A model generated the notes under the pieces. The model saw only the letters and a list, made by a program, of their open reading frames with translations, had not been told where the DNA came from and searched no databases. The position numbers and the translations under genes were made by a program. From positions 1,293,204-1,357,203 of the forward strand of contig NZ_JAPNKE010000002.1 in the NCBI RefSeq assembly GCF_026626665.1: 64,000 nucleotides of DNA, in the 5' to 3' direction. Of this stretch, positions 1-64,000 are shown piece by piece (position 1 is the first letter of the stretch; each line of letters starts with the position of its first letter). The DNA comes from Nannocystis pusilla (GTDB lineage Bacteria; Myxococcota_A; Polyangia; Nannocystales; Nannocystaceae).

Positions 1-12
1 CGAACGCGCTCG

Positions 13-109
13 GATGATTCGGAGCGCGGGCCGGAGATGTCCGCGGGAACATGTCACTCGAATGATTCGGAGCGCGCGGACGGGGATGTCCGCGGGGATA
101 TGTCACTCG
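13..109. repeat. 49-bp tandem direct repeat x2 (about 85% identity), each copy carrying two 14-bp phased ATGTCC/RRACAT sites
   Basis: Units 13-60 and 61-109 (ATGATTCGGAGCGCG...GATGTCCGCGGG.A.ATGTCACTCG). Immediately 3' of the lipoprotein gene that ends at 103. Confidence 0.75.
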
Positions 110-1601
110 CGGCGGCCGTGCCAGATCGAGCGGTCGCCGACCTGGTACTGGCCGCACACGGCGAACTCGAGCGCGCCGGCCGGGGCGGGCTGGTAGGTCG
201 GGGATTCGACGTAGATCGCGGACGGGGCGGCGAAGCCGGGGCCGGGGCTGGTGACGTCGACGATCTCGGCGCTCGCCCAGTCGACCGGCCCGCCGCGTCG
301 GGTCGGCGCTCGCAGCATCTGGACGCCCTGGCCGCTGGCGCTGCCGCGGACGAGCCACAGGCGGTCGTCTGCGGGCCGGAGGAAGCGAGCGCGGTAGGTG
401 TCCGGGAACACGTGCAGCGGGGCGGTGTGCCCGGCCCAGCCGGCGCCGGCGGGGCGGTGATAGTAGGCGACGACGCCGTCGAAGTAGGCGAGCACGTGGG
501 TGTCGCCGGCGCCGTCGTAAAACAGGTCGGCGCCGCTGCGGACCTGCGCGGCGGGGTCGGGTGGCTCGAGGGACATAAACGTCGGGACCTGTCCCAAGGT
601 GACGTCGGCGACCACCGCGGCGTAGGTGCCGTCAGGGTACTGGCCGGTGAAGGTCTGGCCGACCAGCGCCAGCTGGCCGCCGGGCGTGGCCATGGCGTGG
701 ACGTAGCCGAGGTCGTTGGCGCCGCCGAGGTCGACCTCGACCGGGCCGTTCCAGCCGCCGCCGAAGTTGTAGGTGTAGACCCAGCGACCGGGGCCGCCGC
801 CCTCGCCGACGACGGTAAACCACGCGACGCGGGCGCCGGGGCCGAGCACCGCGGCGCCGACGTATTCGAGGCGGGCGGGGTGGTGTAGACCTGGCCGCTG
901 ACGAGCACCGCGTTGCAGGCGTGCACCGACGGATCGGCGGTGTCGAGGTAGCACTCCTCGAGGAAGTGCTGCTGGATGTTGACGCCGTAGGTGAGGATCG
1001 TCGAGCCGACCAGCACGCTGGCGGCGTTCTGCTGGATCCCCTCGGTGTGCGGTTGTTCGGCGACGAGGCTCCACGCGGGCTCGCCGGCGCCGCGGCGGAA
1101 GTAGCGGATCGTGCGGTTGTGGTACACGTCCTCGCCGGCGTCGACGTGAAACCACAGGCTGTCGTCGGGCGCGCGCATGAGGCCGCGCAGGTGCGGTCCC
1201 CAACCGCCGTGCATCTCGACGTAGGCGCGGTTGTCGTCGGTGATGAGCGTCAGGGCGACCTCCGGCGGCGGAATGGCCCCGGTGGTGCCGGCGGCGGTGG
1301 TGCCCGTGGTCGTGGGGTTCGGTTCGTCGCCGGTGGTCGAGGTGGAGATGGGCTCGCCGGTGGTGGTGGTGGTCGTCGTCGTGGCGACCTCGGTGGTAGC
1401 GAACGTGGTGGATGGATCGGCGGCGGTGGTGCCGGAGGACGTGAGCGGAGGATTGTCGGTGGCGCCGGCGCCGTTCGCCGGACAACCGGCGAGCAGCAGC
1501 GCGGCTGCGAGGCGGAGCGATCGAGGGACACGCGGGTGGCGGACGCCAGCCTCGGCGGTGGGCATGGCGGCAGTGTGACGCGAGGTCGCGCGCGGGCTCA
1601 A
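103..1601 (-). CDS. Secreted lipoprotein with Thr-rich linker and a beta-rich C-terminal domain. Reading frame breaks near 870-885, switching from the 54..1601 frame to the 103..1485 frame in a G-run.
   Basis: Signal peptide with lipobox (LLLAGC). TTTTTTTT linker. The N-terminal half is plausible only in the 54..1601 frame and the C-terminal half only in the 103..1485 frame. The junction lies in gcgggcgggg. Confidence 0.55.
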
Positions 1602-1644
1602 GTCGCGGCCCGGCGCGAGGACGCGCCGGGCGAGCGGCCGGCCC

Positions 1645-2436
1645 TCAGAAGCCGCAGCAGGTCGCTGCCTTGTCGACGATGGCGTCGCCCGCGTCGCAGA
1701 CGCCCTCGGCCGCGCACTCGCCGACGGTCACGCCGTCCTCGAGGCAGGTGCAGGTCTGAGCGTCGCAGACCATCCGCTGCACCGGCCCGTCGGGGCACTC
1801 GAGCTGGACCTCGCACTCGTCGCCGCCGCCGATCACGCTCTGGGCGCACTCGTCCCCGGCGCAGGCGTCGGTGACCGCGGCCTTCTGCTCGCTGCACATC
1901 GCGCTGTTCTCGTCGACGGACGCCAGCAGGTCGTCGCAGCTCAAGCCGGTGAAGCAGGCGAGGACGGCGAGGTTAGCCTGCTTGCATTCGCCGGCGAGTC
2001 CCCACTGATTGTCGCTGCAGCCGTCGATGCAGCCGGCGAGGTCCGGCTGGAAGCCGCACTCGCCCCAGCGCTCGCAGTAGGCCTGGCAGGCGTTCAGGGC
2101 GTCGGGATCGAGGCCGCCGGTGGTGGTGTCGGCGTCGGTGGTCGCGCCGGTGTCGGTCGACGGACCGCCGGTGGTCGCGTCGGTGGTCGCGTCGGTGGTC
2201 GCGTCGGTGGTCGCGTCGGTGGTGATCTCGCCGTCGCTGACGCTGGTGGTGGGAATGGCCCCGGTGGTGGCCTCGCTGGCGCTGGTCGGCGACTCGTCGG
2301 TGGTCGCGGCGGTGTCGTCGGTGGTCGGCCCGTCCGCAGTCGCGGCGGTGGTGTCCCCGGGGCCGTCGCCGTCGTCGCCGCAGGCGCCGGTGAAGAGGAG
2401 CATCGCAAAGGTAGAGACGAAGATTCGTGCTGACAT
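1645..2436 (-). CDS. Cys-rich secreted lipoprotein with TDATT repeats
   Basis: ATG at 2434-2436 (complement) gives MSARIFVSTFAMLLFTGAC. TDATTDATTDATT low-complexity linker. C-terminal domain with about 20 Cys. Upstream part of ORF 1645..2658 is Arg/Pro junk. Confidence 0.7.
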   Translation of the reverse strand: MSARIFVSTFAMLLFTGACGDDGDGPGDTTAATADGPTTDDTAATTDESPTSASEATTGAIPTTSVSDGEITTDATTDATTDATTDATTGGPSTDTGATTDADTTTGGLDPDALNACQAYCERWGECGFQPDLAGCIDGCSDNQWGLAGECKQANLAVLACFTGLSCDDLLASVDENSAMCSEQKAAVTDACAGDECAQSVIGGGDECEVQLECPDGPVQRMVCDAQTCTCLEDGVTVGECAAEGVCDAGDAIVDKAATCCGF

Positions 2437-2834
2437 GATAATCCTACGGGGTGCTGCGATTCGCGGGCCCGAAGCCGGCCGCGTCGCCGCGCCACGCCGG
2501 AGTAGCTGCGAGAGGCGCAGCAGCGGATCACGCCGGGGGCGAGCAGGGCCCGTCGCGTCCGCACGCGGGGGCGCGGGCGACGGTGAAACCAATCGGTCGG
2601 GCGCCTCGGTGATGCGAAATGCCACAGGTCTCGTGTGCGCCCGGCCGGTGACCCTCACCTTCGCGCACCGGGGGCAGCGGCGCGTTCGTGAGCGGCGCCC
2701 GGGGACTGTCTGCCCGCGCTCGGCGAGGTATCACGCCGTCGCTCGTGCGATGGCGCGGATGCATATCGGTGAGAGAGCCACGCGCTGTCGGCTCGGACGA
2801 GGAGAGGTGCTGCGGCGCGCCCGAGCGAGCCTCG

Positions 2835-2902
2835 TGACATGTCCATCGAGAAATGTCCATATGGTAATGTCGAATGAGACATGTCTTATCGTACATGTCT
2901 GA
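2835..2902. repeat. Array of 5 ATGTCY units at 15/14/14/14-bp spacing, including palindromes AGACATGTCT and TACATGT
   Basis: ATGTCC at 2838 and 2853, ATGTCG at 2867, ATGTCT at 2881 and 2895. Member of the 14-bp periodic RGACATGTCY family. Lies in the divergent intergenic region. Confidence 0.8.
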
Positions 2903-3054
2903 GAGAGCACGTCGGGTCCGGGCGAGCCCATTAAAGGAGGCCGTGCGACGCCTGGCGCGAAATGCGCAATCGGCCGCTGACATGTACGAAAGTGCAGGTC
3001 GGATCGATATCGCGCGCCTGCTCTGGAAGGCCGCCGGGGGCCGGAAATTCTCGC

Positions 3055-3083
3055 TTGACGGCTTACTACACCTGTAGTACTAC
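3055..3083 (+). promoter_or_regulatory. Putative blaI promoter (TTGACG-17-TACTAC) with an overlapping BlaI/CopY-type operator TACTACAccTGTAGTA at 3064-3079
   Basis: The inverted repeat contains TACAnnTGTA, the consensus box of the BlaI/MecI/CopY family. It overlaps the -10 element immediately upstream of the repressor gene. Confidence 0.6.
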
Positions 3084-3094
3084 GCTTGTCGTTC

Positions 3095-3495
3095 ATGGGT
3101 GAGGTACTCCAGCTCAGCGATCTGCAGCTCGGCCTGCTGCGGATCTTGTGGGACCGCGGGGAGGCGACGGCGCTCGAGGTGCATGCGGCTCTGGTCGAGC
3201 AAGACCGGGGCTCGCGCCGACGACGGTGTCGACGATGCTGTCGCGATTGGAGAAGAAGGGGACCCTCGCGCACCGCACGGAGGGCCGGCAGTTCATCTAC
3301 CGGGCGCTCGTGTGCGAGGGGGACGTGAGGCGCTCGATGCTGGGCAGGCTCACCGATTACTTCTTCGGCGGGGACGTGGCGGCGCTGGTCAGCCACCTCG
3401 TCGAAGGCCGCTGCGTCGAACCGGACGACGTCGCGCGCCTGCAACAACTAGTGGCCGAACGATCCGGCGGAGCTGAGGAACACGACGATGTTTGA
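3095..3495 (+). CDS. blaI: BlaI/MecI/CopY family transcriptional repressor; frameshifted near 3205 by one G missing in a GGGG run
   Basis: N-terminus MGEVLQLSDLQLGLLRILWDRGEATALEVHAALVEQDRG in the 3086 frame. Continuation LAPTTVSTMLSRLEKKGTLAHRTEGRQFIYRALV in the 3148 frame. Inserting one G restores a contiguous BlaI-like protein. Confidence 0.75.
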
Positions 3496-5659
3496 TCTTG
3501 CGATCGATCCTGCCGGCCTCGCCGGTCTCGCGGCGCCTGCCGCTCACACGACGGTGAGCTGGCTCGGCACCTACTTTGTCCACTCGACGGTGCTCATCGG
3601 CGGCGTGTGGATGTTCAGCCGCTTCCTGCCGCTCGACGCGCTGACCCGCAGCTTGCTGTGGAAGACATCGCTGGTCGGCGGGCTGTTCACGGCGACGCTG
3701 CAGACGGGGCTCGGCGTCGAACCGATGTTCGGCCGCGTCACCGTGGCGGCCAGCAGCCCTGACCTGGGCGCGCCGACGACGGCTCCGGCGCCGCCGCCGG
3801 TGGTCGAGGAGGAGCCGGCGACGCTGCTGGTGCCGTTCACCCGCGCGTGCGTCGGTTGCGAGTCGCACGTGGTGGTCGTCCGCGACGACGACTTCACGGC
3901 AGTGTTCGCCTCGCCGCCGCTGTTCGTCGACGCGCCGGGCTGGGCGGTCGCGCCGACGCCGGCGCCGATGGCCGCGCCGACGACCGCGGCCGCGCCGATG
4001 CAGATCGCGACCGCGGGTCCGGTCGGGGGCGTGAGCGCGGCGGTGTGGGCGTTCGCGGGGCTGTTCGTGTTCGGCGCCGCGGCCTCGCTCGGCCGGCTGG
4101 GGATGACGTTCTCTCGCCTGCGCCGCGGGCTCCGCGGTCGTCGCCTGCTCGGCTCGGGCTCGCTGCGCGAGCGGCTGACGCGGCTGCTGGCCCACGCGCG
4201 GCTGCCCGGCCACAGCGTCACGCTGAGCGAGTCGACGGACATCAGCTCGCCGGTCGCCCTCACCGGCCGCGAGATCGTGGTGCCGGAGCAGGTGCGTGAG
4301 CTGGCGCCGCGGCAGCAGGAGGCGATGCTGGCCCACGAGCTGGCCCACGTGCTGCGCCGCGATCCGGCGTGGCAGGTGCTGGCGGCGTTCGTCGAGTCGC
4401 TGCTGTTCTTTCAGCCGCTCAATCGGGTGGCCCGCCGCGGGATGCAGGAGGCGGCGGAGGAGCTGTGCGACGACTGGGCGGTCCGTCACACCGGCTCGGA
4501 GGTGCACCTGGCGCGTTGCCTGGCCGAGGTCGCGGCGTGGCCTGGTCATCGGGACATGTCGGCGTTCGCCAGCCCGATGGCGGGCCACGCCTCGCAGCTG
4601 GTGCGCCGGGTGAAGCGGCTGCTCGACGTGCAGCTGCGCGACCGCGGGCTGTGGGCGCGGCGCTGGCGGGTGGCGCTCGGCGCAGCGCTGCTGGCGATGG
4701 TGACGTTCGGCGCGCCCGGGCTGTCGATCGCGGCCGAGGCGCAAGGTGGGCCGGAGTGGCCGACGTTGCCCGACAACGGGCCGGCGCCGCAGCCGACGCT
4801 GTCGTTCGTCCACGTGCCCGAGACGCCGATCGTGGCCGTGCGGACGCCGCACGACCACGCGGTGCACGGGCACGAGATCATCGTCGTCGAGCATGCGCAG
4901 GATCTGACCCGCAAGCAGAAACGCTTGCTGCGCCGGGCCGAGCGGCACGCCCGCAAGGCGGCCAAGCTGCGCGCCAAGAGCGGGCTGTACGCGGTGCCGG
5001 CGACCCACGCGGTGTACGTGCCGGTGTCGCACATGACGCCGCCGACGCCGCCGACGCCGCCGACGCCGCCGACGCCGCCGACGCCGCCGAGCTTCAAGGT
5101 CGTGGTCGCGCACGACCACGACGACTGCGACGACGACGATCACGACGTGATGGTCCGGCCGATCGCCGTGCCGCACGTGGCGGTCCACCCGCACGTGTTC
5201 CACGTGCCGGACATCGACGAGGAGGCGATCGCGGCGCAGGCCGAGGCGATCGCGGCCCAGGTCGAAGCCCAGCTCGAGGGCCTCGACGAGCAGATCGAGC
5301 GCGAGCTGGAGAGCATCGACTTCGACAAGATCGCGGCCGACGTGCAGCGCGGGGTCCAGGCGTCGCTCCGCGGCGTCGAGAGGGCGCGCGAGCAGGCGGA
5401 CCGGGCGCGCGAGCGGGCGGACCGGGCGCGTGAGCAGGGCGATCGGGCGCGCGAGCAGGGTGAGCGGGCGCGCGAGCGGGCCGAGCGGGCGCGCGAGCGG
5501 GCCGAGCGGCAGGCCGAGAAAGGCCGCCGCAAGGCCGACACCTCGCGGGCCGCAGCTGCGGTCCGCAGCGCGGTCGACGAGGCCCTGCGCGACGGGGTGA
5601 TCGACGCCGAGGAGCAGCGCAAGATCAGCGAGGCGGCCCGCCAGGCCCGCGTGAAGTGA
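3488..5659 (+). CDS. blaR1: BlaR1/MecR1-like M56 family membrane metalloprotease (anti-repressor) with an atypical C-terminal domain
   Basis: Four TM segments. HELAHV zincin motif in an M56 context. Overlaps the blaI stop. The C-terminus has TPP x5, His/Asp-rich blocks and a coiled-coil RAREQAD x6 instead of a penicillin-binding domain. Confidence 0.8.
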   Translation: MFDLAIDPAGLAGLAAPAAHTTVSWLGTYFVHSTVLIGGVWMFSRFLPLDALTRSLLWKTSLVGGLFTATLQTGLGVEPMFGRVTVAASSPDLGAPTTAPAPPPVVEEEPATLLVPFTRACVGCESHVVVVRDDDFTAVFASPPLFVDAPGWAVAPTPAPMAAPTTAAAPMQIATAGPVGGVSAAVWAFAGLFVFGAAASLGRLGMTFSRLRRGLRGRRLLGSGSLRERLTRLLAHARLPGHSVTLSESTDISSPVALTGREIVVPEQVRELAPRQQEAMLAHELAHVLRRDPAWQVLAAFVESLLFFQPLNRVARRGMQEAAEELCDDWAVRHTGSEVHLARCLAEVAAWPGHRDMSAFASPMAGHASQLVRRVKRLLDVQLRDRGLWARRWRVALGAALLAMVTFGAPGLSIAAEAQGGPEWPTLPDNGPAPQPTLSFVHVPETPIVAVRTPHDHAVHGHEIIVVEHAQDLTRKQKRLLRRAERHARKAAKLRAKSGLYAVPATHAVYVPVSHMTPPTPPTPPTPPTPPTPPSFKVVVAHDHDDCDDDDHDVMVRPIAVPHVAVHPHVFHVPDIDEEAIAAQAEAIAAQVEAQLEGLDEQIERELESIDFDKIAADVQRGVQASLRGVERAREQADRARERADRAREQGDRAREQGERARERAERARERAERQAEKGRRKADTSRAAAAVRSAVDEALRDGVIDAEEQRKISEAARQARVK
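5036..5520 (+). repeat. In-frame coding tandem repeats inside blaR1: 9-bp x5 encoding TPP, and 21-bp x6 encoding RAREQAD
   Basis: acgccgccg x5 at 5036-5085. gaccgggcgcgcgagcaggcg-like units at about 5395-5520. Confidence 0.8.
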
Positions 5660-5671
5660 GGCGGTAGTTTC

Positions 5672-5751
5672 GCAGATGTCCGAGGGGACATGCTCGTGCG
5701 AGCATGTCCTCTTTTTCATGGCCCTACGGGCATGTCCTTTCGGGCATGTCC
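5672..5751. repeat. Six-unit 14-bp periodic array of RGACATGTCY palindromes
   Basis: Palindrome centres at 5676.5, 5690.5, 5704.5, 5718.5 (degenerate), 5732.5 and 5746.5. Units are cagATGTCC, GGACATGCTC, GAGCATGTCC, GGGCATGTCC x2. Confidence 0.85.
5686..5717 (+). terminator. Intrinsic terminator of blaR1: GGACATGCTCG-tg-CGAGCATGTCC followed by TCTTTTTC
   Basis: 11-bp perfect stem, short loop, T5 run, 27 nt after the blaR1 stop. The stem is built from array units. Confidence 0.75.
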
Positions 5752-5842
5752 GGCAGGCCGGGCGCGCTCGCGGCCTGCGGGGCGCGCGGCCGGAGATGCG
5801 CGGCCGCGCGGGTCGGCGCGGAGACCGAGCGCGGTCGCGCGG

Positions 5843-6397
5843 TCAGGGGGCTGCCCAGGTGCAGGGGTCGGGCGTGGTCTCGCCGCCGGCGGTGGGATCG
5901 GCGGGCAAGTCGAGGGAGACGACGATGCGGTCCTGCAGCTTGATCGCGCCGGCCAGCGCCTTGTACGGTGCGATGCCCCATTGCGAGGGCACGAGCGTGA
6001 AGTCGGCGCGCAGGCGGTCGCCCTCGACGCGGACCGGGGCGCGCACCGGGGCTGTCCTTCCGAGCATGACCAATCGGCCATCCAGGACGCCGCCGGGGGT
6101 GAGCGCGCCGGTGAAGCTGACCTCCGGGTGCTGCGCGGTCAGCAGGATCTCGTCGGTGATGTTGCGCTGGATCTTGGCCTTGTCGCCGGCGCCGAGGCCG
6201 TCGACGTCGACGCGCCCGTCCTTGCCGACGACGCCGTCGACCCTCAAGGTGGCCGGCCAGAAGCGACCGCTGAGCGCGGTGCCATCGCGGCGGATCTCGA
6301 AGCGACCCAGCGACAGCCGGAGATCGTGGGCGAGCCGCGCGAGCAGGCCGTCCTTGAAAGTGAAGACGTGGATCTTGCCTTTGTCCTGCGTGGTCAT
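5843..6397 (-). CDS. YceI-like family protein
   Basis: MTTQDKGKIHVFTFKDGLLARLAHDLRL...FTLVPSQWGIAPYKALAGAIKLQDRIVVSLDL. ATG at 6395-6397 (complement). Upstream part of the ORF is Arg-rich junk. Confidence 0.8.
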   Translation of the reverse strand: MTTQDKGKIHVFTFKDGLLARLAHDLRLSLGRFEIRRDGTALSGRFWPATLRVDGVVGKDGRVDVDGLGAGDKAKIQRNITDEILLTAQHPEVSFTGALTPGGVLDGRLVMLGRTAPVRAPVRVEGDRLRADFTLVPSQWGIAPYKALAGAIKLQDRIVVSLDLPADPTAGGETTPDPCTWAAP

Positions 6398-6417
6398 GGG
6401 AATTCCCGGTCCATTGC

Positions 6418-6687
6418 CTACGTTGCCAGTCCGTCGCCAAACGGGCCGGCAGGCGTCGGGTCGAGGGCGGCCACCGCGAGGGCAGCCATCTCCATATCGT
6501 GGATGTGGACGCAGTTGCGCATCGTCGTTTCGAGCGTGCTGTGACGGGCTAGCTTCTGCAAGGCCAGCGGGGGCACACCGGCCTGCGCGGCGAGCGTCGA
6601 GGCGGTGTGTCGGCTCATGGGAGGGCCCTTGGGCGCAACACCCGCTGCTCGCTGGATGGCATGGACCCGAGTGGCGAGGGAGTCCGG
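6418..6687 (-). pseudogene. Tyrosine recombinase (phage integrase) C-terminal remnant
   Basis: ...PPMSRHTASTLAAQAGVPPLALQKLARHSTLETTMRNCVHI matches integrase box II (RHT...LLGHS..TT..Y.H) with the catalytic Tyr replaced by Cys. Only about 90 codons in frame, immediately after the stop of the upstream gene. Confidence 0.5.
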
Positions 6688-7386
6688 CTAGCCGAAGATC
6701 CGCGACCAGAGGCTCGTCTTCGGGCTCGGCGGCGCCGCCAGGTCGACGAAGCCGGTCAGGCTGTCCTCCGGGCCGTTGGCGAAGAACTTCATCGCCTTGG
6801 CCAGGACGTAGAGCTGGGCGGGCTCGGAGCGGAAACGGGATGCGAAGGCGAAGGGGACGACGCCGGCCTGGTCGCAGCGGATCCATCGCCCACCGGCGAC
6901 CTTCCGCAGAGCCTCACCGGCGAAGGCGCCGAGGTCGAACACGGCCCGCCAGTAGGCCGGGTCGTCGGTGAGCGGGGGACGAGCCAGCTCCGTCTCGAGC
7001 TGCAACAGGTGGTCGCCCGTGAATTCCAGGTTGCGTTCGGCCGCGACTCTTTGCGCGATCCGGGATAGGGCGAGGTCGGCGATGTCCTCGGGCGCGCGCA
7101 GGCCGTCGTGGGGGATGAGGCTCGACTTGTGGATCAGATACCCGCCCGCCGAAGCGACGGCCTCTTGTACCGGATCCGGCGGCACCTCGGCGAAGACGTA
7201 GTGGAGCCGGGGCCGACCCTCCGGCTTCATGCGCAGCGGGTTCAGCGTCCGGACCAGCGCGAACAGCGTCGAGTAGTCGAGGTCTTGCGCGATCTCGGAG
7301 GCCGGGCGCTCGTCCGTCTGGACGAAGCAGGTCTCGCCATCTTCTGCCCGGAAACTTCCGTGGGCCGTCTTCAGAGATCCGTACAT
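6688..7386 (-). CDS. Hypothetical protein (232 aa)
   Basis: Protein-like sequence from MYGSLKTAHGSFRAEDGETCFVQTDERPASEIAQDL... to the stop at 6688. ATG at 7384-7386 (complement). No recognisable domain. Confidence 0.55.
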   Translation of the reverse strand: MYGSLKTAHGSFRAEDGETCFVQTDERPASEIAQDLDYSTLFALVRTLNPLRMKPEGRPRLHYVFAEVPPDPVQEAVASAGGYLIHKSSLIPHDGLRAPEDIADLALSRIAQRVAAERNLEFTGDHLLQLETELARPPLTDDPAYWRAVFDLGAFAGEALRKVAGGRWIRCDQAGVVPFAFASRFRSEPAQLYVLAKAMKFFANGPEDSLTGFVDLAAPPSPKTSLWSRIFG

Positions 7387-7497
7387 GGGCTCGCTCCCGG
7401 CCAAGCTACAGCGCCGGCGAGCCCGCGGTCCACGCCGAAGCGGCGACTCGCCTCGCTCCGGCTTGACGGCGCGGGCGGGCCGCGAGACAGCTACGGC

Positions 7498-8100
7498 ATG
7501 ACGGACGCACGCCTGCTCGACCTCATGCTCGCCCGCCGCAGCGCCCCCGTGTTGAAGGAACCGGGCCCGAGCCGCGCCGAGCTCGCGCGCATCCTCGCGG
7601 CCGCGGGTACGGTGCCCGACCACGGCTCGCTGCGGCCGTTCCGCTTCGTGGTGGCGGAGGGGGAAGGGCGGGCGGCCTTCGGCGACGCTCTGGCCGAGAC
7701 TGCGGCCGAACACCGCCCGGGGATGCCGGCGGCAGGGCTCGAGAAGATCCGCGCCAAGGCGTTCCGCTCGCCGACGCTCGTCGCCGTGATCGCCTCGCCG
7801 CGCAACGACAAGATCGAGCGCTGGGAGCAGCACGCGACCGCCGCCTGCGCCGGCTATGCGGTGGTCCTCGCCGCCCACGCGCTCGGCGTCGGCGCCAACT
7901 GGAAGAGCGTGCCGTTCACCCGCGGCGCGGCGCTGACCCGCGTCCTCGGCCTGAGCGCCGAGGAGGAGATGTTCGGGTGGATCCACCTCGGCCGCGCCAG
8001 CGACGAGGCCGCCCCGGCCCCGCGTCCTCCGCTGGTCCTGGCCGACTTCGCCAGCGTGCTCGACGGCAGCGGCGCGCGCCGGGCCTTCGACGAGCAGTGA
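7498..8100 (+). CDS. Nitroreductase family protein
   Basis: MTDARLLDLMLARRSAPVLKEPGPSRAELARILAAAGTVPDHGSLRPFRFVV...NWKSVPF... ATG at 7498. Confidence 0.8.
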   Translation: MTDARLLDLMLARRSAPVLKEPGPSRAELARILAAAGTVPDHGSLRPFRFVVAEGEGRAAFGDALAETAAEHRPGMPAAGLEKIRAKAFRSPTLVAVIASPRNDKIERWEQHATAACAGYAVVLAAHALGVGANWKSVPFTRGAALTRVLGLSAEEEMFGWIHLGRASDEAAPAPRPPLVLADFASVLDGSGARRAFDEQ

Positions 8101-8258
8101 CGCCGAAGCGATCGAGGAGCCGTCGCTCCTCCGCCACGGGCCCGAGCTGACGGCTCTCGGTCTGGGTCCACGCGGTGGTGCGCGGGCCGCTCGTCGATCG
8201 GCGGTGACGCGACGGTTCGCCCGGACCTCGGACGCGCTGCCGCGCTCGACGCCGACGA

Positions 8259-9300
8259 CTACTGCGCCATCTGGATGCTCGAGATGTTGTCGTTGATGCC
8301 CGTGGTCATGAAACCGTCCGTGGGCAGCGAGTCGACCTTCGAGTGCGGCGGCAGCTGGAGGCTCCCCTGGGAGAACGAGGGGTGCCAGAAGGTGAGCAGC
8401 CGGCGCGCGCTGTTGTTGCGCATCGACGAGATGCTGTCGTTCTCGATGCCCATGCTCTCCGCGTTCGCGTACGACTCGTCGCCGGGCAGCACCACGCAGT
8501 CGCCGGTGCCGTGGGGGTTCTCGAACAGCGCGATCTCCCCTCGCGCAGATCGTCGCACAGCTGCGAGCGGTTGGCCGGCTCGACCCGGATCGACGTGATC
8601 TTGTCGTTGAAGCCGCCGATGCCCCCGGCCATCGTCCCGGGCGCGTAGGCGTTCCAGTCGCCGGCGAACACCGGGTCCTTGAAGATCCGGGCCCGCACCG
8701 CGCTGCCGACCTTGATCGCGCTGATGGCGTCGTTACCGACCACCAAGTTGGCCGCGTAGGGATAGAAGCCCGCGACCAGCACGGCGCACTGGCCGGTGAA
8801 GTTTGGGTCGCGGTAGACGATGACCTCGTGCGGCAAAGGGTTGCGCGCGCAGTTGGTCGCGGCGGCGGTGAGGATCGAGTGCGGCCAACCCTTCACCTCG
8901 GGCGGAGGCGGCGGCGGCGTCGGCTGGAACACGCCGCCCGTCGGGATGTTGACCGGGGCTTGATGACATGGCCTGCGGGCGTCATCGTCGGCGCCGTCGT
9001 CGGCGAGGTCGTCGGCGCCGTCGGCGTCACGCCTGGTTCCAGCGCGCCGCCCTGTTTCGGCGCGTGGACGCCGGGCTTGTGGACCTTGCCCGCGGGCGCC
9101 GGCGCGGGCGTCGTCGGCGTGGCGCTCGGCGCCGGGGAGGGCGTCGTCGGCGTGACGCTCGGCTCCAGCGCGCCGCCCTCCTTCGGGGGGTGGACGCCGG
9201 GCTTGATGGGCTTGCCCGCGGACGCCGGCGAGGCGCCGACCAGGACCGCGGCGAGGAGGAGCAGCACGGAAGCAGCGCACCGATCGAACCGGACCATCAT
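8259..9300 (-). CDS. Protein S-like secreted protein: signal peptide, KPGVHxPKxGGALEP proline-rich repeats, two beta-gamma-crystallin (Greek-key) domains. Two apparent frameshifts near 8540 and 8950.
   Basis: Frames 8893..9897, 8306..9280 and 8259..8558 each carry a consecutive plausible segment: MMVRFDRCAASVLLLLAAVLVGASPASA...; HEVIVYRDPNFTGQCAVLVAGFYPYAANLVVGNDAISAIKVG; GEIALFENPHGTGDCVVLPGDESYANAESMGIENDSISSMR. Both junctions are one-base-short G/C runs. Confidence 0.65.
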
Positions 9301-9592
9301 CGAATCTCCTGACGCGACTCGTCGAGACGCGGCGCGGCGCCGATCTCGACCGCCTCGCAGGCTACCGCAAGCCGGGCGAGCGCCCATGCCCGCACAATCG
9401 CGCAACGCCTCGCGAACGGGCTTTGCGGCCCCGTCGCGGCCGCGGACGCCCGACGTGAGCGCTCTCGGGGACCGGCCACCTCGCCGCCCGCAGGCGTCGG
9501 CACGGGCGCGCACGCGCACGCGCGAGGTCGCCGGTGAATGACGGCAGAGGCCGCTCGCGGCGGTGCCGGGTCGACGAGCGCACGCTGGATGG

Positions 9593-9695
9593 AAGATGTC
9601 CTGAAAGACATGCTTGCATCGACAATGACAACAGGGCCGCGCGTGCCGCGGCCAGCCTGCGCATGCTCGTATGAACATGTCTTGAAGGCCATGCG
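9593..9695. repeat. Two 3-unit 14-bp periodic CATG-centred arrays
   Basis: Centres at 9596.5, 9610.5, 9625.5 and at 9663.5, 9677.5, 9691.5. Includes gATGTCCtgaaaGACATgc and gaACATGTCTtg. Confidence 0.7.
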
Positions 9696-9715
9696 ATGCC
9701 TCCGAGGGCGGAGGC

Positions 9716-10200
9716 TCACCCACCCGTTCGCTCGCGGTGCTTGCACCCAGGCCAGCAGCAGGGCCGGCGCTGGCCCTCTTCCAGCTCCTCTCGAGTCCTG
9801 CGAATGCGGCGCTCTCGCGTCTCCGCTTGCTTCGCGTCCTCGACCCAGCAGATGAACTCGTTGCGTGCCAGGGGGGTGATGTCCCTCCAGGCAGCAAGCG
9901 CCGTGGAGCTTGCGATCAGCGCCTCACGCAGGTCTTCAGGGAGTTTGTGCACCACCCCGCCGGGCACGCGCTTGCTGGTCACGGAGACGAGTAGGAGCGC
10001 AAGGGCCACCGGCGGTCAAGCCGTTCGCTCGCCGACCGTCGCGCGACCGGGCCGCGCATCACGCGAGCACCCTCTGCTGCCGCCCCAGGTTCGACGATAT
10101 CTTTCCGCATGCTCCGACGACCCAGTCCCGTGGAGCTCGCCGCGCGGTGACGGCGCCGTCGAGTCGCATGCTTCTCGGCGCTCGCCACGTCGCTCTGCAC
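9716..10200 (-). pseudogene. YdeI/OmpD-associated family (DUF1905 plus DUF1801-like) gene, disrupted
   Basis: C-terminal KLPEDLREALIASSTALAAWRDITPLARNEFICWVEDAKQAETRERRIRRTREELEEG in frame 9716..10009. DUF1905-like LGRRSMRKDIVEPGAAAEGARV in frame 9979..10200. A stop codon sits right upstream of the C-terminal frame. Confidence 0.4.
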
Positions 10201-10447
10201 GTCCTGCTTCGCATGGGCGCGGCCACGGAGCCAAGGCGACGAGCAGGACTTCCGCGCGAGGCCGCAGGAGCAGCGACGACCGGCCCAGGCACGCGCCAGG
10301 CCGGCCCGGCCTGATGATGACGCCGGACGCCGGCGCGAGGTGGACGACGCAGGGGACGGGTGTCTCCCTGCGTCGTCGACGAGCGTACCGGCGTACGGGG
10401 GCAGTGATTCGTCAGATTATCTTCATCGCGCCCGGTGGATCACGCGA

Positions 10448-12637
10448 TCACTGCACCCCTGCGGTCAGCGTGTAGTTTCCGGCGCCGGAGTACGACGCTA
10501 CCGTATACGTGTAGTAGCCCGCGGTGCCGACGTAGGAGATCGACTCGCTCGACGTCGCGGTCTCGGACTTGGCGACCTGGGCCCACGCGCTGCCGTTCCA
10601 CTTGAGGAGGTACAGGTCGAAGTCCGTCCCGTTCGGCCCGGTCAGGCAGGCCTTGTGCGTCTTGGTCGCGGTCGTCTGATAGTACGAGCCGTTCGGCTGG
10701 GCCTGCTGGGCCCCCGCGCCGGACAGGGTGCCCTGGTATTGCGTGCCCGTGCAGCTCCCGCCGCCGCCACCGCCACCGCCGCTGCCCGGATCGCCAGGCA
10801 CGCCGACGGCCGTCCACGCCGCGTGGACCGCAGCGACCTCCGCCGAGGCGGCCCCGTGGATCGCCGTGGCCGCCTGGGCCGTCGCGTTGCGGGCGTCCTG
10901 GAAGGTCGCGGTGGACTGCAGATAGGTCACCAGGGCGTCGTAGAAGATCTTGCTCGCCTTGGTGATCCCGATCCCCGTGACGTTGTTGGCCGTCTTGCCG
11001 CGCGGGTGGACCCCGCCGGTGACCAGCAGCTTGAACGCCAGGTTGGCGATGCCCGAGTTCAGGTGCACGCCGCCGTTGTCCTGACTGCCCTGGTAGCGGG
11101 TCGGCCAATAGTCGTACGACTGCCCGTCCTTGATCGGGTCGTCCATGTAGCGCATCGCGTCGCCGGAGGTGGTCGGCGTCCACGACGCCTCGGCCAGCTT
11201 CCACGTGGCCGCCGAGACCACGCCGCCGGCCACGTGGGCCTGCACCGAGGCCGCCATGACGTCGGAGAAGGCCTCGTTGAGCGCGCCGGACTGGTTCTGG
11301 TAGACGAGGTTCGCCTCGTACTGGGTGACCGCGTGGGTCAGCTCGTGGGCGACGATGTCGAGGTCGCGCGCGAGCGACGAGAAGTACTGCCCGCTGCCGT
11401 CGCCGTAGACCATCTGCTGGCCGTTCCAGAACGCGTTGTCGTAGCCGACGCTGAAGTGCACCGACGAGTGGATCGTCGCGCCGGCGCCGTTGAACGAGTC
11501 GCGGCCGAACCGATCCTTGTAGAAGTTGTAGGTCGTGCCCGCGTAGGTGAAGGCGTCCTTGGCCGAGAGGTCGGCCGAGCTGCCCGGATTGGCGATCTCG
11601 GAGCCGGGCAGGCTCTCGCCCTTCTTGGCGTCGTAGACCTTGCGCACCAGCGCCCGGTGGTGCTGCGGGTGGCGCGTCACGAGCTCGCCGGTCCGGGCGT
11701 CGGCGAACACGAAGTCGCGCTCGGGCCCGTCGGCGCTGGTGTAGGTCACCTCGGCCATCCACGCGAGCGCCACCGAGTCCTCGGTGACCACATAGACGAG
11801 GTCGGGTGCGTCGGTGCTGGCCGCGTCGGCCGGGAGCCCGCTCAGCACCTTCGCCAGCGCCGCCTCGCCCTCGACCTCCGGCTCGCTCGCCAGGTCCTCG
11901 CCGGCGATGAACCGCCCGCTCACCGCGTGTACGCGCCCGCTGACCCCGTCGGCGTGAACCGTCAGCTCGCCGCCGACGACCGGCAGGTCGTGCAGGTACT
12001 GCTGGAACTTCACGTGGACCTGGCCAAGGTCGTCGCTCTTCACGCGCAGCGGCTCGAGGTCGGTCGCCGCGTGCATGCGGAACACCGGCGCGACATCCTG
12101 CAGGAACGTCTGCGCCGCCGCCCGCGGCTCGCCTTTCGGCAGGAACCCGAGGTCGCCCGCGACCAGCGACGGCACCCCGTCGCCCGCCGTCACGACCTGA
12201 TCGATCCGCGGCAGCCGCGACAGCGCCGCCCCCTGCGTCACCATCAGCGTGGTCGGCCGCCTCTTCGCCGCGTCGGCGACCATCTCGGCGTCGACCAGGA
12301 AGCTGTCACCCAGCTCGAGCCGCGCCGGGATCACGCCCCATGCCTCGCCGCGGCGCGCCAGCAGGTCCTGCAGCAGCGAGCGGCGCCCGTCCTCACCGAC
12401 CACGACGACCCTGGAGAAGTCGATCGGCCCGGCCGCGAACGAGAACCGCACCGCCTCCACCCCCAGGTCGAGCTCGAGCACGCCTGCCGCTCCGAGCCCC
12501 TCGAGATCCTCGGCGGTGACGATGCGCTCCGCCGTGGCGACATCATCTCCCGCTGCACCACCTCCTTCGTAGCAGGCCGACAGCAGGAAACACGAGACGA
12601 TCGACGAGACGACTCCAGCGGTACGAAGCATGCACAT
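10448..12637 (-). CDS. Secreted M4 (thermolysin/vibriolysin-like) zinc metalloprotease with a C-terminal PPC-like domain
   Basis: VAHELTHAV (HExxH), GALNEAFSD, signal peptide, 729 aa. The antisense ORF 10340..12769 is Arg-rich junk. Confidence 0.9.
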   Translation of the reverse strand: MCMLRTAGVVSSIVSCFLLSACYEGGGAAGDDVATAERIVTAEDLEGLGAAGVLELDLGVEAVRFSFAAGPIDFSRVVVVGEDGRRSLLQDLLARRGEAWGVIPARLELGDSFLVDAEMVADAAKRRPTTLMVTQGAALSRLPRIDQVVTAGDGVPSLVAGDLGFLPKGEPRAAAQTFLQDVAPVFRMHAATDLEPLRVKSDDLGQVHVKFQQYLHDLPVVGGELTVHADGVSGRVHAVSGRFIAGEDLASEPEVEGEAALAKVLSGLPADAASTDAPDLVYVVTEDSVALAWMAEVTYTSADGPERDFVFADARTGELVTRHPQHHRALVRKVYDAKKGESLPGSEIANPGSSADLSAKDAFTYAGTTYNFYKDRFGRDSFNGAGATIHSSVHFSVGYDNAFWNGQQMVYGDGSGQYFSSLARDLDIVAHELTHAVTQYEANLVYQNQSGALNEAFSDVMAASVQAHVAGGVVSAATWKLAEASWTPTTSGDAMRYMDDPIKDGQSYDYWPTRYQGSQDNGGVHLNSGIANLAFKLLVTGGVHPRGKTANNVTGIGITKASKIFYDALVTYLQSTATFQDARNATAQAATAIHGAASAEVAAVHAAWTAVGVPGDPGSGGGGGGGGSCTGTQYQGTLSGAGAQQAQPNGSYYQTTATKTHKACLTGPNGTDFDLYLLKWNGSAWAQVAKSETATSSESISYVGTAGYYTYTVASYSGAGNYTLTAGVQ

Positions 12638-12639
12638 TC

Positions 12640-13948
12640 CTCCTCCAGCGGGAATTCAGGGCCCATGCGAAATGGCCCTGTCCCGTGGAACATGTCCGAA
12701 GCACCCTTGCCCAGAGGCAAGGACGGGGTCAGCACGACCCCTATGACAGCAGCACCATACCAGAGGTGACCTGTATCCACAATCTCCCGCGCCGACCACG
12801 ACCCGGTGCAGGTCGCCCCGCGGGGCGACACGTCTCGGAGCGCGTGGCGGCCCGCTGCGAGCCAAATCTTCTGCGAAGGCGCCGGCCCCCGAGACGGCGC
12901 GCGCGCTCGGCCCCTCGCAGGGCCGGTGTGCGCTTGGCCGGGTGCTCGGCGAATGCGCAGGCCGGCAGTGGCCGTCGCGGGTCCGGGAGGTGCTCGGCGA
13001 ATGTGGGGCGGGGCCAGCACGGGCACGAACGGTCGGGGCTGCCGACCCCAGATGCGGGCTGAAGGCCGTAGGAAGCGGGCTCGGCCGTCGATCCTTCACG
13101 TCGATGCGCGTCGATACTTCGCCTCGCTCGCGCTCCACCTTTCTTCTCGGAGTGCTCGATGCGCGCGTACGACCCGAACGATCGGGCTATGCAGCCCGAT
13201 GAACGGGCACGGGCCGTCTGCGGGGAGCGAGAACTGCTTCGATTCGGCGGCGCGTTCGCCCTCGCTGTGCGACCGCCCCGGGAACGAGAGCGGCTCCACG
13301 TGGCTGTACCAGACATGCCCGAGAGCCCGTTGTGGCGCACCCAATGGGCGATGGCCTTCACCTCGACGGAACACGCGTCAATCTGCACGTCGTGGGGCGC
13401 GGCGAAGACGGTGGCGACTTGGATCGTCTCGCACGAGCGCGATCCGGGCATCCATAGTCGGGAGGATGATCGGGTCGGCGAGCTGCAGCGAATCGCGTGA
13501 CCGATTGCGGGCGTACCTGCTTTTCGTCCGCGGCGGATCGGCGACCTGAGTCTCCCACGAATCGATTCGACAGGGGGTCGACCGATAGCTTCGATTCGCG
13601 TCACGCCGCCGATCCCAGTAAGCCATCGCAGACGCGATCGTAGTTCGCGCGGGCGCGAACCTGCTCGCGGCCTCGCGGGCTGGCACAGTGGGCGGGCGGT
13701 GGCTCCGATCGGCGGCGAACTCGTACACCGCGCCGCGGCCGCAGCGCCGTCGGGTGATCTTGACATACAGGCGGGTCTCGTGGACAACCGACTCCGATGA
13801 TCGGAGGGCCGACCTTGCCATGAGGCAGGCGCTGTGACGCTCCTGCGTCATGGCACGGGAGTCTCTCCACATATGAGTACGGGGATTCGTCGACAGGCGG
13901 CCCCCCGCGGCGAGAGCTCGCAATCGCGGTCGCGCAAGGGAGGACCAG
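12640..13948. other. 1.3-kb stretch with no convincing CDS and slightly lower GC
   Basis: Direct repeat GGTGCTCGGCGAATG at about 12945 and 12990. Palindrome CGAATCGATTCG at about 13565, with TTCGATTCG repeats. Palindrome at 13818-13853. One short minus-frame peptide (ETIQVATVFAAPHDVQIDACSVEVKAIAHWVRHNGLSGMSG) looks protein-like. Confidence 0.4.
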
Positions 13949-15124
13949 GTGCTGAGTTACGAGAAGATGTTCCAGTCCTCGGCAGGACTTTTGGCCACGG
14001 TGGACGCGAGCGGCCACTTCCGCGCCCTGAATCCGACATGGGAGCGGATCCTCGGCTGGTCCCTCGACGAGCTGAGGAGCAAGCCGTTCATCGAGTTCGT
14101 CCATCCGAGCGACCGCGAGGCCACGCTCGCCGAGGTGGCCAATCTTCTCCAGGGCAACCCGGTCGAGCGGTTCGACAACCGCTACCTGTGCAAGGACGGC
14201 TCGTACAGGTGGCTCGGCTGGGCCGCGCGGGTGGACGAGGGGGACGAGCCGTCGGAGCAGCTCATCCATGCGACGGCGATCGACGTGACGCGCGAGCGGG
14301 AGCAGCTGGCGCAGCTCGAGCCCCGGCTGCAGGACGCCAAGGTCTACGAGAAGTTGTTCCGGGTCTCGGTGGGCCTCCTCGTCACCCTGGACTCGAACGG
14401 GTATTTCCGCCACGCCAATCCGTCGTGGGAGCGGCTCCTCGGCTGGAGCCCCGAGGAGATGACGGCGAGGCCGTTCATCGAGTTCGTCCATCCCGACGAC
14501 CGCCCGGCGACGGTCGCCGAGGCCGCGGCCCTGTTCGAGGGCAAGATGACCATCCGCTTCGACAACCGCTATCAATGCAAGGACGGCACCTACAAGTGGC
14601 TCGCCTGGACGGCCTACATGGACCCGAGCGAGGACGAGTCGACCCGGCTCGTGTACGGCACGGCCCATGACGTCACCTCGTACAAGGAGCTCCTCGGCGA
14701 GTTCGAGCGGACGCTCGCACGGCTCCGCGACACGATGGAGGCGATGTCGACGCCGTTCATCCCGATTACCGAGCGGATCGTGGTCATGCCGCTCGTGGGC
14801 CAGATGGACGCGGACCGGATCCATCAGGTGATGACCGTCGCGCTCGAAGGCGTGCAGTCGACCCACGTCCAGGTGGTCATCCTCGACGTGACGGGCTTGC
14901 GCGACCTCGACACTCGTGTGGCGCGCGCGCTGCTCGACACGGCCAAGGGGCTGCAGCTGCTCGGTGCACGGACGATCCTGACCGGAATCCGGCCGTCCCT
15001 CGCGCAGACGCTCGTCGGTCTCGGGCTCGACCTGGGCAGCATCGTCACCAAGGGGACCCTCCAGAGCGCGATCGCGTCGGCGCTGAAGAACGACCTGGCT
15101 TCGGGCAGGCCCGACCTCGTCTGA
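13949..15124 (+). CDS. PAS-PAS-STAS protein (RsbR/anti-sigma-antagonist-like sensor)
   Basis: Two PAS repeats (FIEFVHP..DR...) then STAS (FIPITERIVVMPLVGQMDADRIHQVMTVALEGVQ...VILDVTGL...LLGARTILTGIRPSLAQTLVGLGLDL). GTG at 13949 with AAGGGAGGA upstream. Confidence 0.8.
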   Translation: MLSYEKMFQSSAGLLATVDASGHFRALNPTWERILGWSLDELRSKPFIEFVHPSDREATLAEVANLLQGNPVERFDNRYLCKDGSYRWLGWAARVDEGDEPSEQLIHATAIDVTREREQLAQLEPRLQDAKVYEKLFRVSVGLLVTLDSNGYFRHANPSWERLLGWSPEEMTARPFIEFVHPDDRPATVAEAAALFEGKMTIRFDNRYQCKDGTYKWLAWTAYMDPSEDESTRLVYGTAHDVTSYKELLGEFERTLARLRDTMEAMSTPFIPITERIVVMPLVGQMDADRIHQVMTVALEGVQSTHVQVVILDVTGLRDLDTRVARALLDTAKGLQLLGARTILTGIRPSLAQTLVGLGLDLGSIVTKGTLQSAIASALKNDLASGRPDLV

Positions 15125-15159
15125 TCGCCCTGTACCGGCGATGTCCCGCGCTCGCGCGC

Positions 15160-15193
15160 GTTGACACGATCCGCGGAACGGGTGAACCATCGC
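15160..15193 (+). promoter_or_regulatory. Putative promoter TTGACA-N16-TGAACCAT upstream of 15196
   Basis: gcgTTGACAcgatccgcggaacgggTGAACCATcgcgcATG. The same TTGACA...TGAACCAT arrangement occurs at the marR promoter. Confidence 0.35.
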
Positions 15194-15195
15194 GC

Positions 15196-15540
15196 ATGGT
15201 TTGGGTCCCCGAGACTCACCTGTTCTCCTGCGCCGGATGCGACGAGCTGGTACGCGCCGCCGATCCGGTCTGTCCCCACTGCGGCGTGTCGCGGTCCCGC
15301 GCGGAGCGCACGGGCCCGTTGGCCGCGCTGGCCGCCGCTCTCGTGGTCTCCGCCTGTACCACCGGCCAGCCCGCATACGGCGGGCCTGACACCGATTCGG
15401 AGGGGACGGAGGTGACCCAGACGGACGCGACGACGACGGACACGGCGACGACGGGCGCGACGACGACGGACGCTACGGGCACGACGGCGCCGACGACGGG
15501 CACGGGCTCGGCGGCGACCACCGACGACACGACCGGGTAG
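15196..15540 (+). CDS. Small zinc-ribbon membrane protein with a Thr-rich tail
   Basis: CAGCDEL...CPHCG (CxxC...CxxC), one TM helix (LAALAAALVVSAC), TTTDTATTGATTTDATGT tail. Confidence 0.45.
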   Translation: MVWVPETHLFSCAGCDELVRAADPVCPHCGVSRSRAERTGPLAALAAALVVSACTTGQPAYGGPDTDSEGTEVTQTDATTTDTATTGATTTDATGTTAPTTGTGSAATTDDTTG

Positions 15541-16117
15541 CTGCGCACGGCGTCGATCGACCTCGTGCTTGTCGGCTGCGCATTCGCGACGCGCCGGGCG
15601 AGACCGTTTGCGCCACTCGCCGACTGCACGTCGAATGCAGCGTCGTACGAGGACCGGCGGACGACGTCGGTCCGGTGATTCGAGCAATCGAGTCACACGT
15701 CCTGAATGGACTGCCTCGCACCCTGGTGATTGTCACCCCACGGATCGGTCTCGCTCGGGATGTCCCGGAGGAACTCGCGACGGCCGCGGCCGAGGACGAC
15801 GTCTCCTCGCCCTTAGCTCGCGCTGCAACCCACTGTCGACGCGATGCGCCGAGTGATGCGCGCTACCGCGGGCCGTCATGCCACTGCAGAGGCCGTCGGA
15901 GGCCTCGCGCGTCGCCCACGGTTGCGCATGGCGGCCTCGTCGGTGGCGCGCTCGTTTGCCGTCTCGGGGGTCTGTTTATCGCCCGGTTCGAGGATTGGGC
16001 CGCCATGGCGAGCTCAGAGCGATGGCGGAAATTGCGCCCTGCAGTCGTGCCTCGCTCGGAGCGAGGCGGTGATTCCCTTCGCACGGTCGAAGGGCACCGC
16101 TGGCCGGTGAGTCTCCG

Positions 16118-16135
16118 CAAGAATCGTGATTCTTG
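16118..16135. promoter_or_regulatory. 18-bp palindrome CAAGAATCGTGATTCTTG about 45 bp upstream of the hybrid kinase start
   Basis: 8-bp perfect arms and an AT-rich island in GC-rich DNA. Candidate operator. Confidence 0.45.
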
Positions 16136-16177
16136 GGCGTGCCGCGGCTTCGGACCTCGGTGCGGTAATGGAGAGTC

Positions 16178-19100
16178 ATGGTGCTTGACTCGGATGTCTC
16201 CGCCGGCCGCTCGGGCAGGTTGCACGTGCTCGCCGGTGGCGGCGAGATGGGCGCGCGCATGCGGGAGATCGACTGGGCGAAGACGCCGCTCGGCCCCGTC
16301 GACGCCTGGCCGCAGAGCCTCAAGACCTGCGTGCGAATCATCCTGACCTCGCTCCAGCCGATGTTCGTCTGGTGGGGCGACGAGCTCATCAACCTGTACA
16401 ACGACGCCTACAAGTCGATCGTCGGCGGCAAGCACCCGGAGGCGCTCGGACAGCCCGCCTCCGTCGTGTGGCGCGAGATCTGGGATCAGGTCGGGCCGCG
16501 CGCCGCGTCGGCGATGCGCCTCAACGAGGGCACGTACGACGAGGCGCTGCTGCTGATCATGGAGCGCTACGGCTACCCGGAGGAGACGTACTACACGTTC
16601 TCCTACAGCCCGGTGCCGAACGACCAGGGCGGGACCGGCGGGATCATCTGCGCCAACACCGACGACACGCAGCGGATCATCGGTGAGCGCCAGCTCGCCC
16701 TGCTGCGCGAGCTGGCCGCCCGCACGACCGAGGCGCGCACGTGGGAAGAGGTGTGCGTCCGCGGCGCGGCGTCGCTGCAGACCAACCCGAAGGACCTGCC
16801 GTTCGCGCTGATCTACATCGCCGACGCCGACCGGCGCCGCGTGCAGCTGGCGGGGGCAGCCGGGCTCCCGCGCGGCCACGCCGGCGCGCCGGAGGTCGTG
16901 TCGACGCTCGAGGACTCGGTGTGGCCGTTCGCCGAGGCGCTGCACGGGCACGAGCGCGTCATCGAGATACCGCCTGTCCTCGGGGACATCCCCACCGGCG
17001 CCTGGCCGCGACCGCCGACGCACGCCGTCGCCCTGCCGATCGCCCCGTCGGGGGAGACCGGTCGCGCCGGGGTCTTGCTCGTCGGGCTGAGCCCGTTCCG
17101 CAAGCTCGACGACAACTACCGCGGCTTCTTGCAGCTGGTCGCCGGGCAGCTCGCGGCCAGCATCGCCAACGCGCAGGCCTACGAGGAGGAGCGGCGGCGG
17201 GCCGAGGCGCTCGCCGAGCTCGATCGCGCCAAGACGATCTTCTTCAGCAACGTCAGCCACGAGTTTCGCACGCCGCTGACGCTGATGCTCGGCCCGCTCG
17301 AGGACGCGCTCTCGGCGGCGAAGCGCCGGCTCGAGGGCGCCGACCTCGACACTGCGTACCGCAACGCCGTCCGCCTGCTCAAGCTCGTCAACGTGCTGCT
17401 CGACTTCTCGCGCATCGAGGCCGGGCGGATCCAGGCGTCGTACGAGCCGATCGATCTGTCGGCCCTGACGACCGACCTGGCGAGCGCGTTCCGCTCGGCC
17501 GTCGAGCGCGCCGGTCTCGTCTTCGACGTCGACTGTCCGCCGCTCTCCGAGCCGATCCACGTCGACCACGACATGTGGGAGAAGATCGTGCTCAACCTGC
17601 TGTCGAACGCGCTCAAGTTCACGTTCGAGGGCACGATCGCGGTCGCGCTGCGCCTGCGCGGCGACCAGGTCGAGCTGACCGTCCGCGACACCGGCACCGG
17701 CATCCCGGAGCACGAGCTGCCGCACCTGTTCCGGCGCTTTCATCGGGTCCAGGGCGCGCGCTCACGGACCCACGAGGGCTCGGGGATCGGGCTCGCGCTG
17801 GTCCACGAGCTCGTGCGCCTGCACGAAGGGACGATCCACGTCACCAGCGAGGTCGGCGTCGGCACGACGTTCACGGTGGCGATCCCACGCGGCCACGCGC
17901 ACCTGCCCGCGGAAAAGATCAACCTCCGCCGCACCCAGGTGTCGTCGGCCACCGGCGCGGCGCCGTACGTGCAGGAGGCGCTGCGCTGGCTGGCCGGCCC
18001 GCAGCAAGGCGACGACGACCTCGCCGCGGACGCGCTGGGGGCCGCCTCCGATCCGGCGCTCGAAGCCGGACCGCCGGCGCGGATCCTGCTCGCCGACGAC
18101 AACGCCGACATGCGCGACTACGTCGGCCGCGTGCTGCAGCAGCGGTGGATCGTCGACGCCGTCCCCGACGGCGCCGTCGCGCTCGCGGCGGCGCTGGAGC
18201 GCCCGCCCGACCTCGTCTTGACCGACGTCATGATGCCGAACCTCGACGGCTTCGGCCTGCTCCGCGCGCTGCGCGAGGACCCGCGCACGCGGCGGATCCC
18301 GGTGCTGATGCTGTCGGCGCGCGCAGGCGAGGAGTCGCGCGTCGAGGGCCTCGAGGCCGGCGCCGACGACTACCTCGTCAAGCCGTTCTCCGCGCGCGAG
18401 CTGGTCGCCCGCGTCGCCACTCACCTGCAGATCGCCCGCCTGCGCGCCGCCGCGGAGCGCGAGCGCGAGAAGCTGTACGACCTGTTCATGCAGGCGCCGG
18501 TGCCGATCGCCGTGTTCGTCGGTCGGGAGCACCGCTACGTGGTCGCCAACCCGCCGTACTGCGAGATGCTCGGGCGCCCGGAGCTGGTCGGCCAGACCGT
18601 GCGCGAGGCGTTCCCGGAGATCGGCGAGCACGCCATGATCACGTCGCTCGACACCGTGATGGCGACCGGTCGACCCGTCCACGTGTTCGAGCTCAACATC
18701 CCGGTCATGCGCCACGGCGTCATCCGGGACGCTTACTTCAACTACGTCGCGCAGCCGATCCGCGACCCGAGCGACGCGGTCACCGGGGCCATGGTCGTCG
18801 CCTTCGAGGTCACCGAGCAGGTGCTCGCGCGTCATCGCGTCGAGCGGCTCTCCGAGGAGCTGGCGCTGTCGAACAAGGAGCTCGACCAGTTCGCCTACGT
18901 CGCCTCGCACGACCTCAAGGCGCCGCTGCGGGGGATCGCCAGCCTGTCGCAGTGGATCGAGGAGGCGCTCGCCGACAAGATCGACGAGGAGTCGCAGCGG
19001 CACATGCACCTGCTGCGCAGGCGCGTGCTCCGGCTCGAGACGCTGATCGACGGGATCCTCCATTACTCGCGCGCCGGCCGCATGCGCGTCGACGCGGTCA

Positions 19101-19539
19101 CCGTCGACACCGGACAGTTGCTGGCCGAGGTGGTCGAACTGTTGAGCCCGCCGCCGTCCGCCCGGATCACGATCGCCCCCGGCATGCCGATGTTGACCGC
19201 CGAGCGCGTCCCGCTCCAGCAGGTGTTCCAGAACCTGATCAGCAACGCCCTGAAGCACGCGCGCCGCGACGATGTCCACATCGCAGTCTCGTGGCGCGAC
19301 GCGGGCCAGTCGTACGAATTCTCGTTCCGTGATGATGGGCCGGGAATGCGCCTGAATTCCACGAAAGGATTTGGGGCCTGTTCCAGACGCTCGAGTCGCG
19401 CGACAAGTTCGAGGGCGCGGGCATCGGGCTGTCGGTGGTCAAGAAGATCGTCGAGAGCCGCGGAGGCAGCGTCGCCCTCGAGTCGCAAGCCGGCGCGGGC
19501 GCGACGTTCGTCGTGCGCTGGCCCAAGCGCCCCGGCTGA
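16178..19539 (+). CDS. Double hybrid sensor histidine kinase (PAS-GAF-HisKA-HATPase-REC-PAS-HisKA-HATPase). Frameshift near 19334 from one G missing in GGGG.
   Basis: H-boxes SNVSHEFRTPL and YVASHDLKAPL. Receiver RILLADDNADMRDY...DLVLTDVMMPNLDG...DYLVKPF. The final HATPase continues in another frame as EFHERIWGLFQTLESRDKFEGAGIGLSVVKKIVESRGGSVALESQAGAGATFVVRWPKRPG*. Confidence 0.85.
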
Positions 19540-19625
19540 GAGCGGTCGCGGCGCGCCTTGCTTTGTCGGTCGCGCCGAAGCTGACCTTCCAGCCTCCTCC
19601 GCGACCGCCCCGAACACGAGCCCCG

Positions 19626-20039
19626 ATGGATACCCGCGAGCTGCACATCCTTCTGGTCGATGACGACGAGGTCGACGTCCTGACGGTCAAGCGCGCCTTC
19701 CAGCGCAACCGGCTGACCAACCCGATCCACGTCGCCAACAACGGGATCGAGGCGCTCGAGAAGCTGCGCGACGGCTCGCTGGGACCGCGCCGGCTGGTGC
19801 TGCTCGACATCAACATGCCGAAGATGAACGGCATCGAGTTCCTGCGGGCCCTCCGCGCCGACGCGGCGCTGCAGACCACGTCGGTCGTCGTGCTGACGAC
19901 CTCGAACGAGGAGCGCGACAAGATCGACGCGTTCAAGCTCAACGTCGCCGGCTACCTGCTCAAGCCGGTCACGTTCGGCAACTTCATCGACGTGATGGCG
20001 ACGCTCAACAAGTACTGGACCCTGGTCGAGATGCCGTGA
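19626..20039 (+). CDS. CheY-like single-domain response regulator
   Basis: MDTRELHILLVDDDEVDVLTVKRAF...LVLLDINMPKMNGIEFLRALR...LTTSNEERD...AGYLLKPV. Confidence 0.85.
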   Translation: MDTRELHILLVDDDEVDVLTVKRAFQRNRLTNPIHVANNGIEALEKLRDGSLGPRRLVLLDINMPKMNGIEFLRALRADAALQTTSVVVLTTSNEERDKIDAFKLNVAGYLLKPVTFGNFIDVMATLNKYWTLVEMP

Positions 20040-20091
20040 CCCCGCCTCCCCCGAGCAGGAGAACGTTTCGAGCCCGCGCCCCGGTGAGCCG

Positions 20092-21536
20092 GTGCGCGTG
20101 CTGGTGATCGACGACGACGAGCTCGACCGCGAGCTGGTCCGTCGCGCCTTCGCCAAGTCCGGCCTCGAGGTCACCCTGGTCGAGGAGGACGACCCGATCG
20201 CCGCGCTCGCCCGCCTGCGTCGGTCGCCGGTCGAGGTCGTGGTGCTCGACTATCAATTCCCGCGGCACGACGGGCTGGTGGTGCTCCGCGGGCTGCGGGA
20301 GCTCGACGTGTTCATGCCGGCGATCGTGCTCACCGGGCACGAGGACACCGCGCTGGCGGTCGAGCTGATGAAGAACGGGGCGGTCGACTACATCGCCAAG
20401 GGCGCGCTGACGCCTCAGCGGCTCGGGCAGAGCGTCCGCCACGCGCTCCGCCTGCGCGCCTCGGAGCTGGCGACCCGCGCGGCGCAGGAGGCCCTGCGCG
20501 CGAGCGAGGAGTTCAGCCGGCGGATCCTCGAGTCGAGCCAGGACGGCATCGTCGTGCTCGACCTCGAGGGGCGCATGCTGTCGGTGAGCCCCGGGGACTG
20601 CGCATGCTCGGCGTCGTCGAGCCCGGCCAGCTCCGCGGCCGCCCCTGGGTCGAGCTGTGGAGCAGCGCGCATCGCCAGGAGGTCGCCGAGGCGCTCGCCA
20701 CGGCGCGAGACGGCAAGGTCGGTCGGGTCGTGGGGCCCGGACCGAAGCTCGACGGCGCGCCGGTGTGGTGGGACATCATCGTCTCGCCGGTGCTCGACGC
20801 GAGCGGCAAGCCGGAGCGGCTGGTCGCCACGGCGCGCGACGTCACCGAGCAGCGGCGGCAGGCGGAGTTCGAGCAACAGCTGATCGGGATCGTCAGCCAC
20901 GACCTGCGCAACCCGCTGTCGGCGATGCTGTACGGGGCCACGTTGATGGCCGAGAGCCTGTCGCCCGACTCGCCGCTCGCCGACGTCGTGCAGCGGATCG
21001 TCCGCAGCGGTGAGCGGGCGGCGCGATTGATCCGCGACCTGCTCGACTTCACCCAGGTGCGCGCGAGCGGACGGCTCCCGATCGATCCGCAGCCGGTCGA
21101 GATCCACGAGGTCTGCCGGCAGGTCGTCGACGAGATGGCGCTCAACCACCCCGACCGCGTCATCGTTCACCAGCCGGAGGGCGACGGCGAAGGGCGCTGG
21201 GATCCCGATCGGCTCGCCCAGGCGGTCGGCAACCTCGTCCGCAACGCGCTCAGCTACGGGCTCGCAGGTACGCCGGTCACCGTCCGCAGCGTCGGCCGCG
21301 GGGCGCGTGTGCGCGTGCTCGTGCACAACGACGGCCCGCCCATCCCGCCGGAGTCGATCTCTTCGCTGTTCCAGCCGTTTCGCCGCGGCGAGCAGCGCCT
21401 CGATCGCGAGCGCAGCATCGGCCTCGGGCTGTTCATCGTCCGCGAGATCGTCGACGCGCACGGCGGTGGCGTGACCGTGCAATCGGCCGCGGGCGAGGGG
21501 ACGACCTTTCACATCGATCTGCCGCGCAGGCCGTAA
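20092..21536 (+). CDS. REC-PAS-HisKA-HATPase hybrid histidine kinase. Frameshift near 20596 from one G missing in GGGGG.
   Basis: MRVLVIDDDELD...VVLDYQFPRHDG, PAS, IVSHDLRNPL H-box, HATPase. Sequence ...GRMLSVSPG continues as GLRMLGVVEPGQLRGRPWVELW in the 20604 frame. Confidence 0.8.
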
Positions 21537-21602
21537 GGGCCGCACTCGTCGAGCGTGCGGCCCGCGGACCTGGCGTCGATGCGACGCCAGGTCTGCGGGT
21601 AT

Positions 21603-22262
21603 TCAGGCGGCGACGAGCTGGGGGTCGAGGGCGAGGCGGGAATGTACGCACTGCAGCAGCGCGGCTTCGTCGGCAGAGACCTCGCCGTCGGCGCCGGCGA
21701 TGGCCTCGAGGTAGCGGTAGACGGCGAGCTTTTGCGGCTCGTCCAGGACCTGCGCGAGAACGCCGGCGAGGCCGACCGGGTCCGGGAGGTCCTTCGGCCG
21801 CTGCAGCAGGCGCAGCAGGGCGTCGGCCTCGAAGCCTTCGAACAGGGTGGCGCCGATCCGGATCGCCGCGCTCACCTCGTCGCGCTCGATCTTGCCGTCG
21901 GCGGCGATCATCGCCGCGGCGAGGCCGTATGCGATGTGCACGATGTCCACCCCGGCGTCGTCGGGCGGGAGCCCGGCCTCCGCGAGCGCCTTGCGGACGG
22001 CCGCCGGATCGGGGCTCAGGACGGCGCCGCGGAAGACCCCGTAGACCAGCAAGAAGGGGTTGATGATCAGCGCGGTGATGCTGAACCATCCGACCACGGC
22101 GGACAGGCCGACCTCCTTGAAGATCGACTTGCGCACGCAAGGACGGCAGCCGATGAACTTCTTGGTGCCGATCTGATATGCGATGAGAAACCCGCGGACA
22201 TAGGGTAGGGTGGCCAGGGTGTCGAGCTCGCGCTCCTGGCACGTGGGGCAGCGGTGGGGCAT
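21603..22262 (-). CDS. Membrane protein with an N-terminal zinc ribbon and a C-terminal TerB-like domain
   Basis: MPHRCPTCQ...CRPC, two TM helices, tandem ...AADGKIERDEVSAAIRIG... / ...AGADGEVSADEAALLQ. AGGAGG 5 nt before the ATG at 22260-22262 (complement). Confidence 0.65.
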   Translation of the reverse strand: MPHRCPTCQERELDTLATLPYVRGFLIAYQIGTKKFIGCRPCVRKSIFKEVGLSAVVGWFSITALIINPFLLVYGVFRGAVLSPDPAAVRKALAEAGLPPDDAGVDIVHIAYGLAAAMIAADGKIERDEVSAAIRIGATLFEGFEADALLRLLQRPKDLPDPVGLAGVLAQVLDEPQKLAVYRYLEAIAGADGEVSADEAALLQCVHSRLALDPQLVAA

Positions 22263-22627
22263 GTCATCCTCCTGTCTCTCGGACAGCGGCTCGCACTGTA
22301 CCAGACCGGACAGGCGCGCCGGCATGGCAGCCACCGGCGGACCTCCGTGCGGACGCCGTTCTGCTCGATCGAGGCGGGGCGCGCCGTCCGGCGGGGCCCT
22401 GCTGGCCCGGGCGGATCTTCGGCTCGCCGACGCGGATGGGTCCTCCTCCTGTCGGTCTCGCCGACGCACGCCGTCGATCGGCGACAGCCGCCGCAGCTGC
22501 CGTGACTCCGTCGACGCGTGGCGGTCGTCGCCGCCGGCTGACGGATGGAGGCCCGGATGCGGCGGCGCTTCAGAGCAAAGGCGTTCGCATCGAGTCGCGC
22601 ACCGCGAATATCGAGCGAGGCCGGTCC

Positions 22628-23344
22628 TCAATAGACGTACTGCAGCAGCCCCGGCCAGCCGTCGAGCTCGAAGTTGACCGGCGAGGGCGCGAACTGCTGC
22701 AGGGGCGTCAGAACGACGATGCGCTGCTCCGTGATGAACGCCTCGCATGCGTCGCCCATGGCGTCGTGGTGGACGCGGACCAGCAGGATGTCGGTGTCGA
22801 GCACGATCCCGGCGAAGCACAGGGTGAATTCATGCATCGTGCACCCGCCGCTGTAGCCGACGTCGAGCACGAGCTCGTCGCCGACGACCTTCGCCGCGTC
22901 GATGGCGAACATGTCGCCCTCGCCGAGGTCGGTGCAGTTCGGCAGAGCCTGGCCACCGGTGTCGCCGGTGGTCGTGGAGCCGTCGCCGGTGGTCGTGGAG
23001 CCGGTGTCCACATCGGTCGACCCGACGCTCGTGGCATCGGCGCTCGTGACATCGGCGCTCGTCGAATCGGCGCTCGTCGACCCGCCGTTCGTCACGTCGG
23101 AGCCGGTGGTCGGATTGCAGCGGTTGCACTGCCAGGTGCCCTCGGCCGAGCATTCGCAGGCCGAGCAGTCGCCCTCGCCGAATTTCGTGTCGCCGGGGGT
23201 GCACTCCGGCGCGTCGGTCGAGGTGCCCGTCGAATCGCCGGTGTCGCCGGTGTCGCTGCCGCCCTTGTTCGGGCCGCACGCGAGGGAGAGCAGCGCGGCG
23301 AAGGCAGCCGCAGAGAGCAGTCGAGAAGCGAGGTTCAAGTTCAT
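22628..23344 (-). CDS. Secreted lipoprotein, Cys-rich N-terminal region and Ser/Thr/Asp-rich linker
   Basis: MNLNLASRLLSAAAFAALLSLACG lipobox. ECTPGDTKFGEGDCSACECSAEGTWQCNRC. ATG at 23342-23344 (complement). Confidence 0.65.
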   Translation of the reverse strand: MNLNLASRLLSAAAFAALLSLACGPNKGGSDTGDTGDSTGTSTDAPECTPGDTKFGEGDCSACECSAEGTWQCNRCNPTTGSDVTNGGSTSADSTSADVTSADATSVGSTDVDTGSTTTGDGSTTTGDTGGQALPNCTDLGEGDMFAIDAAKVVGDELVLDVGYSGGCTMHEFTLCFAGIVLDTDILLVRVHHDAMGDACEAFITEQRIVVLTPLQQFAPSPVNFELDGWPGLLQYVY

Positions 23345-23990
23345 GCCGGGAGTATAGCCTCGGGTCGATCTCCCGGCGCATGGCGCGGGGAGCCGGGGCC
23401 GCGCGTGGAACGGGTGCCGGGCTCGGCCGGCAGGCGAGCCGGAACGTGCGTGCTCTTCGGCGGGACGCCTGTGCCGGCGCAAACGATCGGGACCGCGACG
23501 GAGAGCCCGGTGAGGGGCGCAGCGTGTGGGGCGGGCGCGCGTCCGACCCGTCCGGTCGGCGAAGCGCGGGCCGATTGGAGCTCGCGGCTGCGCGACCTCG
23601 AGAACGGGGCTGAACTCGCTGTGAACGGAGCACCGCCACGCGCGTCGAGTACGGCGATCATCCGCGCGGTCCGGCGCGCGCCTCGATCGATTCGCGAGTT
23701 CGCCGGCGCAGGATCAGGGCCCCGTCGATTCATGGCGGCGCGCTCCGTGCATCGAAGCCATCATTGTTCATAGGACTGGGTCCGCAGTCGCTCGGTCGGA
23801 CATAGCGAGCCTGAGCCCGGTAACTGCCGCGAAAGAGGCGACATCCGAGCGCAACCGGCGCGCTGTTCGACAAGGCCGACGACAAGCAGGACGCGGCCAG
23901 GGGCGACCGCACCGACGACAGGGTCTCGTCGGACGTCAATGAGTAGAGCTTCGGCGAGGCGTCGGCCTGGGGCGCCTCGCCGGCGGCGAC

Positions 23991-25703
23991 TCACGGGACG
24001 TGGACGATGACGTCGCTGAAGAACTGACTGGACAGCGACCTGTCCTTGCAGATCGTGCCGTCGATCAGGTGTTCGCCCTGGTCGAAGACGATCTGCACGT
24101 CGTGGGTGTCGGGGTACACGACGATGCTCTCCGGCCCCGAGTCGCTCGGGAACGAGGTGATGTTCTGGACCAGCACCGGCGCCTGGCCGGCGACGCCGCT
24201 CCACTTGTAGAGGCGGTACGGCCCGGCGGCGCCGTCCTTCGGTCCGCCGAGGATCAACATCGCCGCGTGCACCGGCGACCACGCCATCCCGCGCACGCGC
24301 AGGCCGCCGAGGTCGAGCAGGATCGCCTCGCCGAACTGCGCGACGGCGCCGCCGAGCACCGCGTCGGCGTTGAGCAGGGTGACCAGGATCGCGTCGGTGC
24401 CTTGCAGCGGGTTGCGGAAGCCGAGCACCAATGGCTTGGGGCGCTGCGCCGTCGGCAGCCAGGCGAGGCCCTCGATGTTGGCGCCGTTCACCTTGGGCGC
24501 GAGGTTGGCGTCGGTGGCCTTGCTCAGGTTGGCCGCGGTGGCGAGCGTCGCGATCACGCTCGCGTTCGGCGTCAGCCAGTTGCTGCTCTTGACCATGTCG
24601 TCGAGCAGCTTCGAGGTGTAGCCTGCGCCCGTCAGCGACACGTTCGGCGCGGTCCCGGCGACGTCGACGGCGAAGAAGCGGTAGCGCATGCGCTCGAGGT
24701 TGCCGCTCTTGTCGCGCCCGTGCGAGCTGACGACGTAGATCCGGTCGCCGATCCGCGCCGCGTCCTCGAGGTCGGCCTCGTCGGAGCTCGACAGGCCGAT
24801 GCTGGCCGACACGTCGATGGTCTTGGCGGCGTTGGCGTCGGCACCGCGCCGGTAGACTCGCAGGCCCTGGTTCTCGTCGTTGCCGTCGAGGAAGTAGGCG
24901 CCGTCGAGGGCGACGCCGAACGAACCGTCGCAGCTCTGCTTGTAGTTGCCGGGCGTCGGGTCGAGCACGACCTCGCCGCCGCCGTCACCGGTGGTGCCGC
25001 CCTCGTCGGCCTCGTGCCAGGTCACGCTCAGCTTGGGCCGCTTGGCCTTGGTGCCGTACTCGCTGGCGCGGAACTCGAGCCGATTGCTGGTACCCGCGCC
25101 GTCGAGGAAGAAGCCGCGGTTGCTGCCCGGGCTGGCCACCCACTGCTGCACGAGCGCGACCCCGGCGGCGTTGAGCGAGAACGTGACGGGGCCGGTGTCG
25201 GCCGCGGAGAACGAGGCGAGCGCGACGGTCCCGCGGTCGTTCACGCCGTAGCCGCCCGCCGTCTGCCAGCTGCTGCCGGTGTTCCACGCCTTCCAGGTCG
25301 CGTTGGCCTCGTTCCACGCGCGCCTGGCCTCGTACAGCGAGAAGGTCTCCGGGCTCTTGTCGGAGATCTCGAGGGTGATGCTCACCGACTCGACGACCGC
25401 GGTGGTCGGGATCGCGGCGCTCAGGTCCCACGACAGCAGCGCCAGGACCTCGGTGTCCGCCTCGACCGAGAGGCTGGTGTCCGCGTCGTTCTTGGCGGTG
25501 GGCGAGTCGCCGTCGAGCATGGTGTCGCGAGTGCCGGCGTAGCTGCTGGTCGGCGCCTGGCCGTCCTGGAAGCTGACGCTCACCGGCCCGCCGACGCGCG
25601 CGAACACGGCATCGTCGCCGCCGTCTTCGCAGCCGTGTGACATGAACGCGAGCGCGCCGCTCGCAACGAGGGACAGAACAGGAATGCAGCGAGTGTGATG
25701 CAT
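23991..25703 (-). CDS. Secreted DNRLRE-domain protein with a C-terminal beta-propeller-like region
   Basis: Signal peptide. Segment ...LSWDLSAIPTTAVVESVSITLEISDKSPETFSLYEARRAWNEANATW... typical of DNRLRE-type carbohydrate-active secreted proteins. Confidence 0.7.
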   Translation of the reverse strand: MHHTRCIPVLSLVASGALAFMSHGCEDGGDDAVFARVGGPVSVSFQDGQAPTSSYAGTRDTMLDGDSPTAKNDADTSLSVEADTEVLALLSWDLSAAIPTTAVVESVSITLEISDKSPETFSLYEARRAWNEANATWKAWNTGSSWQTAGGYGVNDRGTVALASFSAADTGPVTFSLNAAGVALVQQWVASPGSNRGFFLDGAGTSNRLEFRASEYGTKAKRPKLSVTWHEADEGGTTGDGGGEVVLDPTPGNYKQSCDGSFGVALDGAYFLDGNDENQGLRVYRRGADANAAKTIDVSASIGLSSSDEADLEDAARIGDRIYVVSSHGRDKSGNLERMRYRFFAVDVAGTAPNVSLTGAGYTSKLLDDMVKSSNWLTPNASVIATLATAANLSKATDANLAPKVNGANIEGLAWLPTAQRPKPLVLGFRNPLQGTDAILVTLLNADAVLGGAVAQFGEAILLDLGGLRVRGMAWSPVHAAMLILGGPKDGAAGPYRLYKWSGVAGQAPVLVQNITSFPSDSGPESIVVYPDTHDVQIVFDQGEHLIDGTICKDRSLSSQFFSDVIVHVP

Positions 25704-25803
25704 GGGATGCCGCGACCATCGGGCCGGACAGGCCCGCGCCGCATCCTAGGGACTCTCGGGCATGAATGCGGTGACATGTCCGTCACGGCCCGGCGGCACC
25801 TCG

Positions 25804-26190
25804 TCACGACGGCGTGATCGTCTCGCGACGGGGACGCCAAGTCGGCGCCACCGGATCGCCGGTACGAATGCTGCGACGTCGGGGCCGATCACGACGATTC
25901 CGTCGCGAGCGCGCGCCGATCGATCGACTCGTTTCGGTCACGAAGGCAGCCGCGCCGGCGCTCGACTCGAGCGGCGCCGGTGTTCGTCGCCGGGCGAGCC
26001 GCAGCCCGAGTTTCGCCAGAGAGGCCGCGCCGATCGCAGCGATGGCCGCGAAGATGCCCAATAACCAATGTCGCTCCGCGACTGCCGCTTCGCCGAGCAC
26101 GAACATCACCAGCAGCGAGCCGGCGAGCATCAGGCCGAGCGAGGAGTGGAATGACTCCGCGAGCGCAGCGCCCTCCGCATGCGAGAACAC
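25804..26190 (-). CDS. Possible small 2-TM membrane protein (GTG start)
   Basis: Hydrophobic SLGLMLAGSLLVMFVLGEAAVAERHWLLGIFAAIAAIGAASLAKLGL. No ATG start; the rest of the ORF is low complexity. Confidence 0.25.
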   Translation of the reverse strand: MFSHAEGAALAESFHSSLGLMLAGSLLVMFVLGEAAVAERHWLLGIFAAIAAIGAASLAKLGLRLARRRTPAPLESSAGAAAFVTETSRSIGARSRRNRRDRPRRRSIRTGDPVAPTWRPRRETITPS

Positions 26191-26395
26191 GCCGAAGTCC
26201 CGCGCTGGCTGACGGGTCAGCGCAGTCGACGCCCGCGCTCGAGGCGCTGTGTGCGCAATGGGTTCTTCGCGCGGACGCAGGCGACGTCTGCCGGCGCTGC
26301 GGGAACGATATCGACCTCCTTCCGCTCGCGGGCGCCTGCAGGGGCCGATGAGCGCGTCGTGCCTCGGGGCGCATTCAGGAAAACATTTTCTGTCG

Positions 26396-27379
26396 ATGGG
26401 GTATCCTGGCCCCGGCATGGACGAGCCTTCGAGTGGCCCCGAGGACGCGTCGGTGACGGCGCTGGCGGATGATTGGTCCGTCCTCCTGGCAGTGACCGAG
26501 CAGTTGAACGCGGCGACGGCCCGCGAGGCCACCCTGCAGGCATTCCTCCTGCCGGCGCCGCGGCGCGACGAGGCCGAGATCGTGCTCTGCACCGTCGACC
26601 ACGACGCCGACGACGAGCCGGAGTGGCTCTCGGTGGCGGTGGTCCGGCCTGCGGCGGTGCGGCCGGCGCGGTCCCACGTCGGCGACCGCTACCGCCTCCG
26701 TGACATGCCGTTCTCGCAAGTCTGGCTCGAGCAGCCGGGCGTGCCGGTGCTCGTCGGAGCTGCCGCGACCGACCCGCGCATCGATCAGGCCCTGCGCGAC
26801 CGCTGGGCGGCCGCCGGCATCAAGGCGGCGCTGCTGATCGCGCTGACCCTGCGCAGCCGCGTCGTCGGCGTGTTCTCGATCCAGTGGAGCTGCGAGGTGC
26901 CGCTCGGCCCACGTGAGCAGCGGATCTACCAGATCCTCTCGCGTAACGCGGCGCTGTTGCTGGAGAACATGGTGATCGTCGATCGCCTGCAGGCCGCGCT
27001 GGCCGAGCGGAGCGCGCCGCTGATCCCGATCACCGACGACATCCTGGTCATGCCCCTGATCGGCACGCTCGACGAGACCCGCCGCGCGCGGATCCTCGAG
27101 GTGGCGCTGCAGGGGTCGTCGGCCGCGCGAGTCACGATCATCGACATCACCGGCGTCCCTTCGCTCGATGTCCGCGCCGCCGCGCTCCTCACCAGCACCG
27201 CCCAGGCGCTGCGGCTGCTCGGCGTGCTCCCGATCCTGAGCGGCGTGCGCCCCGAGGTCGCCCGGGACCTGATGGCTTTCGGCGATCCGCTGACGGGCAT
27301 CGTGACCTGCGGGACGCTCCAGGCCGGCGTCGAATACGCTCTGCGGCAACTCGGCAAGTCGTACTCGCGCGCGGGCTAG
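26396..27379 (+). CDS. GAF-STAS protein (second anti-sigma-antagonist-like sensor)
   Basis: GAF-like N-terminal part then STAS (LIPITDDILVMPLIGTLDETRRARILEVALQGSSAARVTIIDITGV...LLGVLPILSGVRPEVARDLMAFGDPLTGIVTCGTLQ). Confidence 0.75.
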   Translation: MGYPGPGMDEPSSGPEDASVTALADDWSVLLAVTEQLNAATAREATLQAFLLPAPRRDEAEIVLCTVDHDADDEPEWLSVAVVRPAAVRPARSHVGDRYRLRDMPFSQVWLEQPGVPVLVGAAATDPRIDQALRDRWAAAGIKAALLIALTLRSRVVGVFSIQWSCEVPLGPREQRIYQILSRNAALLLENMVIVDRLQAALAERSAPLIPITDDILVMPLIGTLDETRRARILEVALQGSSAARVTIIDITGVPSLDVRAAALLTSTAQALRLLGVLPILSGVRPEVARDLMAFGDPLTGIVTCGTLQAGVEYALRQLGKSYSRAG

Positions 27380-27421
27380 GCCCCGCACGGCGCGGTCCGG
27401 TCGCCGTGGTATATCGCGGCG

Positions 27422-28198
27422 ATGACGACCCCGTCCGAGTCGGGCCCGCGCGCCGGGACGAACGTGCTCCGCGAATGGATGCCCGACCGGATCGTGCGCC
27501 TCATGGTATTGCAGCAATTGATCGACGCCGGTGAGGTCGAGCCGATCACCGCCGAGGCGGCGTACCCGGCGGTGCGCGGCGAGCCCTACGACGCGTGGTC
27601 GGCGGACGGCCAGCGATTCAACGAGGACATCGCGGCGTACATCGACGACACGCCGGTCGACGCGGCGATGCTGGCGAAGGTGACGCGCTTGCCCACGGAC
27701 CCGACTGCGGACCTGGTGTTCGTGATCTGGCCGCATTTCGATGGCGAGAGCGACGAGTTCGACGTCACCGACCTGTCCGGCCTCGATCGCTTGCCCGCGC
27801 TCGCGGAGCTGTTCGTCGCGGTGCACCGCCAGGTCGACCTCGCGGTCGTGGCGCGTTGCGCCCGCCTGACCGCGGCGTCGCTGGACTGCCGCGTGCCTCT
27901 CGACCTGTCCCCGCTGGCCGCGGTGCGCGGGCTGCGGACGCTGGAGCTGGTGCACGCCGAGAACGTCGCCGACCTCGCCTGGCTGCGCGCGCTGCCGGAG
28001 CTGGCCACGCTCCGTCTCCTCGGCGACCCCCAGACGCTCGATCTGCGGCCCCTGCTCGACATGCCCGCGCTCGGCTCGTTCGCCCTGTTGCGCACGGCGT
28101 TCGCCGAGGGGACGAACCCGGCCGTGCTGACGTTCGGGGACAACGCGGCGGTCCTCGCCGCCCTGTTCGTCCGCGGCGTCGCGGTGGAAATGCGCTGA
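27422..28198 (+). CDS. Hypothetical protein, C-terminal LRR-like repeats
   Basis: Codon usage consistent with coding. DLSPLAAVRGLRTLELVHAENVADLAWLRALPELATLRLLGDPQTLDLRPLLDMPALGSF. Confidence 0.5.
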   Translation: MTTPSESGPRAGTNVLREWMPDRIVRLMVLQQLIDAGEVEPITAEAAYPAVRGEPYDAWSADGQRFNEDIAAYIDDTPVDAAMLAKVTRLPTDPTADLVFVIWPHFDGESDEFDVTDLSGLDRLPALAELFVAVHRQVDLAVVARCARLTAASLDCRVPLDLSPLAAVRGLRTLELVHAENVADLAWLRALPELATLRLLGDPQTLDLRPLLDMPALGSFALLRTAFAEGTNPAVLTFGDNAAVLAALFVRGVAVEMR

Positions 28199-28264
28199 GT
28201 CCGTCGGCCCGGCGGTCGCGGCCGCCGGCGCGCAGGGGCCCGGCGTCGTCGCGATTCCTTCGCC

Positions 28265-28292
28265 TTGACAAATGGTTCATGCGGATGAACCA
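28265..28292 (+). promoter_or_regulatory. marR promoter/operator: TTGACA -35 (28265-28270) plus 20-bp palindrome TGGTTCATGCGGATGAACCA (28273-28292)
   Basis: Consensus -35. Perfect 8-bp arms between -35 and -10, immediately upstream of the MarR start at 28309. Typical MarR autoregulatory layout. Confidence 0.6.
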
Positions 28293-28308
28293 TGTGGCGA
28301 AGCAAACC

Positions 28309-28782
28309 ATGAGCCGCAGCCCCGACGATCCGGTCAACGCCCGCCTGGGAGAGGTGCTCGAGGCGTTCATGAACCGGGTCGCCCATCCCCGCGGGCGCGC
28401 GCTGGCGTTCCTGACCCAGTCGTCGGTCACCGTCGACCAGGCGATCCTCATGCACCACGCGCTGACCCGACCCGGCAGCACCCCCACTAGCCTGGCGGCG
28501 ACGATGAACCTGTCGCTGCCCTCGATCAGCCAGATGCTCGAGCGGCTGGCGCGGCTCGGCATGCTCCGGCGCATCGAAGACCCGGCCGATCGCCGCCGCA
28601 AGACGATCGCGGTCACGCCGAAGGCCCGGCGGTTCCTCCGCGAGCTGCAGGCGGTCCGCTCGCAGGAGTTCTCGGCCGGCGCGGCGGCCCTGTCGCCCGC
28701 CGCGCAGCAGCGGCTCGTCGCGGCGCTCGAACGAGCCCTGACCGAGCTCGACGCCGACCCGTCCGGAGGAGAACCGCGATGA
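28309..28782 (+). CDS. MarR family transcriptional regulator
   Basis: ...SLPSISQMLERLARLGMLRRIEDPADRRRKTIAVTPKARRFL... wHTH. 157 aa from MSRSPDD. ATGA overlap with the next gene. Confidence 0.85.
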   Translation: MSRSPDDPVNARLGEVLEAFMNRVAHPRGRALAFLTQSSVTVDQAILMHHALTRPGSTPTSLAATMNLSLPSISQMLERLARLGMLRRIEDPADRRRKTIAVTPKARRFLRELQAVRSQEFSAGAAALSPAAQQRLVAALERALTELDADPSGGEPR

Positions 28783-29146
28783 TTCAGCTCGATCACCTGG
28801 CCGTCGAGGCGCGCGACGTCGCCGCCTCGGCGCGATTTTTGGCCGACCTCCTCGGCCTCGCGCAACCGGTGCCCGAGGGCGAGGACGACGACATGCGCCG
28901 CATCGACCTCGACCACGGCGTGTTCGTCCTGTTCTCGCCGGCGAGCGAGCCGCGCTTCTCGCACGTCGCCTTCCGCGTCGACGCCGCTCGCTTCGGGGCG
29001 ATCGTCGACCGCCTGCGCGCGGGGGGGTCGCGTTCGGCAACGATCACGACGACACCCGCAATCACAGGACCGACGACCTCCTCGGCGGTGAAGGCCGCGT
29101 CTATTTCCACGACGCCGACGGCCACCTGTGGGAGGTGGCCTGCTGA
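28779..29146 (+). CDS. VOC/glyoxalase family protein. Frameshift near 29033 in a G7 run.
   Basis: MIQLDHLAVEARDVAASARFLADLLGL...HVAFRVD...LRAGG in the 28779 frame. Continues as VAFGNDHDDTRNHRTDDLLGGEGRVYFHDADGHLWEVAC* one frame over. One extra G restores the protein. Confidence 0.7.
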
Positions 29147-29205
29147 GGCCGCGCCCTCGCTGAGCCGGGGCCTCTGCCGCGTGACGCGTGGAGGTCCCGC
29201 GCGCC

Positions 29206-30744
29206 TCAAGGCGCGAGGGCGTCGAGCTCGATGCGGAGGGCGCGGACGACGATCTCGCCCGGGAGGGCGCCGTGCAGGCGCAGGCCGACCGCCAGCGAGT
29301 CGCCATACGCCTGCGCGTGCGTGGCGACGAGGGTGTCGCCGAACTCCGACCAGGCGTCGGACGTCGCCAGCCGGGGGATGGGCAGCGTGAGGACCTCGAC
29401 CGGGTCGGCGCCGTCCATGGTCACGCGGAACACGTGCAGCGTCGAGGCGGTGGCGTCGCTGACCACCGAGGGCTGGCAGAAGCAGCCGAAGCGCTCCTCA
29501 CATTCGAGCGTGTACTCGTAGGTGGTGTCGAGCTGGGTGGTGACCACGACGGCCCAGGCGAGGCCGTCCGGCGTGCGGGCGAGCGTGGCGGTGTGGTCCT
29601 CGAAGCCGGTGGCCGTGGCGATGCACGACGCCGGGCAATTGTCGTCGTCGTCGGGCGACACCGAACCTTCGCACATGCTCTCGAGCAGACCGAAGCCGGG
29701 GATCTGGGCGGCGGCGCTGGTCTCGTCGTCGATCGGCCAGGCGACCTCGAGGAGCGCGTCGTCCTGGATGAGCGCGGCGAACGGAGCCCCGACCGGCGGG
29801 GTCGGCTGCGCGCTCGGGACGAGGAAGTAGTGCTGCCCGCTCGACGAGTTGAAGTTCTTGCCGAGGCGCTGCAGGGCGCCGTCGACCTCGACGTCGAGCC
29901 AGTACAGGGTGTCTTCCTTGCGCATGTCGGCGGCGAGGAGGCGCCCCTGCGCGTCGCGCCCGAACTTGGGCGTGCCATAGCCGCCGGTCGGGAAGGCGAC
30001 GGACGTGCTGGTCCACGCGCCCTGGTCGTCGCGGACGAGCTCGCGGAAATCCTCGGGCCCCTCGCCGAAGTGCCAGATGTGCGGCCGGCCGTCGGGGAGG
30101 ACCTGGAACCCGGCCAGCGGCTCGCCGGCGATGCCCACGTGGGCGGTCTCCTCGGCCCAATCTCGAGCCTCGGCGACGTAGGCGATGTCGGCGTCGCCGG
30201 GGTCGAGCATGCCCTGGACCTCGGCCGCGACGTGCAGGTCGCCGCCGGGGCCGGCGGCGAGGTGAATCGTGCTCCGCGCGAAGCGAGCAGGCAGCGTGAC
30301 TCGCTGGGCCGAGTCGGTCGTGACACGGAAGAGCATGCTGTCGGAGCTGCTCGAGGTGGCGACCCAGGTGACGTCGGGCGTGGGAGCGACGCGGACGCCA
30401 GGGCTGCCGAATTCGGAGTCGCCGCAGCGAAGCTCGACGTCGCCGGAGATCGGGCACGGGCCGGAGGGACAGACGGCGGCGGCGTGGTCGCCCGGGAAGA
30501 CCTGGACGTCGCACGCGGGCAGCGGCGGATCGACGGTCGTGGTGGACGTCGTGGTCGGCTCGTCGAGCGTGGTCGTGGAGGTCGGGGTGAGGGTGGTGGT
30601 GGTCGTGGTCTCGCCGGGATCGGTGGTGCCGTCGGTGGTGGTCTGGGTGCCGCCGTCGGTGGTGGATTCGCTGGTCGAGGTCGAAGGACCACACGCGAGG
30701 GCCAGGGCGCTGGCGTTGGCGAGGAGCATAAGTAGGCTGCGCAT
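29206..30744 (-). CDS. Lipoprotein with Thr-rich linker and a large C-terminal domain of unknown function
   Basis: MRSLLMLLANASALALACG. TTTDGTTDPGETTTTTT linker. ATG at 30742-30744 (complement). The rest of the 1093-aa ORF upstream is Arg-rich junk. Confidence 0.65.
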   Translation of the reverse strand: MRSLLMLLANASALALACGPSTSTSESTTDGGTQTTTDGTTDPGETTTTTTLTPTSTTTLDEPTTTSTTTVDPPLPACDVQVFPGDHAAAVCPSGPCPISGDVELRCGDSEFGSPGVRVAPTPDVTWVATSSSSDSMLFRVTTDSAQRVTLPARFARSTIHLAAGPGGDLHVAAEVQGMLDPGDADIAYVAEARDWAEETAHVGIAGEPLAGFQVLPDGRPHIWHFGEGPEDFRELVRDDQGAWTSTSVAFPTGGYGTPKFGRDAQGRLLAADMRKEDTLYWLDVEVDGALQRLGKNFNSSSGQHYFLVPSAQPTPPVGAPFAALIQDDALLEVAWPIDDETSAAAQIPGFGLLESMCEGSVSPDDDDNCPASCIATATGFEDHTATLARTPDGLAWAVVVTTQLDTTYEYTLECEERFGCFCQPSVVSDATASTLHVFRVTMDGADPVEVLTLPIPRLATSDAWSEFGDTLVATHAQAYGDSLAVGLRLHGALPGEIVVRALRIELDALAP

Positions 30745-31014
30745 GCGCGGGAGCCTATCACGGACCCGGGGCGCGGCGGGGCAAAGGATCGGCGGGTGAT
30801 ACTCGCTGTTGCTGATAGTCGCCCGGGGCAATGGGGGGACAGCATTGCATGCACCGCGGGTCCCTCGAGTGTGTCGCGCACGCTGCGCGTGATGCTTGGG
30901 GGAGCGTTGCAGCCCCTCGCGACATCGCGCGGGGCGCTTGCTTCCATTTCGACGTGGCTCGAGTCGTCGACGGGATCGGGTATAAGTCCCGCCGCTGCTG
31001 GAGAGCGAAGACCG

Positions 31015-32475
<1,461 letters not shown>

Positions 32476-32597
32476 CGCCGCGGGCAACGGTCGAGTCCGG
32501 TGGCGCGGTCGCCCGCGCCGCGAGGACCCGCACCCGTGGACCTTCAGCCGTGTCGCGCGGGCGGTGCACTCTGAGGGTCCCTCCGAGGAGAGACCCC

Positions 32598-33185
32598 ATG
32601 CGTGGACTCAAAACGCTCGTATGTGCCCTCGCGCTCGCGGCCTGCGAAGGCGGCGAGGGTGGAGCCGACAGCAACAACGGACAGGTCAGCGTCGAGCTCG
32701 AGGGCTACTGCATCGCGACCTTCACGGGCAGCCACGAGATCCTCAACCTCAGCGGCGGCGTCGCGCTCCGCGTCGAGGAGGGGCAGCGCTATCTGCTGAC
32801 CGGTCTGCCGGACTCGCCGGCGATCGTGTACCAGCACAGAGATGGGGCGTTCGACCTCGAGCTCGACGTGGCCACCGCGCCGATCGAGGCGCCGTGCCTG
32901 GCCGAAGGCGCGGCGCTGGCGGGGGAGTACGTCGCGTTCGCCGAGCTCGAGTTGTATTCGGACCAGGCCCTGCAAGATTTGGTGTGCACGATCGAGAAGT
33001 TCGCGAGCGGCAGCGGGATGGGCTTCGGCTACGGCTACGTCGCGAACAACGTCTACGAGGTCATCCCTGGCGGCGCTTTCTGCGACGGCCTGAAGTCGGG
33101 CTACGTGCGAGCGACGCGGATCACGATCGGCGACATGGGCCACGTCGGGGTGCCGGTCTGGCAGCTCTTCAAGCTCGAGGAGTGA
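32598..33185 (+). CDS. Small lipoprotein, unknown function
   Basis: MRGLKTLVCALALAAC. GAGGAG SD 7 nt upstream. 195 aa. Confidence 0.6.
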   Translation: MRGLKTLVCALALAACEGGEGGADSNNGQVSVELEGYCIATFTGSHEILNLSGGVALRVEEGQRYLLTGLPDSPAIVYQHRDGAFDLELDVATAPIEAPCLAEGAALAGEYVAFAELELYSDQALQDLVCTIEKFASGSGMGFGYGYVANNVYEVIPGGAFCDGLKSGYVRATRITIGDMGHVGVPVWQLFKLEE

Positions 33186-33277
33186 GCCCGGCAGAGGCGG
33201 AGGCGCCGAGCGGACCTCGGTGAGCTCTCGATGTCGCGGCTGGGGGTCGCCGGGTATCGTCTGGACCGAGGGGCGCC

Positions 33278-34126
33278 ATGACGACAGACACCGACCATTC
33301 GTGGTCCGAGATCATCGACGAGCAGGACGGCTGGCGGGAGATGCACCTCAATTGCACCTTCGCCGACGAGGTCGACTTGCCGTCGCTGCTGGCGCGACCC
33401 GAGCTCGACGCGACCCGCGAGCTGTGGATCGAGCACTGGATGACCGCCGATGCGCTGCGGGACGACTATCGCCCGTGGTTCGAGGCCCTGGCCGGGCGAC
33501 CCTTGCCGGCGCTGCGCAGCCTGACTTCGGCGGCTACTCGGACCGCTCGATCGACGCGCACCTGGGGACGGCGGCCGGGCTCGCCGCGACGCTGGAGACG
33601 CTCGAGCGCCTGGTTCTCGTCGGCGACGGCTCGCAGCTCGTCCCGCTCCGTGCGCCGCGATTGCGCGAGCTGTGGCTCGAGCACGGCGCCTTCCCGGCCG
33701 CGGTCGCGCGGGAGGTGCTGGCGACCAGCGTGATGCCGTCGCTGGTGGCGGCGCGGATCCGGCTGAACGATATGGACGGCGAGATCCGAGCTGGCGACGT
33801 TCGGCCGGATCGCCGCGCTGTTCGAGCGCGACGACATCGAGCTCGAGCACCTCACGCTCTCGGGCGTGGCGTTCGCCCGCGACGACTTCGCGGCGCTGCT
33901 CGCCTCGCCGGTGACGACCCGCCTGAAGCTGCTCGACCTCGGCCGCGGCTGCACGGTCGAGGGCGGCGCCGAGACGGTGCTGAAGCTCCGCGAACGGCTC
34001 CCGGACGTGCTCGTCGTGCCGCCGATGGGCGTCGAGGCGGCCGCGCTCGTCGCCGGCGGGCTGCGGTCGTGCGCGCGCCACGAGCTCCATGCGACGATCG
34101 GCTCGGCGGTCCCCAGTCGCTGGTAG
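33278..34126 (+). CDS. Hypothetical LRR-like protein with two apparent frameshifts (near 33530 and 33787)
   Basis: Three consecutive plausible segments in frames 33278, 33220 and 33866: MTTDTDHSWSEIIDEQDGWREMHLNCTFADEVDLPSLLARPELDATRELW...; ...LVLVGDGSQLVPLRAPRLRELWLEHGAFP...; ...LEHLTLSGVAFARDDFAALLASPVTTRLKLLDLGRGCTVEGG... Confidence 0.45.
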
Positions 34127-34402
34127 CTCACCGCGGCGCAGCAGGCCGGTGGATGCCGTCCGGCGAGCAACCACGGTGACGAGGCGGGCGAGGCGAGGTC
34201 GACGCGCGCGGGTCGTCAGCGAGCGGTGAGCGGCGCGCGCTGGGACAGTCGCAGCGGTGCGAACGCGCCTCGCACCGTTGCGACGACGCGGCGACTCGCG
34301 ACGCGTACACTCGCCGCATACGCTCGTGGGTGCGACTGTGAGCATTGCTCACGGCGCGCACGAGCTGACGCCGATCCATCGATCAGGCACGAGGAACCGA
34401 CC

Positions 34403-34618
34403 ATGAAGAAGCTTGCATTCATTCTGTCCTTCGCAGCCGGCATCGTCATCGCCAACACCGCGCTCGCGGCCCAGCCCACCAAGGCCTGCACCGCCAGCAA
34501 CGAGGGCGAGACCGTGACCACGTGGAACAAGGCGCACACGCGCTCGGAGACGTATCTCTGCAGCTCGGGCTGGCAGCTCATCCGCGTGTGCGCCAACGGC
34601 GTCTGCGAAGACTATTGA
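34403..34618 (+). CDS. Small secreted 4-Cys peptide (71 aa precursor)
   Basis: MKKLAFILSFAAGIVIANTALA|AQPTKACTASNEGETVTTWNKAHTRSETYLCSSGWQLIRVCANGVCEDY. GAGGAA SD 6 nt upstream. Codon usage is AT-richer than neighbours. Confidence 0.5.
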   Translation: MKKLAFILSFAAGIVIANTALAAQPTKACTASNEGETVTTWNKAHTRSETYLCSSGWQLIRVCANGVCEDY

Positions 34619-34635
34619 GGCGACCGTCCCTGCGC

Positions 34636-35583
34636 TCATTTGGATTCGACCCGTCCGAGCGGGTCGGCGGCGCCGGTCAGCGCATTCCGGGCGTCCTGCC
34701 ACGCGGGGTCTCCGGGATAGAGCTGCGTGCGGAGGAAGGCCGCCGAGAGGCGCTGGACGACGGCGACGCGGTCGGGGTTCTCGTCGGTGGTCTCGGCGGC
34801 GTCGTAGCCCGAGACGCCGCCGAGGCCGTGCCCGGCGTCGAACAGGGTCAGCAGGGACTTGGGGCCAGGCGCGAGGACGTAGGGATCCGCGTGCCAGGCG
34901 GGGCCTGCGGTCGTCAGGTGGGACGACCCGTCCTTGTCGCCGGCGACGACGAGCGCGGGCGTCGTCATCGTGGAGAAGTCGATGGTCGAGAAGAAGGGGT
35001 AGTGCTCGGCCGCGTACTGGCTGAGGGCGTCGCCTCGGCCGGGCGCGGCGAGCAGCACGCCCGCGCGGATCCGTGGCTCCGCGAGGCTCACCTCGCTGCC
35101 GTCGCGCGGATCTCGGTGCCGCGCGCCGAGCAGCACGCTCGCGGTGTGCCCGCCCATCGAGTGGCCGAGGACGGCGACCTTGCTGCGATCCACGCGCCCG
35201 GCGATCGCTGGCGCGGCGCGCTCGAGCGTGTCGAGCTGGTCGAGGATCCGCCTCATGTCCTCGGCGCGCGCGCGCCAGAAGAGCGGCGCATCCGGGTGAT
35301 CGGAGCCGCGGAAGGGCAGGGTCTTCGAGTCGAGGTGGGTGGGCTGGATCACGACGAAGCCGTGAGCCGCGAAGTAGTGGGCGAGGGGCGCGTAGCCGTT
35401 CAGGGAGGAGAGAAAGTTGGAGGGGCCGTGGCCGTGCGAGAGCAGGAGGATGGGGAGCGCGTCGCCGGTCACGGGCGCCGAGACGCGCAGCTGGAGCTCC
35501 ACCGGGCGGCCGGGGGCCGGGAGCACGATGGGGCAGATCGAGAGGACCTGGGTGGGGCGCGCTGCGGGAGTGGGATCGGTCAT
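34636..35583 (-). CDS. Alpha/beta hydrolase (chlorophyllase/dienelactone-hydrolase-like)
   Basis: GHSMGG nucleophile elbow, HGHGPSNF. 315 aa. Confidence 0.8.
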   Translation of the reverse strand: MTDPTPAARPTQVLSICPIVLPAPGRPVELQLRVSAPVTGDALPILLLSHGHGPSNFLSSLNGYAPLAHYFAAHGFVVIQPTHLDSKTLPFRGSDHPDAPLFWRARAEDMRRILDQLDTLERAAPAIAGRVDRSKVAVLGHSMGGHTASVLLGARHRDPRDGSEVSLAEPRIRAGVLLAAPGRGDALSQYAAEHYPFFSTIDFSTMTTPALVVAGDKDGSSHLTTAGPAWHADPYVLAPGPKSLLTLFDAGHGLGGVSGYDAAETTDENPDRVAVVQRLSAAFLRTQLYPGDPAWQDARNALTGAADPLGRVESK

Positions 35584-35712
35584 GGTGTGGATTCCCTTCG
35601 ACCTCCTTGGTAGCTCCGGCCGTCGACGCCCGATTGGAAGGACCGGACATTTCCGGAGCGATCACGACCGCGCCGGCTTGAACGATCGCCGCGGGCGCGC
35701 GACAGTCGGTGG

Positions 35713-36492
35713 GTGCTGCACCCGCTGAGCGCCCCCGCCGCGACGTCTCCGCTCTCGCGCTTCCTCGAGGACGTGCTCGTGCTCGTGCCGAGTGCCGGAC
35801 GCGCGCGTTACGAGCGGCTGCCCGACGGCAGGACGACGATGGTGTTCCGCGTGCTCGAGGAGGGCCGCAGCGGCGACGTGTGCGTGGTCGGCCCGCGCAT
35901 GCGGGCGCTGTTCAAGGACGGCGGCGGTGTCGCGCAAGCGATCGTCCTGCAGTTCAAGCCCGGCTGGTCCTCGGCGCTCCTCGGCGTGGCAGCGAACGCG
36001 CTGACGGATCGGGTCGTGCCGCTGGAAGACATCTGGGGTCGCCCGGGCAGCGAGCTCTGCGATGCGCTGCTGGCGACGCGGAGCCTGCCGGAGGTGCTCG
36101 AGCGGGTGTCCCGCGCGCTCGCGCTGCGCTCGCGCGACAGCTTCGAGACGTCGTCGGCACGGCTGGCGCGTCGCGCGGTTCACTTGTTCGAGGGCGGCGA
36201 GGCCCGGGTGGAGCGCGTGGCGGAGCAGCTCGGCGTCACGGCGCGGCATCTTCGTCGCAGCTTCACGGAGTGCGTCGGCATCGGCCCGAAGGACTTCGCG
36301 CGGACCGTCCGCCTGCGACGCGCGGTGCGGATGGCGGCGACGTCGCGGGACTGGGCGCGCATCGCCGCGGACGCGGGCTACTACGACCAGGCGCACCTCA
36401 TCACCGACTTCCGCGAGCTCGTCGGGCTGACGCCGGGCACCTTCCTGAAGCGTGCCGGCTCCGCGGCGACGGCGGTCGAGCTCCGCGATTGA
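35713..36492 (+). CDS. AraC family transcriptional regulator
   Basis: C-terminal HTH: VAEQLGVTARHLRRSFTECVGIGPKDFARTVRLRRAVRMAATSRDWARIAADAGYYDQAHLITDFRELVGLTPGTFL. Confidence 0.8.
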   Translation: MLHPLSAPAATSPLSRFLEDVLVLVPSAGRARYERLPDGRTTMVFRVLEEGRSGDVCVVGPRMRALFKDGGGVAQAIVLQFKPGWSSALLGVAANALTDRVVPLEDIWGRPGSELCDALLATRSLPEVLERVSRALALRSRDSFETSSARLARRAVHLFEGGEARVERVAEQLGVTARHLRRSFTECVGIGPKDFARTVRLRRAVRMAATSRDWARIAADAGYYDQAHLITDFRELVGLTPGTFLKRAGSAATAVELRD

Positions 36493-36507
36493 GCGCCGAC
36501 GCGGCCG

Positions 36508-38190
36508 TCAGACCTGCCAGAGGCGGAGGCCGTAGGCGTCGGCGGCGACGCAGAGCACGCCGTCGACCGAGAGGGCGAGCCCCTCGGCGTCGATGGTGAT
36601 GCGCGGGCGCTCGGGGTCCCGTCCGAGGTCGACGCGCTCGCGGAGCGCGCCCTGCTTCGCGTCGTGGAGGCTCACGGTGCTCGTCACGGTCTTGCTGGCC
36701 GGATCGTACACGCGCTCGCTGACGACGAGGCGCGCGCCGTCGGGCGAGAACGCGAGGTGGAAGCCGGCGTCGGGGGTCTCGTCCGGGTGAATGGCGCCGC
36801 CCTGGAGCTCGTGGAGGACGCGACCGGACTCGAGCTCGACGATGCGCACGAGCGTCCGCTTGCCGAGCGAGCCGAGAGCCACGAGCGCGCCGTCCGCGGT
36901 GGCAGCGAACGCGGAGGCGCCGGTCCAGCTCGTGACGACGGCGCCCGTCTCGAGATCGAAGAGCTTCACCGCGGACGGGCCGGTGAGCATCATGCTGCCC
37001 GCGTCGTAAGCCTGGACGTGGGCGAGCAACCGGTCGCCGGCGGCGCCGAGCCGGCGCACGTTCTTCACTCGGGGCACGGTCTTCGAGGCGCGTTGCGTGG
37101 CGAGGTCGAGGACGTGCAGGGTGTCGGCGGCGTCGGCGACGACGACCCGGCCGCCCACGCAGGCCAAAGCCGTGAGCGTGCGACCCGGCCGCCACGGCTC
37201 GCGCTGGAGCGGCTTGCCCGTCACGCTCGAGCGCAGGACGAGCCGATCGGCGGGCTCGCTTTCCCGCGATCGCTCGAGCACCGCGATGGTCTGGCCGTCC
37301 GGGGACAGGTCCATCGCCGCCGCGTGCTTCTGCTTCCACAGCCGCGCGCGTCGGCCCACGTCGTAGACGAAGAGCTCGTAGTTGGCGCCCCACACCGCGA
37401 GGCGCTGGCCGTCGGGGCTGAACGCGACGCGGCGCGGGTACTCCTCCTCGAGGACCACGGGCGGTTGCTTCAGCGGCGGGAAGGACGGGCGGACGACCGG
37501 CTGCTCGCTGGCGGCGGCTTGCACCTGCGGGCGCACGGGGCCGGGCGCCTTCTTCTTCGGCAGGCGCGCGAGGAGAGGGGCCCACTCTTCCGCCGGGACG
37601 TCCTCGAAGGCGCGCTCGAGCTCTGCGCGCAGATCGATGTTGAGGCTCGCCTCGGCCTTCTTGTCGAGGAAGGCGAAGTACCAGCGCCACGTGCCGAACT
37701 TCGAGAACCACGCGACGAAGTCGGCGAAGCCGAGGCCCTTCAGCGGGTACGCCGCGTCGGCGCGGTGCACGAGGTAGATCGTCGGCTCGTCGGCGAAGTA
37801 GTCGATGGCGAGCTCGTTCGACTCGCCGGCGACGCTGGCGAGCAGCTTGAGCCGCATGCGGAGGTTGAGCTGATCGATCGACTTCTTGTCGTAGTAATCC
37901 CCGTGCTCGTTGAAGAACTGCTCGTAGAAGGGGAGGTCCGCCCACTCGAGCTCGTCCACGTCGGCCTTCTTGACGACGCGGTGCTCGCGGAACGAGCCCT
38001 TCTTGAGCCCGCCGAACATCTCGGCGAGGCCGACGAGGACGGCCTCTTCGCCGTTCCAGGACAGCTTCAGGCCGTCGCTCTTGGCGTAGAAGCGGGCGAC
38101 GTCGCGCGGCAGACCGCCCGGGAGGACGGCGGCGATCGCCGGCTCGAGCTTCGCCAGCTTGCTCGGGGGGGACTTGAGGCGGCGTTCCAT
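36508..38190 (-). CDS. SMI1/KNR4 (SUKH-1)-like N-terminal domain fused to a WD40/beta-propeller
   Basis: LEPAIAAVLPGGLPRDVARFYAKSDGLKLSWNGEEAVLVGLAEM (SUKH-like). Repeated SPDG...L / VWD-type blades in the C-terminal 350 aa. Confidence 0.6.
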   Translation of the reverse strand: MERRLKSPPSKLAKLEPAIAAVLPGGLPRDVARFYAKSDGLKLSWNGEEAVLVGLAEMFGGLKKGSFREHRVVKKADVDELEWADLPFYEQFFNEHGDYYDKKSIDQLNLRMRLKLLASVAGESNELAIDYFADEPTIYLVHRADAAYPLKGLGFADFVAWFSKFGTWRWYFAFLDKKAEASLNIDLRAELERAFEDVPAEEWAPLLARLPKKKAPGPVRPQVQAAASEQPVVRPSFPPLKQPPVVLEEEYPRRVAFSPDGQRLAVWGANYELFVYDVGRRARLWKQKHAAAMDLSPDGQTIAVLERSRESEPADRLVLRSSVTGKPLQREPWRPGRTLTALACVGGRVVVADAADTLHVLDLATQRASKTVPRVKNVRRLGAAGDRLLAHVQAYDAGSMMLTGPSAVKLFDLETGAVVTSWTGASAFAATADGALVALGSLGKRTLVRIVELESGRVLHELQGGAIHPDETPDAGFHLAFSPDGARLVVSERVYDPASKTVTSTVSLHDAKQGALRERVDLGRDPERPRITIDAEGLALSVDGVLCVAADAYGLRLWQV

Positions 38191-38445
38191 GCCGGCGCGA
38201 AGACACCACGAACCGGGCGTCGCGGTGAAGCGGAGATCCCCGGATGCTCATGACGCGAGGCCGGCCTGCTTGGAGGTCGCCGGTGCGTCGCTATTGCGCG
38301 GGCTCCTTCGGCGCGCTTCGAGCGACGAGAGAGCGGGCGAGGTGCAGGCGTCTCCTCGTCGGACAGCGATTGACTCGCCCGTCGTTCGGCGACGGGGAGG
38401 CGGCGATCGCCGGCAGGGGTCGCGGAGAATAGGCTCCCTGCGCGT

Positions 38446-38460
38446 CGTGATGCCATCACG
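38446..38460. promoter_or_regulatory. 15-bp palindrome CGTGATGcCATCACG in a divergent intergenic region
   Basis: 7-bp perfect arms. Lies between the SUKH-WD40 gene and the DUF1622 gene. Confidence 0.3.
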
Positions 38461-38810
38461 TTGGCTCGCGCCGCGCGGCAATCACGAGCTTCGCAAGCCC
38501 GAGGTCGGTCGCGCGGCCGAGCACGCTCGCCGAGGCGAGAAGGGGGGCCGCAAACTGCGCCGGCGGGCTCGTCGGGGCGGTCCGTCGCGCAGCGATCGGG
38601 CGCGCGGGCGGGATGACGCTGCGGCCGCGCCAGGCCGGCGCCGTCGATCATGGTTCCCCGGTGGTGCGTCTCCTCCGTCTCGCTCCGCTGCTGCTGTGCG
38701 CGTGCCCTCTCACCGTGCGCATCGAGGAGCACGCGGCGGCCGAACCGGCAGCCGTCGCGCCCGCCCGCGAGACCTGCGAGAACGCGATCCCGGGCGCGTG
38801 CGCCACGGAG

Positions 38811-39176
38811 ATGGTGCTGGCGTCCGTCGTCCAGTACATGACGTTCTTCGCCGAGCTGTGCGGGGCTCTGGTGATCGCGGTCGCGGTGCTGCGGGCGCTG
38901 GCCCGCTTCATACCGCACCTGCCGCGCCGCGCCTCGGCGCACGACACCTATCAGGACGAGATCCGGCTGCAGCTCGGCAAGTCGCTGGCGCTGGCGCTGG
39001 AGTTCGAGCTGGCGGCCGACATCCTCAAGACCGCGGTGGTGCCGTCGCTGGCGGTGATCGGCCAGCTGGCTGCGATCGTGGTCCTGCGGACGCTGCTGAA
39101 CTACTTCCTCGAGCGCGAGCTCCGGCAGGCAGAGAGCCGCGGAGCACGGCGAGAGACGGCCGAGCGGCCGGGGTGA
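38811..39176 (+). CDS. DUF1622 family membrane protein
   Basis: MVLASVVQYMTFFAELCGALVIAVAVLRALARFIPHL...DEIRLQLGKSLALALEFELAADILKTAV. Confidence 0.65.
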   Translation: MVLASVVQYMTFFAELCGALVIAVAVLRALARFIPHLPRRASAHDTYQDEIRLQLGKSLALALEFELAADILKTAVVPSLAVIGQLAAIVVLRTLLNYFLERELRQAESRGARRETAERPG

Positions 39177-39207
39177 GGTTCGCTGGCGTCGGACGAGCGG
39201 CCAAAAA

Positions 39208-41436
39208 TCACAGCAGCTTGTCGAGGGTGATCGGGAGCTCGCGGATCCGCCGGCCGGTCGCGTGAAACACGGCGTTGGCGATCGCGGCCGCGACGCCGAC
39301 GATCCCGATCTCGCCGAGGCCCTTGACGCCGAGCGGGTTGACGACGTCGTCGCGCTCCTCGACGAACACGACGTCGATCGCGGGCACGTCGGCGTGGACG
39401 GGCACGTGGTACTCGCCGAGGTTGTGATTGACGAAGCGGCCGAGGCCGTGGTCGAGCATGCTGTGCTCCTCGAGCGCCATGCCGATGCCCCACACCACGC
39501 CGCCGAGGATCTGGCTGCGCGCGGTCTTGGGGTTCAAGATCCGCCCGCCCGCGACCGCGCTGACGACTCGTCTCACCGTCACGGTGCCGAGCGCCTCGTC
39601 GACGGCGACTTCGACGAACACCGCGGAGTGGGCGTTGCTGGTGTAGCGTGATTGGCGGGCGAGGTCGGGGATCGCGGTGGCCTGCTCGGCGATGCTGCCG
39701 AGGCCGGCGTGGCGCATGATCGCGGCGAGCGGCACGGCCGGGGCGACGCCGCTGCGCAGGCGCAGGCCGCGGTCGACGAACTCGACGTCCGCGAGCGTGC
39801 GTCCGCCGAAGGGCGAGTCGGGCAGGGCCTGCGCCAGCTTCAAGAGGGTGTGCTGCAGCGCGCGACACACCGCGAGCACGGCGGAGCCGACCGAGGAGGC
39901 GGTGGCCGAGCCGCCCTGGATCATCGCCGGCGGCAACGCGGTGTCGCCGAGCTCGAAGCGGACCGCGGCGAGCGGTAAGCCGAGCTGCTCGGCGGCGATC
40001 TGCGACATGATCGTGTAAGTGCCGGGGCCGATCTCGCCGCTGGCGCTGGCGACGTGCAGCCGGCCGTCGACGGTCAGCAGCGCCTTGGCCTGCGAGGGGG
40101 CCTGCTGCGCCTCCCAGATGCCGGTGGCCATGCCCCAGCCGATCTGCAGCGCGCCCTCCCGCATCGAGCGGGCGGCGAGGGTGCGCCGGTGCCAGCCGAA
40201 CCGCGCCGCGCCCTCGCGGTAGCAGTCGCGCAGGGCCTTGCTCGAGAACGGGCGCCGGTGATCTTGATCCTCCTCGGCGTAGTTCTTGAGCCGCAGCGCC
40301 AGCGGGTCGATGTCCAGGGCGTCGGCCAGCTCGTCGATCGCCGACTCGAGCGCCCACAGGCCGGTGACGGCCCCGGGCGCGCGGGCGTCGATCGGCGTGT
40401 AGAGATCGAGCGCGGCCACGCCGTACTCGAGCCGCGTGTTCGGGCACTCGTAGAGCACGCCGGACCAGGGCACCACGTTCTCGCAGTAATCCTCGAAGCG
40501 CGAGGTGTTGCCGACGGCCTCGTGGATCAGCGCGCACAGCCGGCCGTCCCGCTCGGCGCCGAGGGCCACGCGCTGGCGCGTCCACGGCCGGTAGCCGATC
40601 GTGAACATCTGCTGGCGGCTCAGCACCACCCGGACCGAGCGCCGCAGCTCGCGGGCGGCCAGGACCGCGAGGAACAATTGATATTGCGGACGCAGGCCCG
40701 AGCCGAAGCCGCCGCCGACGAACGGGGTGACGACGCGGACCTGGTCGCTCGCCAGGCCGAACACCTTGCACACGTAGTCGCGGCTGTTGCTCACGCCCTG
40801 GGTCTTGTCGTGGATCGTCAGGCTGCCGTCGGCCTCGACGATCACGGTGGTGGCGTGCGGCTCCATCGGGTTGTGGTGCAGCGGCGGGTGCTCGTAGGTC
40901 GCCTCGACGCGCACGGGGGCGGCCGCGAGGGCCTCGTCGGCGCGCCCGCGCGGCTTCGGGGGCGGGGTGTAGCCCTTCTTGCCGCGGGCCGGCTCGTGCG
41001 CCTCGGACTCGACCTCGGCGAGGCGAGTCTCGTGCGGCGCGGCCTCGTAGTCGACCTTGACGAGCCCGGCGGCCTCGCGCGCGAGCTCGAAGCTCTCGGC
41101 GATCACGAGCGCGACGGGCTGGCCGCTGAACCGGATCTCGGCGTCGTGCAGCGGGCGCAGCGGGGAGCCGCCGGGGGCGACCATGTCGCGCCAGCTGCGG
41201 TCGCGCCAGGCCAGCCGCGGGGTGTTCTCGTGGGTGTATACCTGCAGCACGCCGGGCAGCGCGAGCGCCTCGGCGGCGTCGATGCGGACGATCTTGCCGC
41301 GGGCGATCGCGCTGCCGACGACGAAGCCGTGCACGAGGTCGGGGGCCGTGAACTCGCCGGCGTAGCGGGCCTGGCCAGTGACCTTGGCCCGGCCGTCGAC
41401 GCGATCGTGTGGCTCGCCGGTCTTTCCCGTGGTCAT
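39208..41436 (-). CDS. Xanthine dehydrogenase family molybdopterin-binding large subunit (CoxL-like)
   Basis: MTTGKTGEPHDRVDGRAKVTGQARYAGEF...GGGFG... 742 aa. ATGA overlap with the FAD subunit. Confidence 0.9.
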   Translation of the reverse strand: MTTGKTGEPHDRVDGRAKVTGQARYAGEFTAPDLVHGFVVGSAIARGKIVRIDAAEALALPGVLQVYTHENTPRLAWRDRSWRDMVAPGGSPLRPLHDAEIRFSGQPVALVIAESFELAREAAGLVKVDYEAAPHETRLAEVESEAHEPARGKKGYTPPPKPRGRADEALAAAPVRVEATYEHPPLHHNPMEPHATTVIVEADGSLTIHDKTQGVSNSRDYVCKVFGLASDQVRVVTPFVGGGFGSGLRPQYQLFLAVLAARELRRSVRVVLSRQQMFTIGYRPWTRQRVALGAERDGRLCALIHEAVGNTSRFEDYCENVVPWSGVLYECPNTRLEYGVAALDLYTPIDARAPGAVTGLWALESAIDELADALDIDPLALRLKNYAEEDQDHRRPFSSKALRDCYREGAARFGWHRRTLAARSMREGALQIGWGMATGIWEAQQAPSQAKALLTVDGRLHVASASGEIGPGTYTIMSQIAAEQLGLPLAAVRFELGDTALPPAMIQGGSATASSVGSAVLAVCRALQHTLLKLAQALPDSPFGGRTLADVEFVDRGLRLRSGVAPAVPLAAIMRHAGLGSIAEQATAIPDLARQSRYTSNAHSAVFVEVAVDEALGTVTVRRVVSAVAGGRILNPKTARSQILGGVVWGIGMALEEHSMLDHGLGRFVNHNLGEYHVPVHADVPAIDVVFVEERDDVVNPLGVKGLGEIGIVGVAAAIANAVFHATGRRIRELPITLDKLL

Positions 41437-42428
41437 GCGCGTGGCCCTCCGGCGACCGCCTGTTGCAGCGCGCGGACCACCGCGCGGCGGACGAGGGCGA
41501 TCTTGAAGTCGTTGTGGCCGCAGCCGCGAGCGTCGCGCACGAGGTGCTCGCCGACGGCGGCGAACAGGGCGTCGTCGGGCTTCTGGCCGCGCAGCAGCGC
41601 CTCGGCCGTCGGGTCGCGCCACGGCTTGTGCGCGACGCCGCCGAGCGCGAGGCGGGCCTCGCCGATCGTGCCGTCGACCATCCGCAGGCCGACGGCCACC
41701 GACACCAGGGCGAACGCGTAGGAGTGACGATCGCGGACCTTGAGGTAGGTCGAGTGGGCGGCGAAGCCCTCGCGCGGCAGCGCGACGGCGGTGACGAGCT
41801 CGCCCGGCTGCAAGGTGGTGTCGCGCTCGGGCGCGTCGCCGGGCAGGCGGTGGAACTCGGCGAACTCGATCGCGCGCGCGCCGGCGGGGCCGGTGACGTG
41901 CACCGTGGCCGCGAGCGCGGCCAGGGCGACGCACATGTCCGAAGGGTGGACCGCGATGCAATGCTCGCTGGCGCCGAGGATCGCGTGGATCCGGTTGACG
42001 CCGTCGCGCGCCGGACAGCCGCTGCCGGGCGCGCGCTTGTTGCAGGGCAGGGCGGCGTCGTAGAAGTAATAGCAGCGGGTGCGCTGCAGCAGGTTGCCGC
42101 CGGTGCTGGCCATGTTGCGCAGCTGCGGCGAGGCGCCGGCGAGGATCGCCTGTGACAGCAGCGGATAGCGAGACACGACCTCGGGGTGGGAGGCGACCTC
42201 GCTGTTGCTGACGAGCGCGCCGATCTCGAGGCCGCCGTCCGGCAATGACTTCACGGCGCGCAGCGGCAGGCGGGTGATGTCGATGAGCCGGCTCGGCGCG
42301 GCGATCCGCTCCTTCATGAGGTCGACGAGGTTGGTCCCGCCGGCGATGAATTGGGCCGCGTCGCCATTGGCGGCCGCGTGCACGGCCTCGCCGACGTCGC
42401 TCGCGCGGGTGTAGCCGAACCGGTTCAC
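41433..42428 (-). CDS. Molybdenum hydroxylase FAD-binding subunit (CoxM-like)
   Basis: FIAGGTNLVDLMKERIAAPSRLIDITRL... GTG start overlapping the CoxS stop (GTGA). Confidence 0.85.
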   Translation of the reverse strand: MNRFGYTRASDVGEAVHAAANGDAAQFIAGGTNLVDLMKERIAAPSRLIDITRLPLRAVKSLPDGGLEIGALVSNSEVASHPEVVSRYPLLSQAILAGASPQLRNMASTGGNLLQRTRCYYFYDAALPCNKRAPGSGCPARDGVNRIHAILGASEHCIAVHPSDMCVALAALAATVHVTGPAGARAIEFAEFHRLPGDAPERDTTLQPGELVTAVALPREGFAAHSTYLKVRDRHSYAFALVSVAVGLRMVDGTIGEARLALGGVAHKPWRDPTAEALLRGQKPDDALFAAVGEHLVRDARGCGHNDFKIALVRRAVVRALQQAVAGGPRA

Positions 42429-42919
42429 GCGTCCCTCCGCGGCCGCATGGCCTGGCCGATCGCGGCGACGATGTTGGGGTAGGCGCCGCAGCGGCACAGG
42501 TTGCCGCTCATGAGCTCGCGGATCTGGTCGTCGCTGCGCGCGTGGCCCTCGGCGAGCAGACCGACGGCCGAGCAGATCTGGCCCGGCGTGCAGTAGCCGC
42601 ACTGAAACGCGTCGTTCTCGATGAACGCCTGCTGCAGCGGGTGCAGGGCGTCGCCCTCGGCCAGGCCCTCGATCGTGGTGACGCTGGCGCCGTCGCGCAT
42701 CACCGCGAGGCTGAGGCAGCTGTTGATGCGGACGCCGTCGACGAGCACCGTGCAGGCGCCGCACTGGCCGTGGTCGCAGCCCTTCTTGCTGCCGGTGAGG
42801 CCGAGGCGCTCGCGCAGCAGGTCGAGCAGGGTGGTCCAGGGCGCGACCTGAAGGCGCAGCGTGGACCCGTTCACCTTCAAGGTGATGGCGCAGGTGTCGT
42901 CGCCCATGCCGGGCAGCAT
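42425..42919 (-). CDS. Molybdenum hydroxylase (2Fe-2S)-binding small subunit (CoxS-like)
   Basis: CDHGQCGACTV...CGYCTPG...CRCGAY. Confidence 0.85.
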   Translation of the reverse strand: MLPGMGDDTCAITLKVNGSTLRLQVAPWTTLLDLLRERLGLTGSKKGCDHGQCGACTVLVDGVRINSCLSLAVMRDGASVTTIEGLAEGDALHPLQQAFIENDAFQCGYCTPGQICSAVGLLAEGHARSDDQIRELMSGNLCRCGAYPNIVAAIGQAMRPRRDA

Positions 42920-43177
42920 GGGCGCGATGGTCGAGCGCGCGAGCGGTCGCGGCCTGGCGCGCCCGCGAGGCGTTCGCCGACCGTCGACGCCGGTGCTCGG
43001 CGCAAGACCCGCTCGGCGGAGCGGCTCGCGAGGGACCGCTGGCGGGCGCGAAGCCGACCGCGCCGCACACCGTCGCTGCGGCTCGTCGAGGAGCTCCGGC
43101 CGCTGGCCCTGGGCCGCGGCCATGCGACGCTGGTCGATGGTTGTCGGGCCGAGGAGGTCGGGCTAGCGTCATCGTCG

Positions 43178-43552
43178 ATGAAGTCCCTCGCCGATTACGA
43201 GCAGAAGTTCGACCGGCTGCACGAGGATTGTCCCGTCCGCGCCGCGCTCGACGTCATCCGCGGGCGCTGGAAGCCCTCGATCTTCTACGAGCTCAAGGAC
43301 GGCCCGCGGCGCTTCTCGCAGCTGCAGGCGGCGCTCGCCGGCATCACCGCGCAGGCGCTGACCGTGCAGCTGCGCCAGCTCGAGGCCGACGGCGTGGTCG
43401 TCCGCACCGTACACGCGGAGGAGAGCCCGCTGCGCGTCGAGTACGCGCTGAGCGAGTCGGGCAAGACGCTGTCGGGCGTGCTGGACCAGCTCGAGGTGTG
43501 GGGCGCGGCCTATATGGAGCGCCGCGGGGCGACGCGATCGCGGGTCGCCTGA
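43178..43552 (+). CDS. HxlR family wHTH transcriptional regulator
   Basis: CPVRAALDVIRGRWKPSIFYELKDGPRRFSQLQAALAGITAQALTVQLRQLEADGVV...PLRVEYALSESG. Confidence 0.8.
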   Translation: MKSLADYEQKFDRLHEDCPVRAALDVIRGRWKPSIFYELKDGPRRFSQLQAALAGITAQALTVQLRQLEADGVVVRTVHAEESPLRVEYALSESGKTLSGVLDQLEVWGAAYMERRGATRSRVA

Positions 43553-43628
43553 GCCGCTCACTTTTTGGTGAGCAGCTCAACAATTTGCGAGGAGGCACGC
43601 GGCGAGGGGCGTCGCTACATTCCTCGCC

Positions 43629-44288
43629 ATGCACAAGCTCCTCGTCGTCGATGCCAGCGGGCGCGTCACTCGCTCGATCACCCGTCGTCTCACCCGTCGC
43701 TTCGCCGAGGCCTGGCGCGCGCGCGAGCCCGGCGGCGCGGTGCTTCACAGGGACGTGGGGCTGGAGCCGCCGCCGCCGGTCGACGAGCCGTGGATCGCGG
43801 CCGCGTTCGGCGACCCCGCGACGCGCTCCGAGGCCGGGCGCGCGGCCTTGCAAACCAGCGACGCGCTGATCGACGAGCTCGAGGCGGCCGACGCGGTGGT
43901 GATCGGCGCGCCCATGTACAACTTCGGGATGCCGGCGCAGCTCAAGGCGTACTTTGACCAGGTGATCCGCGTGGGCCGGACCTTCGGCTTCGACGCGACC
44001 GCGGCCGAGCCCTACCAGCCGCTGCTGCGCGCGCGACCGGTGGTCGTGATCGTCTCGCTCGGCGACGGGGCCTTGAACCCGGGCGGCGCCCTGGCGCACC
44101 TCAACTTCCTCGAGCCGCACCTGACGACCTGCCTCGGCTTCATCGGCCTGACCGATGTCACGTTCGTCCGCGTCGGCTTCGACGAGTTTCAGGACGGCCG
44201 CTTCCGGGCCTCGATCGCCGCCGCCGAGGCCGAGGTCGACGAGCTCGCCGCGCGCCTCGCCGGTCCGCTCCCTCGCCTGGCGTCGTGA
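43629..44288 (+). CDS. FMN-dependent NADH-azoreductase / NAD(P)H dehydrogenase (quinone)-like
   Basis: MHKLLVVDASGRV...VVIGAPMYNFGMPAQLKAYFDQVIRVGRTF. Confidence 0.8.
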   Translation: MHKLLVVDASGRVTRSITRRLTRRFAEAWRAREPGGAVLHRDVGLEPPPPVDEPWIAAAFGDPATRSEAGRAALQTSDALIDELEAADAVVIGAPMYNFGMPAQLKAYFDQVIRVGRTFGFDATAAEPYQPLLRARPVVVIVSLGDGALNPGGALAHLNFLEPHLTTCLGFIGLTDVTFVRVGFDEFQDGRFRASIAAAEAEVDELAARLAGPLPRLAS

Positions 44289-44380
44289 GCGGCGGGCGGT
44301 GACTCCGGCGTCGACTCGCCGGGCGCTCCGCGGTCGATGGCGCCGCCGAACTGCGGTAAGATCGGTCCGCGGAGGAGCCC

Positions 44381-45463
44381 ATGCGCGTGAGGATGGCAGC
44401 GAGACTGACGATCGCCGCGGCGATCGTCGCGGCTCCGGGGACGGCGCGGGCGTGGAACGAGAGCGGGCACCGGATCGTCGCCCGCATCGCCTGGGACGAG
44501 CTGACGCGGGCGCAGCAGGTGTTCGCGTCGGAGCTGCTGGTCCGTCACCCGCGCTTCGCCGAGGACTTCGCGGCCCGCATGCCGCCGGAGATCGCGGCGC
44601 GCCCGGCCGACGACGCCGAGCGGCAGCAGTGGGTGTTCATGCACGCGGCGATCTGGCCCGACCTGCTGAAGGGCGCGAACAGGCAGCTGAACGAGGCGAT
44701 CGCGGCGCTGTCGGCCGGCCCGGAGAAGACCGAGATCGAGCGCCGCCTCGCCGACGTGAAGCGCCACGACAACCCGACGTGGCACTACGACAACAAGCCG
44801 ATCCACATCGACCCGTACGCGCTGCCGGCGATCGCCCCGCCCGCGACGCGACCGCTCGGGGTCCAGCAGGCGCTGCCGAACGCGCTGCGCGAGCTCGACG
44901 ATCGCAGCCTGCCGGTCGAGCGCCGGGCGGTCGCTCTGGCGTGGGTGCTCCACCTGGTCGGCGACTCGCACCAGCCGCTGCACACGGTGGCGCTGTTCTC
45001 GTCGCGGCACCTGCCGCAGGGCGACCTCGGCGGCAACGCCTTGATCGTCCGGCTGCCCGGACCGGCCGGCGCGACGCCGACCCGGCTGCACGCGGTGTGG
45101 GACGACATGCTCGGCGACGATCCGAAGACGGAGCGGGCGGCCAAGAGCCGGATCGTCGCCGCCGTCCCGCGGCGGAGCCTGAAGCCGAAGCTGGCGGCCT
45201 CGGACGGCTCGGCGGGGGTCGAGGCGATGGTCAATCTGTGGCTCGACGAGAGCTACCGCGCCGCCGACACCAGCGTGTACGACGGTCGCCTGCGCGAGGC
45301 GTTGCTGGCCCCGCTCGCGGCCGGCGCGACCTCGCCGTTCCCGATCGCGCTCGACCGCCGCTACCTGCAAGCGGCCCGCGCGGTGGCGATGCGCCGCGCG
45401 GCCCTGGCCGGGTATCGCCTCGCCGATTGCATCGGCAGGGCGGAGAATCGAACTCGCCCGTGA
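44381..45463 (+). CDS. Secreted S1/P1 nuclease family protein
   Basis: Signal peptide then WNESGHRIVARIAWDEL...LHLVGDSHQPLH. Confidence 0.8.
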   Translation: MRVRMAARLTIAAAIVAAPGTARAWNESGHRIVARIAWDELTRAQQVFASELLVRHPRFAEDFAARMPPEIAARPADDAERQQWVFMHAAIWPDLLKGANRQLNEAIAALSAGPEKTEIERRLADVKRHDNPTWHYDNKPIHIDPYALPAIAPPATRPLGVQQALPNALRELDDRSLPVERRAVALAWVLHLVGDSHQPLHTVALFSSRHLPQGDLGGNALIVRLPGPAGATPTRLHAVWDDMLGDDPKTERAAKSRIVAAVPRRSLKPKLAASDGSAGVEAMVNLWLDESYRAADTSVYDGRLREALLAPLAAGATSPFPIALDRRYLQAARAVAMRRAALAGYRLADCIGRAENRTRP

Positions 45464-45503
45464 CCCCGAGACGCGCGCGACCAGCCGCGAGATCCCGGTG
45501 GGG

Positions 45504-45752
45504 TTATTGTAAGGACATGTCCCTTGATGCATGTCATGCGAATCCCGCCGTGCTCGGCGTCGTGAGCGGAGTGCCGGTGGTGAAAGTCCCGAGGGACAGG
45601 ACCGAACGAGCAGGCCATGCGGGCGCCCCGCGGAGCCCGCCGCGCGGCCACGCCGGTTTTTTGTCCTGAAGGACATCGTAGAGTTCATGTCACCGGCTGT
45701 CGGCGCGGCGGCGGACTTGCTGCTCTTTCGGTCATGCCCGATGGGGCATGTC
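45504..45752. repeat. Three short 14-bp periodic arrays (GGACATGTCC, TGTCCtgaaGGACAT, CATGcccgatggggCATGTCC) in a convergent intergenic region
   Basis: Centres at 45507.5/45521.5, 45661.5/45675.5 and 45734.5/45748.5. Confidence 0.7.
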
Positions 45753-45766
45753 CCGAAGGTCACCCT

Positions 45767-46600
45767 TCAAGCCGGCGCCTCGCCGGCCAGCAGCGCCTGC
45801 ACGCGCGCCAGCGAGGCCGCGATCGCGGCCGAAGGCGGGCCAGGGTCGCCGTCCGCGGTCAAAAGCTCGCCGACGCGCACGCGCCCGGGCGAGCGGGTCT
45901 CGGCGTAGGCGCCGGCGCAGGCGTGGCGGCCGAACGGGCCGAGGTCGAACTCGTGGTGCTCGGCGATCGTCCGCAGCGCCCGCGGAGCGGCGGGCAGCGC
46001 CTCGTGGGCGCGGGTGATCACGACGCAGCGCGGGGTCGGCAGGCCGACCGCCAGGGCCAGGCCCGAGGGGCCGCGGAGGTCGCGGCCGAGCAGCGCGTCC
46101 TCCGAGAAGGCGCCCGGTTCGTCGCCGTCGTCGAGCAGGAAGTTGGGGCGAAAGCGGCGCGGGTCCCATTCGACCTCCGGCTGCAGCGCCCGCAGATGCG
46201 CCAGGGTCCGGGTCGTGAGCACGTGGACCGGGGCGAAGTCCTGGTGGCGGCCGGGCGCGGCGAAGCGGCCGGGGACGTCGGCGGCGGCCTGCAAGCGCAC
46301 GCGGCGGCCGAGCAGCGACGACAGCGCGGGCTCGACGTCCGCGCCCTCGACGACCTCGCCGTCGGGCAGCGTCACGCGCAGCGGCAGTAGGGCGTCGCGG
46401 TCGGCGAGCAGCGCCGCCCGGCAGGCGCGCAGGGCCGGGTGCGTCGGCCCGCGCTTGTTGGCGATCGTCTCGCCGGTGTCGACGTCGACCGCCACGTACT
46501 TGCGATCGCCGTCGCAGCCCGCGTGATCGACGTGGGTCTCGGGCAACGACTCGCCCAGCATCGCCTTGACGGGGTAGCGCCAGATCGCCAGGACGCCCAT
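45767..46600 (-). CDS. MOSC domain-containing protein
   Basis: MGVLAIWRYPVKAMLGESL... 277 aa. GGAGGAG SD. Confidence 0.75.
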   Translation of the reverse strand: MGVLAIWRYPVKAMLGESLPETHVDHAGCDGDRKYVAVDVDTGETIANKRGPTHPALRACRAALLADRDALLPLRVTLPDGEVVEGADVEPALSSLLGRRVRLQAAADVPGRFAAPGRHQDFAPVHVLTTRTLAHLRALQPEVEWDPRRFRPNFLLDDGDEPGAFSEDALLGRDLRGPSGLALAVGLPTPRCVVITRAHEALPAAPRALRTIAEHHEFDLGPFGRHACAGAYAETRSPGRVRVGELLTADGDPGPPSAAIAASLARVQALLAGEAPA

Positions 46601-46647
46601 GGTCTCCTCCGGGGCGCCAGGGTAGCGCGGCGGGCGTGGCGGATGGG

Positions 46648-46663
46648 ATGTCCGAAAGGACAT
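46648..46663. repeat. Perfect ATGTCC-gaaa-GGACAT unit (two 14-bp-phased half-sites), upstream of MOSC and divergent from the Cache kinase
   Basis: 6-bp arms and a GAAA tetraloop-like spacer. Confidence 0.7.
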
Positions 46664-46917
46664 CTGGTGACAGCGGCGGGCGGGCGCCGCGGGGCCGCCG
46701 CGGCGCGCGAAATGACGCCGACCGCCGATGCGGACGCGGTCGGCGCGGCGCCGGGCCGATTGGCAGCATTTGCGCGGCCGATCGGTGCCCGCAATCGGGG
46801 CACGGGCCGTCTTCAGGCGAGGGATCCCGCCGTGGTGTGAATCGGGCGCAGGTGCGTTCATCGGGCCTGCTCCGAGCCTGCGGCGGCGGTCGCCGCGCCC
46901 GCCCTCGCGGGGCGGTC

Positions 46918-49374
<2,457 letters not shown>

Positions 49375-49435
49375 ATCGCACTCCGGGCAATCACCGTTGC
49401 GAGCGCTCCGCGCCTGGCCTATGACCGGACTGCTC

Positions 49436-50593
49436 ATGCGTCGCGTGATTCGTCATTCATCGTTGTTGGCAGCCCTGGCCGTCGCTACTCCGGCCTGTTT
49501 CCTCGAAGACCTGCTGGACGGCGATTCGAGCCCCGTGCAGCACGACACCATCTCGCTGTCCACCGGCATCGACGTGGCCTACCGCGAGCTCGGCGACCCC
49601 GACGGCGACGTGGTCATCTTCCTCCACGGCTACACCGATACCTCGCGCTCGTTCTTGCCGACGGCGCTGGCGCTGCACCAGCTTGACGACGATTATCACC
49701 TGTACGTCCTCGACCAGCGCGGCCACGGCGGCTCGTCGATGCCGCCCGCGGCCGACTGCGCCGCCGCGCCGGCGCAGTGCTTCGAGCCGGCCGACCTGGC
49801 CGACGACGTCATCGCGTTCATGGACGCCAAGGGCATCGCCCGCGCCTCGATCGTCGGCCACTCGATGGGCAGCTTCGTCGCCCAGGAGCTTGGCCTGTCG
49901 CACCCGCAGCGGGTCGACAAGCTGGTCCTGATCGGCACCGCCGCGAGCGTGGTCGGCAACGTGGTGCTGCAGGACTACATCCTCGCCGAGCCGGTCGAGG
50001 GCTCGTGGAAGGCCGGCTTCGAGGCCCAGGGCCTGCAATTCCCCGAGGACGTGTACGAGCTCGATCCGCTCGACGCGAACGCCGACGCGCAGGCGTGGAT
50101 CGAGGGCGCGTGGGTGGTCGACCCGGCGGCCGACCCCGACTACCTGGCCTCGATCGTGCCCGAGACCGCGGCGACGCGGATGGGCACGTGGATCGGCGTG
50201 GCCCGGGCGCTGCTGCAGACCGACAACAGCCAGCGCCTGCAGGACCTGAGCGTGCCGACGCTGATCCTGTGGGCCACCCAGGACGGCTTCTTCTACGACG
50301 ACCCCGACCAGCAGGCGCTGCGCGCCGCGCTCGACGTGGCCGTCGACGCCTGCAAGCTCGAGTACTGGTTCAAGCAGTACGGCAAGCGCCCGCTCGGCCC
50401 CGACGGGGTGCAGGTCGACGACCTCGGCCACAACACGCAGTGGGCCGCCCCGGAGGAGGTCGCCCGCGACCTCAAGGCGTACCTCGGCACCGGCAAGCCG
50501 ACGACCGACTGGTATTATTCGGCCGACGGCGATCCGCAGCACATCGTCACCAAGAAGAAGGCGGCGCCGCTGATCCACGGCAAGTGCGAGTGA
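49436..50593 (+). CDS. Secreted alpha/beta hydrolase
   Basis: MRRVIRHSSLLAALAVATPAC signal. IFLHGYTDT...GHSMGSF. Alternative ATG at 49421. Confidence 0.75.
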   Translation: MRRVIRHSSLLAALAVATPACFLEDLLDGDSSPVQHDTISLSTGIDVAYRELGDPDGDVVIFLHGYTDTSRSFLPTALALHQLDDDYHLYVLDQRGHGGSSMPPAADCAAAPAQCFEPADLADDVIAFMDAKGIARASIVGHSMGSFVAQELGLSHPQRVDKLVLIGTAASVVGNVVLQDYILAEPVEGSWKAGFEAQGLQFPEDVYELDPLDANADAQAWIEGAWVVDPAADPDYLASIVPETAATRMGTWIGVARALLQTDNSQRLQDLSVPTLILWATQDGFFYDDPDQQALRAALDVAVDACKLEYWFKQYGKRPLGPDGVQVDDLGHNTQWAAPEEVARDLKAYLGTGKPTTDWYYSADGDPQHIVTKKKAAPLIHGKCE

Positions 50594-50734
50594 CGGCCCG
50601 CTCGCGGCCAGCGAGGTCGGCGGTCCCGCGAATGCGACTCGCTGCTGCGATTCGTCGACGCGGGGCGCCCGGGGGCGCCGAACCTCCGACGACCGCGCTT
50701 GACAGGCGGTCGCCGCAGATCTTTACGTGAGGCG

Positions 50735-52013
50735 ATGCTCACCGCTCCCCGGGTCCCGCTGGCCGTCCTCCTCGTGCTCGTCGCCTGCGGCGGCGAGCAG
50801 CTCCACGGAGACGGGGACGGCCGCGACGTCGACGGAGCCCACGACGACGACGACCGGCACGACGGTCGACACGACGACGACCACCACCACCGAGGCCGCA
50901 CCGACGACCACGGGCACCAGCGGCGATCCGAGCACCACCGGCGCGCCGCTCGAGGGCTACGCCGATCCGGCGCTGTGGCTGTGTCACCCGGACAAGCCGG
51001 TCGACTCGGACGCCTGCCTCTCCGCCGACCTGACCGCGACCGAGCTCCTGCCCGACGGCGGGACCGCGATCGTCGAGCACACGATCGCCGCCGCGCCGGC
51101 GTTCGACTGCTTCTACGTCTACCCGACCGTCGACATCCGCCTGCAGCCGGGCCAGACCGAGAGCTTCGACGACCTCGATCAGGAGCTGGACCCGCTGCTC
51201 AACCAGGCGGCTCGCTTCACCTCGATGTGCCGGATGTTCGCGCCGCTGTACCACCAGGTGACGATCGGCACCTACGGCAGCGGCGAGGCCGAGACGCTGC
51301 TGACCGCGGCGTACCAGGACGTGCTCGCTGCGTTCGAGAGCTACCTCGAGCACCACGCCGACGGCCGGCCGCTCTTGATCCTCGGCCACTCGCAGGGCAC
51401 GTACATGACGACTCGGCTGCTCCAGGAAGTCGTCGAGCCCGACCCGGTCCTGCGCGAGCGGCTGCTGGCGGCGTTCCTGCTCGGCGGCTCGTTCAGCGTG
51501 CCGTTCGGCGCGGCGGTCGGCGGCACGCTCTCGACCATCCCGCTGTGCGACAGCGCCGAGCAGCTCGGCTGCGTCGTCGCCTACCGCACCTACGCGGCCG
51601 AGCTGCCGCCGGAGGGCGGCTCGAACGCGCCCGACATCCCCGGCAACGACGTCGCCTGCGCCAACCCGGCCGCGCCCGGAGGCGGCTCGGCGCGCGCCCG
51701 CGGGGCGTTCTTCCCCAACTTCACCCACCAGGAGGCGGTGTTCCCGAAGATCGACTTCGGCGCGGTCATCGACACGCCCTTCGTGGTGATGCGCGACTTC
51801 TACGACCTGTCGTGCCAGACCGACGGCGACGGCCAGCACTTCCTCGCGGTCGCGCCCGCGCCCGACGACGGCGACGTGCGCACCGACCCGATCGACGTCA
51901 CGGCGCCGCTGTTCGCCCCGGCCTTCCTCGGCCTGCACGTGCTCGACTACAACTTCGCGCTGCAGGACCTGCTCGACGCCGCCGCGGCCAAGGCGGCCGC
52001 CGCGGGCCTGTGA
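50735..52013 (+). CDS. Lipoprotein, DUF3089-like alpha/beta hydrolase with Thr-rich linker. Frameshift (net +1) just after the lipobox, near 50795.
   Basis: MLTAPRVPLAVLLVLVACGG in the 50699 frame. TETGTAATSTEPTTTTTGTT...LILGHSQGTYMTTRLLQE in the 50727 frame. Confidence 0.6.
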
Positions 52014-52020
52014 ACCCGAG

Positions 52021-52098
52021 GACATGTCCCGAGGGGAAGGTCCGAAAGGGCATGGCCTCGGCGGCATGGCGCGAGGAACATGCCCTGAACGCCATGAG
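52021..52098. repeat. Six-unit 14-bp periodic array (GGACATGTCC, degenerate, GGGCATGGCC, GGCATGGCG, AACATGCCC, GCCATGAGA)
   Basis: Centres at 52024.5, 52038.5 (degenerate), 52052.5, 52066.5, 52080.5 and 52094.5. Lies between convergent genes. Confidence 0.8.
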
Positions 52099-52100
52099 AC

Positions 52101-52544
52101 TCAGTCGAGCGGCCGCGTCATCAGCACCCGCGGCGGGGCGGTGAAGCCGGAGCGGCGGTAGAGCTCGAGGGCGGGCGTGTTGTCGGTGCGGACCATCAGG
52201 TGGACCGCACGGGCCCCGTGGGCGCGGGCGGAGGCGAGGGCGGCGTCGAGGAACAGGCGCCCGCGGCCGGCGCCGCGGACCTCGGCCCGCAGATACAGCT
52301 CGGTGAGGAAAGCGTCGCGACCGCCCCACTCGAGGTCGAAGCCCCAGGTGAGCACGAAGTAGCCGAGCGGCGCGTCGCCCTCGAGGCCGAGGACCACGGT
52401 GCCGAGCCCGGGCGAGCCGATCAGCGTCCGCAGCGGCGCCTCGCCGGGGCCGCGGCGCCACGGGATGTGCTCCAGGCGGTTGAAGTCCTCCATCATGTCG
52501 AGGATCGCGGGGACATCGGAGCTCGTGGCCGGGCGAAAGTGCAT
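52101..52544 (-). CDS. GNAT family N-acetyltransferase
   Basis: 147 aa. ...RGAGRGRLFLDAALASARAHGARAVHLMVRTDNTPALELYRRSGF. Confidence 0.8.
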   Translation of the reverse strand: MHFRPATSSDVPAILDMMEDFNRLEHIPWRRGPGEAPLRTLIGSPGLGTVVLGLEGDAPLGYFVLTWGFDLEWGGRDAFLTELYLRAEVRGAGRGRLFLDAALASARAHGARAVHLMVRTDNTPALELYRRSGFTAPPRVLMTRPLD

Positions 52545-52636
52545 CGTGCCGGCACTATAGGGCCCACCGCGGAGCTTGCGCGCGGGCGGCCGGTTTCACG
52601 CGTCCGGGCGCCCCCAGGGCCGGCGGGCGCCGATCC

Positions 52637-54506
<1,870 letters not shown>

Positions 54507-54520
<14 letters not shown>

Positions 54521-56895
54521 GCGCCGGACCGCGCGGGCGCTGCGGACCCTGCTGCCGGTCTTGCTGTCGGCTTCGGCCTGCGCCCCGCGCGGGCCGACGA
54601 CCGCGGCGCCGGGTGCCCCGAAGGACATGTCCTCGGAGACATCCGGTGCGGCGGCGGTGGCGGCCTGCGACAAGCAGGCGAGCGCGGTCCAGGACGGGCT
54701 GGTGCGCCTGGCGGATCGCTACCTGTGGGAGGAGATCGAGCTGCTCGTCCAGGCTCACGCGGCGACCCGCGGCCGGCCCGACGCGGCTCGCTGCGCCGAG
54801 GCGACCCGCGCGGCGCTGACGACCGTGACGCTGCGCTGGGCCGAGCAGGGGGCCGAGTCGGGCGGGTCGCAGAGCCACGCGCTGGCCCGCCAGGCCTACG
54901 CGGCGCTGCGCCAGCACTTCCCCGCCGAGGCCGAGGCGCCGCTGCTGCACCACGCGATGGGCAAGCTCGAGTGGGCCCGCGCCGAGCGGCTGACGCTCGA
55001 GATCGGCGAGCGCACCCTGACCGACGAGGCGCTGCGCGAGGCCCACGCCCACCACCGCGCCGCCCTGGCCGGCGGGCTGCCGACCGAGCAGGCCGCCCGT
55101 TCGGCCCGCGCCCAGCTCGACGCGGTCCGCCGCGTGCGCGAGGGAGAGCCTGCTCGATGGGTCATGTCTGAACAGACATGTCTGCCGGATCCGCGGGGCC
55201 GCTGCATCGACCCGGTCCCGCGCGTCGCCCCCGGCGAGCTGACCGCCGGCGACCGCGAGTGGCTGGCCGCCTACGACGCCTTCCTCGCCGAGCCCGGGCT
55301 GCAGGGCACGCCCGAGGCCGGGCAGGTCGCGGTCGAGCGGGCCGAATTGCTGATGCGATACCGCCGCTGGGACGAGGCCGAGACGAGCCTGCGCGCCGTC
55401 ACCGGGCCGGCGCGCGAGCAGGCGCGGGTGCTGCTGGTCGGCCTGCTGCTGGCGCGCTGGATGGAGGCCGCCAGCGCCGGCGATCGCTCGGCCGCCCGCG
55501 TCGCCCTGGTCACCGCGGCTGTCGAGGTCGAGGCCGCCGGCGGGCCGCAGGTGGCCCAGGTGGCGGCGCTGCGGCGCGCGGCGCTGTGGGCCCAGGCCGA
55601 GGAGTCGGAGGCGGTCGGCGACGACGCCCGCTGCGGCGCGGCCTTCGAGGGGCTCTACGCCGACCTCGGCGCCGACATCCACGCGGCGGCCGAGGCGGCC
55701 GACGGCGCCGGTCGCTGCTACGAGCGCGCCGGCCTGACGCAGAAGGCGATCGACTGGCTCGAGCGCATGGCCGACGTCCACCGCGAGGACCCGCGGGCCC
55801 CCGACGCGGTGCTGCGGCTGGCCCGCTTGCACGAGCGGATCTTGAACGACGAGCAGGCCCGCGACCGCTACCTCGATCTGGTGGCCCGCGCCCCGCGGCA
55901 CCGCGCCGCCGCGACCGCCCGCCGCCGCTCGCTGATCTTGAGCCTGCGCGCCGGGACATTGCCCGAAGGACAGCTGGACGCGCTGATCCGCGGCCGCCCG
56001 GAGGAGCGCACGCTGGCGGCGGCGATCCAGTTCCGCGCGGTGTTCCGCCCCGGCGTCACGCCCGAGGCGGCCGAGAAGTACATCGAGCGGTTCGGCAAGG
56101 AGGGCGGGCCGCGGCGGCTGGCGATCGCCCACGCGCGCGCGGCCGAGGCGTGGCTGCGCGCGTCCTGCCCGGTCCCCGGGGCCGAGGGCCTGTGCGTCGA
56201 ATTCGGCCGCGACCGCACGCCTGCGCGGGTGGTCGCGCGCCTGCCAGCCGCACGCCAAGGGCCGCGAGCACCTCGACCGCGCGCAGAAGTTGTTGCCCGA
56301 GGTCAGCGGCGGCGAGGTCGACAAGCTCGAGGCGCCGATCGCCGTCGACGCCGACGAGGCGCGCGTCGCCAGCCGCCAGGTCGCGCTGCTGCAGGGCGAC
56401 CTCGACGCCGAGTCGGCGCTCACCAGCCAGCCGCCGAAGAGCCTCGACCCGGCCCGCTCGCGCGCGTGGCTCGAGGTCCGCAAGGCCGAGGTCGAGCGCA
56501 TGAGCGCGGTCTACGAGACCGCCACCGCGGGCGGGACCGGCGGCCGCGATCAGTCGGCGGCGCTGGTCGAGACCCGCAAGGCGCAGGTGTACGAGTCCGA
56601 CCTGGCGCTGCTCGACGAGGTGGGCGCCGCCGTCGAGGCCGCCGGCGACGCCGGCCTGGCCCAGCAGATGCGCGAGCTGGCGGCCCAGCGCCGCGAGGCG
56701 GTGTTCACCGCGTACGCCCGCTGCCTCGACCACGTGGCCGCGTGGGGCCACGACGCCGGGGGCCAGAGCGCGCTGTGCCGCGCCGGCCTCGGCCGCCTGG
56801 TCGGTCGCTACGAGGAGCCGCTGGAGTACGCGCCCGACCACGACGGGCGGGTGATCGTCGGCGCGGCGGCCCGAGCGTCGGGCCCTCCGCGGTGA
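54507..56895 (+). CDS. Secreted TPR-like repeat protein co-transcribed with the kinase. Frameshift (one extra C) near 56245.
   Basis: MARRERRTARALRTLLPVLLSASAC signal. Helical-repeat body in the 54507 frame up to ...ARVVAR, then ...HAKGREHLDRAQKLLPEVSGGEVDKLEAPIAVDADEARV... in the 56290 frame to the stop at 56895. Confidence 0.6.
54624..54645 (+). repeat. Intragenic 2-unit array (GGACATGTCC + GAGACATCC, 14-bp phased) in the signal-peptide coding region of the TPR gene
   Basis: Centres at 54627.5 and 54641.5. Encodes KDMSSETS. Confidence 0.6.
55161..55182 (+). repeat. Intragenic perfect palindrome CATGTCTGaaCAGACATG (two 14-bp phased units) inside the TPR gene
   Basis: Centres at 55164.5 and 55178.5. 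Encodes VMSEQTCL. Confidence 0.6.
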
Positions 56896-56937
56896 GGCTG
56901 AGCCGCCGCGGGCGACGCGCTGAGGCGAGCATTTACG

Positions 56938-57016
56938 GACATGCTCGAACGATCATGTCTCCAAGAGCATGTCGGATAGAGACTGCCTGAAAGAGCATGT
57001 CCCGTGAGACATGCCC
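56938..57016. repeat. Six-unit 14-bp periodic array (GGACATGCTC, ATCATGTCTC, GAGCATGTCG, degenerate, GAGCATGTCC, AGACATGCCC)
   Basis: Centres at 56941.5, 56955.5, 56969.5, 56983.5 (degenerate), 56997.5 and 57011.5. Lies between convergent TPR genes. Confidence 0.85.
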
Positions 57017-57028
57017 GAAGTGCCAGCC

Positions 57029-58141
57029 TCAGTCACCGAGCTCGCGCAGCAGGATCCGCGCGCGCAGGCGGCGGCGCTCGTCGGCGCCGAGGGCGTCGAC
57101 GTAGGCCCGCAGGAGCGCGCGGGCCTCGGCGCGGGCGGCCGGGTCGGCGGCGTCGGCCAGCAGGATGCCGAGGTTGAAGGTCAGCTCCGGCGGCAGCTTG
57201 GCGGGCGTCGCGGTGTCGAGCCCGAGCTCGGCGAGCGCGCTGCGATAGGCGGCCTCGGCCGGCTCGCGCTCGCGGCGGCGGGCGTGGCTGACCCCGAGGC
57301 CGAGGAACGCGGCGTAGCGCAGGCGCGGCGAGGGGGCGGCGGAGGCCAGCCGGTACAGCCGCACCGCCTCGTCGAGGTTGCCCGCCGCGAGCTCGGCGGC
57401 GGCCCAGGCGAGCGCCGCGGCGTGGTCGTCGGGCGCCAGCTCGAGCGCGCGGGCGAAGCGACGCCGACCGTCGACCGGATCGGCCGAGCGGAAGGCGATC
57501 CGCCCGCACGCGGCCGCCAGCACCGCCGCGCCCTCGCGGTCGCGCAGGCGGGCGAGCAGCGGGTCGGCGCGGTCGCGGCAGATCGGCGCGGCCCGCTCGC
57601 GCGGATCGGCGTCGTGCAGCGCGGTGAAGCGCAGCGCCAGGCTCAGCGCGTAGGGGTCGTCGGCGGTGACCGCCAGCGCGGCCGCGACGTCGCGCGCCAG
57701 CGCGGCCGCGTCGATCGGCCCGTCGCGCTTGCCCGGGTCCTCGGGCCGCCGCGCCCTGGCGTCGAGGTACGCCGAGACGTCGCGGGTGAGGCGGTAGACG
57801 GCGCGCGCCCCGGCCGTCAGCGGCAGCTCGCCCACCGCCGCGTCGATGTCGCCGACCCGCCCCGACTCGTGGGCCAGCACCGCCAGCGCGTAGGCCCGCG
57901 CGGTCGAGCCCGGATCGCGGCGCAGCAGGGCGAAGCGGATCGCCAGCGCGCCCGCGTCGTCGCCGCAGCGGAGCAGGACGTCGGCCCGGGCGAGCGCGCG
58001 GGAGCTGTCCCCGGGGACAGGCGCCGGGGCGCACGGATCGACCGCGGCCGGGGCCGGCGGCGGGGCCGGCGGCGCCTTGTCCGGCGCCGTCTGACGCGCG
58101 CAGGCGAGCAGGAGCGCGCAGAGGAGCAGGGCGCGGGGCAC
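57029..58141 (-). CDS. TPR-repeat lipoprotein
   Basis: MPRALLLCALLLACA. Ala/Leu/Arg-rich helical repeats (...AVRLYRLASAAPSPRLRYAAFLGLGVSHARRRE...). Confidence 0.7.
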   Translation of the reverse strand: MPRALLLCALLLACARQTAPDKAPPAPPPAPAAVDPCAPAPVPGDSSRALARADVLLRCGDDAGALAIRFALLRRDPGSTARAYALAVLAHESGRVGDIDAAVGELPLTAGARAVYRLTRDVSAYLDARARRPEDPGKRDGPIDAAALARDVAAALAVTADDPYALSLALRFTALHDADPRERAAPICRDRADPLLARLRDREGAAVLAAACGRIAFRSADPVDGRRRFARALELAPDDHAAALAWAAAELAAGNLDEAVRLYRLASAAPSPRLRYAAFLGLGVSHARRREREPAEAAYRSALAELGLDTATPAKLPPELTFNLGILLADAADPAARAEARALLRAYVDALGADERRRLRARILLRELGD

Positions 58142-58574
58142 GGGGCGGCGAGGATATCAGCGCGGGGCGAACTTCTCCACGAAGCGACAGGCGCCGGGCC
58201 GTCGCGGACAGGGGCCGCCGCGACAGCGACGTCGCGGCGACGTCCGCGGGCGGCTCACCCCGGTCGCTCGCGGTCCGGGCGGTCCGGTCCATGGCCGAGC
58301 GCGACGATCGGCGCCTCCGCGAAGATGTGCTGGACGGCGCAAAGCCGGGATCGACCTCGTTCGGGTGGGCGAGGACCGTCGGCGGGAACGCTTGGCCATG
58401 GAGGCTGCGTCATCCTGCGGAACGGCGGGAACGCCAGTCCGACAGCAGGGCGCTCGGCAGCCCGATCGCTCGCGTCGCGCCCGCTTGCGCTGGCGTCTCG
58501 ATCTCGGACCCTTCGATGATGCTGCAGATCCGCTGGGAGCGGTCGAGCTGCGGCCGTCGTGGCTTGTTCGACTG

Positions 58575-59966
58575 ATGTACCGTATGGACATGCAGCACGC
58601 GCACGCGGTCTTGGTCCTCGCGCTCGCGCTCACTGCCGCGTGCCTCTCCAGCTACTATCAGCCGCCTGCCGAGGGCGCGACGGCCGACGAGGGGCTCACG
58701 ACGACGAGCACGAGCAGCACGAGCACCGGCAGCCCCGAGGTTGCGACGGGACCGAAGTTCGACATTCCGTACCCCGATCTCCCCGATCCCGCGTGCGAGC
58801 AGCAGCCGCTCGCCGCCGATTGCGAGCCCTCGTGCGTCTCCGGCTGGACCGCCGCCGCCGAGGTGTGCGACGTCGAACCGTTCACCGCGCCGGCGCCGTT
58901 CTACCCGCTGCTGGTCGATTGCTCGTGCAGTGACAGCGTCGACGTCGTCCTCGTCGACCTGGATCACGACGGCTTCGACGACATCGTCAGCGCCTGCTCC
59001 TACGAGTCGCGCGCAGTGGTCCACTACGGCGGCAGCCAGCGGCCGCTGGCGTGCCCTGTCGAGCACGCCGTCCTCTCGTCCCCCTCGTCGGTCGCCGTCG
59101 CCGACTTCGACATGGACGGGCATCTCGACATCCTCGCGGGGGGCGACGACTTCGGCGGGGGAGGGGCGCTCTTCAGTCTGCTTCGCGGCCGCGGCGGACG
59201 CAGCTTCGGTCCGCAAGAGCTCGTACTCGCTCCGGAGCTTCCCTCGACCTCTCGTCTCACGGCCGCCGACCTCGACGCCGACGGCGACCCCGACCTGATC
59301 GCGCACGACTCTGGTATCGCGCAGGTGCTCCTGGGAGACGGGCTCGGCGGCTTCGTGCCGGGCCAGACGATCACCTTGCCCCCGACTTGCCGCATCGACT
59401 CGTCGGACGACCTCGACGGTGACGCCCTCGTCGACCTGGTCCGGGCGTGTTCCGAGGACGGCGGCGTCCAGTTTCATCGCGGCGACGGCCACGGCGGTTT
59501 CGCCGATCCGGCGCCGCTCGTCGCCAGCGACCAGTGGATCGAGGCGCTGACCATCGCCGACCTCGACGGCGACCTGAGACGCGACCTCGTCCTGCTCCGC
59601 GAGACCGACATCGCTATCGCCATCGCCGTCGCCCCCGGCGAATACGGCCCGCTCGAGCCGATCGGCCCGGCGTTCGTCGGTCAAGCGATCGCCGCCGTCG
59701 ACCTCGACGGCGAGGACGGCCTGCTCGAGATCCTGGTCCACGGCACCGACTACAACAACCCCGAGCATCAGACCGCCCGTACGCGCCTGCTCACCGGCGA
59801 CCCCCAGCAGGGCTTCACTCTGACCGCCACGCTCGTCCACGCCCAGCAAGTGCTGTCGCCGCACTTCGGCGACTTCAACGGCGACGGCCGCCTCGACCTC
59901 GTGTTCGGCCACTATCTCTCGGCGTACAACGACGGCGGCATCTACTACCTGGAGAGCGCGCCATGA
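58575..59966 (+). CDS. FG-GAP/VCBS repeat lipoprotein (integrin-alpha-like beta-propeller)
   Basis: MYRMDMQHAHAVLVLALALTAAC. Repeated xDxDGDGxxDL motifs (DFDMDGHLDIL, ADLDADGDPDLI, ADLDGDLRRDLVLL, GDFNGDGRLDLVF). Confidence 0.75.
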   Translation: MYRMDMQHAHAVLVLALALTAACLSSYYQPPAEGATADEGLTTTSTSSTSTGSPEVATGPKFDIPYPDLPDPACEQQPLAADCEPSCVSGWTAAAEVCDVEPFTAPAPFYPLLVDCSCSDSVDVVLVDLDHDGFDDIVSACSYESRAVVHYGGSQRPLACPVEHAVLSSPSSVAVADFDMDGHLDILAGGDDFGGGGALFSLLRGRGGRSFGPQELVLAPELPSTSRLTAADLDADGDPDLIAHDSGIAQVLLGDGLGGFVPGQTITLPPTCRIDSSDDLDGDALVDLVRACSEDGGVQFHRGDGHGGFADPAPLVASDQWIEALTIADLDGDLRRDLVLLRETDIAIAIAVAPGEYGPLEPIGPAFVGQAIAAVDLDGEDGLLEILVHGTDYNNPEHQTARTRLLTGDPQQGFTLTATLVHAQQVLSPHFGDFNGDGRLDLVFGHYLSAYNDGGIYYLESAP

Positions 59967-61132
59967 AGCGCCGCGGCGTCCTCGCCCTCGCGCTCGTCGC
60001 CTGCACACCCGCGCCGCTCGCGGGCGACTCCGACGGCTCCACGTCGACCGCCTTCGGGCCGGTCGAGCCGGGCACGAGCAGCGCCGCCAGCACGACGACC
60101 GACCCTCTCGACGACGCACCCGCCGAGATCGACCTCGGCGTCGTCGCCGACGGCTTCGCGTTGCTCGACCTCGACGAGGACGGGCACATCGACCTCGTCA
60201 CCAGCGCTTACACCACCGCGGTCCAGCTGCTTCGCGGTCGTGGCGACGGCAGCTTCGACGCGCCGATCGGCCTCGGTGACGGCTTCGACTCGTATGCGAG
60301 CGCGGTCGTCGGCGGGGACTTCGACGGCGACGGCGCCCGCGACCTCGCGGTCCTTTGGAGCGCACACCTCGTCCTGCTCCGCGATCCGCTGCACGGGCCG
60401 CACGAGGCGCTCCACGCCCCCTCCGCCGGTGTCGCCGCCGCGCGCGGCGACGCCGACGCCGACGGCCTCGACGACCTGTTCTTGGCCGGCGGGAACGTAC
60501 TTGACCGCCTCCATGGAGATGCCAGCGGGGTCTTCGATCTGCGGCCGCCGCTGGGTCTGGGGGGCGAGCCGGTCGACATCGTCGCCGCCGACCTCGACGC
60601 TGACGGCGCCGTTGACATCGTCACCGCCAACGTCGGCACCGACGACCTCAGCCTGCTCCGCGGCGACGGTCTCGGCGGCTTTCTCCCGCAGACGCTGCTG
60701 CCCGTCGGCGACCAGCCGTTCGCCGTCGCCGTCGCCGACCTCGACGTCGATGGCACCCTCGACCTCGTGGTCTTGCACGTCGGCGGGCTCGTCACGCTGC
60801 GCGGCCTCGGCGGCAGCGCCTTCGCTGCGCCTCACGGCATCGCGCTTCCCGAGCACTACAGCCGGCACGAAGCGAGCTTTGCCGTGTGCGAGCTCGACGG
60901 CGACGAGCGCCCCGAGATCGTCGTGACGCGCGACTTCAACGGGTACGGCTGGCTCACCCGGTTCGAGGTCGCCGAAGACACCCGGGTCATCGAGCCGAAG
61001 GTCCTCCGGAGCGGCCGAGGGGTGGGGCGGATCGTCTGCGCCGACCTCGACGGCGACGATCGCGACGACCTCGTCTTCGACGCCTTCCGCCCCGGCGGCT
61101 CCACGCTTCACCTCCTGAGGTCGTCGCCATGA
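59963..61132 (+). CDS. Second FG-GAP/VCBS repeat lipoprotein (ATGA overlap with the first)
   Basis: MKRRGVLALALVAC. LDLDEDGHIDLV, GDFDGDGARDLAV, ADLDADGAVDIV, ADLDVDGTLDLVV, ADLDGDDRDDLVF. Confidence 0.75.
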   Translation: MKRRGVLALALVACTPAPLAGDSDGSTSTAFGPVEPGTSSAASTTTDPLDDAPAEIDLGVVADGFALLDLDEDGHIDLVTSAYTTAVQLLRGRGDGSFDAPIGLGDGFDSYASAVVGGDFDGDGARDLAVLWSAHLVLLRDPLHGPHEALHAPSAGVAAARGDADADGLDDLFLAGGNVLDRLHGDASGVFDLRPPLGLGGEPVDIVAADLDADGAVDIVTANVGTDDLSLLRGDGLGGFLPQTLLPVGDQPFAVAVADLDVDGTLDLVVLHVGGLVTLRGLGGSAFAAPHGIALPEHYSRHEASFAVCELDGDERPEIVVTRDFNGYGWLTRFEVAEDTRVIEPKVLRSGRGVGRIVCADLDGDDRDDLVFDAFRPGGSTLHLLRSSP

Positions 61133-61337
61133 ACGAACGCGCCAGCGCCGAGTCGTCGCGGAGGCCCGTACGGATATGACAATGAACTTTGGGACATGTA
61201 CCGTCATTCTTGGCGATTCGCCGCTCCCCGCGCCGGCGGCGGTCCCGCCGTGAGCAGAGGCCGATCTACGGCGAATGTCGACACCCTGAATAGGCGGATC
61301 CGACGCGCGTCCGTGCGCACCGAGGTTTTTAAAAGAA

Positions 61338-61835
61338 ATGCCCAAGCTCATCCTGACCCTGTTGGCGCTCCTCTTCAGCGTGACCGGTTGCAGCTTCACG
61401 CTCTCGTCGCACGGCGGTTGGGGGTCGGAGGGGCCCGCGCCGCGGATGGCCGGCCGCGGCTACGGCTGGGCCTCCGCGGGCGACCCGGGCCTGCACGGCC
61501 GCGGCAAGCCGGCCCGCCGCGTCGACGCCAGCGAGCGCCCCGCGACGAAGCCGGCCGGTGCGGCGCCGCAGAAGGCGAAGCAGCCGGCGATCGCCTGGGC
61601 GGGCGAGGTGCCGAAGAAAGCAAAGAAGCCGGCGATCACGTGGGCGGGCGAGGTGCCGAAGAAAGCGAAGAAGCCGGCGATCACGTGGGCGGGCGAGGCG
61701 CCGAAGAAGGCGAAGCAGCCGGCGATCACGTGGGCCGGGAAGGTGCCGCCGAAGCGGACGAAGCAGCCGAGAAAGCCCGCCGACGAGCGGCCGGCGATCA
61801 CGTGGGCCGGCACGGTCCCGCCGCGCCCGCAATGA
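61338..61835 (+). CDS. Lipoprotein with five 15-aa tandem repeats (PKKAKKPAITWAGEV)
   Basis: MPKLILTLLALLFSVTGC lipobox. 45-bp DNA repeats at about 61591-61800. Lower GC than neighbours. Followed by a strong intrinsic terminator. Confidence 0.7.
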   Translation: MPKLILTLLALLFSVTGCSFTLSSHGGWGSEGPAPRMAGRGYGWASAGDPGLHGRGKPARRVDASERPATKPAGAAPQKAKQPAIAWAGEVPKKAKKPAITWAGEVPKKAKKPAITWAGEAPKKAKQPAITWAGKVPPKRTKQPRKPADERPAITWAGTVPPRPQ

Positions 61836-61882
61836 GGTCGAGCAGGCGCGGCGCCCGAGACGCACGCCGAACCTGCTCACAC

Positions 61883-61914
61883 GGCCATGTCCATGAGGAC
61901 ATGGCCGTTTTTTC
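61883..61914 (+). terminator. Intrinsic terminator GGCCATGTCC-atga-GGACATGGCC + GTTTTTT
   Basis: Perfect 10-bp stem, 4-nt loop, T6 run, 48 nt after the stop at 61835. The stem is an ATGTCC-N4-GGACAT unit of the 14-bp family. A further GGACATGTCC lies at 61957-61966. Confidence 0.8.
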
Positions 61915-62004
61915 GTGCGCCAGCGAAGGCGCCTCGCGCTCGCCGCCTGGCCGAACGGACATGTCCTCGCGGACCGCCGCGGCGCGGCGCTCGCCGGCTC
62001 CGCG

Positions 62005-62907
62005 TCACGGCCTGGTCGGCTGCGGATCCCAGGCCGTGAGGGCCCGGTAGAAGACCTCCGGATCCAGTAGCGGCGGCAGGCCGGCGACCTGGCCGTCGCC
62101 GAGCTCGATCGCGGTCCAACCTCCGGCCGCTCGCTCGGCGAGGTCGAGGCTGAAGAAGCGGCTCGGCACGCGGCGGGCGAGGTCGGCGAACTCGGGCGGC
62201 GCGACCTCGTCGGCGATCTCCCACGCCGGCGCCTCGACGAGCGGGCGTCCGTCGGCGATGAACCGCCGCCATTCGCGGGGCAGGGGCATCCCGCTCCTCG
62301 GGTGGTTCCCGAGCGGCACCAGCGGCTCGTAGGCCCGGAAGACCAGGCCGCCGACGAGGTCGTCGCCCTGTCGATCGAGGAAGTTGCCGACCACGCGACG
62401 GACCTCGGCGACGTCGTCGGCCGCGCGGATGAAGCACGCGTCGTTCCACTCGTGCTTGCGCGACTTGACGTAGTCCTTGACGACGAGCGCGCGCCCGCCG
62501 AAGCGCGCCAGTGCGGCCTCGATCCGTGACCCGTGCAGGCCGTCCTCGCGCGGCAGCACCACGGTCTCCGGCGTGTCGTCCGCGAGGTGCGGCAGCGCGG
62601 CGGGCAGCAGGTGCGCGCTGCGATAGGCCGCGGGGTCGTTGACGAGCTGCAGGCCGCGCGCGCCGAGGCCGGCGTGCAGCGCGTCGTAGGCCGCCAGCGG
62701 CAACATCCAGCCGCGGTAGACCGCGACCTCGACGGCCTCGCTCGCCCGGACCCGACGCAGCGCAGCGCCGACGTCTCCTGCGACCAGGGCCTCGAAGTCG
62801 ACGCACGACCACGCGACGCCGACCGCGTCGGCGGCCGCGACCTCGGGCGCGAACGCGCGATCGGGATGGCGCTCGAGCAGCGGGTCGGTGCAGAACAGTA
62901 CGCGCAT
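62005..62907 (-). CDS. ATP-grasp domain-containing protein
   Basis: 300 aa. ...GRALVVKDYVKSRKHEWNDACFIRAADDVAEVRRVVGNFLD... resembles the uncharacterised ATP-grasp (DUF4343-like) family. Confidence 0.6.
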   Translation of the reverse strand: MRVLFCTDPLLERHPDRAFAPEVAAADAVGVAWSCVDFEALVAGDVGAALRRVRASEAVEVAVYRGWMLPLAAYDALHAGLGARGLQLVNDPAAYRSAHLLPAALPHLADDTPETVVLPREDGLHGSRIEAALARFGGRALVVKDYVKSRKHEWNDACFIRAADDVAEVRRVVGNFLDRQGDDLVGGLVFRAYEPLVPLGNHPRSGMPLPREWRRFIADGRPLVEAPAWEIADEVAPPEFADLARRVPSRFFSLDLAERAAGGWTAIELGDGQVAGLPPLLDPEVFYRALTAWDPQPTRP

Positions 62908-63007
62908 GCGGGCATCCTAGCGGGCGTCGGCGCGCGCGGCAGGACCTTCCGCTGCAGGCCCCGTGCGCGACATCGGCCGGCAACAGCCAGTACACCGCTC
63001 TGTTACG

Positions 63008-64000
63008 ATGGCGCGTCCGGGGGGTGGAAGGGGTTTGATCGCCAACTTGGTCTCGGCGCTGACGGGTAACGCGGCGCTGTTCACGTTCACCGCCTCCGCG
63101 GGCGATCTCGAAGTCATCCGCTTCGCCGGCTTCGAGGCGGTCTCGTCGCTGTTCGAGCTGCGCATCGAGCTCGCGGGCCCCGAGATCGACCTCGCGGCAT
63201 TGGTCGACAAACCGGCCCTGCTGACGATCGGCGGCGTCGAGTCGCCGCGCCAGATCCACGGCCTCGTGTGCGGCGCCGAGTACAGCGGCGAGCTGCGCCA
63301 GCACCACGTCTACGAGGTGACCTTCGTGCCGCGGGTGTGGCGGCTGACGCGGCGCCAGGACAGCCGGATCTTCCAGCGCAAGACGACGCAGAAGATCGTC
63401 GGCGAGGTGCTCGAGAAGGCCGGGATCCCGCGCGACTGGTTCCGCTTCGACCTGTTCGCCTCGTACAACCCGCGCGACTACTGCGTGCAGTACCGCGAGT
63501 CGGACTGGGACTTCGTCAGCCGGCTGCTCGAGGAGGACGGCATCTACTATTACTTCGAGCACAGCGCCGAGAAGCACGTGCTCGTGATGAGCGACAAGCC
63601 CGGCGCGCCGGCGATCGCGGGCCCGCAGGAGGTGTGGTGGGCCCCGCCGCACGGGTTCGTGCGCGGGCAGGAGCACATCACCCGCTTCCGCCTGCTCGAG
63701 GGCGTGCGCACCGGCAAGTCATCCCTGCGCGACCACAACCTCCACAAGCCCGACCAGCAGATGGACGCCAGCGAGTCGGCGCAGCTGGCCACCGACCTCG
63801 AGGTCTACGACTTCCCCGGCGAGTACCAGGAGAGCGGCGGGCGCACCTCGGATCAGGGCGCCGGCCTGGCGAAGATCCGGCTCGAGGCGATGCAGCACGA
63901 CCGCCGCCGCGGCCTCGGCGAGAGCGACTGCCCGCGGCTCGTGCCCGGCTACTCGTTCACGCAGGCCGGCCACCAGCGCGGCGACCTCGACGGCGACTAC
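63008..64000 (+). CDS. vgrG: Type VI secretion system VgrG (TssI), 5' partial; runs off the window end
   Basis: MARPGGGRGLIANLVSALTGNAALFTFTASAGDLEVIRFAGFEAVSSLFELRIELAG...RIFQRKTTQKIVGEVLEKAGI...YCVQYRESDWDFVSRLLEEDGIYYYFEH. Open to the last base. Not in the ORF track because no stop falls inside the window. Confidence 0.8.
   Translation, partial: MARPGGGRGLIANLVSALTGNAALFTFTASAGDLEVIRFAGFEAVSSLFELRIELAGPEIDLAALVDKPALLTIGGVESPRQIHGLVCGAEYSGELRQHHVYEVTFVPRVWRLTRRQDSRIFQRKTTQKIVGEVLEKAGIPRDWFRFDLFASYNPRDYCVQYRESDWDFVSRLLEEDGIYYYFEHSAEKHVLVMSDKPGAPAIAGPQEVWWAPPHGFVRGQEHITRFRLLEGVRTGKSSLRDHNLHKPDQQMDASESAQLATDLEVYDFPGEYQESGGRTSDQGAGLAKIRLEAMQHDRRRGLGESDCPRLVPGYSFTQAGHQRGDLDGDY

Follow-up and report, generated by a model that had tools for sequence, protein, structure and literature searches.

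Phased CATG hairpin arrays are a previously undescribed repeat family of Nannocystis and close Nannocystaceae relatives

The closest described counterparts of the arrays reported here are the REP/BIME elements of Escherichia coli, especially BIME-2, i.e. extragenic, high-copy, imperfect hairpin-forming palindromes that occur in clusters of variable number and alternating orientation downstream of stop codons and in convergent intergenic gaps, some copies being terminators or 3′-end protectors. While the Nannocystis arrays resemble them in these respects, their unit measures 14 nt as compared to ~35–40 nt for REP (~20–40 nt across the class), follows a strict lattice with zero linker and lacks a GTAG-type head, its invariant part being the CATG junction; furthermore, outside Nannocystis the family is limited to close relatives, and 354 kb of sequence contained no RAYT gene. 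The REP/BIME-like reading proposed in a preliminary description of this locus holds with regard to extragenic position, 3′ ends, hairpins, high copy number and alternation, and is the better half of that interpretation, whereas a strict REP or REPIN assignment is not supported, given the absent GTAG head, the 14-nt units and the lack of a RAYT gene in these 354 kb. Vertical inheritance, lineage persistence and higher-order clusters are also shared with the REPIN/RAYT system, in which a REPIN consists of two ~20-nt REPs with an 18–112 bp spacer and, by definition, has a RAYT gene beside it (Bertels and Rainey; PMC3337134, PMC3116915). In contrast, the inverted halves of the Nannocystis modules comprise 5–7 nt around a 4-nt spacer and are tandemly iterated, again with no RAYT gene seen in the 354 kb. 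A REPIN doublet, with inverted REPs tens of bp apart forming one long hairpin, was rejected, as only 4 nt separate the halves and the modules follow one another without a gap.

Intrinsic bidirectional terminators are likewise GC-rich hairpins located right after stop codons and symmetric for both convergent transcripts, and two Nannocystis arrays carry a T run. Ordinary terminators, however, have individual stems, variable loops and usually one hairpin, whereas the arrays share a core sequence and a fixed period and mostly lack a U tract. The DUS of Neisseria and the USS of Haemophilus are also short, lineage-specific motifs present about once per kb and frequently placed as inverted pairs where terminators lie, but they are frequent in coding DNA and do not form phased tandem arrays. 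A genome-wide distribution of this kind, including coding DNA, was not found; the arrays are almost exclusively intergenic. Finally, a 14-bp 5-4-5 palindrome in tandem abutting cooperative sites recalls FNR-type and MetJ/omega-type operator arrays, which are few and located at promoters, whereas the Nannocystis arrays are very numerous and located at 3′ ends. Our literature search found no paper describing a CATG array family.

The analysed stretch of Nannocystis (Myxococcota) DNA, hereafter the window, comprises 64,000 nt and gave no Rfam match at the gathering threshold over its whole length. Its CATG sites (n = 198) lie 14, 28, 42, 56 and 70 bp apart in 18, 9, 7, 5 and 3 cases, respectively, whereas any other distance occurs zero to two times, including one pair at 13 bp and none at 15 bp. 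A looser unit detector, requiring at least 7/10 matches to GGRCATGYCC, recovered 42 phased pairs at 14 bp against 2–10 in shuffled sequences; the remaining spacings between 10 and 30 bp gave 1–13 pairs, except the multiple at 28 bp (19 pairs). The palindrome RGACATGTCY is present in six copies, with 0.17 expected and 0/100 shuffles reaching this number, and in 20 matches (2.06 expected) if up to one mismatch is allowed. Both the phasing and the palindrome count exceed the shuffled-sequence control that had been proposed, and the exact 10-mer GGACATGTCC, said to occur at least four times, was counted four times. The 14-bp phased CATG periodicity is confirmed as real and far above chance.

The unit consensus reads wnGGRCATGYCCnn (14 nt), and the true module is the 14-nt inverted repeat TGYCC-N4-GGRCA, arranged head to tail. 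Because the modules abut without a gap, CATG appears at every junction, and n successive modules resemble a 14-bp lattice of GGRCATGYCC palindromes. Of the two views offered initially, the hairpin across unit junctions proved to be the more fundamental one, based on copy number, whole-repeat ends and co-variation across the spacer. An unbiased count of half-site spacings gave 63 copies of TGTCC-N4-GGACA (0.45 expected) and only 29 of GGACA-N0-TGTCC. The arrays end on whole inverted repeats: at their termini, the flanking half-unit points inward in 37%/35% of the chains and outward in 5%/14%, against a background of 3%. Complementarity across the spacer lies above permutation (1.57 vs. 1.41 pairs of 3, p = 0.0006), also for T:A at the second stem position (odds ratio 2.8, p = 0.004) and with compensatory changes between TTC/GAA, CTC/GAG and CTTTT/AAAAG, whereas complementarity within the palindrome unit is below expectation (odds ratio 0.43, p = 0.0002). 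This co-variation effect is modest, and correction of the DNA itself, templated by hairpins, could account for it.

Unit types A..C and G..T are mutual reverse complements and alternate, with 27 GT→AC transitions as compared to 12.9 expected, giving a 28-bp superperiod; TRF too reports a period of 28. Outside CATG, identity between units is 0.29–0.55 in Nannocystis and 0.53–1.0, mostly ≥0.7, in the 7/14-bp satellites of other taxa, and a plain micro- or minisatellite of near-identical slippage units was rejected on the basis of the low Nannocystis values. There is no longer element behind the arrays, as array regions share the units only (HSPs of ~48 bp or less), which speaks against the previously raised alternative of one longer mobile element copied intact.

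Direct reading of the window revealed phased arrays at ~13 loci, so that the dispersed distribution described before stands while the number of “15 or more” does not. Arrays occupy five of its convergent intergenic regions, and 7/12 such regions are without arrays. The six-unit array at 5670–5753 lies between the convergent genes 3554–5659 (+) and 5843–6397 (−); a hairpin at 5682–5709 followed by a T run is terminator-like on the plus strand, a second hairpin spans 5726–5749, and the fold z-scores are −7.0/−5.0. Between an S1/P1 nuclease gene (+) and a MOSC gene (−), a multi-module region (45511–45755) contains two units at 45511–45538, a degenerate module at 45583–45604, the single hairpin TGTCC-TGAA-GGACA at 45662–45675 and two units at 45728–45755, the last of which are conserved in ILAH1 and N. 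punicea. The 87-bp convergent gap between a DUF3089 gene (+) and a GNAT gene (−) is filled by a five-unit array (52018–52087) with orthologues in ILAH1 and N. punicea and a two-unit array in L117. A further six-unit array (56935–57018, in the convergent intergenic region 56896–57028) has a six-unit orthologue in ILAH1 with conserved cores and diverged spacers. The fifth region holds a three-unit array (61867–61908) and a single GGACATGTCC (61957–61966); here, the hairpin 61881–61908, a 12-bp stem followed by TTTTTT, is a canonical terminator for gene 61338–61835.

Two two-unit arrays (33–56 and 82–105), one per copy of a 49-bp tandem duplication, are located directly downstream of the stop codon of the minus-strand gene 103–849, and two three-unit arrays (9593–9630 and 9657–9698), mutually out of phase, lie in a long intergenic region. 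Sites in 5′ regions comprise a two-unit array (12672–12699) upstream of the minus-strand M4 peptidase gene 10448–12481, a two-unit array (25756–25783) adjoining the 5′ end of the minus-strand gene 23991–25643, the single module ATGTCC-GAAA-GGACAT (46648–46663) in a divergent intergenic region and a six-unit array (2833–2916) in the divergent intergenic region upstream of a BlaI/BlaR1-like gene pair. The latter is atypical in that the right half ATGTCY forms a direct repeat, the spacers are AT-rich and hairpin potential is poor (fold z −0.3/−1.5). Within the lipoprotein/TPR-like ORF 54507–56895, a single perfect GGACATGTCC (54621–54632) is found ~100 bp after a kinase stop codon, at a site matching a gene junction where the relative L149 carries a six-unit array. 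The 2–3 phased units at 55144–55185 in the same ORF, without a detected counterpart in L149, are probably chance or relic. Both sites had been listed as arrays inside a TPR gene; their location is correct, but they are short and near the chance background, and the TPR label derives from a single TPR_6 match below threshold.

Tabulation against gene ends assigned 49 of 80 intergenic Nannocystis arrays to convergent, 28 to tandem and 3 to divergent regions (p = 4e-18), corresponding to 5.3, 1.0 and 0.2 arrays per kb, respectively, and to 0.04 per kb in coding DNA. An independent set from metagenomic relatives (n = 54) showed 47 convergent, 7 tandem and 0 divergent cases (p = 2e-27), and pipeline gene calls for two genomes (L001 and L002) agree with this placement; the preference for convergent gene ends stated in the preliminary description is thus overwhelming in the larger sample. 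Arrays begin a few to a few tens of bases past the stop codon and often fill the whole convergent gap; in tandem regions, they are found at a median of 35 bp past the stop and 209 bp ahead of the next start. Scaling the window up to a whole genome points to roughly a thousand arrays or more.

Four of the five arrays tested by RNA folding reached z-scores of −3 to −7 on both strands, and the three perfect ATGTCC-N4-GGACAT hairpins noted at 5676, 46648 and 61887 are correct. Two arrays had been said to double as terminators, and hairpins followed by a T run are indeed present in two arrays (at 5682–5709 and 61881–61908). Most arrays carry no T tract, and T enrichment after arrays was absent in 34 oriented cases. 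The genome appears to have almost no canonical terminators, their number in 40 kb of the window not exceeding chance. The arrays show no sense-strand bias (G·U vs. A·C mismatches 46 vs. 33, p = 0.18). GNRA/UNCG classes or their reverse complements account for 42/243 spacers, a count without background comparison that represents no clear excess.

The search of relatives for the 14-bp unit yielded arrays in ILAH1, N. punicea, L117, L149 and metagenomic relatives. Degenerate arrays were found in Nannocystis genomes and metagenomic relatives only, other taxa giving plain microsatellites. Density varies by lineage: arrays are dense in Nannocystis, sparse at 73–83% orthologue identity and absent from three loci at 57–67% identity. 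Orthologous arrays keep their position and unit number between species, and no gain or loss was seen among the ~6 arrays compared between window and ILAH1. In this comparison, core divergence is 16% vs. 38% for spacers (p = 0.0008), CATG is changed at 2/60 positions and indels are absent; the CATG lattice is also kept in pairs with flanking DNA 83–89% identical, though the unit flanks change. Relatives show recent duplications of 14 and 28 bp, and some metagenomic relatives carry identical neighbouring units. Neither a recurrent flanking gene nor a RAYT-like motif was detected in 354 kb, a sample of low power covering ~3% of one genome, and no target duplication was seen at arrays.

A serious, if somewhat unlikely, rival explanation for these patterns is a lattice of protein bound to double-stranded DNA. 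A dimer would bind the 5-4-5 palindromes TGYCC-N4-GGRCA, or the CATG-centred 10-mers, cooperatively and, at convergent ends, would either block or insulate transcription, load topoisomerase/gyrase or mark a boundary in the nucleoid. It would fit the nearly fixed CATG and the indel-free phase next to strongly changing spacers, the strict period (14 bp in 18 pairs, 13 bp in one and 15 bp in none), the strand symmetry without sense bias and the lattice of array 2833–2916, retained despite poor hairpin potential; in a spacer-centred model, moreover, neighbouring sites would share each CATG, which would account for its being conserved more than any other part. In E. coli, BIME-2 binds gyrase and BIME-1 binds IHF. 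However, compensatory changes across the spacer are unexpected for independent half-site recognition, typical dimers would overlap sterically on sites 14 bp apart, and no candidate protein gene recurs beside arrays in the 354 kb. The near-invariant CATG and strict phase favour a non-classical DNA-binding protein, whose presence at the arrays we likewise rate as possible rather than probable. To a classical CRP/FNR-type or other transcription factor acting on neighbouring promoters, by comparison, we give hardly any credence: the FNR-box geometry suggested initially is indeed present and a few sites do lie in 5′ regions (2833–2916, 12672, 25756 and 46648), but divergent regions hold only 3/80 and 0/54 intergenic arrays, those in tandem regions hug the upstream stop codon rather than the downstream start, and the extrapolated number per genome is on the order of a thousand or more.

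It is quite unlikely that the arrays are a selfish or neutral repeat without host function, spread as a REPIN-like mobile element by a RAYT-type or other enzyme or grown as a slippage minisatellite, and building up between convergent genes only because there are no promoters to damage. A convergent intergenic preference is typical of tolerated insertions, and identical neighbouring units (ongoing tandem duplication in relatives), strong density differences between lineages and many array-free convergent regions point the same way. Against it stand the stability of orthologous arrays, the lack of gain or loss between window and ILAH1, the lack of a longer shared element or target duplication and, at low power, of a RAYT-like motif or recurrent flanking gene (354 kb); selective substitution, together with a nearly fixed CATG and kept phase, does not correspond to neutral decay. 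A DNA uptake or self-recognition signal accumulating by biased uptake and recombination, as for the DUS of Neisseria or the USS of Pasteurellaceae, would match the lineage specificity, a density of roughly one motif per kb, the two orientations with inverted pairs at 3′ ends, some of which are terminators as well, and a core more conserved than its flanks. DUS and USS are common inside genes as well, whereas the arrays reach 0.04 per kb in coding DNA vs. 5.3 in convergent intergenic DNA, and a strict 14-bp lattice of up to six units is not a feature of uptake signals, which makes this origin very improbable.

We tentatively favour, as quite possible though short of probable, a lineage-specific, bidirectional REP/BIME-like 3′-end hairpin lattice with a sequence-specific CATG reader. 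Both convergent transcripts would enter the array, which would fold into matching adjacent or nested hairpins on either strand because its design is its own reverse complement. These hairpins may act as a bidirectional 3′-end element in termination or pausing as well as 3′-end protection. A hairpin-only function fails to explain the near-invariant CATG across arrays and species and why modules abut without indels; since CATG and phase are near-invariant, a sequence-specific partner is implied, which could be a protein on the hairpin or on duplex DNA, or a repeat-spreading factor. Arrays would grow by tandem duplication of 14 or 28 bp, the spacers diverging afterwards. Counter to this hairpin lattice are array 2833–2916, with little hairpin potential in a promoter-type region, the lack of a T tract in most arrays, the absence of a sense-strand bias and the array-free convergent regions of the window.

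It is conceivable, albeit unlikely, that a protein or RNA–protein complex specific to this lineage uses the CATG lattice as its dedicated track, binding cooperatively every 14 bp where convergent genes meet and acting as a genome-wide, factor-dependent bidirectional transcription insulator or terminator; such a factor might also work via methylation or topology control at CATG. To our knowledge, a system of this type is not known in bacteria on such a scale. Overall, the phased CATG hairpin arrays represent a hitherto undescribed family of repeats in Nannocystis and its near relatives among the Nannocystaceae and, judging from their sequence and placement, probably mark or stop transcript ends.

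The GC content of the window varies between 70 and 78%, and within it the motif RGACATGTCY occurs six times compared to 0.17 expected, or 20 times compared to 2.06 expected if one mismatch is allowed. The exact 10-mer GGACATGTCC was counted four times, in agreement with the minimum of four copies in the preliminary description. Among the 198 CATG sites of the window, pair distances of 14, 28, 42, 56 and 70 bp were observed 18, 9, 7, 5 and 3 times, respectively, and all remaining distances up to 70 bp 0–2 times each. A looser detector, which does not require CATG and accepts at least 7 of 10 matches to GGRCATGYCC, found 42 phased pairs at 14 bp and 19 at the 28-bp multiple, compared to 1–13 at other spacings between 10 and 30 bp and 2–10 pairs in shuffled sequence. 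Based on the shuffles, a control already named in the preliminary description, and on the counts at other spacings, a chance origin was rejected, and the proposed family of phased 14-bp arrays is real.

Arrays were listed by reading the window sequence in 14-bp frames, and the units share the consensus wnGGRCATGYCCnn. Six units each are found at 2833–2916, 5670–5753 and 56935–57018, and five at 52018–52087. Short arrays of two to three units are located at 33–56, 82–105, 9593–9630, 9657–9698, 12672–12699, 25756–25783, 45511–45538, 45728–45755, 55144–55185 and 61867–61908, and single modules at 45662–45675, 46648–46663, 54621–54632 and 61957–61966. Direct reading thus supports about 13 loci instead of the 15 or more originally counted. 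At 9–109, a tandem duplication of a 49-bp segment (2.1 copies, 88% identical) contains two 14-bp-spaced units per copy, and the copies are mutually out of phase (49 = 3.5 units).

The anatomy of the units was analyzed in a pooled sample of the window and 33 Nannocystis loci (354.6 kb), comprising 96 chains of CATGs phased at 14 bp with 338 units. Counting half-site spacings without any assumption about CATG, we found TGTCC-N4-GGACA 63 times (0.45 expected per spacing) and GGACA-N0-TGTCC 29 times, and the other enriched spacings all fall on the 14-bp lattice. Just outside a chain, inward-facing halves were present in 37% (5′ side) and 35% (3′ side) of the units and outward-facing halves in 5% and 14%, with a background of 3%. 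As inward-facing halves exceed outward-facing ones at array ends, the arrays consist of whole numbers of TGYCC-N4-GGRCA modules, with CATG as the junction. Complementarity of the three variable stem positions across the 4-nt spacer was elevated (1.57 vs 1.41 pairs; 5000 permutations, p = 0.0006), with perfect 3/3 pairing in 39 modules (26.4 expected), and complementarity within one palindrome was below expectation (p = 0.013). The bases adjacent to CATG are anti-correlated within a unit (odds ratio 0.43, p = 0.0002), and double variants such as TTC/GAA, CTC/GAG and CTTTT/AAAAG can be recognized by eye. The unit types A..C and G..T, named after the bases around CATG, are mutual reverse complements and alternate (GT to AC, 27 vs 12.9 expected; GT to GT, 9 vs 17.1 expected), resulting in a 28-bp superperiod also reported by TRF. 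The Nannocystis spacers have an AT-rich centre and no clear tetraloop excess; in a raw count, GNRA/UNCG classes or their reverse complements fit 42 of 243 spacers.

The array regions have nothing in common beyond the units, and copying of one longer mobile element intact, which the preliminary description had named as a refuting outcome, was therefore rejected. In the 354-kb sample, no recurrent gene family was found beside arrays, and no RAYT, the transposase gene tied to REPINs, was detected by motif in six-frame translations or by clustering of array-flanking proteins, searches of low power.

To place the arrays among relatives, genomes of 185,579 species were scanned for CATG(N10)x5, giving at least 113 stretches. 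Among the matches listed, degenerate arrays (unit identity outside CATG of 0.29–0.55) are confined to Nannocystis (RBIL2, bainbridge, radixulma, exedens and punicea), and other taxa show plain 7- or 14-bp microsatellites (0.53–1.0, mostly at least 0.7), so that an ordinary microsatellite was rejected as an explanation. The same scan also recovered TGGGGCA heptamer arrays from genomes of the Nostoc, Oscillatoria and Microcoleus types (L017, L022, L038, L058, L070, L072, L101); these arrays are simple short tandem repeats with no relation to those of Nannocystis. An array-flanking DUF3089 protein of the window is 91% identical to its counterpart in Nannocystis sp. ILAH1 and 89% to that in N. punicea, and with orthologue identity as the ruler, array content declines with distance. 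There are many long arrays at the locus at 91% and 89%, one 2-unit array directly after the corresponding stop codon at 83%, three 2-unit arrays in 18 kb at 73%, and none at the locus at 67%, 60% and 57% (including Nannocystaceae bacterium ST9).

A strict three-unit pattern matched 71 metagenomic stretches, 62 of them with a Nannocystis-like GC content of at least 68%, and 0 viral contigs, leaving a phage origin without support. Several of the metagenomic stretches carry Nannocystis genes at 64–84% amino-acid identity and hence represent relatives, not Nannocystis itself. Three-unit arrays in contigs of lower GC content (L124 3502–3533, L143, L148, L150), for example CATGTCCAAAAGGACATGTCCGAAAGGACATG in a 62% GC contig and ACCATGCCC-N4-GGGCATGCCC-N4-GGGCATGGT in others, suggest that related modules may exist outside Nannocystaceae. 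Rfam gave 0 matches in the window, and no tRNA or tmRNA genes were present, excluding a known RNA family. In the literature on Nannocystis repeats and myxobacterial REP/RAYT no description of the family was found, and the 10-mer led to p53 papers only. Overall, the CATG arrays form a lineage-specific, dispersed and strictly phased lattice of 14-nt inverted-repeat modules.

Arrays are tied to gene 3′ ends, above all those of convergent pairs. Genes were called with a GC3-based caller and compared with the pipeline annotations of two comparison loci, L001 (the ILAH1 locus syntenic with the window) and L002, which place 10 of 11 arrays at 3′ ends. The 96 chains of the Nannocystis sample divide into 49 convergent, 28 tandem, 3 divergent, 12 inside called genes and 4 at locus edges. 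Convergent regions make up 9.3 of 53 kb of intergenic DNA and hold 5.3 arrays per kb, compared to 1.0 in tandem and 0.2 in divergent regions and 0.04 in coding DNA (binomial test; convergent excess, p = 4e-18; divergent deficit, p = 4e-8); the tabulation against gene ends proposed in the preliminary description thus reveals a clear preference. In tandem regions, arrays start a median of 35 bp past the upstream stop and end a median of 209 bp ahead of the next start, and many convergent gaps are nearly filled by the array (e.g. 52014–52100). Arrays of at least three units in the metagenomic relatives comprise 47 convergent (excess p = 2e-27), 7 tandem, 0 divergent, 6 in called genes and 8 with one flanking gene called; all 7 tandem arrays begin 0–34 bp past the upstream stop. 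In the window, 5 of 12 convergent gaps contain arrays. A 19-kb stretch (26000–45000) of unchanged GC content lacks any array and has four array-free convergent intergenic regions (28783–29205, 33186–33465, 36493–36507 and 39177–39207).

Where the window is syntenic with the ILAH1 locus (42–63 kb, 94.8% nucleotide identity), all arrays occur at matching sites with equal unit numbers and no indels. Over 15 aligned units, 16% of positions differ in the 10-mer core and 38% in the spacer (Fisher p = 0.0008), with CATG altered at 2 of 60 positions. In the pairs punicea/radixulma and radixulma/exedens, with flanking DNA 83–89% identical, the CATG lattice stays in register over 4–5 units, and the unit flanks are extensively altered, sometimes into new complementary pairs. 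The lattice is maintained by purifying selection on CATG and register, and its modules show co-variation of the pairing type across the spacer. Many adjacent units in the metagenomic relatives are identical, spacers included, with 14- or 28-bp periodicity, so that arrays grow by tandem duplication. Arrays of uncultured relatives (L125, L134, L163, L170, L187) have GC-rich spacers and runs of units that are identical every 14 bp or alternate every 28 bp, which points to recent tandem duplication, while the Nannocystis spacers are AT-rich and diverged. Gene content differs between window and ILAH1 in spite of their nucleotide identity of about 95%: a Lipase_3 gene and a 362-aa gene (L001 1154–2422 and 18945–20033) are missing from the window, and two window genes at 58584–61132 are absent from the corresponding ILAH1 place.

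In the RNA folding suggested earlier, four of five tested arrays fold far better than shuffles on both strands (z −2.75 to −7.0). Two arrays, as previously described, double as candidate intrinsic terminators, with a long hairpin followed by a T run at 5682–5709 and at 61881–61908 (TTTTTT). Other consensus terminators did not exceed chance levels over 40 kb of the window (5 vs 3.4 and 2 vs 4.8 expected). One array-free convergent gap (21537–21602) holds two unique, very stable GC-rich hairpins (−59.8 kcal/mol, z = −6) that resemble an ordinary terminator pair without a T tract, and the other array-free gaps have no special structure. Arrays in tandem regions showed neither a following T tract nor a strand bias of unit type, and G.U versus A.C mismatches (46 vs 33, p = 0.18) gave no significant sense-strand RNA signature, all of which speaks against a simple RNA reading. 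A CsrA sponge based on GGA motifs was dropped because about 39% of units have G as the R after GG, and because GGA is part of the stem and not of the loop.

The array at 2833–2916 retains the lattice but pairs little (z = −0.3 and −1.5); its position is a divergent region, upstream of a BlaI/BlaR1-like gene pair. In the pair (3226–5659), a BlaR1-like M56 peptidase comes after a BlaI/MecI-type repressor gene (Penicillinase_R), and the C-terminal region of the peptidase contains 21/63-bp coding repeats (5377–5509) with an Alanine_zipper match. A BlaI operator was discarded since the array is a member of the general family and differs from the TACA-N2-TGTA geometry of such operators. Two arrays had been placed inside a TPR gene; sites do lie inside ORF 54507–56895, but the TPR label corresponds to one sub-threshold TPR_6 match only. 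The ORF has a lipoprotein-type N-terminus and is 95–97% identical to a 789-aa ILAH1 protein on both sides of a frame change near 56224–56246 in the window, which is a frameshift, a pseudogene or a sequencing error. The phased pair reported at 55144–55185 is present, but the loose detector finds such pairs by chance, and no matching array was detected in a relative. The perfect 10-mer at 54621 lies about 100 bp past a kinase stop, a gene junction at which a relative has a 6-unit array. In this relative's contig (L149, 10634–10707), the array separates the Ser/Thr kinase stop from the lipoprotein start of the TPR-like gene, and a single reading frame crosses the entire array into the signal peptide. 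Elsewhere, a 45-bp tandem repeat (61565–61748; 4.1 copies, 89% identical) lies inside ORF 61338–61835, which has no Pfam domain.

We infer that the mRNAs of both convergent genes have the transcribed array as their 3′ end, which would act as a symmetric hairpin element in termination or pausing and 3′-end protection. Enterobacterial REP/BIME elements have this role, and the CATG arrays behave alike; however, the CATG arrays lack the unit size, the GTAG head and the spaced doublet that define REP/REPIN. The hairpin reading does not explain the near-fixation of CATG and the ban on indels between modules, two features that argue for a sequence-specific reader and thereby make a cooperative protein lattice on duplex DNA, serving as roadblock, insulator or topology site, the main rival. 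With spacer-centred binding, each CATG would serve two sites, fitting its extreme conservation. That a dedicated protein-read insulator system stands behind the arrays seems rather unlikely to us.

A mobile origin may well apply, but the selective pattern of substitution and the stable positions of the arrays speak against a purely selfish or neutral repeat. Likewise, a DNA uptake signal is at odds with the near absence of arrays from coding DNA. The CRP/FNR-like reading of the preliminary description, in the form of a classical regulon, is disfavoured by array position, with 3 divergent arrays in the Nannocystis sample and 0 in the metagenomic set.

As a gapless mini-hairpin lattice with an invariant junction, the family is a structurally distinct addition to the few REP-like families and a practical marker of Nannocystaceae DNA in metagenomes. 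A specific reader protein, should there be one, could be turned into a compact orthogonal part for insulation or termination. Transcription termination in very GC-rich bacteria without canonical terminators is poorly understood, as is how convergent genes avoid mutual interference. The 14-nt module provides a simple sequence handle: by rough extrapolation, each genome has about a thousand copies or more, which are concentrated where convergent genes end and are visibly under purifying selection, so that the question can be tested directly in Nannocystis.

Follow-up and report, generated by a model that had tools for sequence, protein, structure and literature searches.

Auxiliary clusters of the Vibrio cholerae type bring together vgrG, tap-1/TEC (DUF4123), an effector gene and an immunity gene. 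The DUF4123 domain serves as an effector marker in one study (PMC7714669). T6SS genes have been reported for Nannocystales (PMC10196010; PMC5801462), and the M. xanthus system vgrG2-tsxE-tsxI has a version in Nannocystis exedens with a PAAR-fused effector (Troselj et al. 2018, PMC5801462). On the immunity side, Zhang et al. 2012 (PMC3482391) predicted that the partners of Imm71 and Imm72, named Ntox48, are BECR-fold RNases; in the literature that we searched, Imm71, Imm72 and Ntox48 were mentioned nowhere besides that paper, and no experimental paper was found. Finally, bacterial CDC123/R2K.1 proteins, which are ATP-grasp enzymes encoded in T6SS loci, have been proposed to act as peptide-taggers (Burroughs et al. 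2015, PMC4431377).

We analysed a window of 64,000 nucleotides from Nannocystis pusilla, a predatory, social soil myxobacterium. This window very probably breaks off within the opening gene of an orphan (auxiliary) T6SS cargo operon, a cassette that represents a well-known kind of bacterial weapon. The features at this end of the window are as follows.

61338 to 61835, plus strand: lineage-restricted lipoprotein of 165 aa (open reading frame, lipobox, repeats)
61565 to 61748, plus strand: 45-bp tandem repeat array of 4.1 copies within the lipoprotein gene (TRF score 284)
61837 to 61914, plus strand: intrinsic-terminator-like double hairpin with U6 tract, 3' of the lipoprotein gene (hairpin and U-tract, folding)
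62005 to 62907, minus strand: R2K.3-family ATP-grasp enzyme of 300 aa, divergent from vgrG (PF14243, PF18299, ExGD motif)
62908 to 63034, no strand: 127-bp spacer separating the divergent ATP-grasp and vgrG genes (five-genome alignment)
63035 to 64000, plus strand: 5' part of vgrG/tssI (T6SS spike), 322 codons, gp27-like hub domain (PF05954, TIGR03361 and TIGR01646 matches)

The vgrG gene and the cargo beyond the window

The vgrG frame is uninterrupted from approximately 63008/63035 to the final base of the window. Its product matched PF05954 (Phage_GPD) in Pfam with 276.1 bits across residues 43-331, and it also matched TIGR03361 (256.8 bits, cutoff 186.35) and TIGR01646 (189.9 bits, cutoff 121.8), which places the N-terminal gp27-like hub domain above the T6SS-specific TIGRFAM cutoffs for VgrG/TssI. 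With the frame still open at 64000, this confirms the 5'-partial T6SS vgrG that the original prediction had seen at the edge. That prediction had the domain begin at 63008; the domain and the open frame held up, and the start probably did not. An in-frame TTG at 63035 and the GGTGGAAGGGG just 5' of it are kept in all five Nannocystis genomes, whereas a TAG interrupts the frame from the equivalent of the 63008 ATG in N. radixulma and the equivalent ATG is out of frame in N. bainbridge. Because the ATG is disrupted in these two species and the TTG is kept in five of five, we prefer TTG 63035, which is probably the vgrG start, over ATG 63008.

The window VgrG is 98, 94, 88 and 88% identical at the amino acid level to the VgrG of four other Nannocystis genomes, and dN/dS values of 0.10-0.35 indicate purifying selection. 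In these four genomes the orthologue is 709 aa long and contains gp5 OB and gp5 C-terminal trimerisation domains; the 98% identical RBIL2 orthologue, for example, combines the GPD domain with Phage_base_V (55.4 bits) and Gp5_trimer_C (95.7 bits). Judging from these orthologues, about 387 codons of vgrG would lie beyond 64000. All are plain spikes, so that a toxin domain fused to the VgrG C-terminus, which had been raised as a possibility, was not found in them. When the VgrG fragment was used as query in a word-indexed protein search, the strain's full VgrG was not among the matches listed, the best of which was 78% identical, and every one of the nearest database proteins listed is named VgrG. 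The window vgrG is an ordinary, correctly recognised spike gene of an auxiliary T6SS cassette.

The original prediction also expected effector, adaptor, PAAR and immunity genes just past the edge, and all of these were found on a contig from a matching run and in the four syntenic genomes. Run ERR2215891 yielded both a sequence matching window 61669-63821 at 100% identity (L001) and contig ERR2215891_748 (L027), which starts directly past the vgrG stop position, 15 nt before the PAAR start, and is 95.5% identical to RBIL2 12158-17673. The gene order on this second contig is PAAR (79 bits), a 467-aa effector, an Imm72/Imm71 protein and an FHA+DUF4123 protein (DUF4123, 87.8 bits). The immunity gene lies directly 3' of the toxin gene, and its product belongs to Imm71/Imm72 by way of Imm72 (36.7 bits, cutoff 25), with Imm71 just below its cutoff (24.5 bits, cutoff 27). 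The same cargo order recurs in the four syntenic Nannocystis genomes and in L019. The effector, MCY1005135.1 (locus tag OV079_06025), comes three accession numbers after the ATP-grasp protein (MCY1005132.1) on the same 11.95-Mb N. pusilla contig. The association of this VgrG/TssI with PAAR, adaptor and effector-immunity genes is therefore seen in the same-run contig, in accession order and in four syntenic genomes, and the window vgrG appears to be continuous with the cargo of L027 when the intervening 1.16 kb (codons 323-709) is bridged by accession order and synteny.

The PAAR protein has a C-terminal extension that is 48% identical (E 5e-25) to a domain fused to the effector in other lineages, which shows what appears to be a split-versus-fused adaptor domain common to PAAR proteins and effectors. 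The N. radixulma effector and immunity proteins show 61% and 52% identity, as against 91% for VgrG; this illustrates a cargo that is polymorphic between Nannocystis species, with an effector-immunity pair that changes far more quickly than the spike. N. radixulma also carries an extra Tle1-like lipase.

We found no core T6SS genes in the other 62 kb of the window, and because of this we regard the vgrG cassette as an orphan/auxiliary module. A Nannocystis sp. metagenome-assembled genome (MAG) carries TssM/L/K/J/G/F around a 54%-identical vgrG, in a core cluster that is complete-looking. Neither an early closure of the frame nor a lack of T6SS genes elsewhere was therefore observed, given the 709-aa orthologues with gp5 domains and the core T6SS of the MAG.

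The effector family and its predicted activity

The effector family comprises 223 homologues, one of them fused to Hcp, in Nannocystis and other Myxococcota, Fibrobacteria, Burkholderia, Yersinia and Enterobacter. The Enterobacter homologue is encoded within a core T6SS cluster, where its gene is flanked by vgrG and Imm71/72, and in each distant context checked, namely Enterobacter and two metagenomic lineages, the effector gene is followed by an Imm72 gene. Named source entries for the homologues, among the matches listed, all read "hypothetical protein." When 39 family members were searched against Pfam, there was no toxin domain or TNT, only a sub-threshold DUF4112-like N-terminal match and the Hcp of the one fused member. 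The effector itself had no PADLOC match, no Ntox48 model matched it, and phmmer and profile searches against PDB gave only chance matches (E of at least 0.04), with no sequence similarity to any NADase there.

The AF2 model of the C-terminal domain (about residues 245-425) had pLDDT >90 (whole-model pTM 0.44), and the best Foldseek match was Tse6 at a probability of 1.00, with weak E-values (0.015). The predicted model has the palm-domain fold of the TNT-like NAD(P)+ glycohydrolases, and the residues that sequence conservation shows to be invariant in the family (R305, R330, Q366, Q378 and Q386) are compatible with a TNT-like family. On this model, the C-terminal domain is a probable NADase. 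We consider it slightly less likely than not that the cargo effector represents an uncharacterised, widespread T6SS family forming a new, sequence-unrelated group of TNT-like NAD(P)+ glycohydrolases with Imm71/72 as dedicated immunity. If true, the 2012 in-silico call of Imm71/72 partners as BECR RNases would be revised.

In the proposed mechanism, a VgrG trimer would be seated on the Hcp tube of a T6SS whose genes lie elsewhere in the genome, with the PAAR protein sharpening the VgrG tip. The DUF4123 chaperone would put the effector onto the VgrG/PAAR tip, probably via the PAAR C-terminal extension, the domain that other lineages fuse to the effector. Sheath contraction would then inject the complex into a neighbouring cell, where the two N-terminal hydrophobic helices of the effector may aid passage across the target inner membrane and its C-terminal TNT/Tne2-like domain would hydrolyse NAD(P)+, resulting in growth arrest, while the Imm71/72 protein would shield sibling cells.

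Several other readings of the spike and its cargo deserve consideration. The C-terminal domain of the effector could be a BECR-fold RNase (Ntox48) and not an NADase, a reading that we consider unlikely. In its favour, Zhang et al. 2012 (PMC3482391) assign Imm71 and Imm72 to Ntox48 as its immunity proteins, and the Ntox48 signature "R, [RK], Q, Q" is similar to the residues that are invariant in the family (R305, R330, Q366 and Q378/Q386). It is extremely unlikely that the window encodes the baseplate hub (gpD/gp27-like) of a phage or of an extracellular contractile injection system (eCIS) and not a T6SS VgrG. Its best Pfam match, PF05954, is common also to phage baseplate hubs, and T6SS core genes are absent within 62 kb of vgrG, but the T6SS-specific TIGR03361 and TIGR01646 matches exceed their curated cutoffs, vgrG is accompanied by genes for PAAR, DUF4123 and an effector with its immunity protein, phage genes for tail, sheath or tape measure are absent, and the closest database proteins are all called VgrG. 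The isolation of the module from any core cluster, together with the degenerate T6SS gene sets of some myxobacteria (PMC10196010), might also point to a decaying orphan remnant without a working secretion apparatus. This we judge very unlikely, as the reading frames are intact in five species, dN/dS is in the purifying range given above, GC3 is 0.97-0.98, which is typical of expressed genes, in N. radixulma the divergence of the effector-immunity pair outruns that of VgrG, which would be expected for a polymorphic toxin in active use, and the Nannocystis sp. MAG has a complete-looking core cluster.

The neighbouring genes upstream of vgrG

The original prediction placed an ATP-grasp gene upstream on the opposite strand, and this gene was readily recovered (62005-62907, minus strand). 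Its product matched PF14243 (R2K_3) with 110.8 bits (cutoff 26.3), spanning model positions 8-169 of 169, and PF18299 with 47.8 bits. In the last strand it has ExGD in place of ExN, as IELGDG (context TAIELGDGQV); the ExGD motif defines R2K.3 (Burroughs et al. 2015, PMC4431377), and together with the Pfam match above the gathering score it assigns the protein to this family. The protein is an exact match to N. pusilla MCY1005132.1, and an exact-match look-up led to a 2.1-kb Logan contig. In the five-genome alignment, the spacer between this gene and vgrG contains two blocks that are invariant in five species, 62964-62980 (TGCGCGACATCGGCCGG) and 62998-63010 (CTCTGTTACGATG), for which we infer a putative regulatory role. 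Ahead of vgrG, the GGTGGAAGGGG at 63023-63033 is purine-rich and Shine-Dalgarno-like. A scan for the sigma-70 consensus, which is uninformative for a 72% GC myxobacterium, gave 0 matches in 60900-64000, and by-eye inspection of the conserved spacer blocks found no sigma-54 -24/-12 element.

Further upstream, the tandem-repeat lipoprotein that had been proposed at 61338-61835 was borne out by a signal peptide and a lipobox, LLFSVTG followed by C (VTGC), both taken from the sequence itself, and by the 45-bp, 4.1-copy repeat array (TRF, 89% matches, no indels), with five basic 15-aa repeats containing PAI(T/A)WAG (KKAKKPAITWAGEVP). The segment MPKLILTLLALLFSVTG and the C after it are invariant in five genomes and agree with the pattern [LVI][ASTVI][GAS]C of a predicted bacterial lipoprotein. 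The gene is kept in five Nannocystis genomes with a varying number of repeats; its product had no match in Pfam, NCBIfam or PADLOC, and only 5 cluster representatives among 1.84 billion were related to it at E<=1e-10. Two details of the original description did not survive. The gene had been called low-GC, a description that we rejected, as its GC of 0.71-0.77 is equal to or above that of the neighbouring genes; only the intergenic region 61100-61399 dips, to 0.62. It had also been described as bracketed by hairpin terminators, and this was correct on the 3' side alone. There, between convergent genes, the double hairpin at 61837-61914 has a minimum free energy of -50.3 kcal/mol (z = -5.47, 0 of 200 shuffles equally good) and includes a perfect 12-bp stem at 61881-61908 followed by TTTTTT, as in an intrinsic (Rho-independent) terminator. 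Folding of the spacer 5' of the gene was not more stable than that of its shuffled versions (z = +1.5 and -0.1), and a terminator at that position was rejected.

These surroundings raise two further alternatives. The R2K.3 enzyme might be a T6SS accessory that acts, for example, as a peptide tagger of the effector, immunity protein or spike. Its divergent adjacency to vgrG is kept in five Nannocystis genomes across a common spacer with invariant blocks, and the sister family R2K.1 occurs in T6SS polymorphic-toxin loci (Burroughs et al. 2015, PMC4431377). However, because all five genomes belong to one genus, plain synteny may suffice to explain the adjacency. The three homologues examined outside Nannocystis were all in unrelated contexts (a fatty-acid desaturase and sigma factor; NRPS and MbtH; peptidase M15), none of 13 more distant vgrG loci had an ATP-grasp gene, and R2K.3 is linked to GNAT, R2K.2 and ARG genes, not to T6SS (PMC4431377). 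An accessory role is thus improbable, and we rejected a functional tie to vgrG as unsupported. The ATP-grasp/vgrG linkage is confined to the genus, the ATP-grasp gene is probably outside the T6SS module, and both it and the repeat lipoprotein gene are syntenic neighbours, not demonstrable T6SS components. The original prediction also suggested a possible accessory island boundary, and the segment might mark the edge of a recently acquired genomic island with T6SS cargo. Strain-specific indels do flank the lipoprotein gene on either side (the window alone has a 3-kb FG-GAP gene pair, and three relatives alone have an extra gene), and GC is slightly lower over vgrG (0.68-0.70 versus 0.72-0.80). 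Against an island, the block of ATP-grasp, vgrG, PAAR, effector, immunity, DUF4123 and kinase genes is at the same locus in five species, codon usage is normal with the GC3 noted above, and the lower GC of vgrG stems from codon position 2. The window has no tRNA genes, and no integrase or transposase families were among its Pfam matches listed. The data argue against recent acquisition of the cargo block, and a boundary of this kind is quite unlikely.

Comparison with known systems

By itself, the window changes little, as auxiliary T6SS cassettes with a vgrG such as this truncated one are very common. A modest value lies just beyond it, in an uncharacterised effector family with >200 homologues from Myxococcota to Enterobacter, Yersinia and Burkholderia. 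The predicted Tne2-like fold and the invariable Imm72 partner lead to a testable hypothesis, namely that these effectors form a new Tne group of NADase toxins, and the same data would assign a candidate role to the immunity families Imm71/72.

The locus resembles the M. xanthus vgrG2-tsxE-tsxI operon (PMC5801462) in that a myxobacterial orphan vgrG lies apart from the 13-gene core and precedes an effector-immunity pair, and in the FHA-domain genes of orthologous clusters. It differs in its VgrG paralogue and in its cargo: TsxE is an amidohydrolase-2/LysM protein, whereas here we find a separate PAAR, an effector with a predicted TNT-like fold and N-terminal hydrophobic helices, Imm71/72 and an FHA-DUF4123 fusion. 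As in clusters of the Vibrio cholerae type, an auxiliary vgrG cassette encodes a DUF4123 adaptor with its cargo effector and immunity gene, but here the DUF4123 gene stands at the end, behind the immunity gene, and its product is a fusion with an N-terminal FHA/YscD-like domain. The ATP-grasp gene recalls the CDC123/R2K.1 T6SS loci (PMC4431377), since an R2K-clade gene adjoins vgrG/PAAR genes; unlike those, it is a divergent R2K.3 (ExGD) gene whose homologues elsewhere have no T6SS link.

The Ntox48-Imm71/Imm72 pairs (PMC3482391) are similar in the Imm72 match, in residues of the R, R/K, Q, Q style and in their T6SS association, and differ in that Ntox48 is a predicted BECR RNase while the effector model here resembles a TNT-like NADase. 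Compared with Pseudomonas Tse6 (Tne1)-Tsi6, P. protegens Tne2-Tni2 and Serratia Rhs1-CT (PMC10539506), the effector has no detectable sequence similarity, and its NADase activity is predicted. In Tsi6, Tni2 and RhsI1, a basic residue of the immunity protein reaches into the catalytic cleft of the toxin. The PAAR is separate and not fused, the chaperone is DUF4123 and not Eag/DUF1795, and the immunity protein is Imm71/72 and not Tsi6, Tni2 or RhsI.

The vgrG gene at the window end

In its final 2 kb the window has a minus-strand ORF, a 127-bp spacer and a plus-strand ORF:

62005-62907, minus strand: R2K.3 ATP-grasp gene, 300 codons (PF14243)
63035-64000, plus strand: 5' part of vgrG, with profile matches and a conserved TTG start, open at base 64000

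The plus-strand ORF matched Phage_GPD of Pfam (276.1 bits, residues 43-331) and two T6SS-specific NCBIfam models, TIGR03361 (256.8 bits, curated cutoff 186.35) and TIGR01646 (189.9 bits, curated cutoff 121.8). Judged by its sequence, it is beyond reasonable doubt the N-terminus of a VgrG. The original prediction had this domain begin at 63008 in a frame open to the last base; the domain and the open frame were confirmed, but the start was not. The frame of ATG 63008 holds a TAG in N. radixulma, and the ATG is out of frame in N. bainbridge; an in-frame TTG at 63035, with GGTGGAAGGGG just before it, is kept in all five genomes. We regard ATG 63008 as an unlikely start.

By scanning one genome per species, we found four syntenic Nannocystis loci, in RBIL2, N. 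punicea, N. radixulma and N. bainbridge, with VgrG proteins 98%, 94%, 88% and 88% identical to that of the window, respectively. DNA identity is 95-96% across most of the last 12 kb, and the dN/dS of the vgrG fragment (0.10-0.35) indicates that it is under purifying selection. Rather than closing early without a gp5-like domain, vgrG in these four relatives runs to 709 codons (718 counted from the ATG) and encodes a gp5 OB fold (Phage_base_V, 55 bits) and a gp5 C-terminal trimerisation domain (96 bits). The toxin domain that might have been fused to the VgrG C-terminus was found in none of the four.

Cargo genes and the T6SS core

In the relatives, vgrG is followed by these genes, in this order:

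First after vgrG: PAAR protein with a C-terminal extension, 208 aa
After PAAR: effector without a Pfam domain, ~467 aa
After the effector: protein matching Imm72 and Imm71, 294 aa
After the immunity gene: protein combining an FHA/YscD-like N-terminus with a DUF4123 adaptor domain, ~299 aa
After the FHA-DUF4123 gene: unrelated HAMP histidine kinase

An 11.95-Mb contig encodes both MCY1005132.1 of N. pusilla, an exact match to the window ATP-grasp protein, and, three accession numbers on, effector MCY1005135.1. The ATP-grasp protein is also present in Logan run ERR2215891 of the source strain, in which one contig (L001) is 100% identical to window positions 61669-63821. Another contig of this run, ERR2215891_748 (L027), begins 15 nt 5' of the PAAR start codon, right past the vgrG stop position; it carries the genes for PAAR (79 bits), the effector (467 aa), the immunity protein (Imm72 36.7 bits, Imm71 24.5 bits) and the FHA-DUF4123 protein (87.8 bits), and its identity to the RBIL2 locus is 95.5%. 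The effector, adaptor, PAAR and immunity genes predicted beyond the window edge are therefore all present, both on this contig and in the four relatives. Between the window end and this contig (~1.16 kb), we infer that the source-strain vgrG is continuous through codons 323-709.

By sequence comparison, the cassette cargo is polymorphic between Nannocystis species. Between N. radixulma (L004:12790-18148) and RBIL2, the effector is 61% and the immunity protein 52% identical, versus 90-91% for VgrG and PAAR, with VgrG at 91%. On the 3' side of its DUF4123 gene, N. radixulma has two small ORFs and, after them, an additional gene for a Tle1-like phospholipase effector (PF09994, 68 bits).

Longer effector homologues (P0146, P0168, P0169, P0171, P0172, P0174 and P0182) have an N-terminal extension that aligns at 48% identity (E 5e-25) with residues 115-202 of the PAAR protein of Nannocystis (L002:12515-12799, one of the relatives), and this adaptor domain has no Pfam model. 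The homology implies one domain that is carried by PAAR in some lineages and by the effector or an Hcp-effector elsewhere, a split/fusion pattern which argues that PAAR and effector would interact physically. The DUF4123 protein presumably helps effector loading.

We scanned 42 proteins called from the rest of the window against Pfam. The 25 families listed of 53 included sensor kinases, a thermolysin-like protease, molybdopterin dehydrogenase, S1/P1 nuclease, hydrolases, a Ser/Thr kinase and FG-GAP proteins, and none was a T6SS core family. A core cluster there can be ruled out on these assignments, a lone small component less strictly. No core T6SS genes were found in the 10 kb downstream of vgrG in the relatives either, so the core, if present at all, would lie elsewhere in the genome. 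The literature describes T6SS genes in Nannocystales (PMC10196010) and, for N. exedens, a second cluster with vgrG (PMC5801462). In a Nannocystis sp. MAG (GCA_016714285.1), a 54%-identical vgrG lies among TssM, TssL, TssK, TssJ, FHA, PAAR-Rhs, TssG and TssF genes. This core T6SS cluster includes a pair of neighbouring vgrG genes, both of which the gene caller seems to have divided into a GPD and a gp5 part; it also encodes two FHA proteins and a PAAR-Rhs effector whose immunity protein is CdiI_5-like. The cassette at the window end is an ordinary orphan cassette of a kind already known, and the original prediction was right in substance.

Surroundings of the cassette

An ATP-grasp gene had been predicted upstream of vgrG on the opposite strand, and its product, a predicted peptide ligase, matched PF14243 at 110.8 bits, with the unusual R2K.3 ExGD motif seen as IELGDG. 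Two spacer blocks, 62964-62980 and 62998-63010, show no variation among five species, unlike the remainder of the spacer; they are candidate promoter or operator elements, in which no sigma-70 or sigma-54 consensus could be recognised. These blocks, together with the adjacency of the gene to vgrG in all five Nannocystis genomes, would fit a functional tie to the vgrG module. We treat the gene as a neighbour, however: three homologues from other taxa adjoin unrelated genes, the 13 distant vgrG loci lack such a gene, and the family tied to T6SS is R2K.1, not R2K.3 (PMC4431377).

Further upstream, and between the lipoprotein and ATP-grasp genes of some relatives, lie the following:

54600-56895, plus strand: large ORF, ~765 aa as called, very high GC, no Pfam match; syntenic 746-796-aa genes in relatives
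58584-59966, plus strand: FG-GAP/VCBS-repeat gene, lipobox-like N-terminus (FG-GAP_3, 113 bits)
59963-61132, plus strand: FG-GAP/VCBS-repeat gene, lipobox-like N-terminus (FG-GAP_3, 101 bits)
61338-61835, plus strand: lipoprotein gene, 165 aa, signal peptide, lipobox LLFSVTG/C
L002:7842-8930, L003:7791-8924 and L004:7735-8808, minus strand: extra gene in RBIL2, N. punicea and N. radixulma, 257-377 aa

The FG-GAP pair (58584-61132) has no counterpart at the syntenic position of RBIL2, N. punicea or N. radixulma. It forms a strain-specific insertion of ~3 kb, with a TPR gene on one side and the lipoprotein gene on the other, and its GC3 is slightly lower (0.90-0.91). The extra gene, absent in the window and N. 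bainbridge and without a Pfam or PADLOC match in its three carriers, marks a second variable spot. Such differences between strains would suit a recently acquired island, the "accessory island boundary" first suggested, but all five species have the cassette at one and the same locus, and it is typical in GC3 (0.97-0.98; codon position 2 accounts for the lower overall GC). It has no flanking tRNA gene, and the Pfam families listed include neither an integrase nor a transposase.

The lipoprotein gene contains a 45-bp × 4.1 tandem repeat encoding KKAKKPAITWAGEVP units and is kept in the five Nannocystis genomes with 5-7 repeats. Beyond that it is almost unique, with just 5 cluster representatives among 1.84 billion reaching E ≤ 1e-10. 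The repeat lipoprotein had been called low-GC and bracketed by hairpin terminators. The repeats stood, but GC over the gene is 0.71-0.77 in sliding windows and dips to 0.62 only in the spacer 61100-61399. On the 3' side there is indeed a terminator, a double hairpin that has a 12-bp stem without mismatches as well as a U6 tract (MFE -50.3 kcal/mol, z = -5.5), but shuffled sequence folds at least as well as the 5' spacer. The palindrome GGACATGTCC occurs at 45513, 52020, 54623 and 61957 (4 observed versus 0.08 expected in the window), and could represent a REP-like or terminator element specific to the genus. Clusters of its half-sites, CATGTCC/GGACATG, lie in intergenic spacers and gene 3' ends at 5686-5755, 56937-57010 and 61886-61966, and the half-sites build the stem of the lipoprotein terminator.

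The effector family

Wider interest is limited to the uncharacterised effector family, probably of NADases as modelled, and its Imm71/72 partner, both outside the window. We found 223 effector homologues (E ≤ 1e-3) in Myxococcota, Fibrobacteria, Chitinispirillaceae, Burkholderia, Yersinia and Enterobacter. Wherever a source names one of them, the name is "hypothetical protein," and the 120 homologues listed contain no Pfam toxin domain, one having only a fused Hcp match. The only Hcp fusion reported, P0182 (766 aa), carries Hcp at its N-terminus, and its gene is followed by an immunity array of three tandem Imm72 genes (L025:7001-12374). In two metagenomic lineages the effector gene precedes two or three tandem Imm72 genes, and in Enterobacter it lies between vgrG and an Imm71/72 gene, within a core T6SS cluster.

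In the alignment, the N-terminal region is rich in invariant positions, with two hydrophobic helices and a sub-threshold DUF4112-like match; a long, helical middle region follows, and the C-terminal domain has the invariants FSG, R305, W318, WR330, G361, Q366, Q378, GG and Q386. The AF2 model has a mean pLDDT of 74.9, exceeding 90 across the C-terminal domain. Its Foldseek matches are TNT-like NAD(P)+ glycohydrolases, the best in the PDB being the Tse6 toxin domain (probability 1.00, E 0.015). HMMER found no sequence relationship to these enzymes, so an NADase function is read from the fold, and we give it slightly better than an even chance.

An alternative comes from Zhang et al. 2012 (PMC3482391), who describe Imm71/72 as immunity proteins of "Ntox48," a predicted BECR RNase with conserved R, [RK], Q, Q. 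The effector would then be predicted to be an RNase of this type rather than an NADase. Both its Imm71/72 partner and its residue pattern would fit Ntox48; its predicted fold does not.
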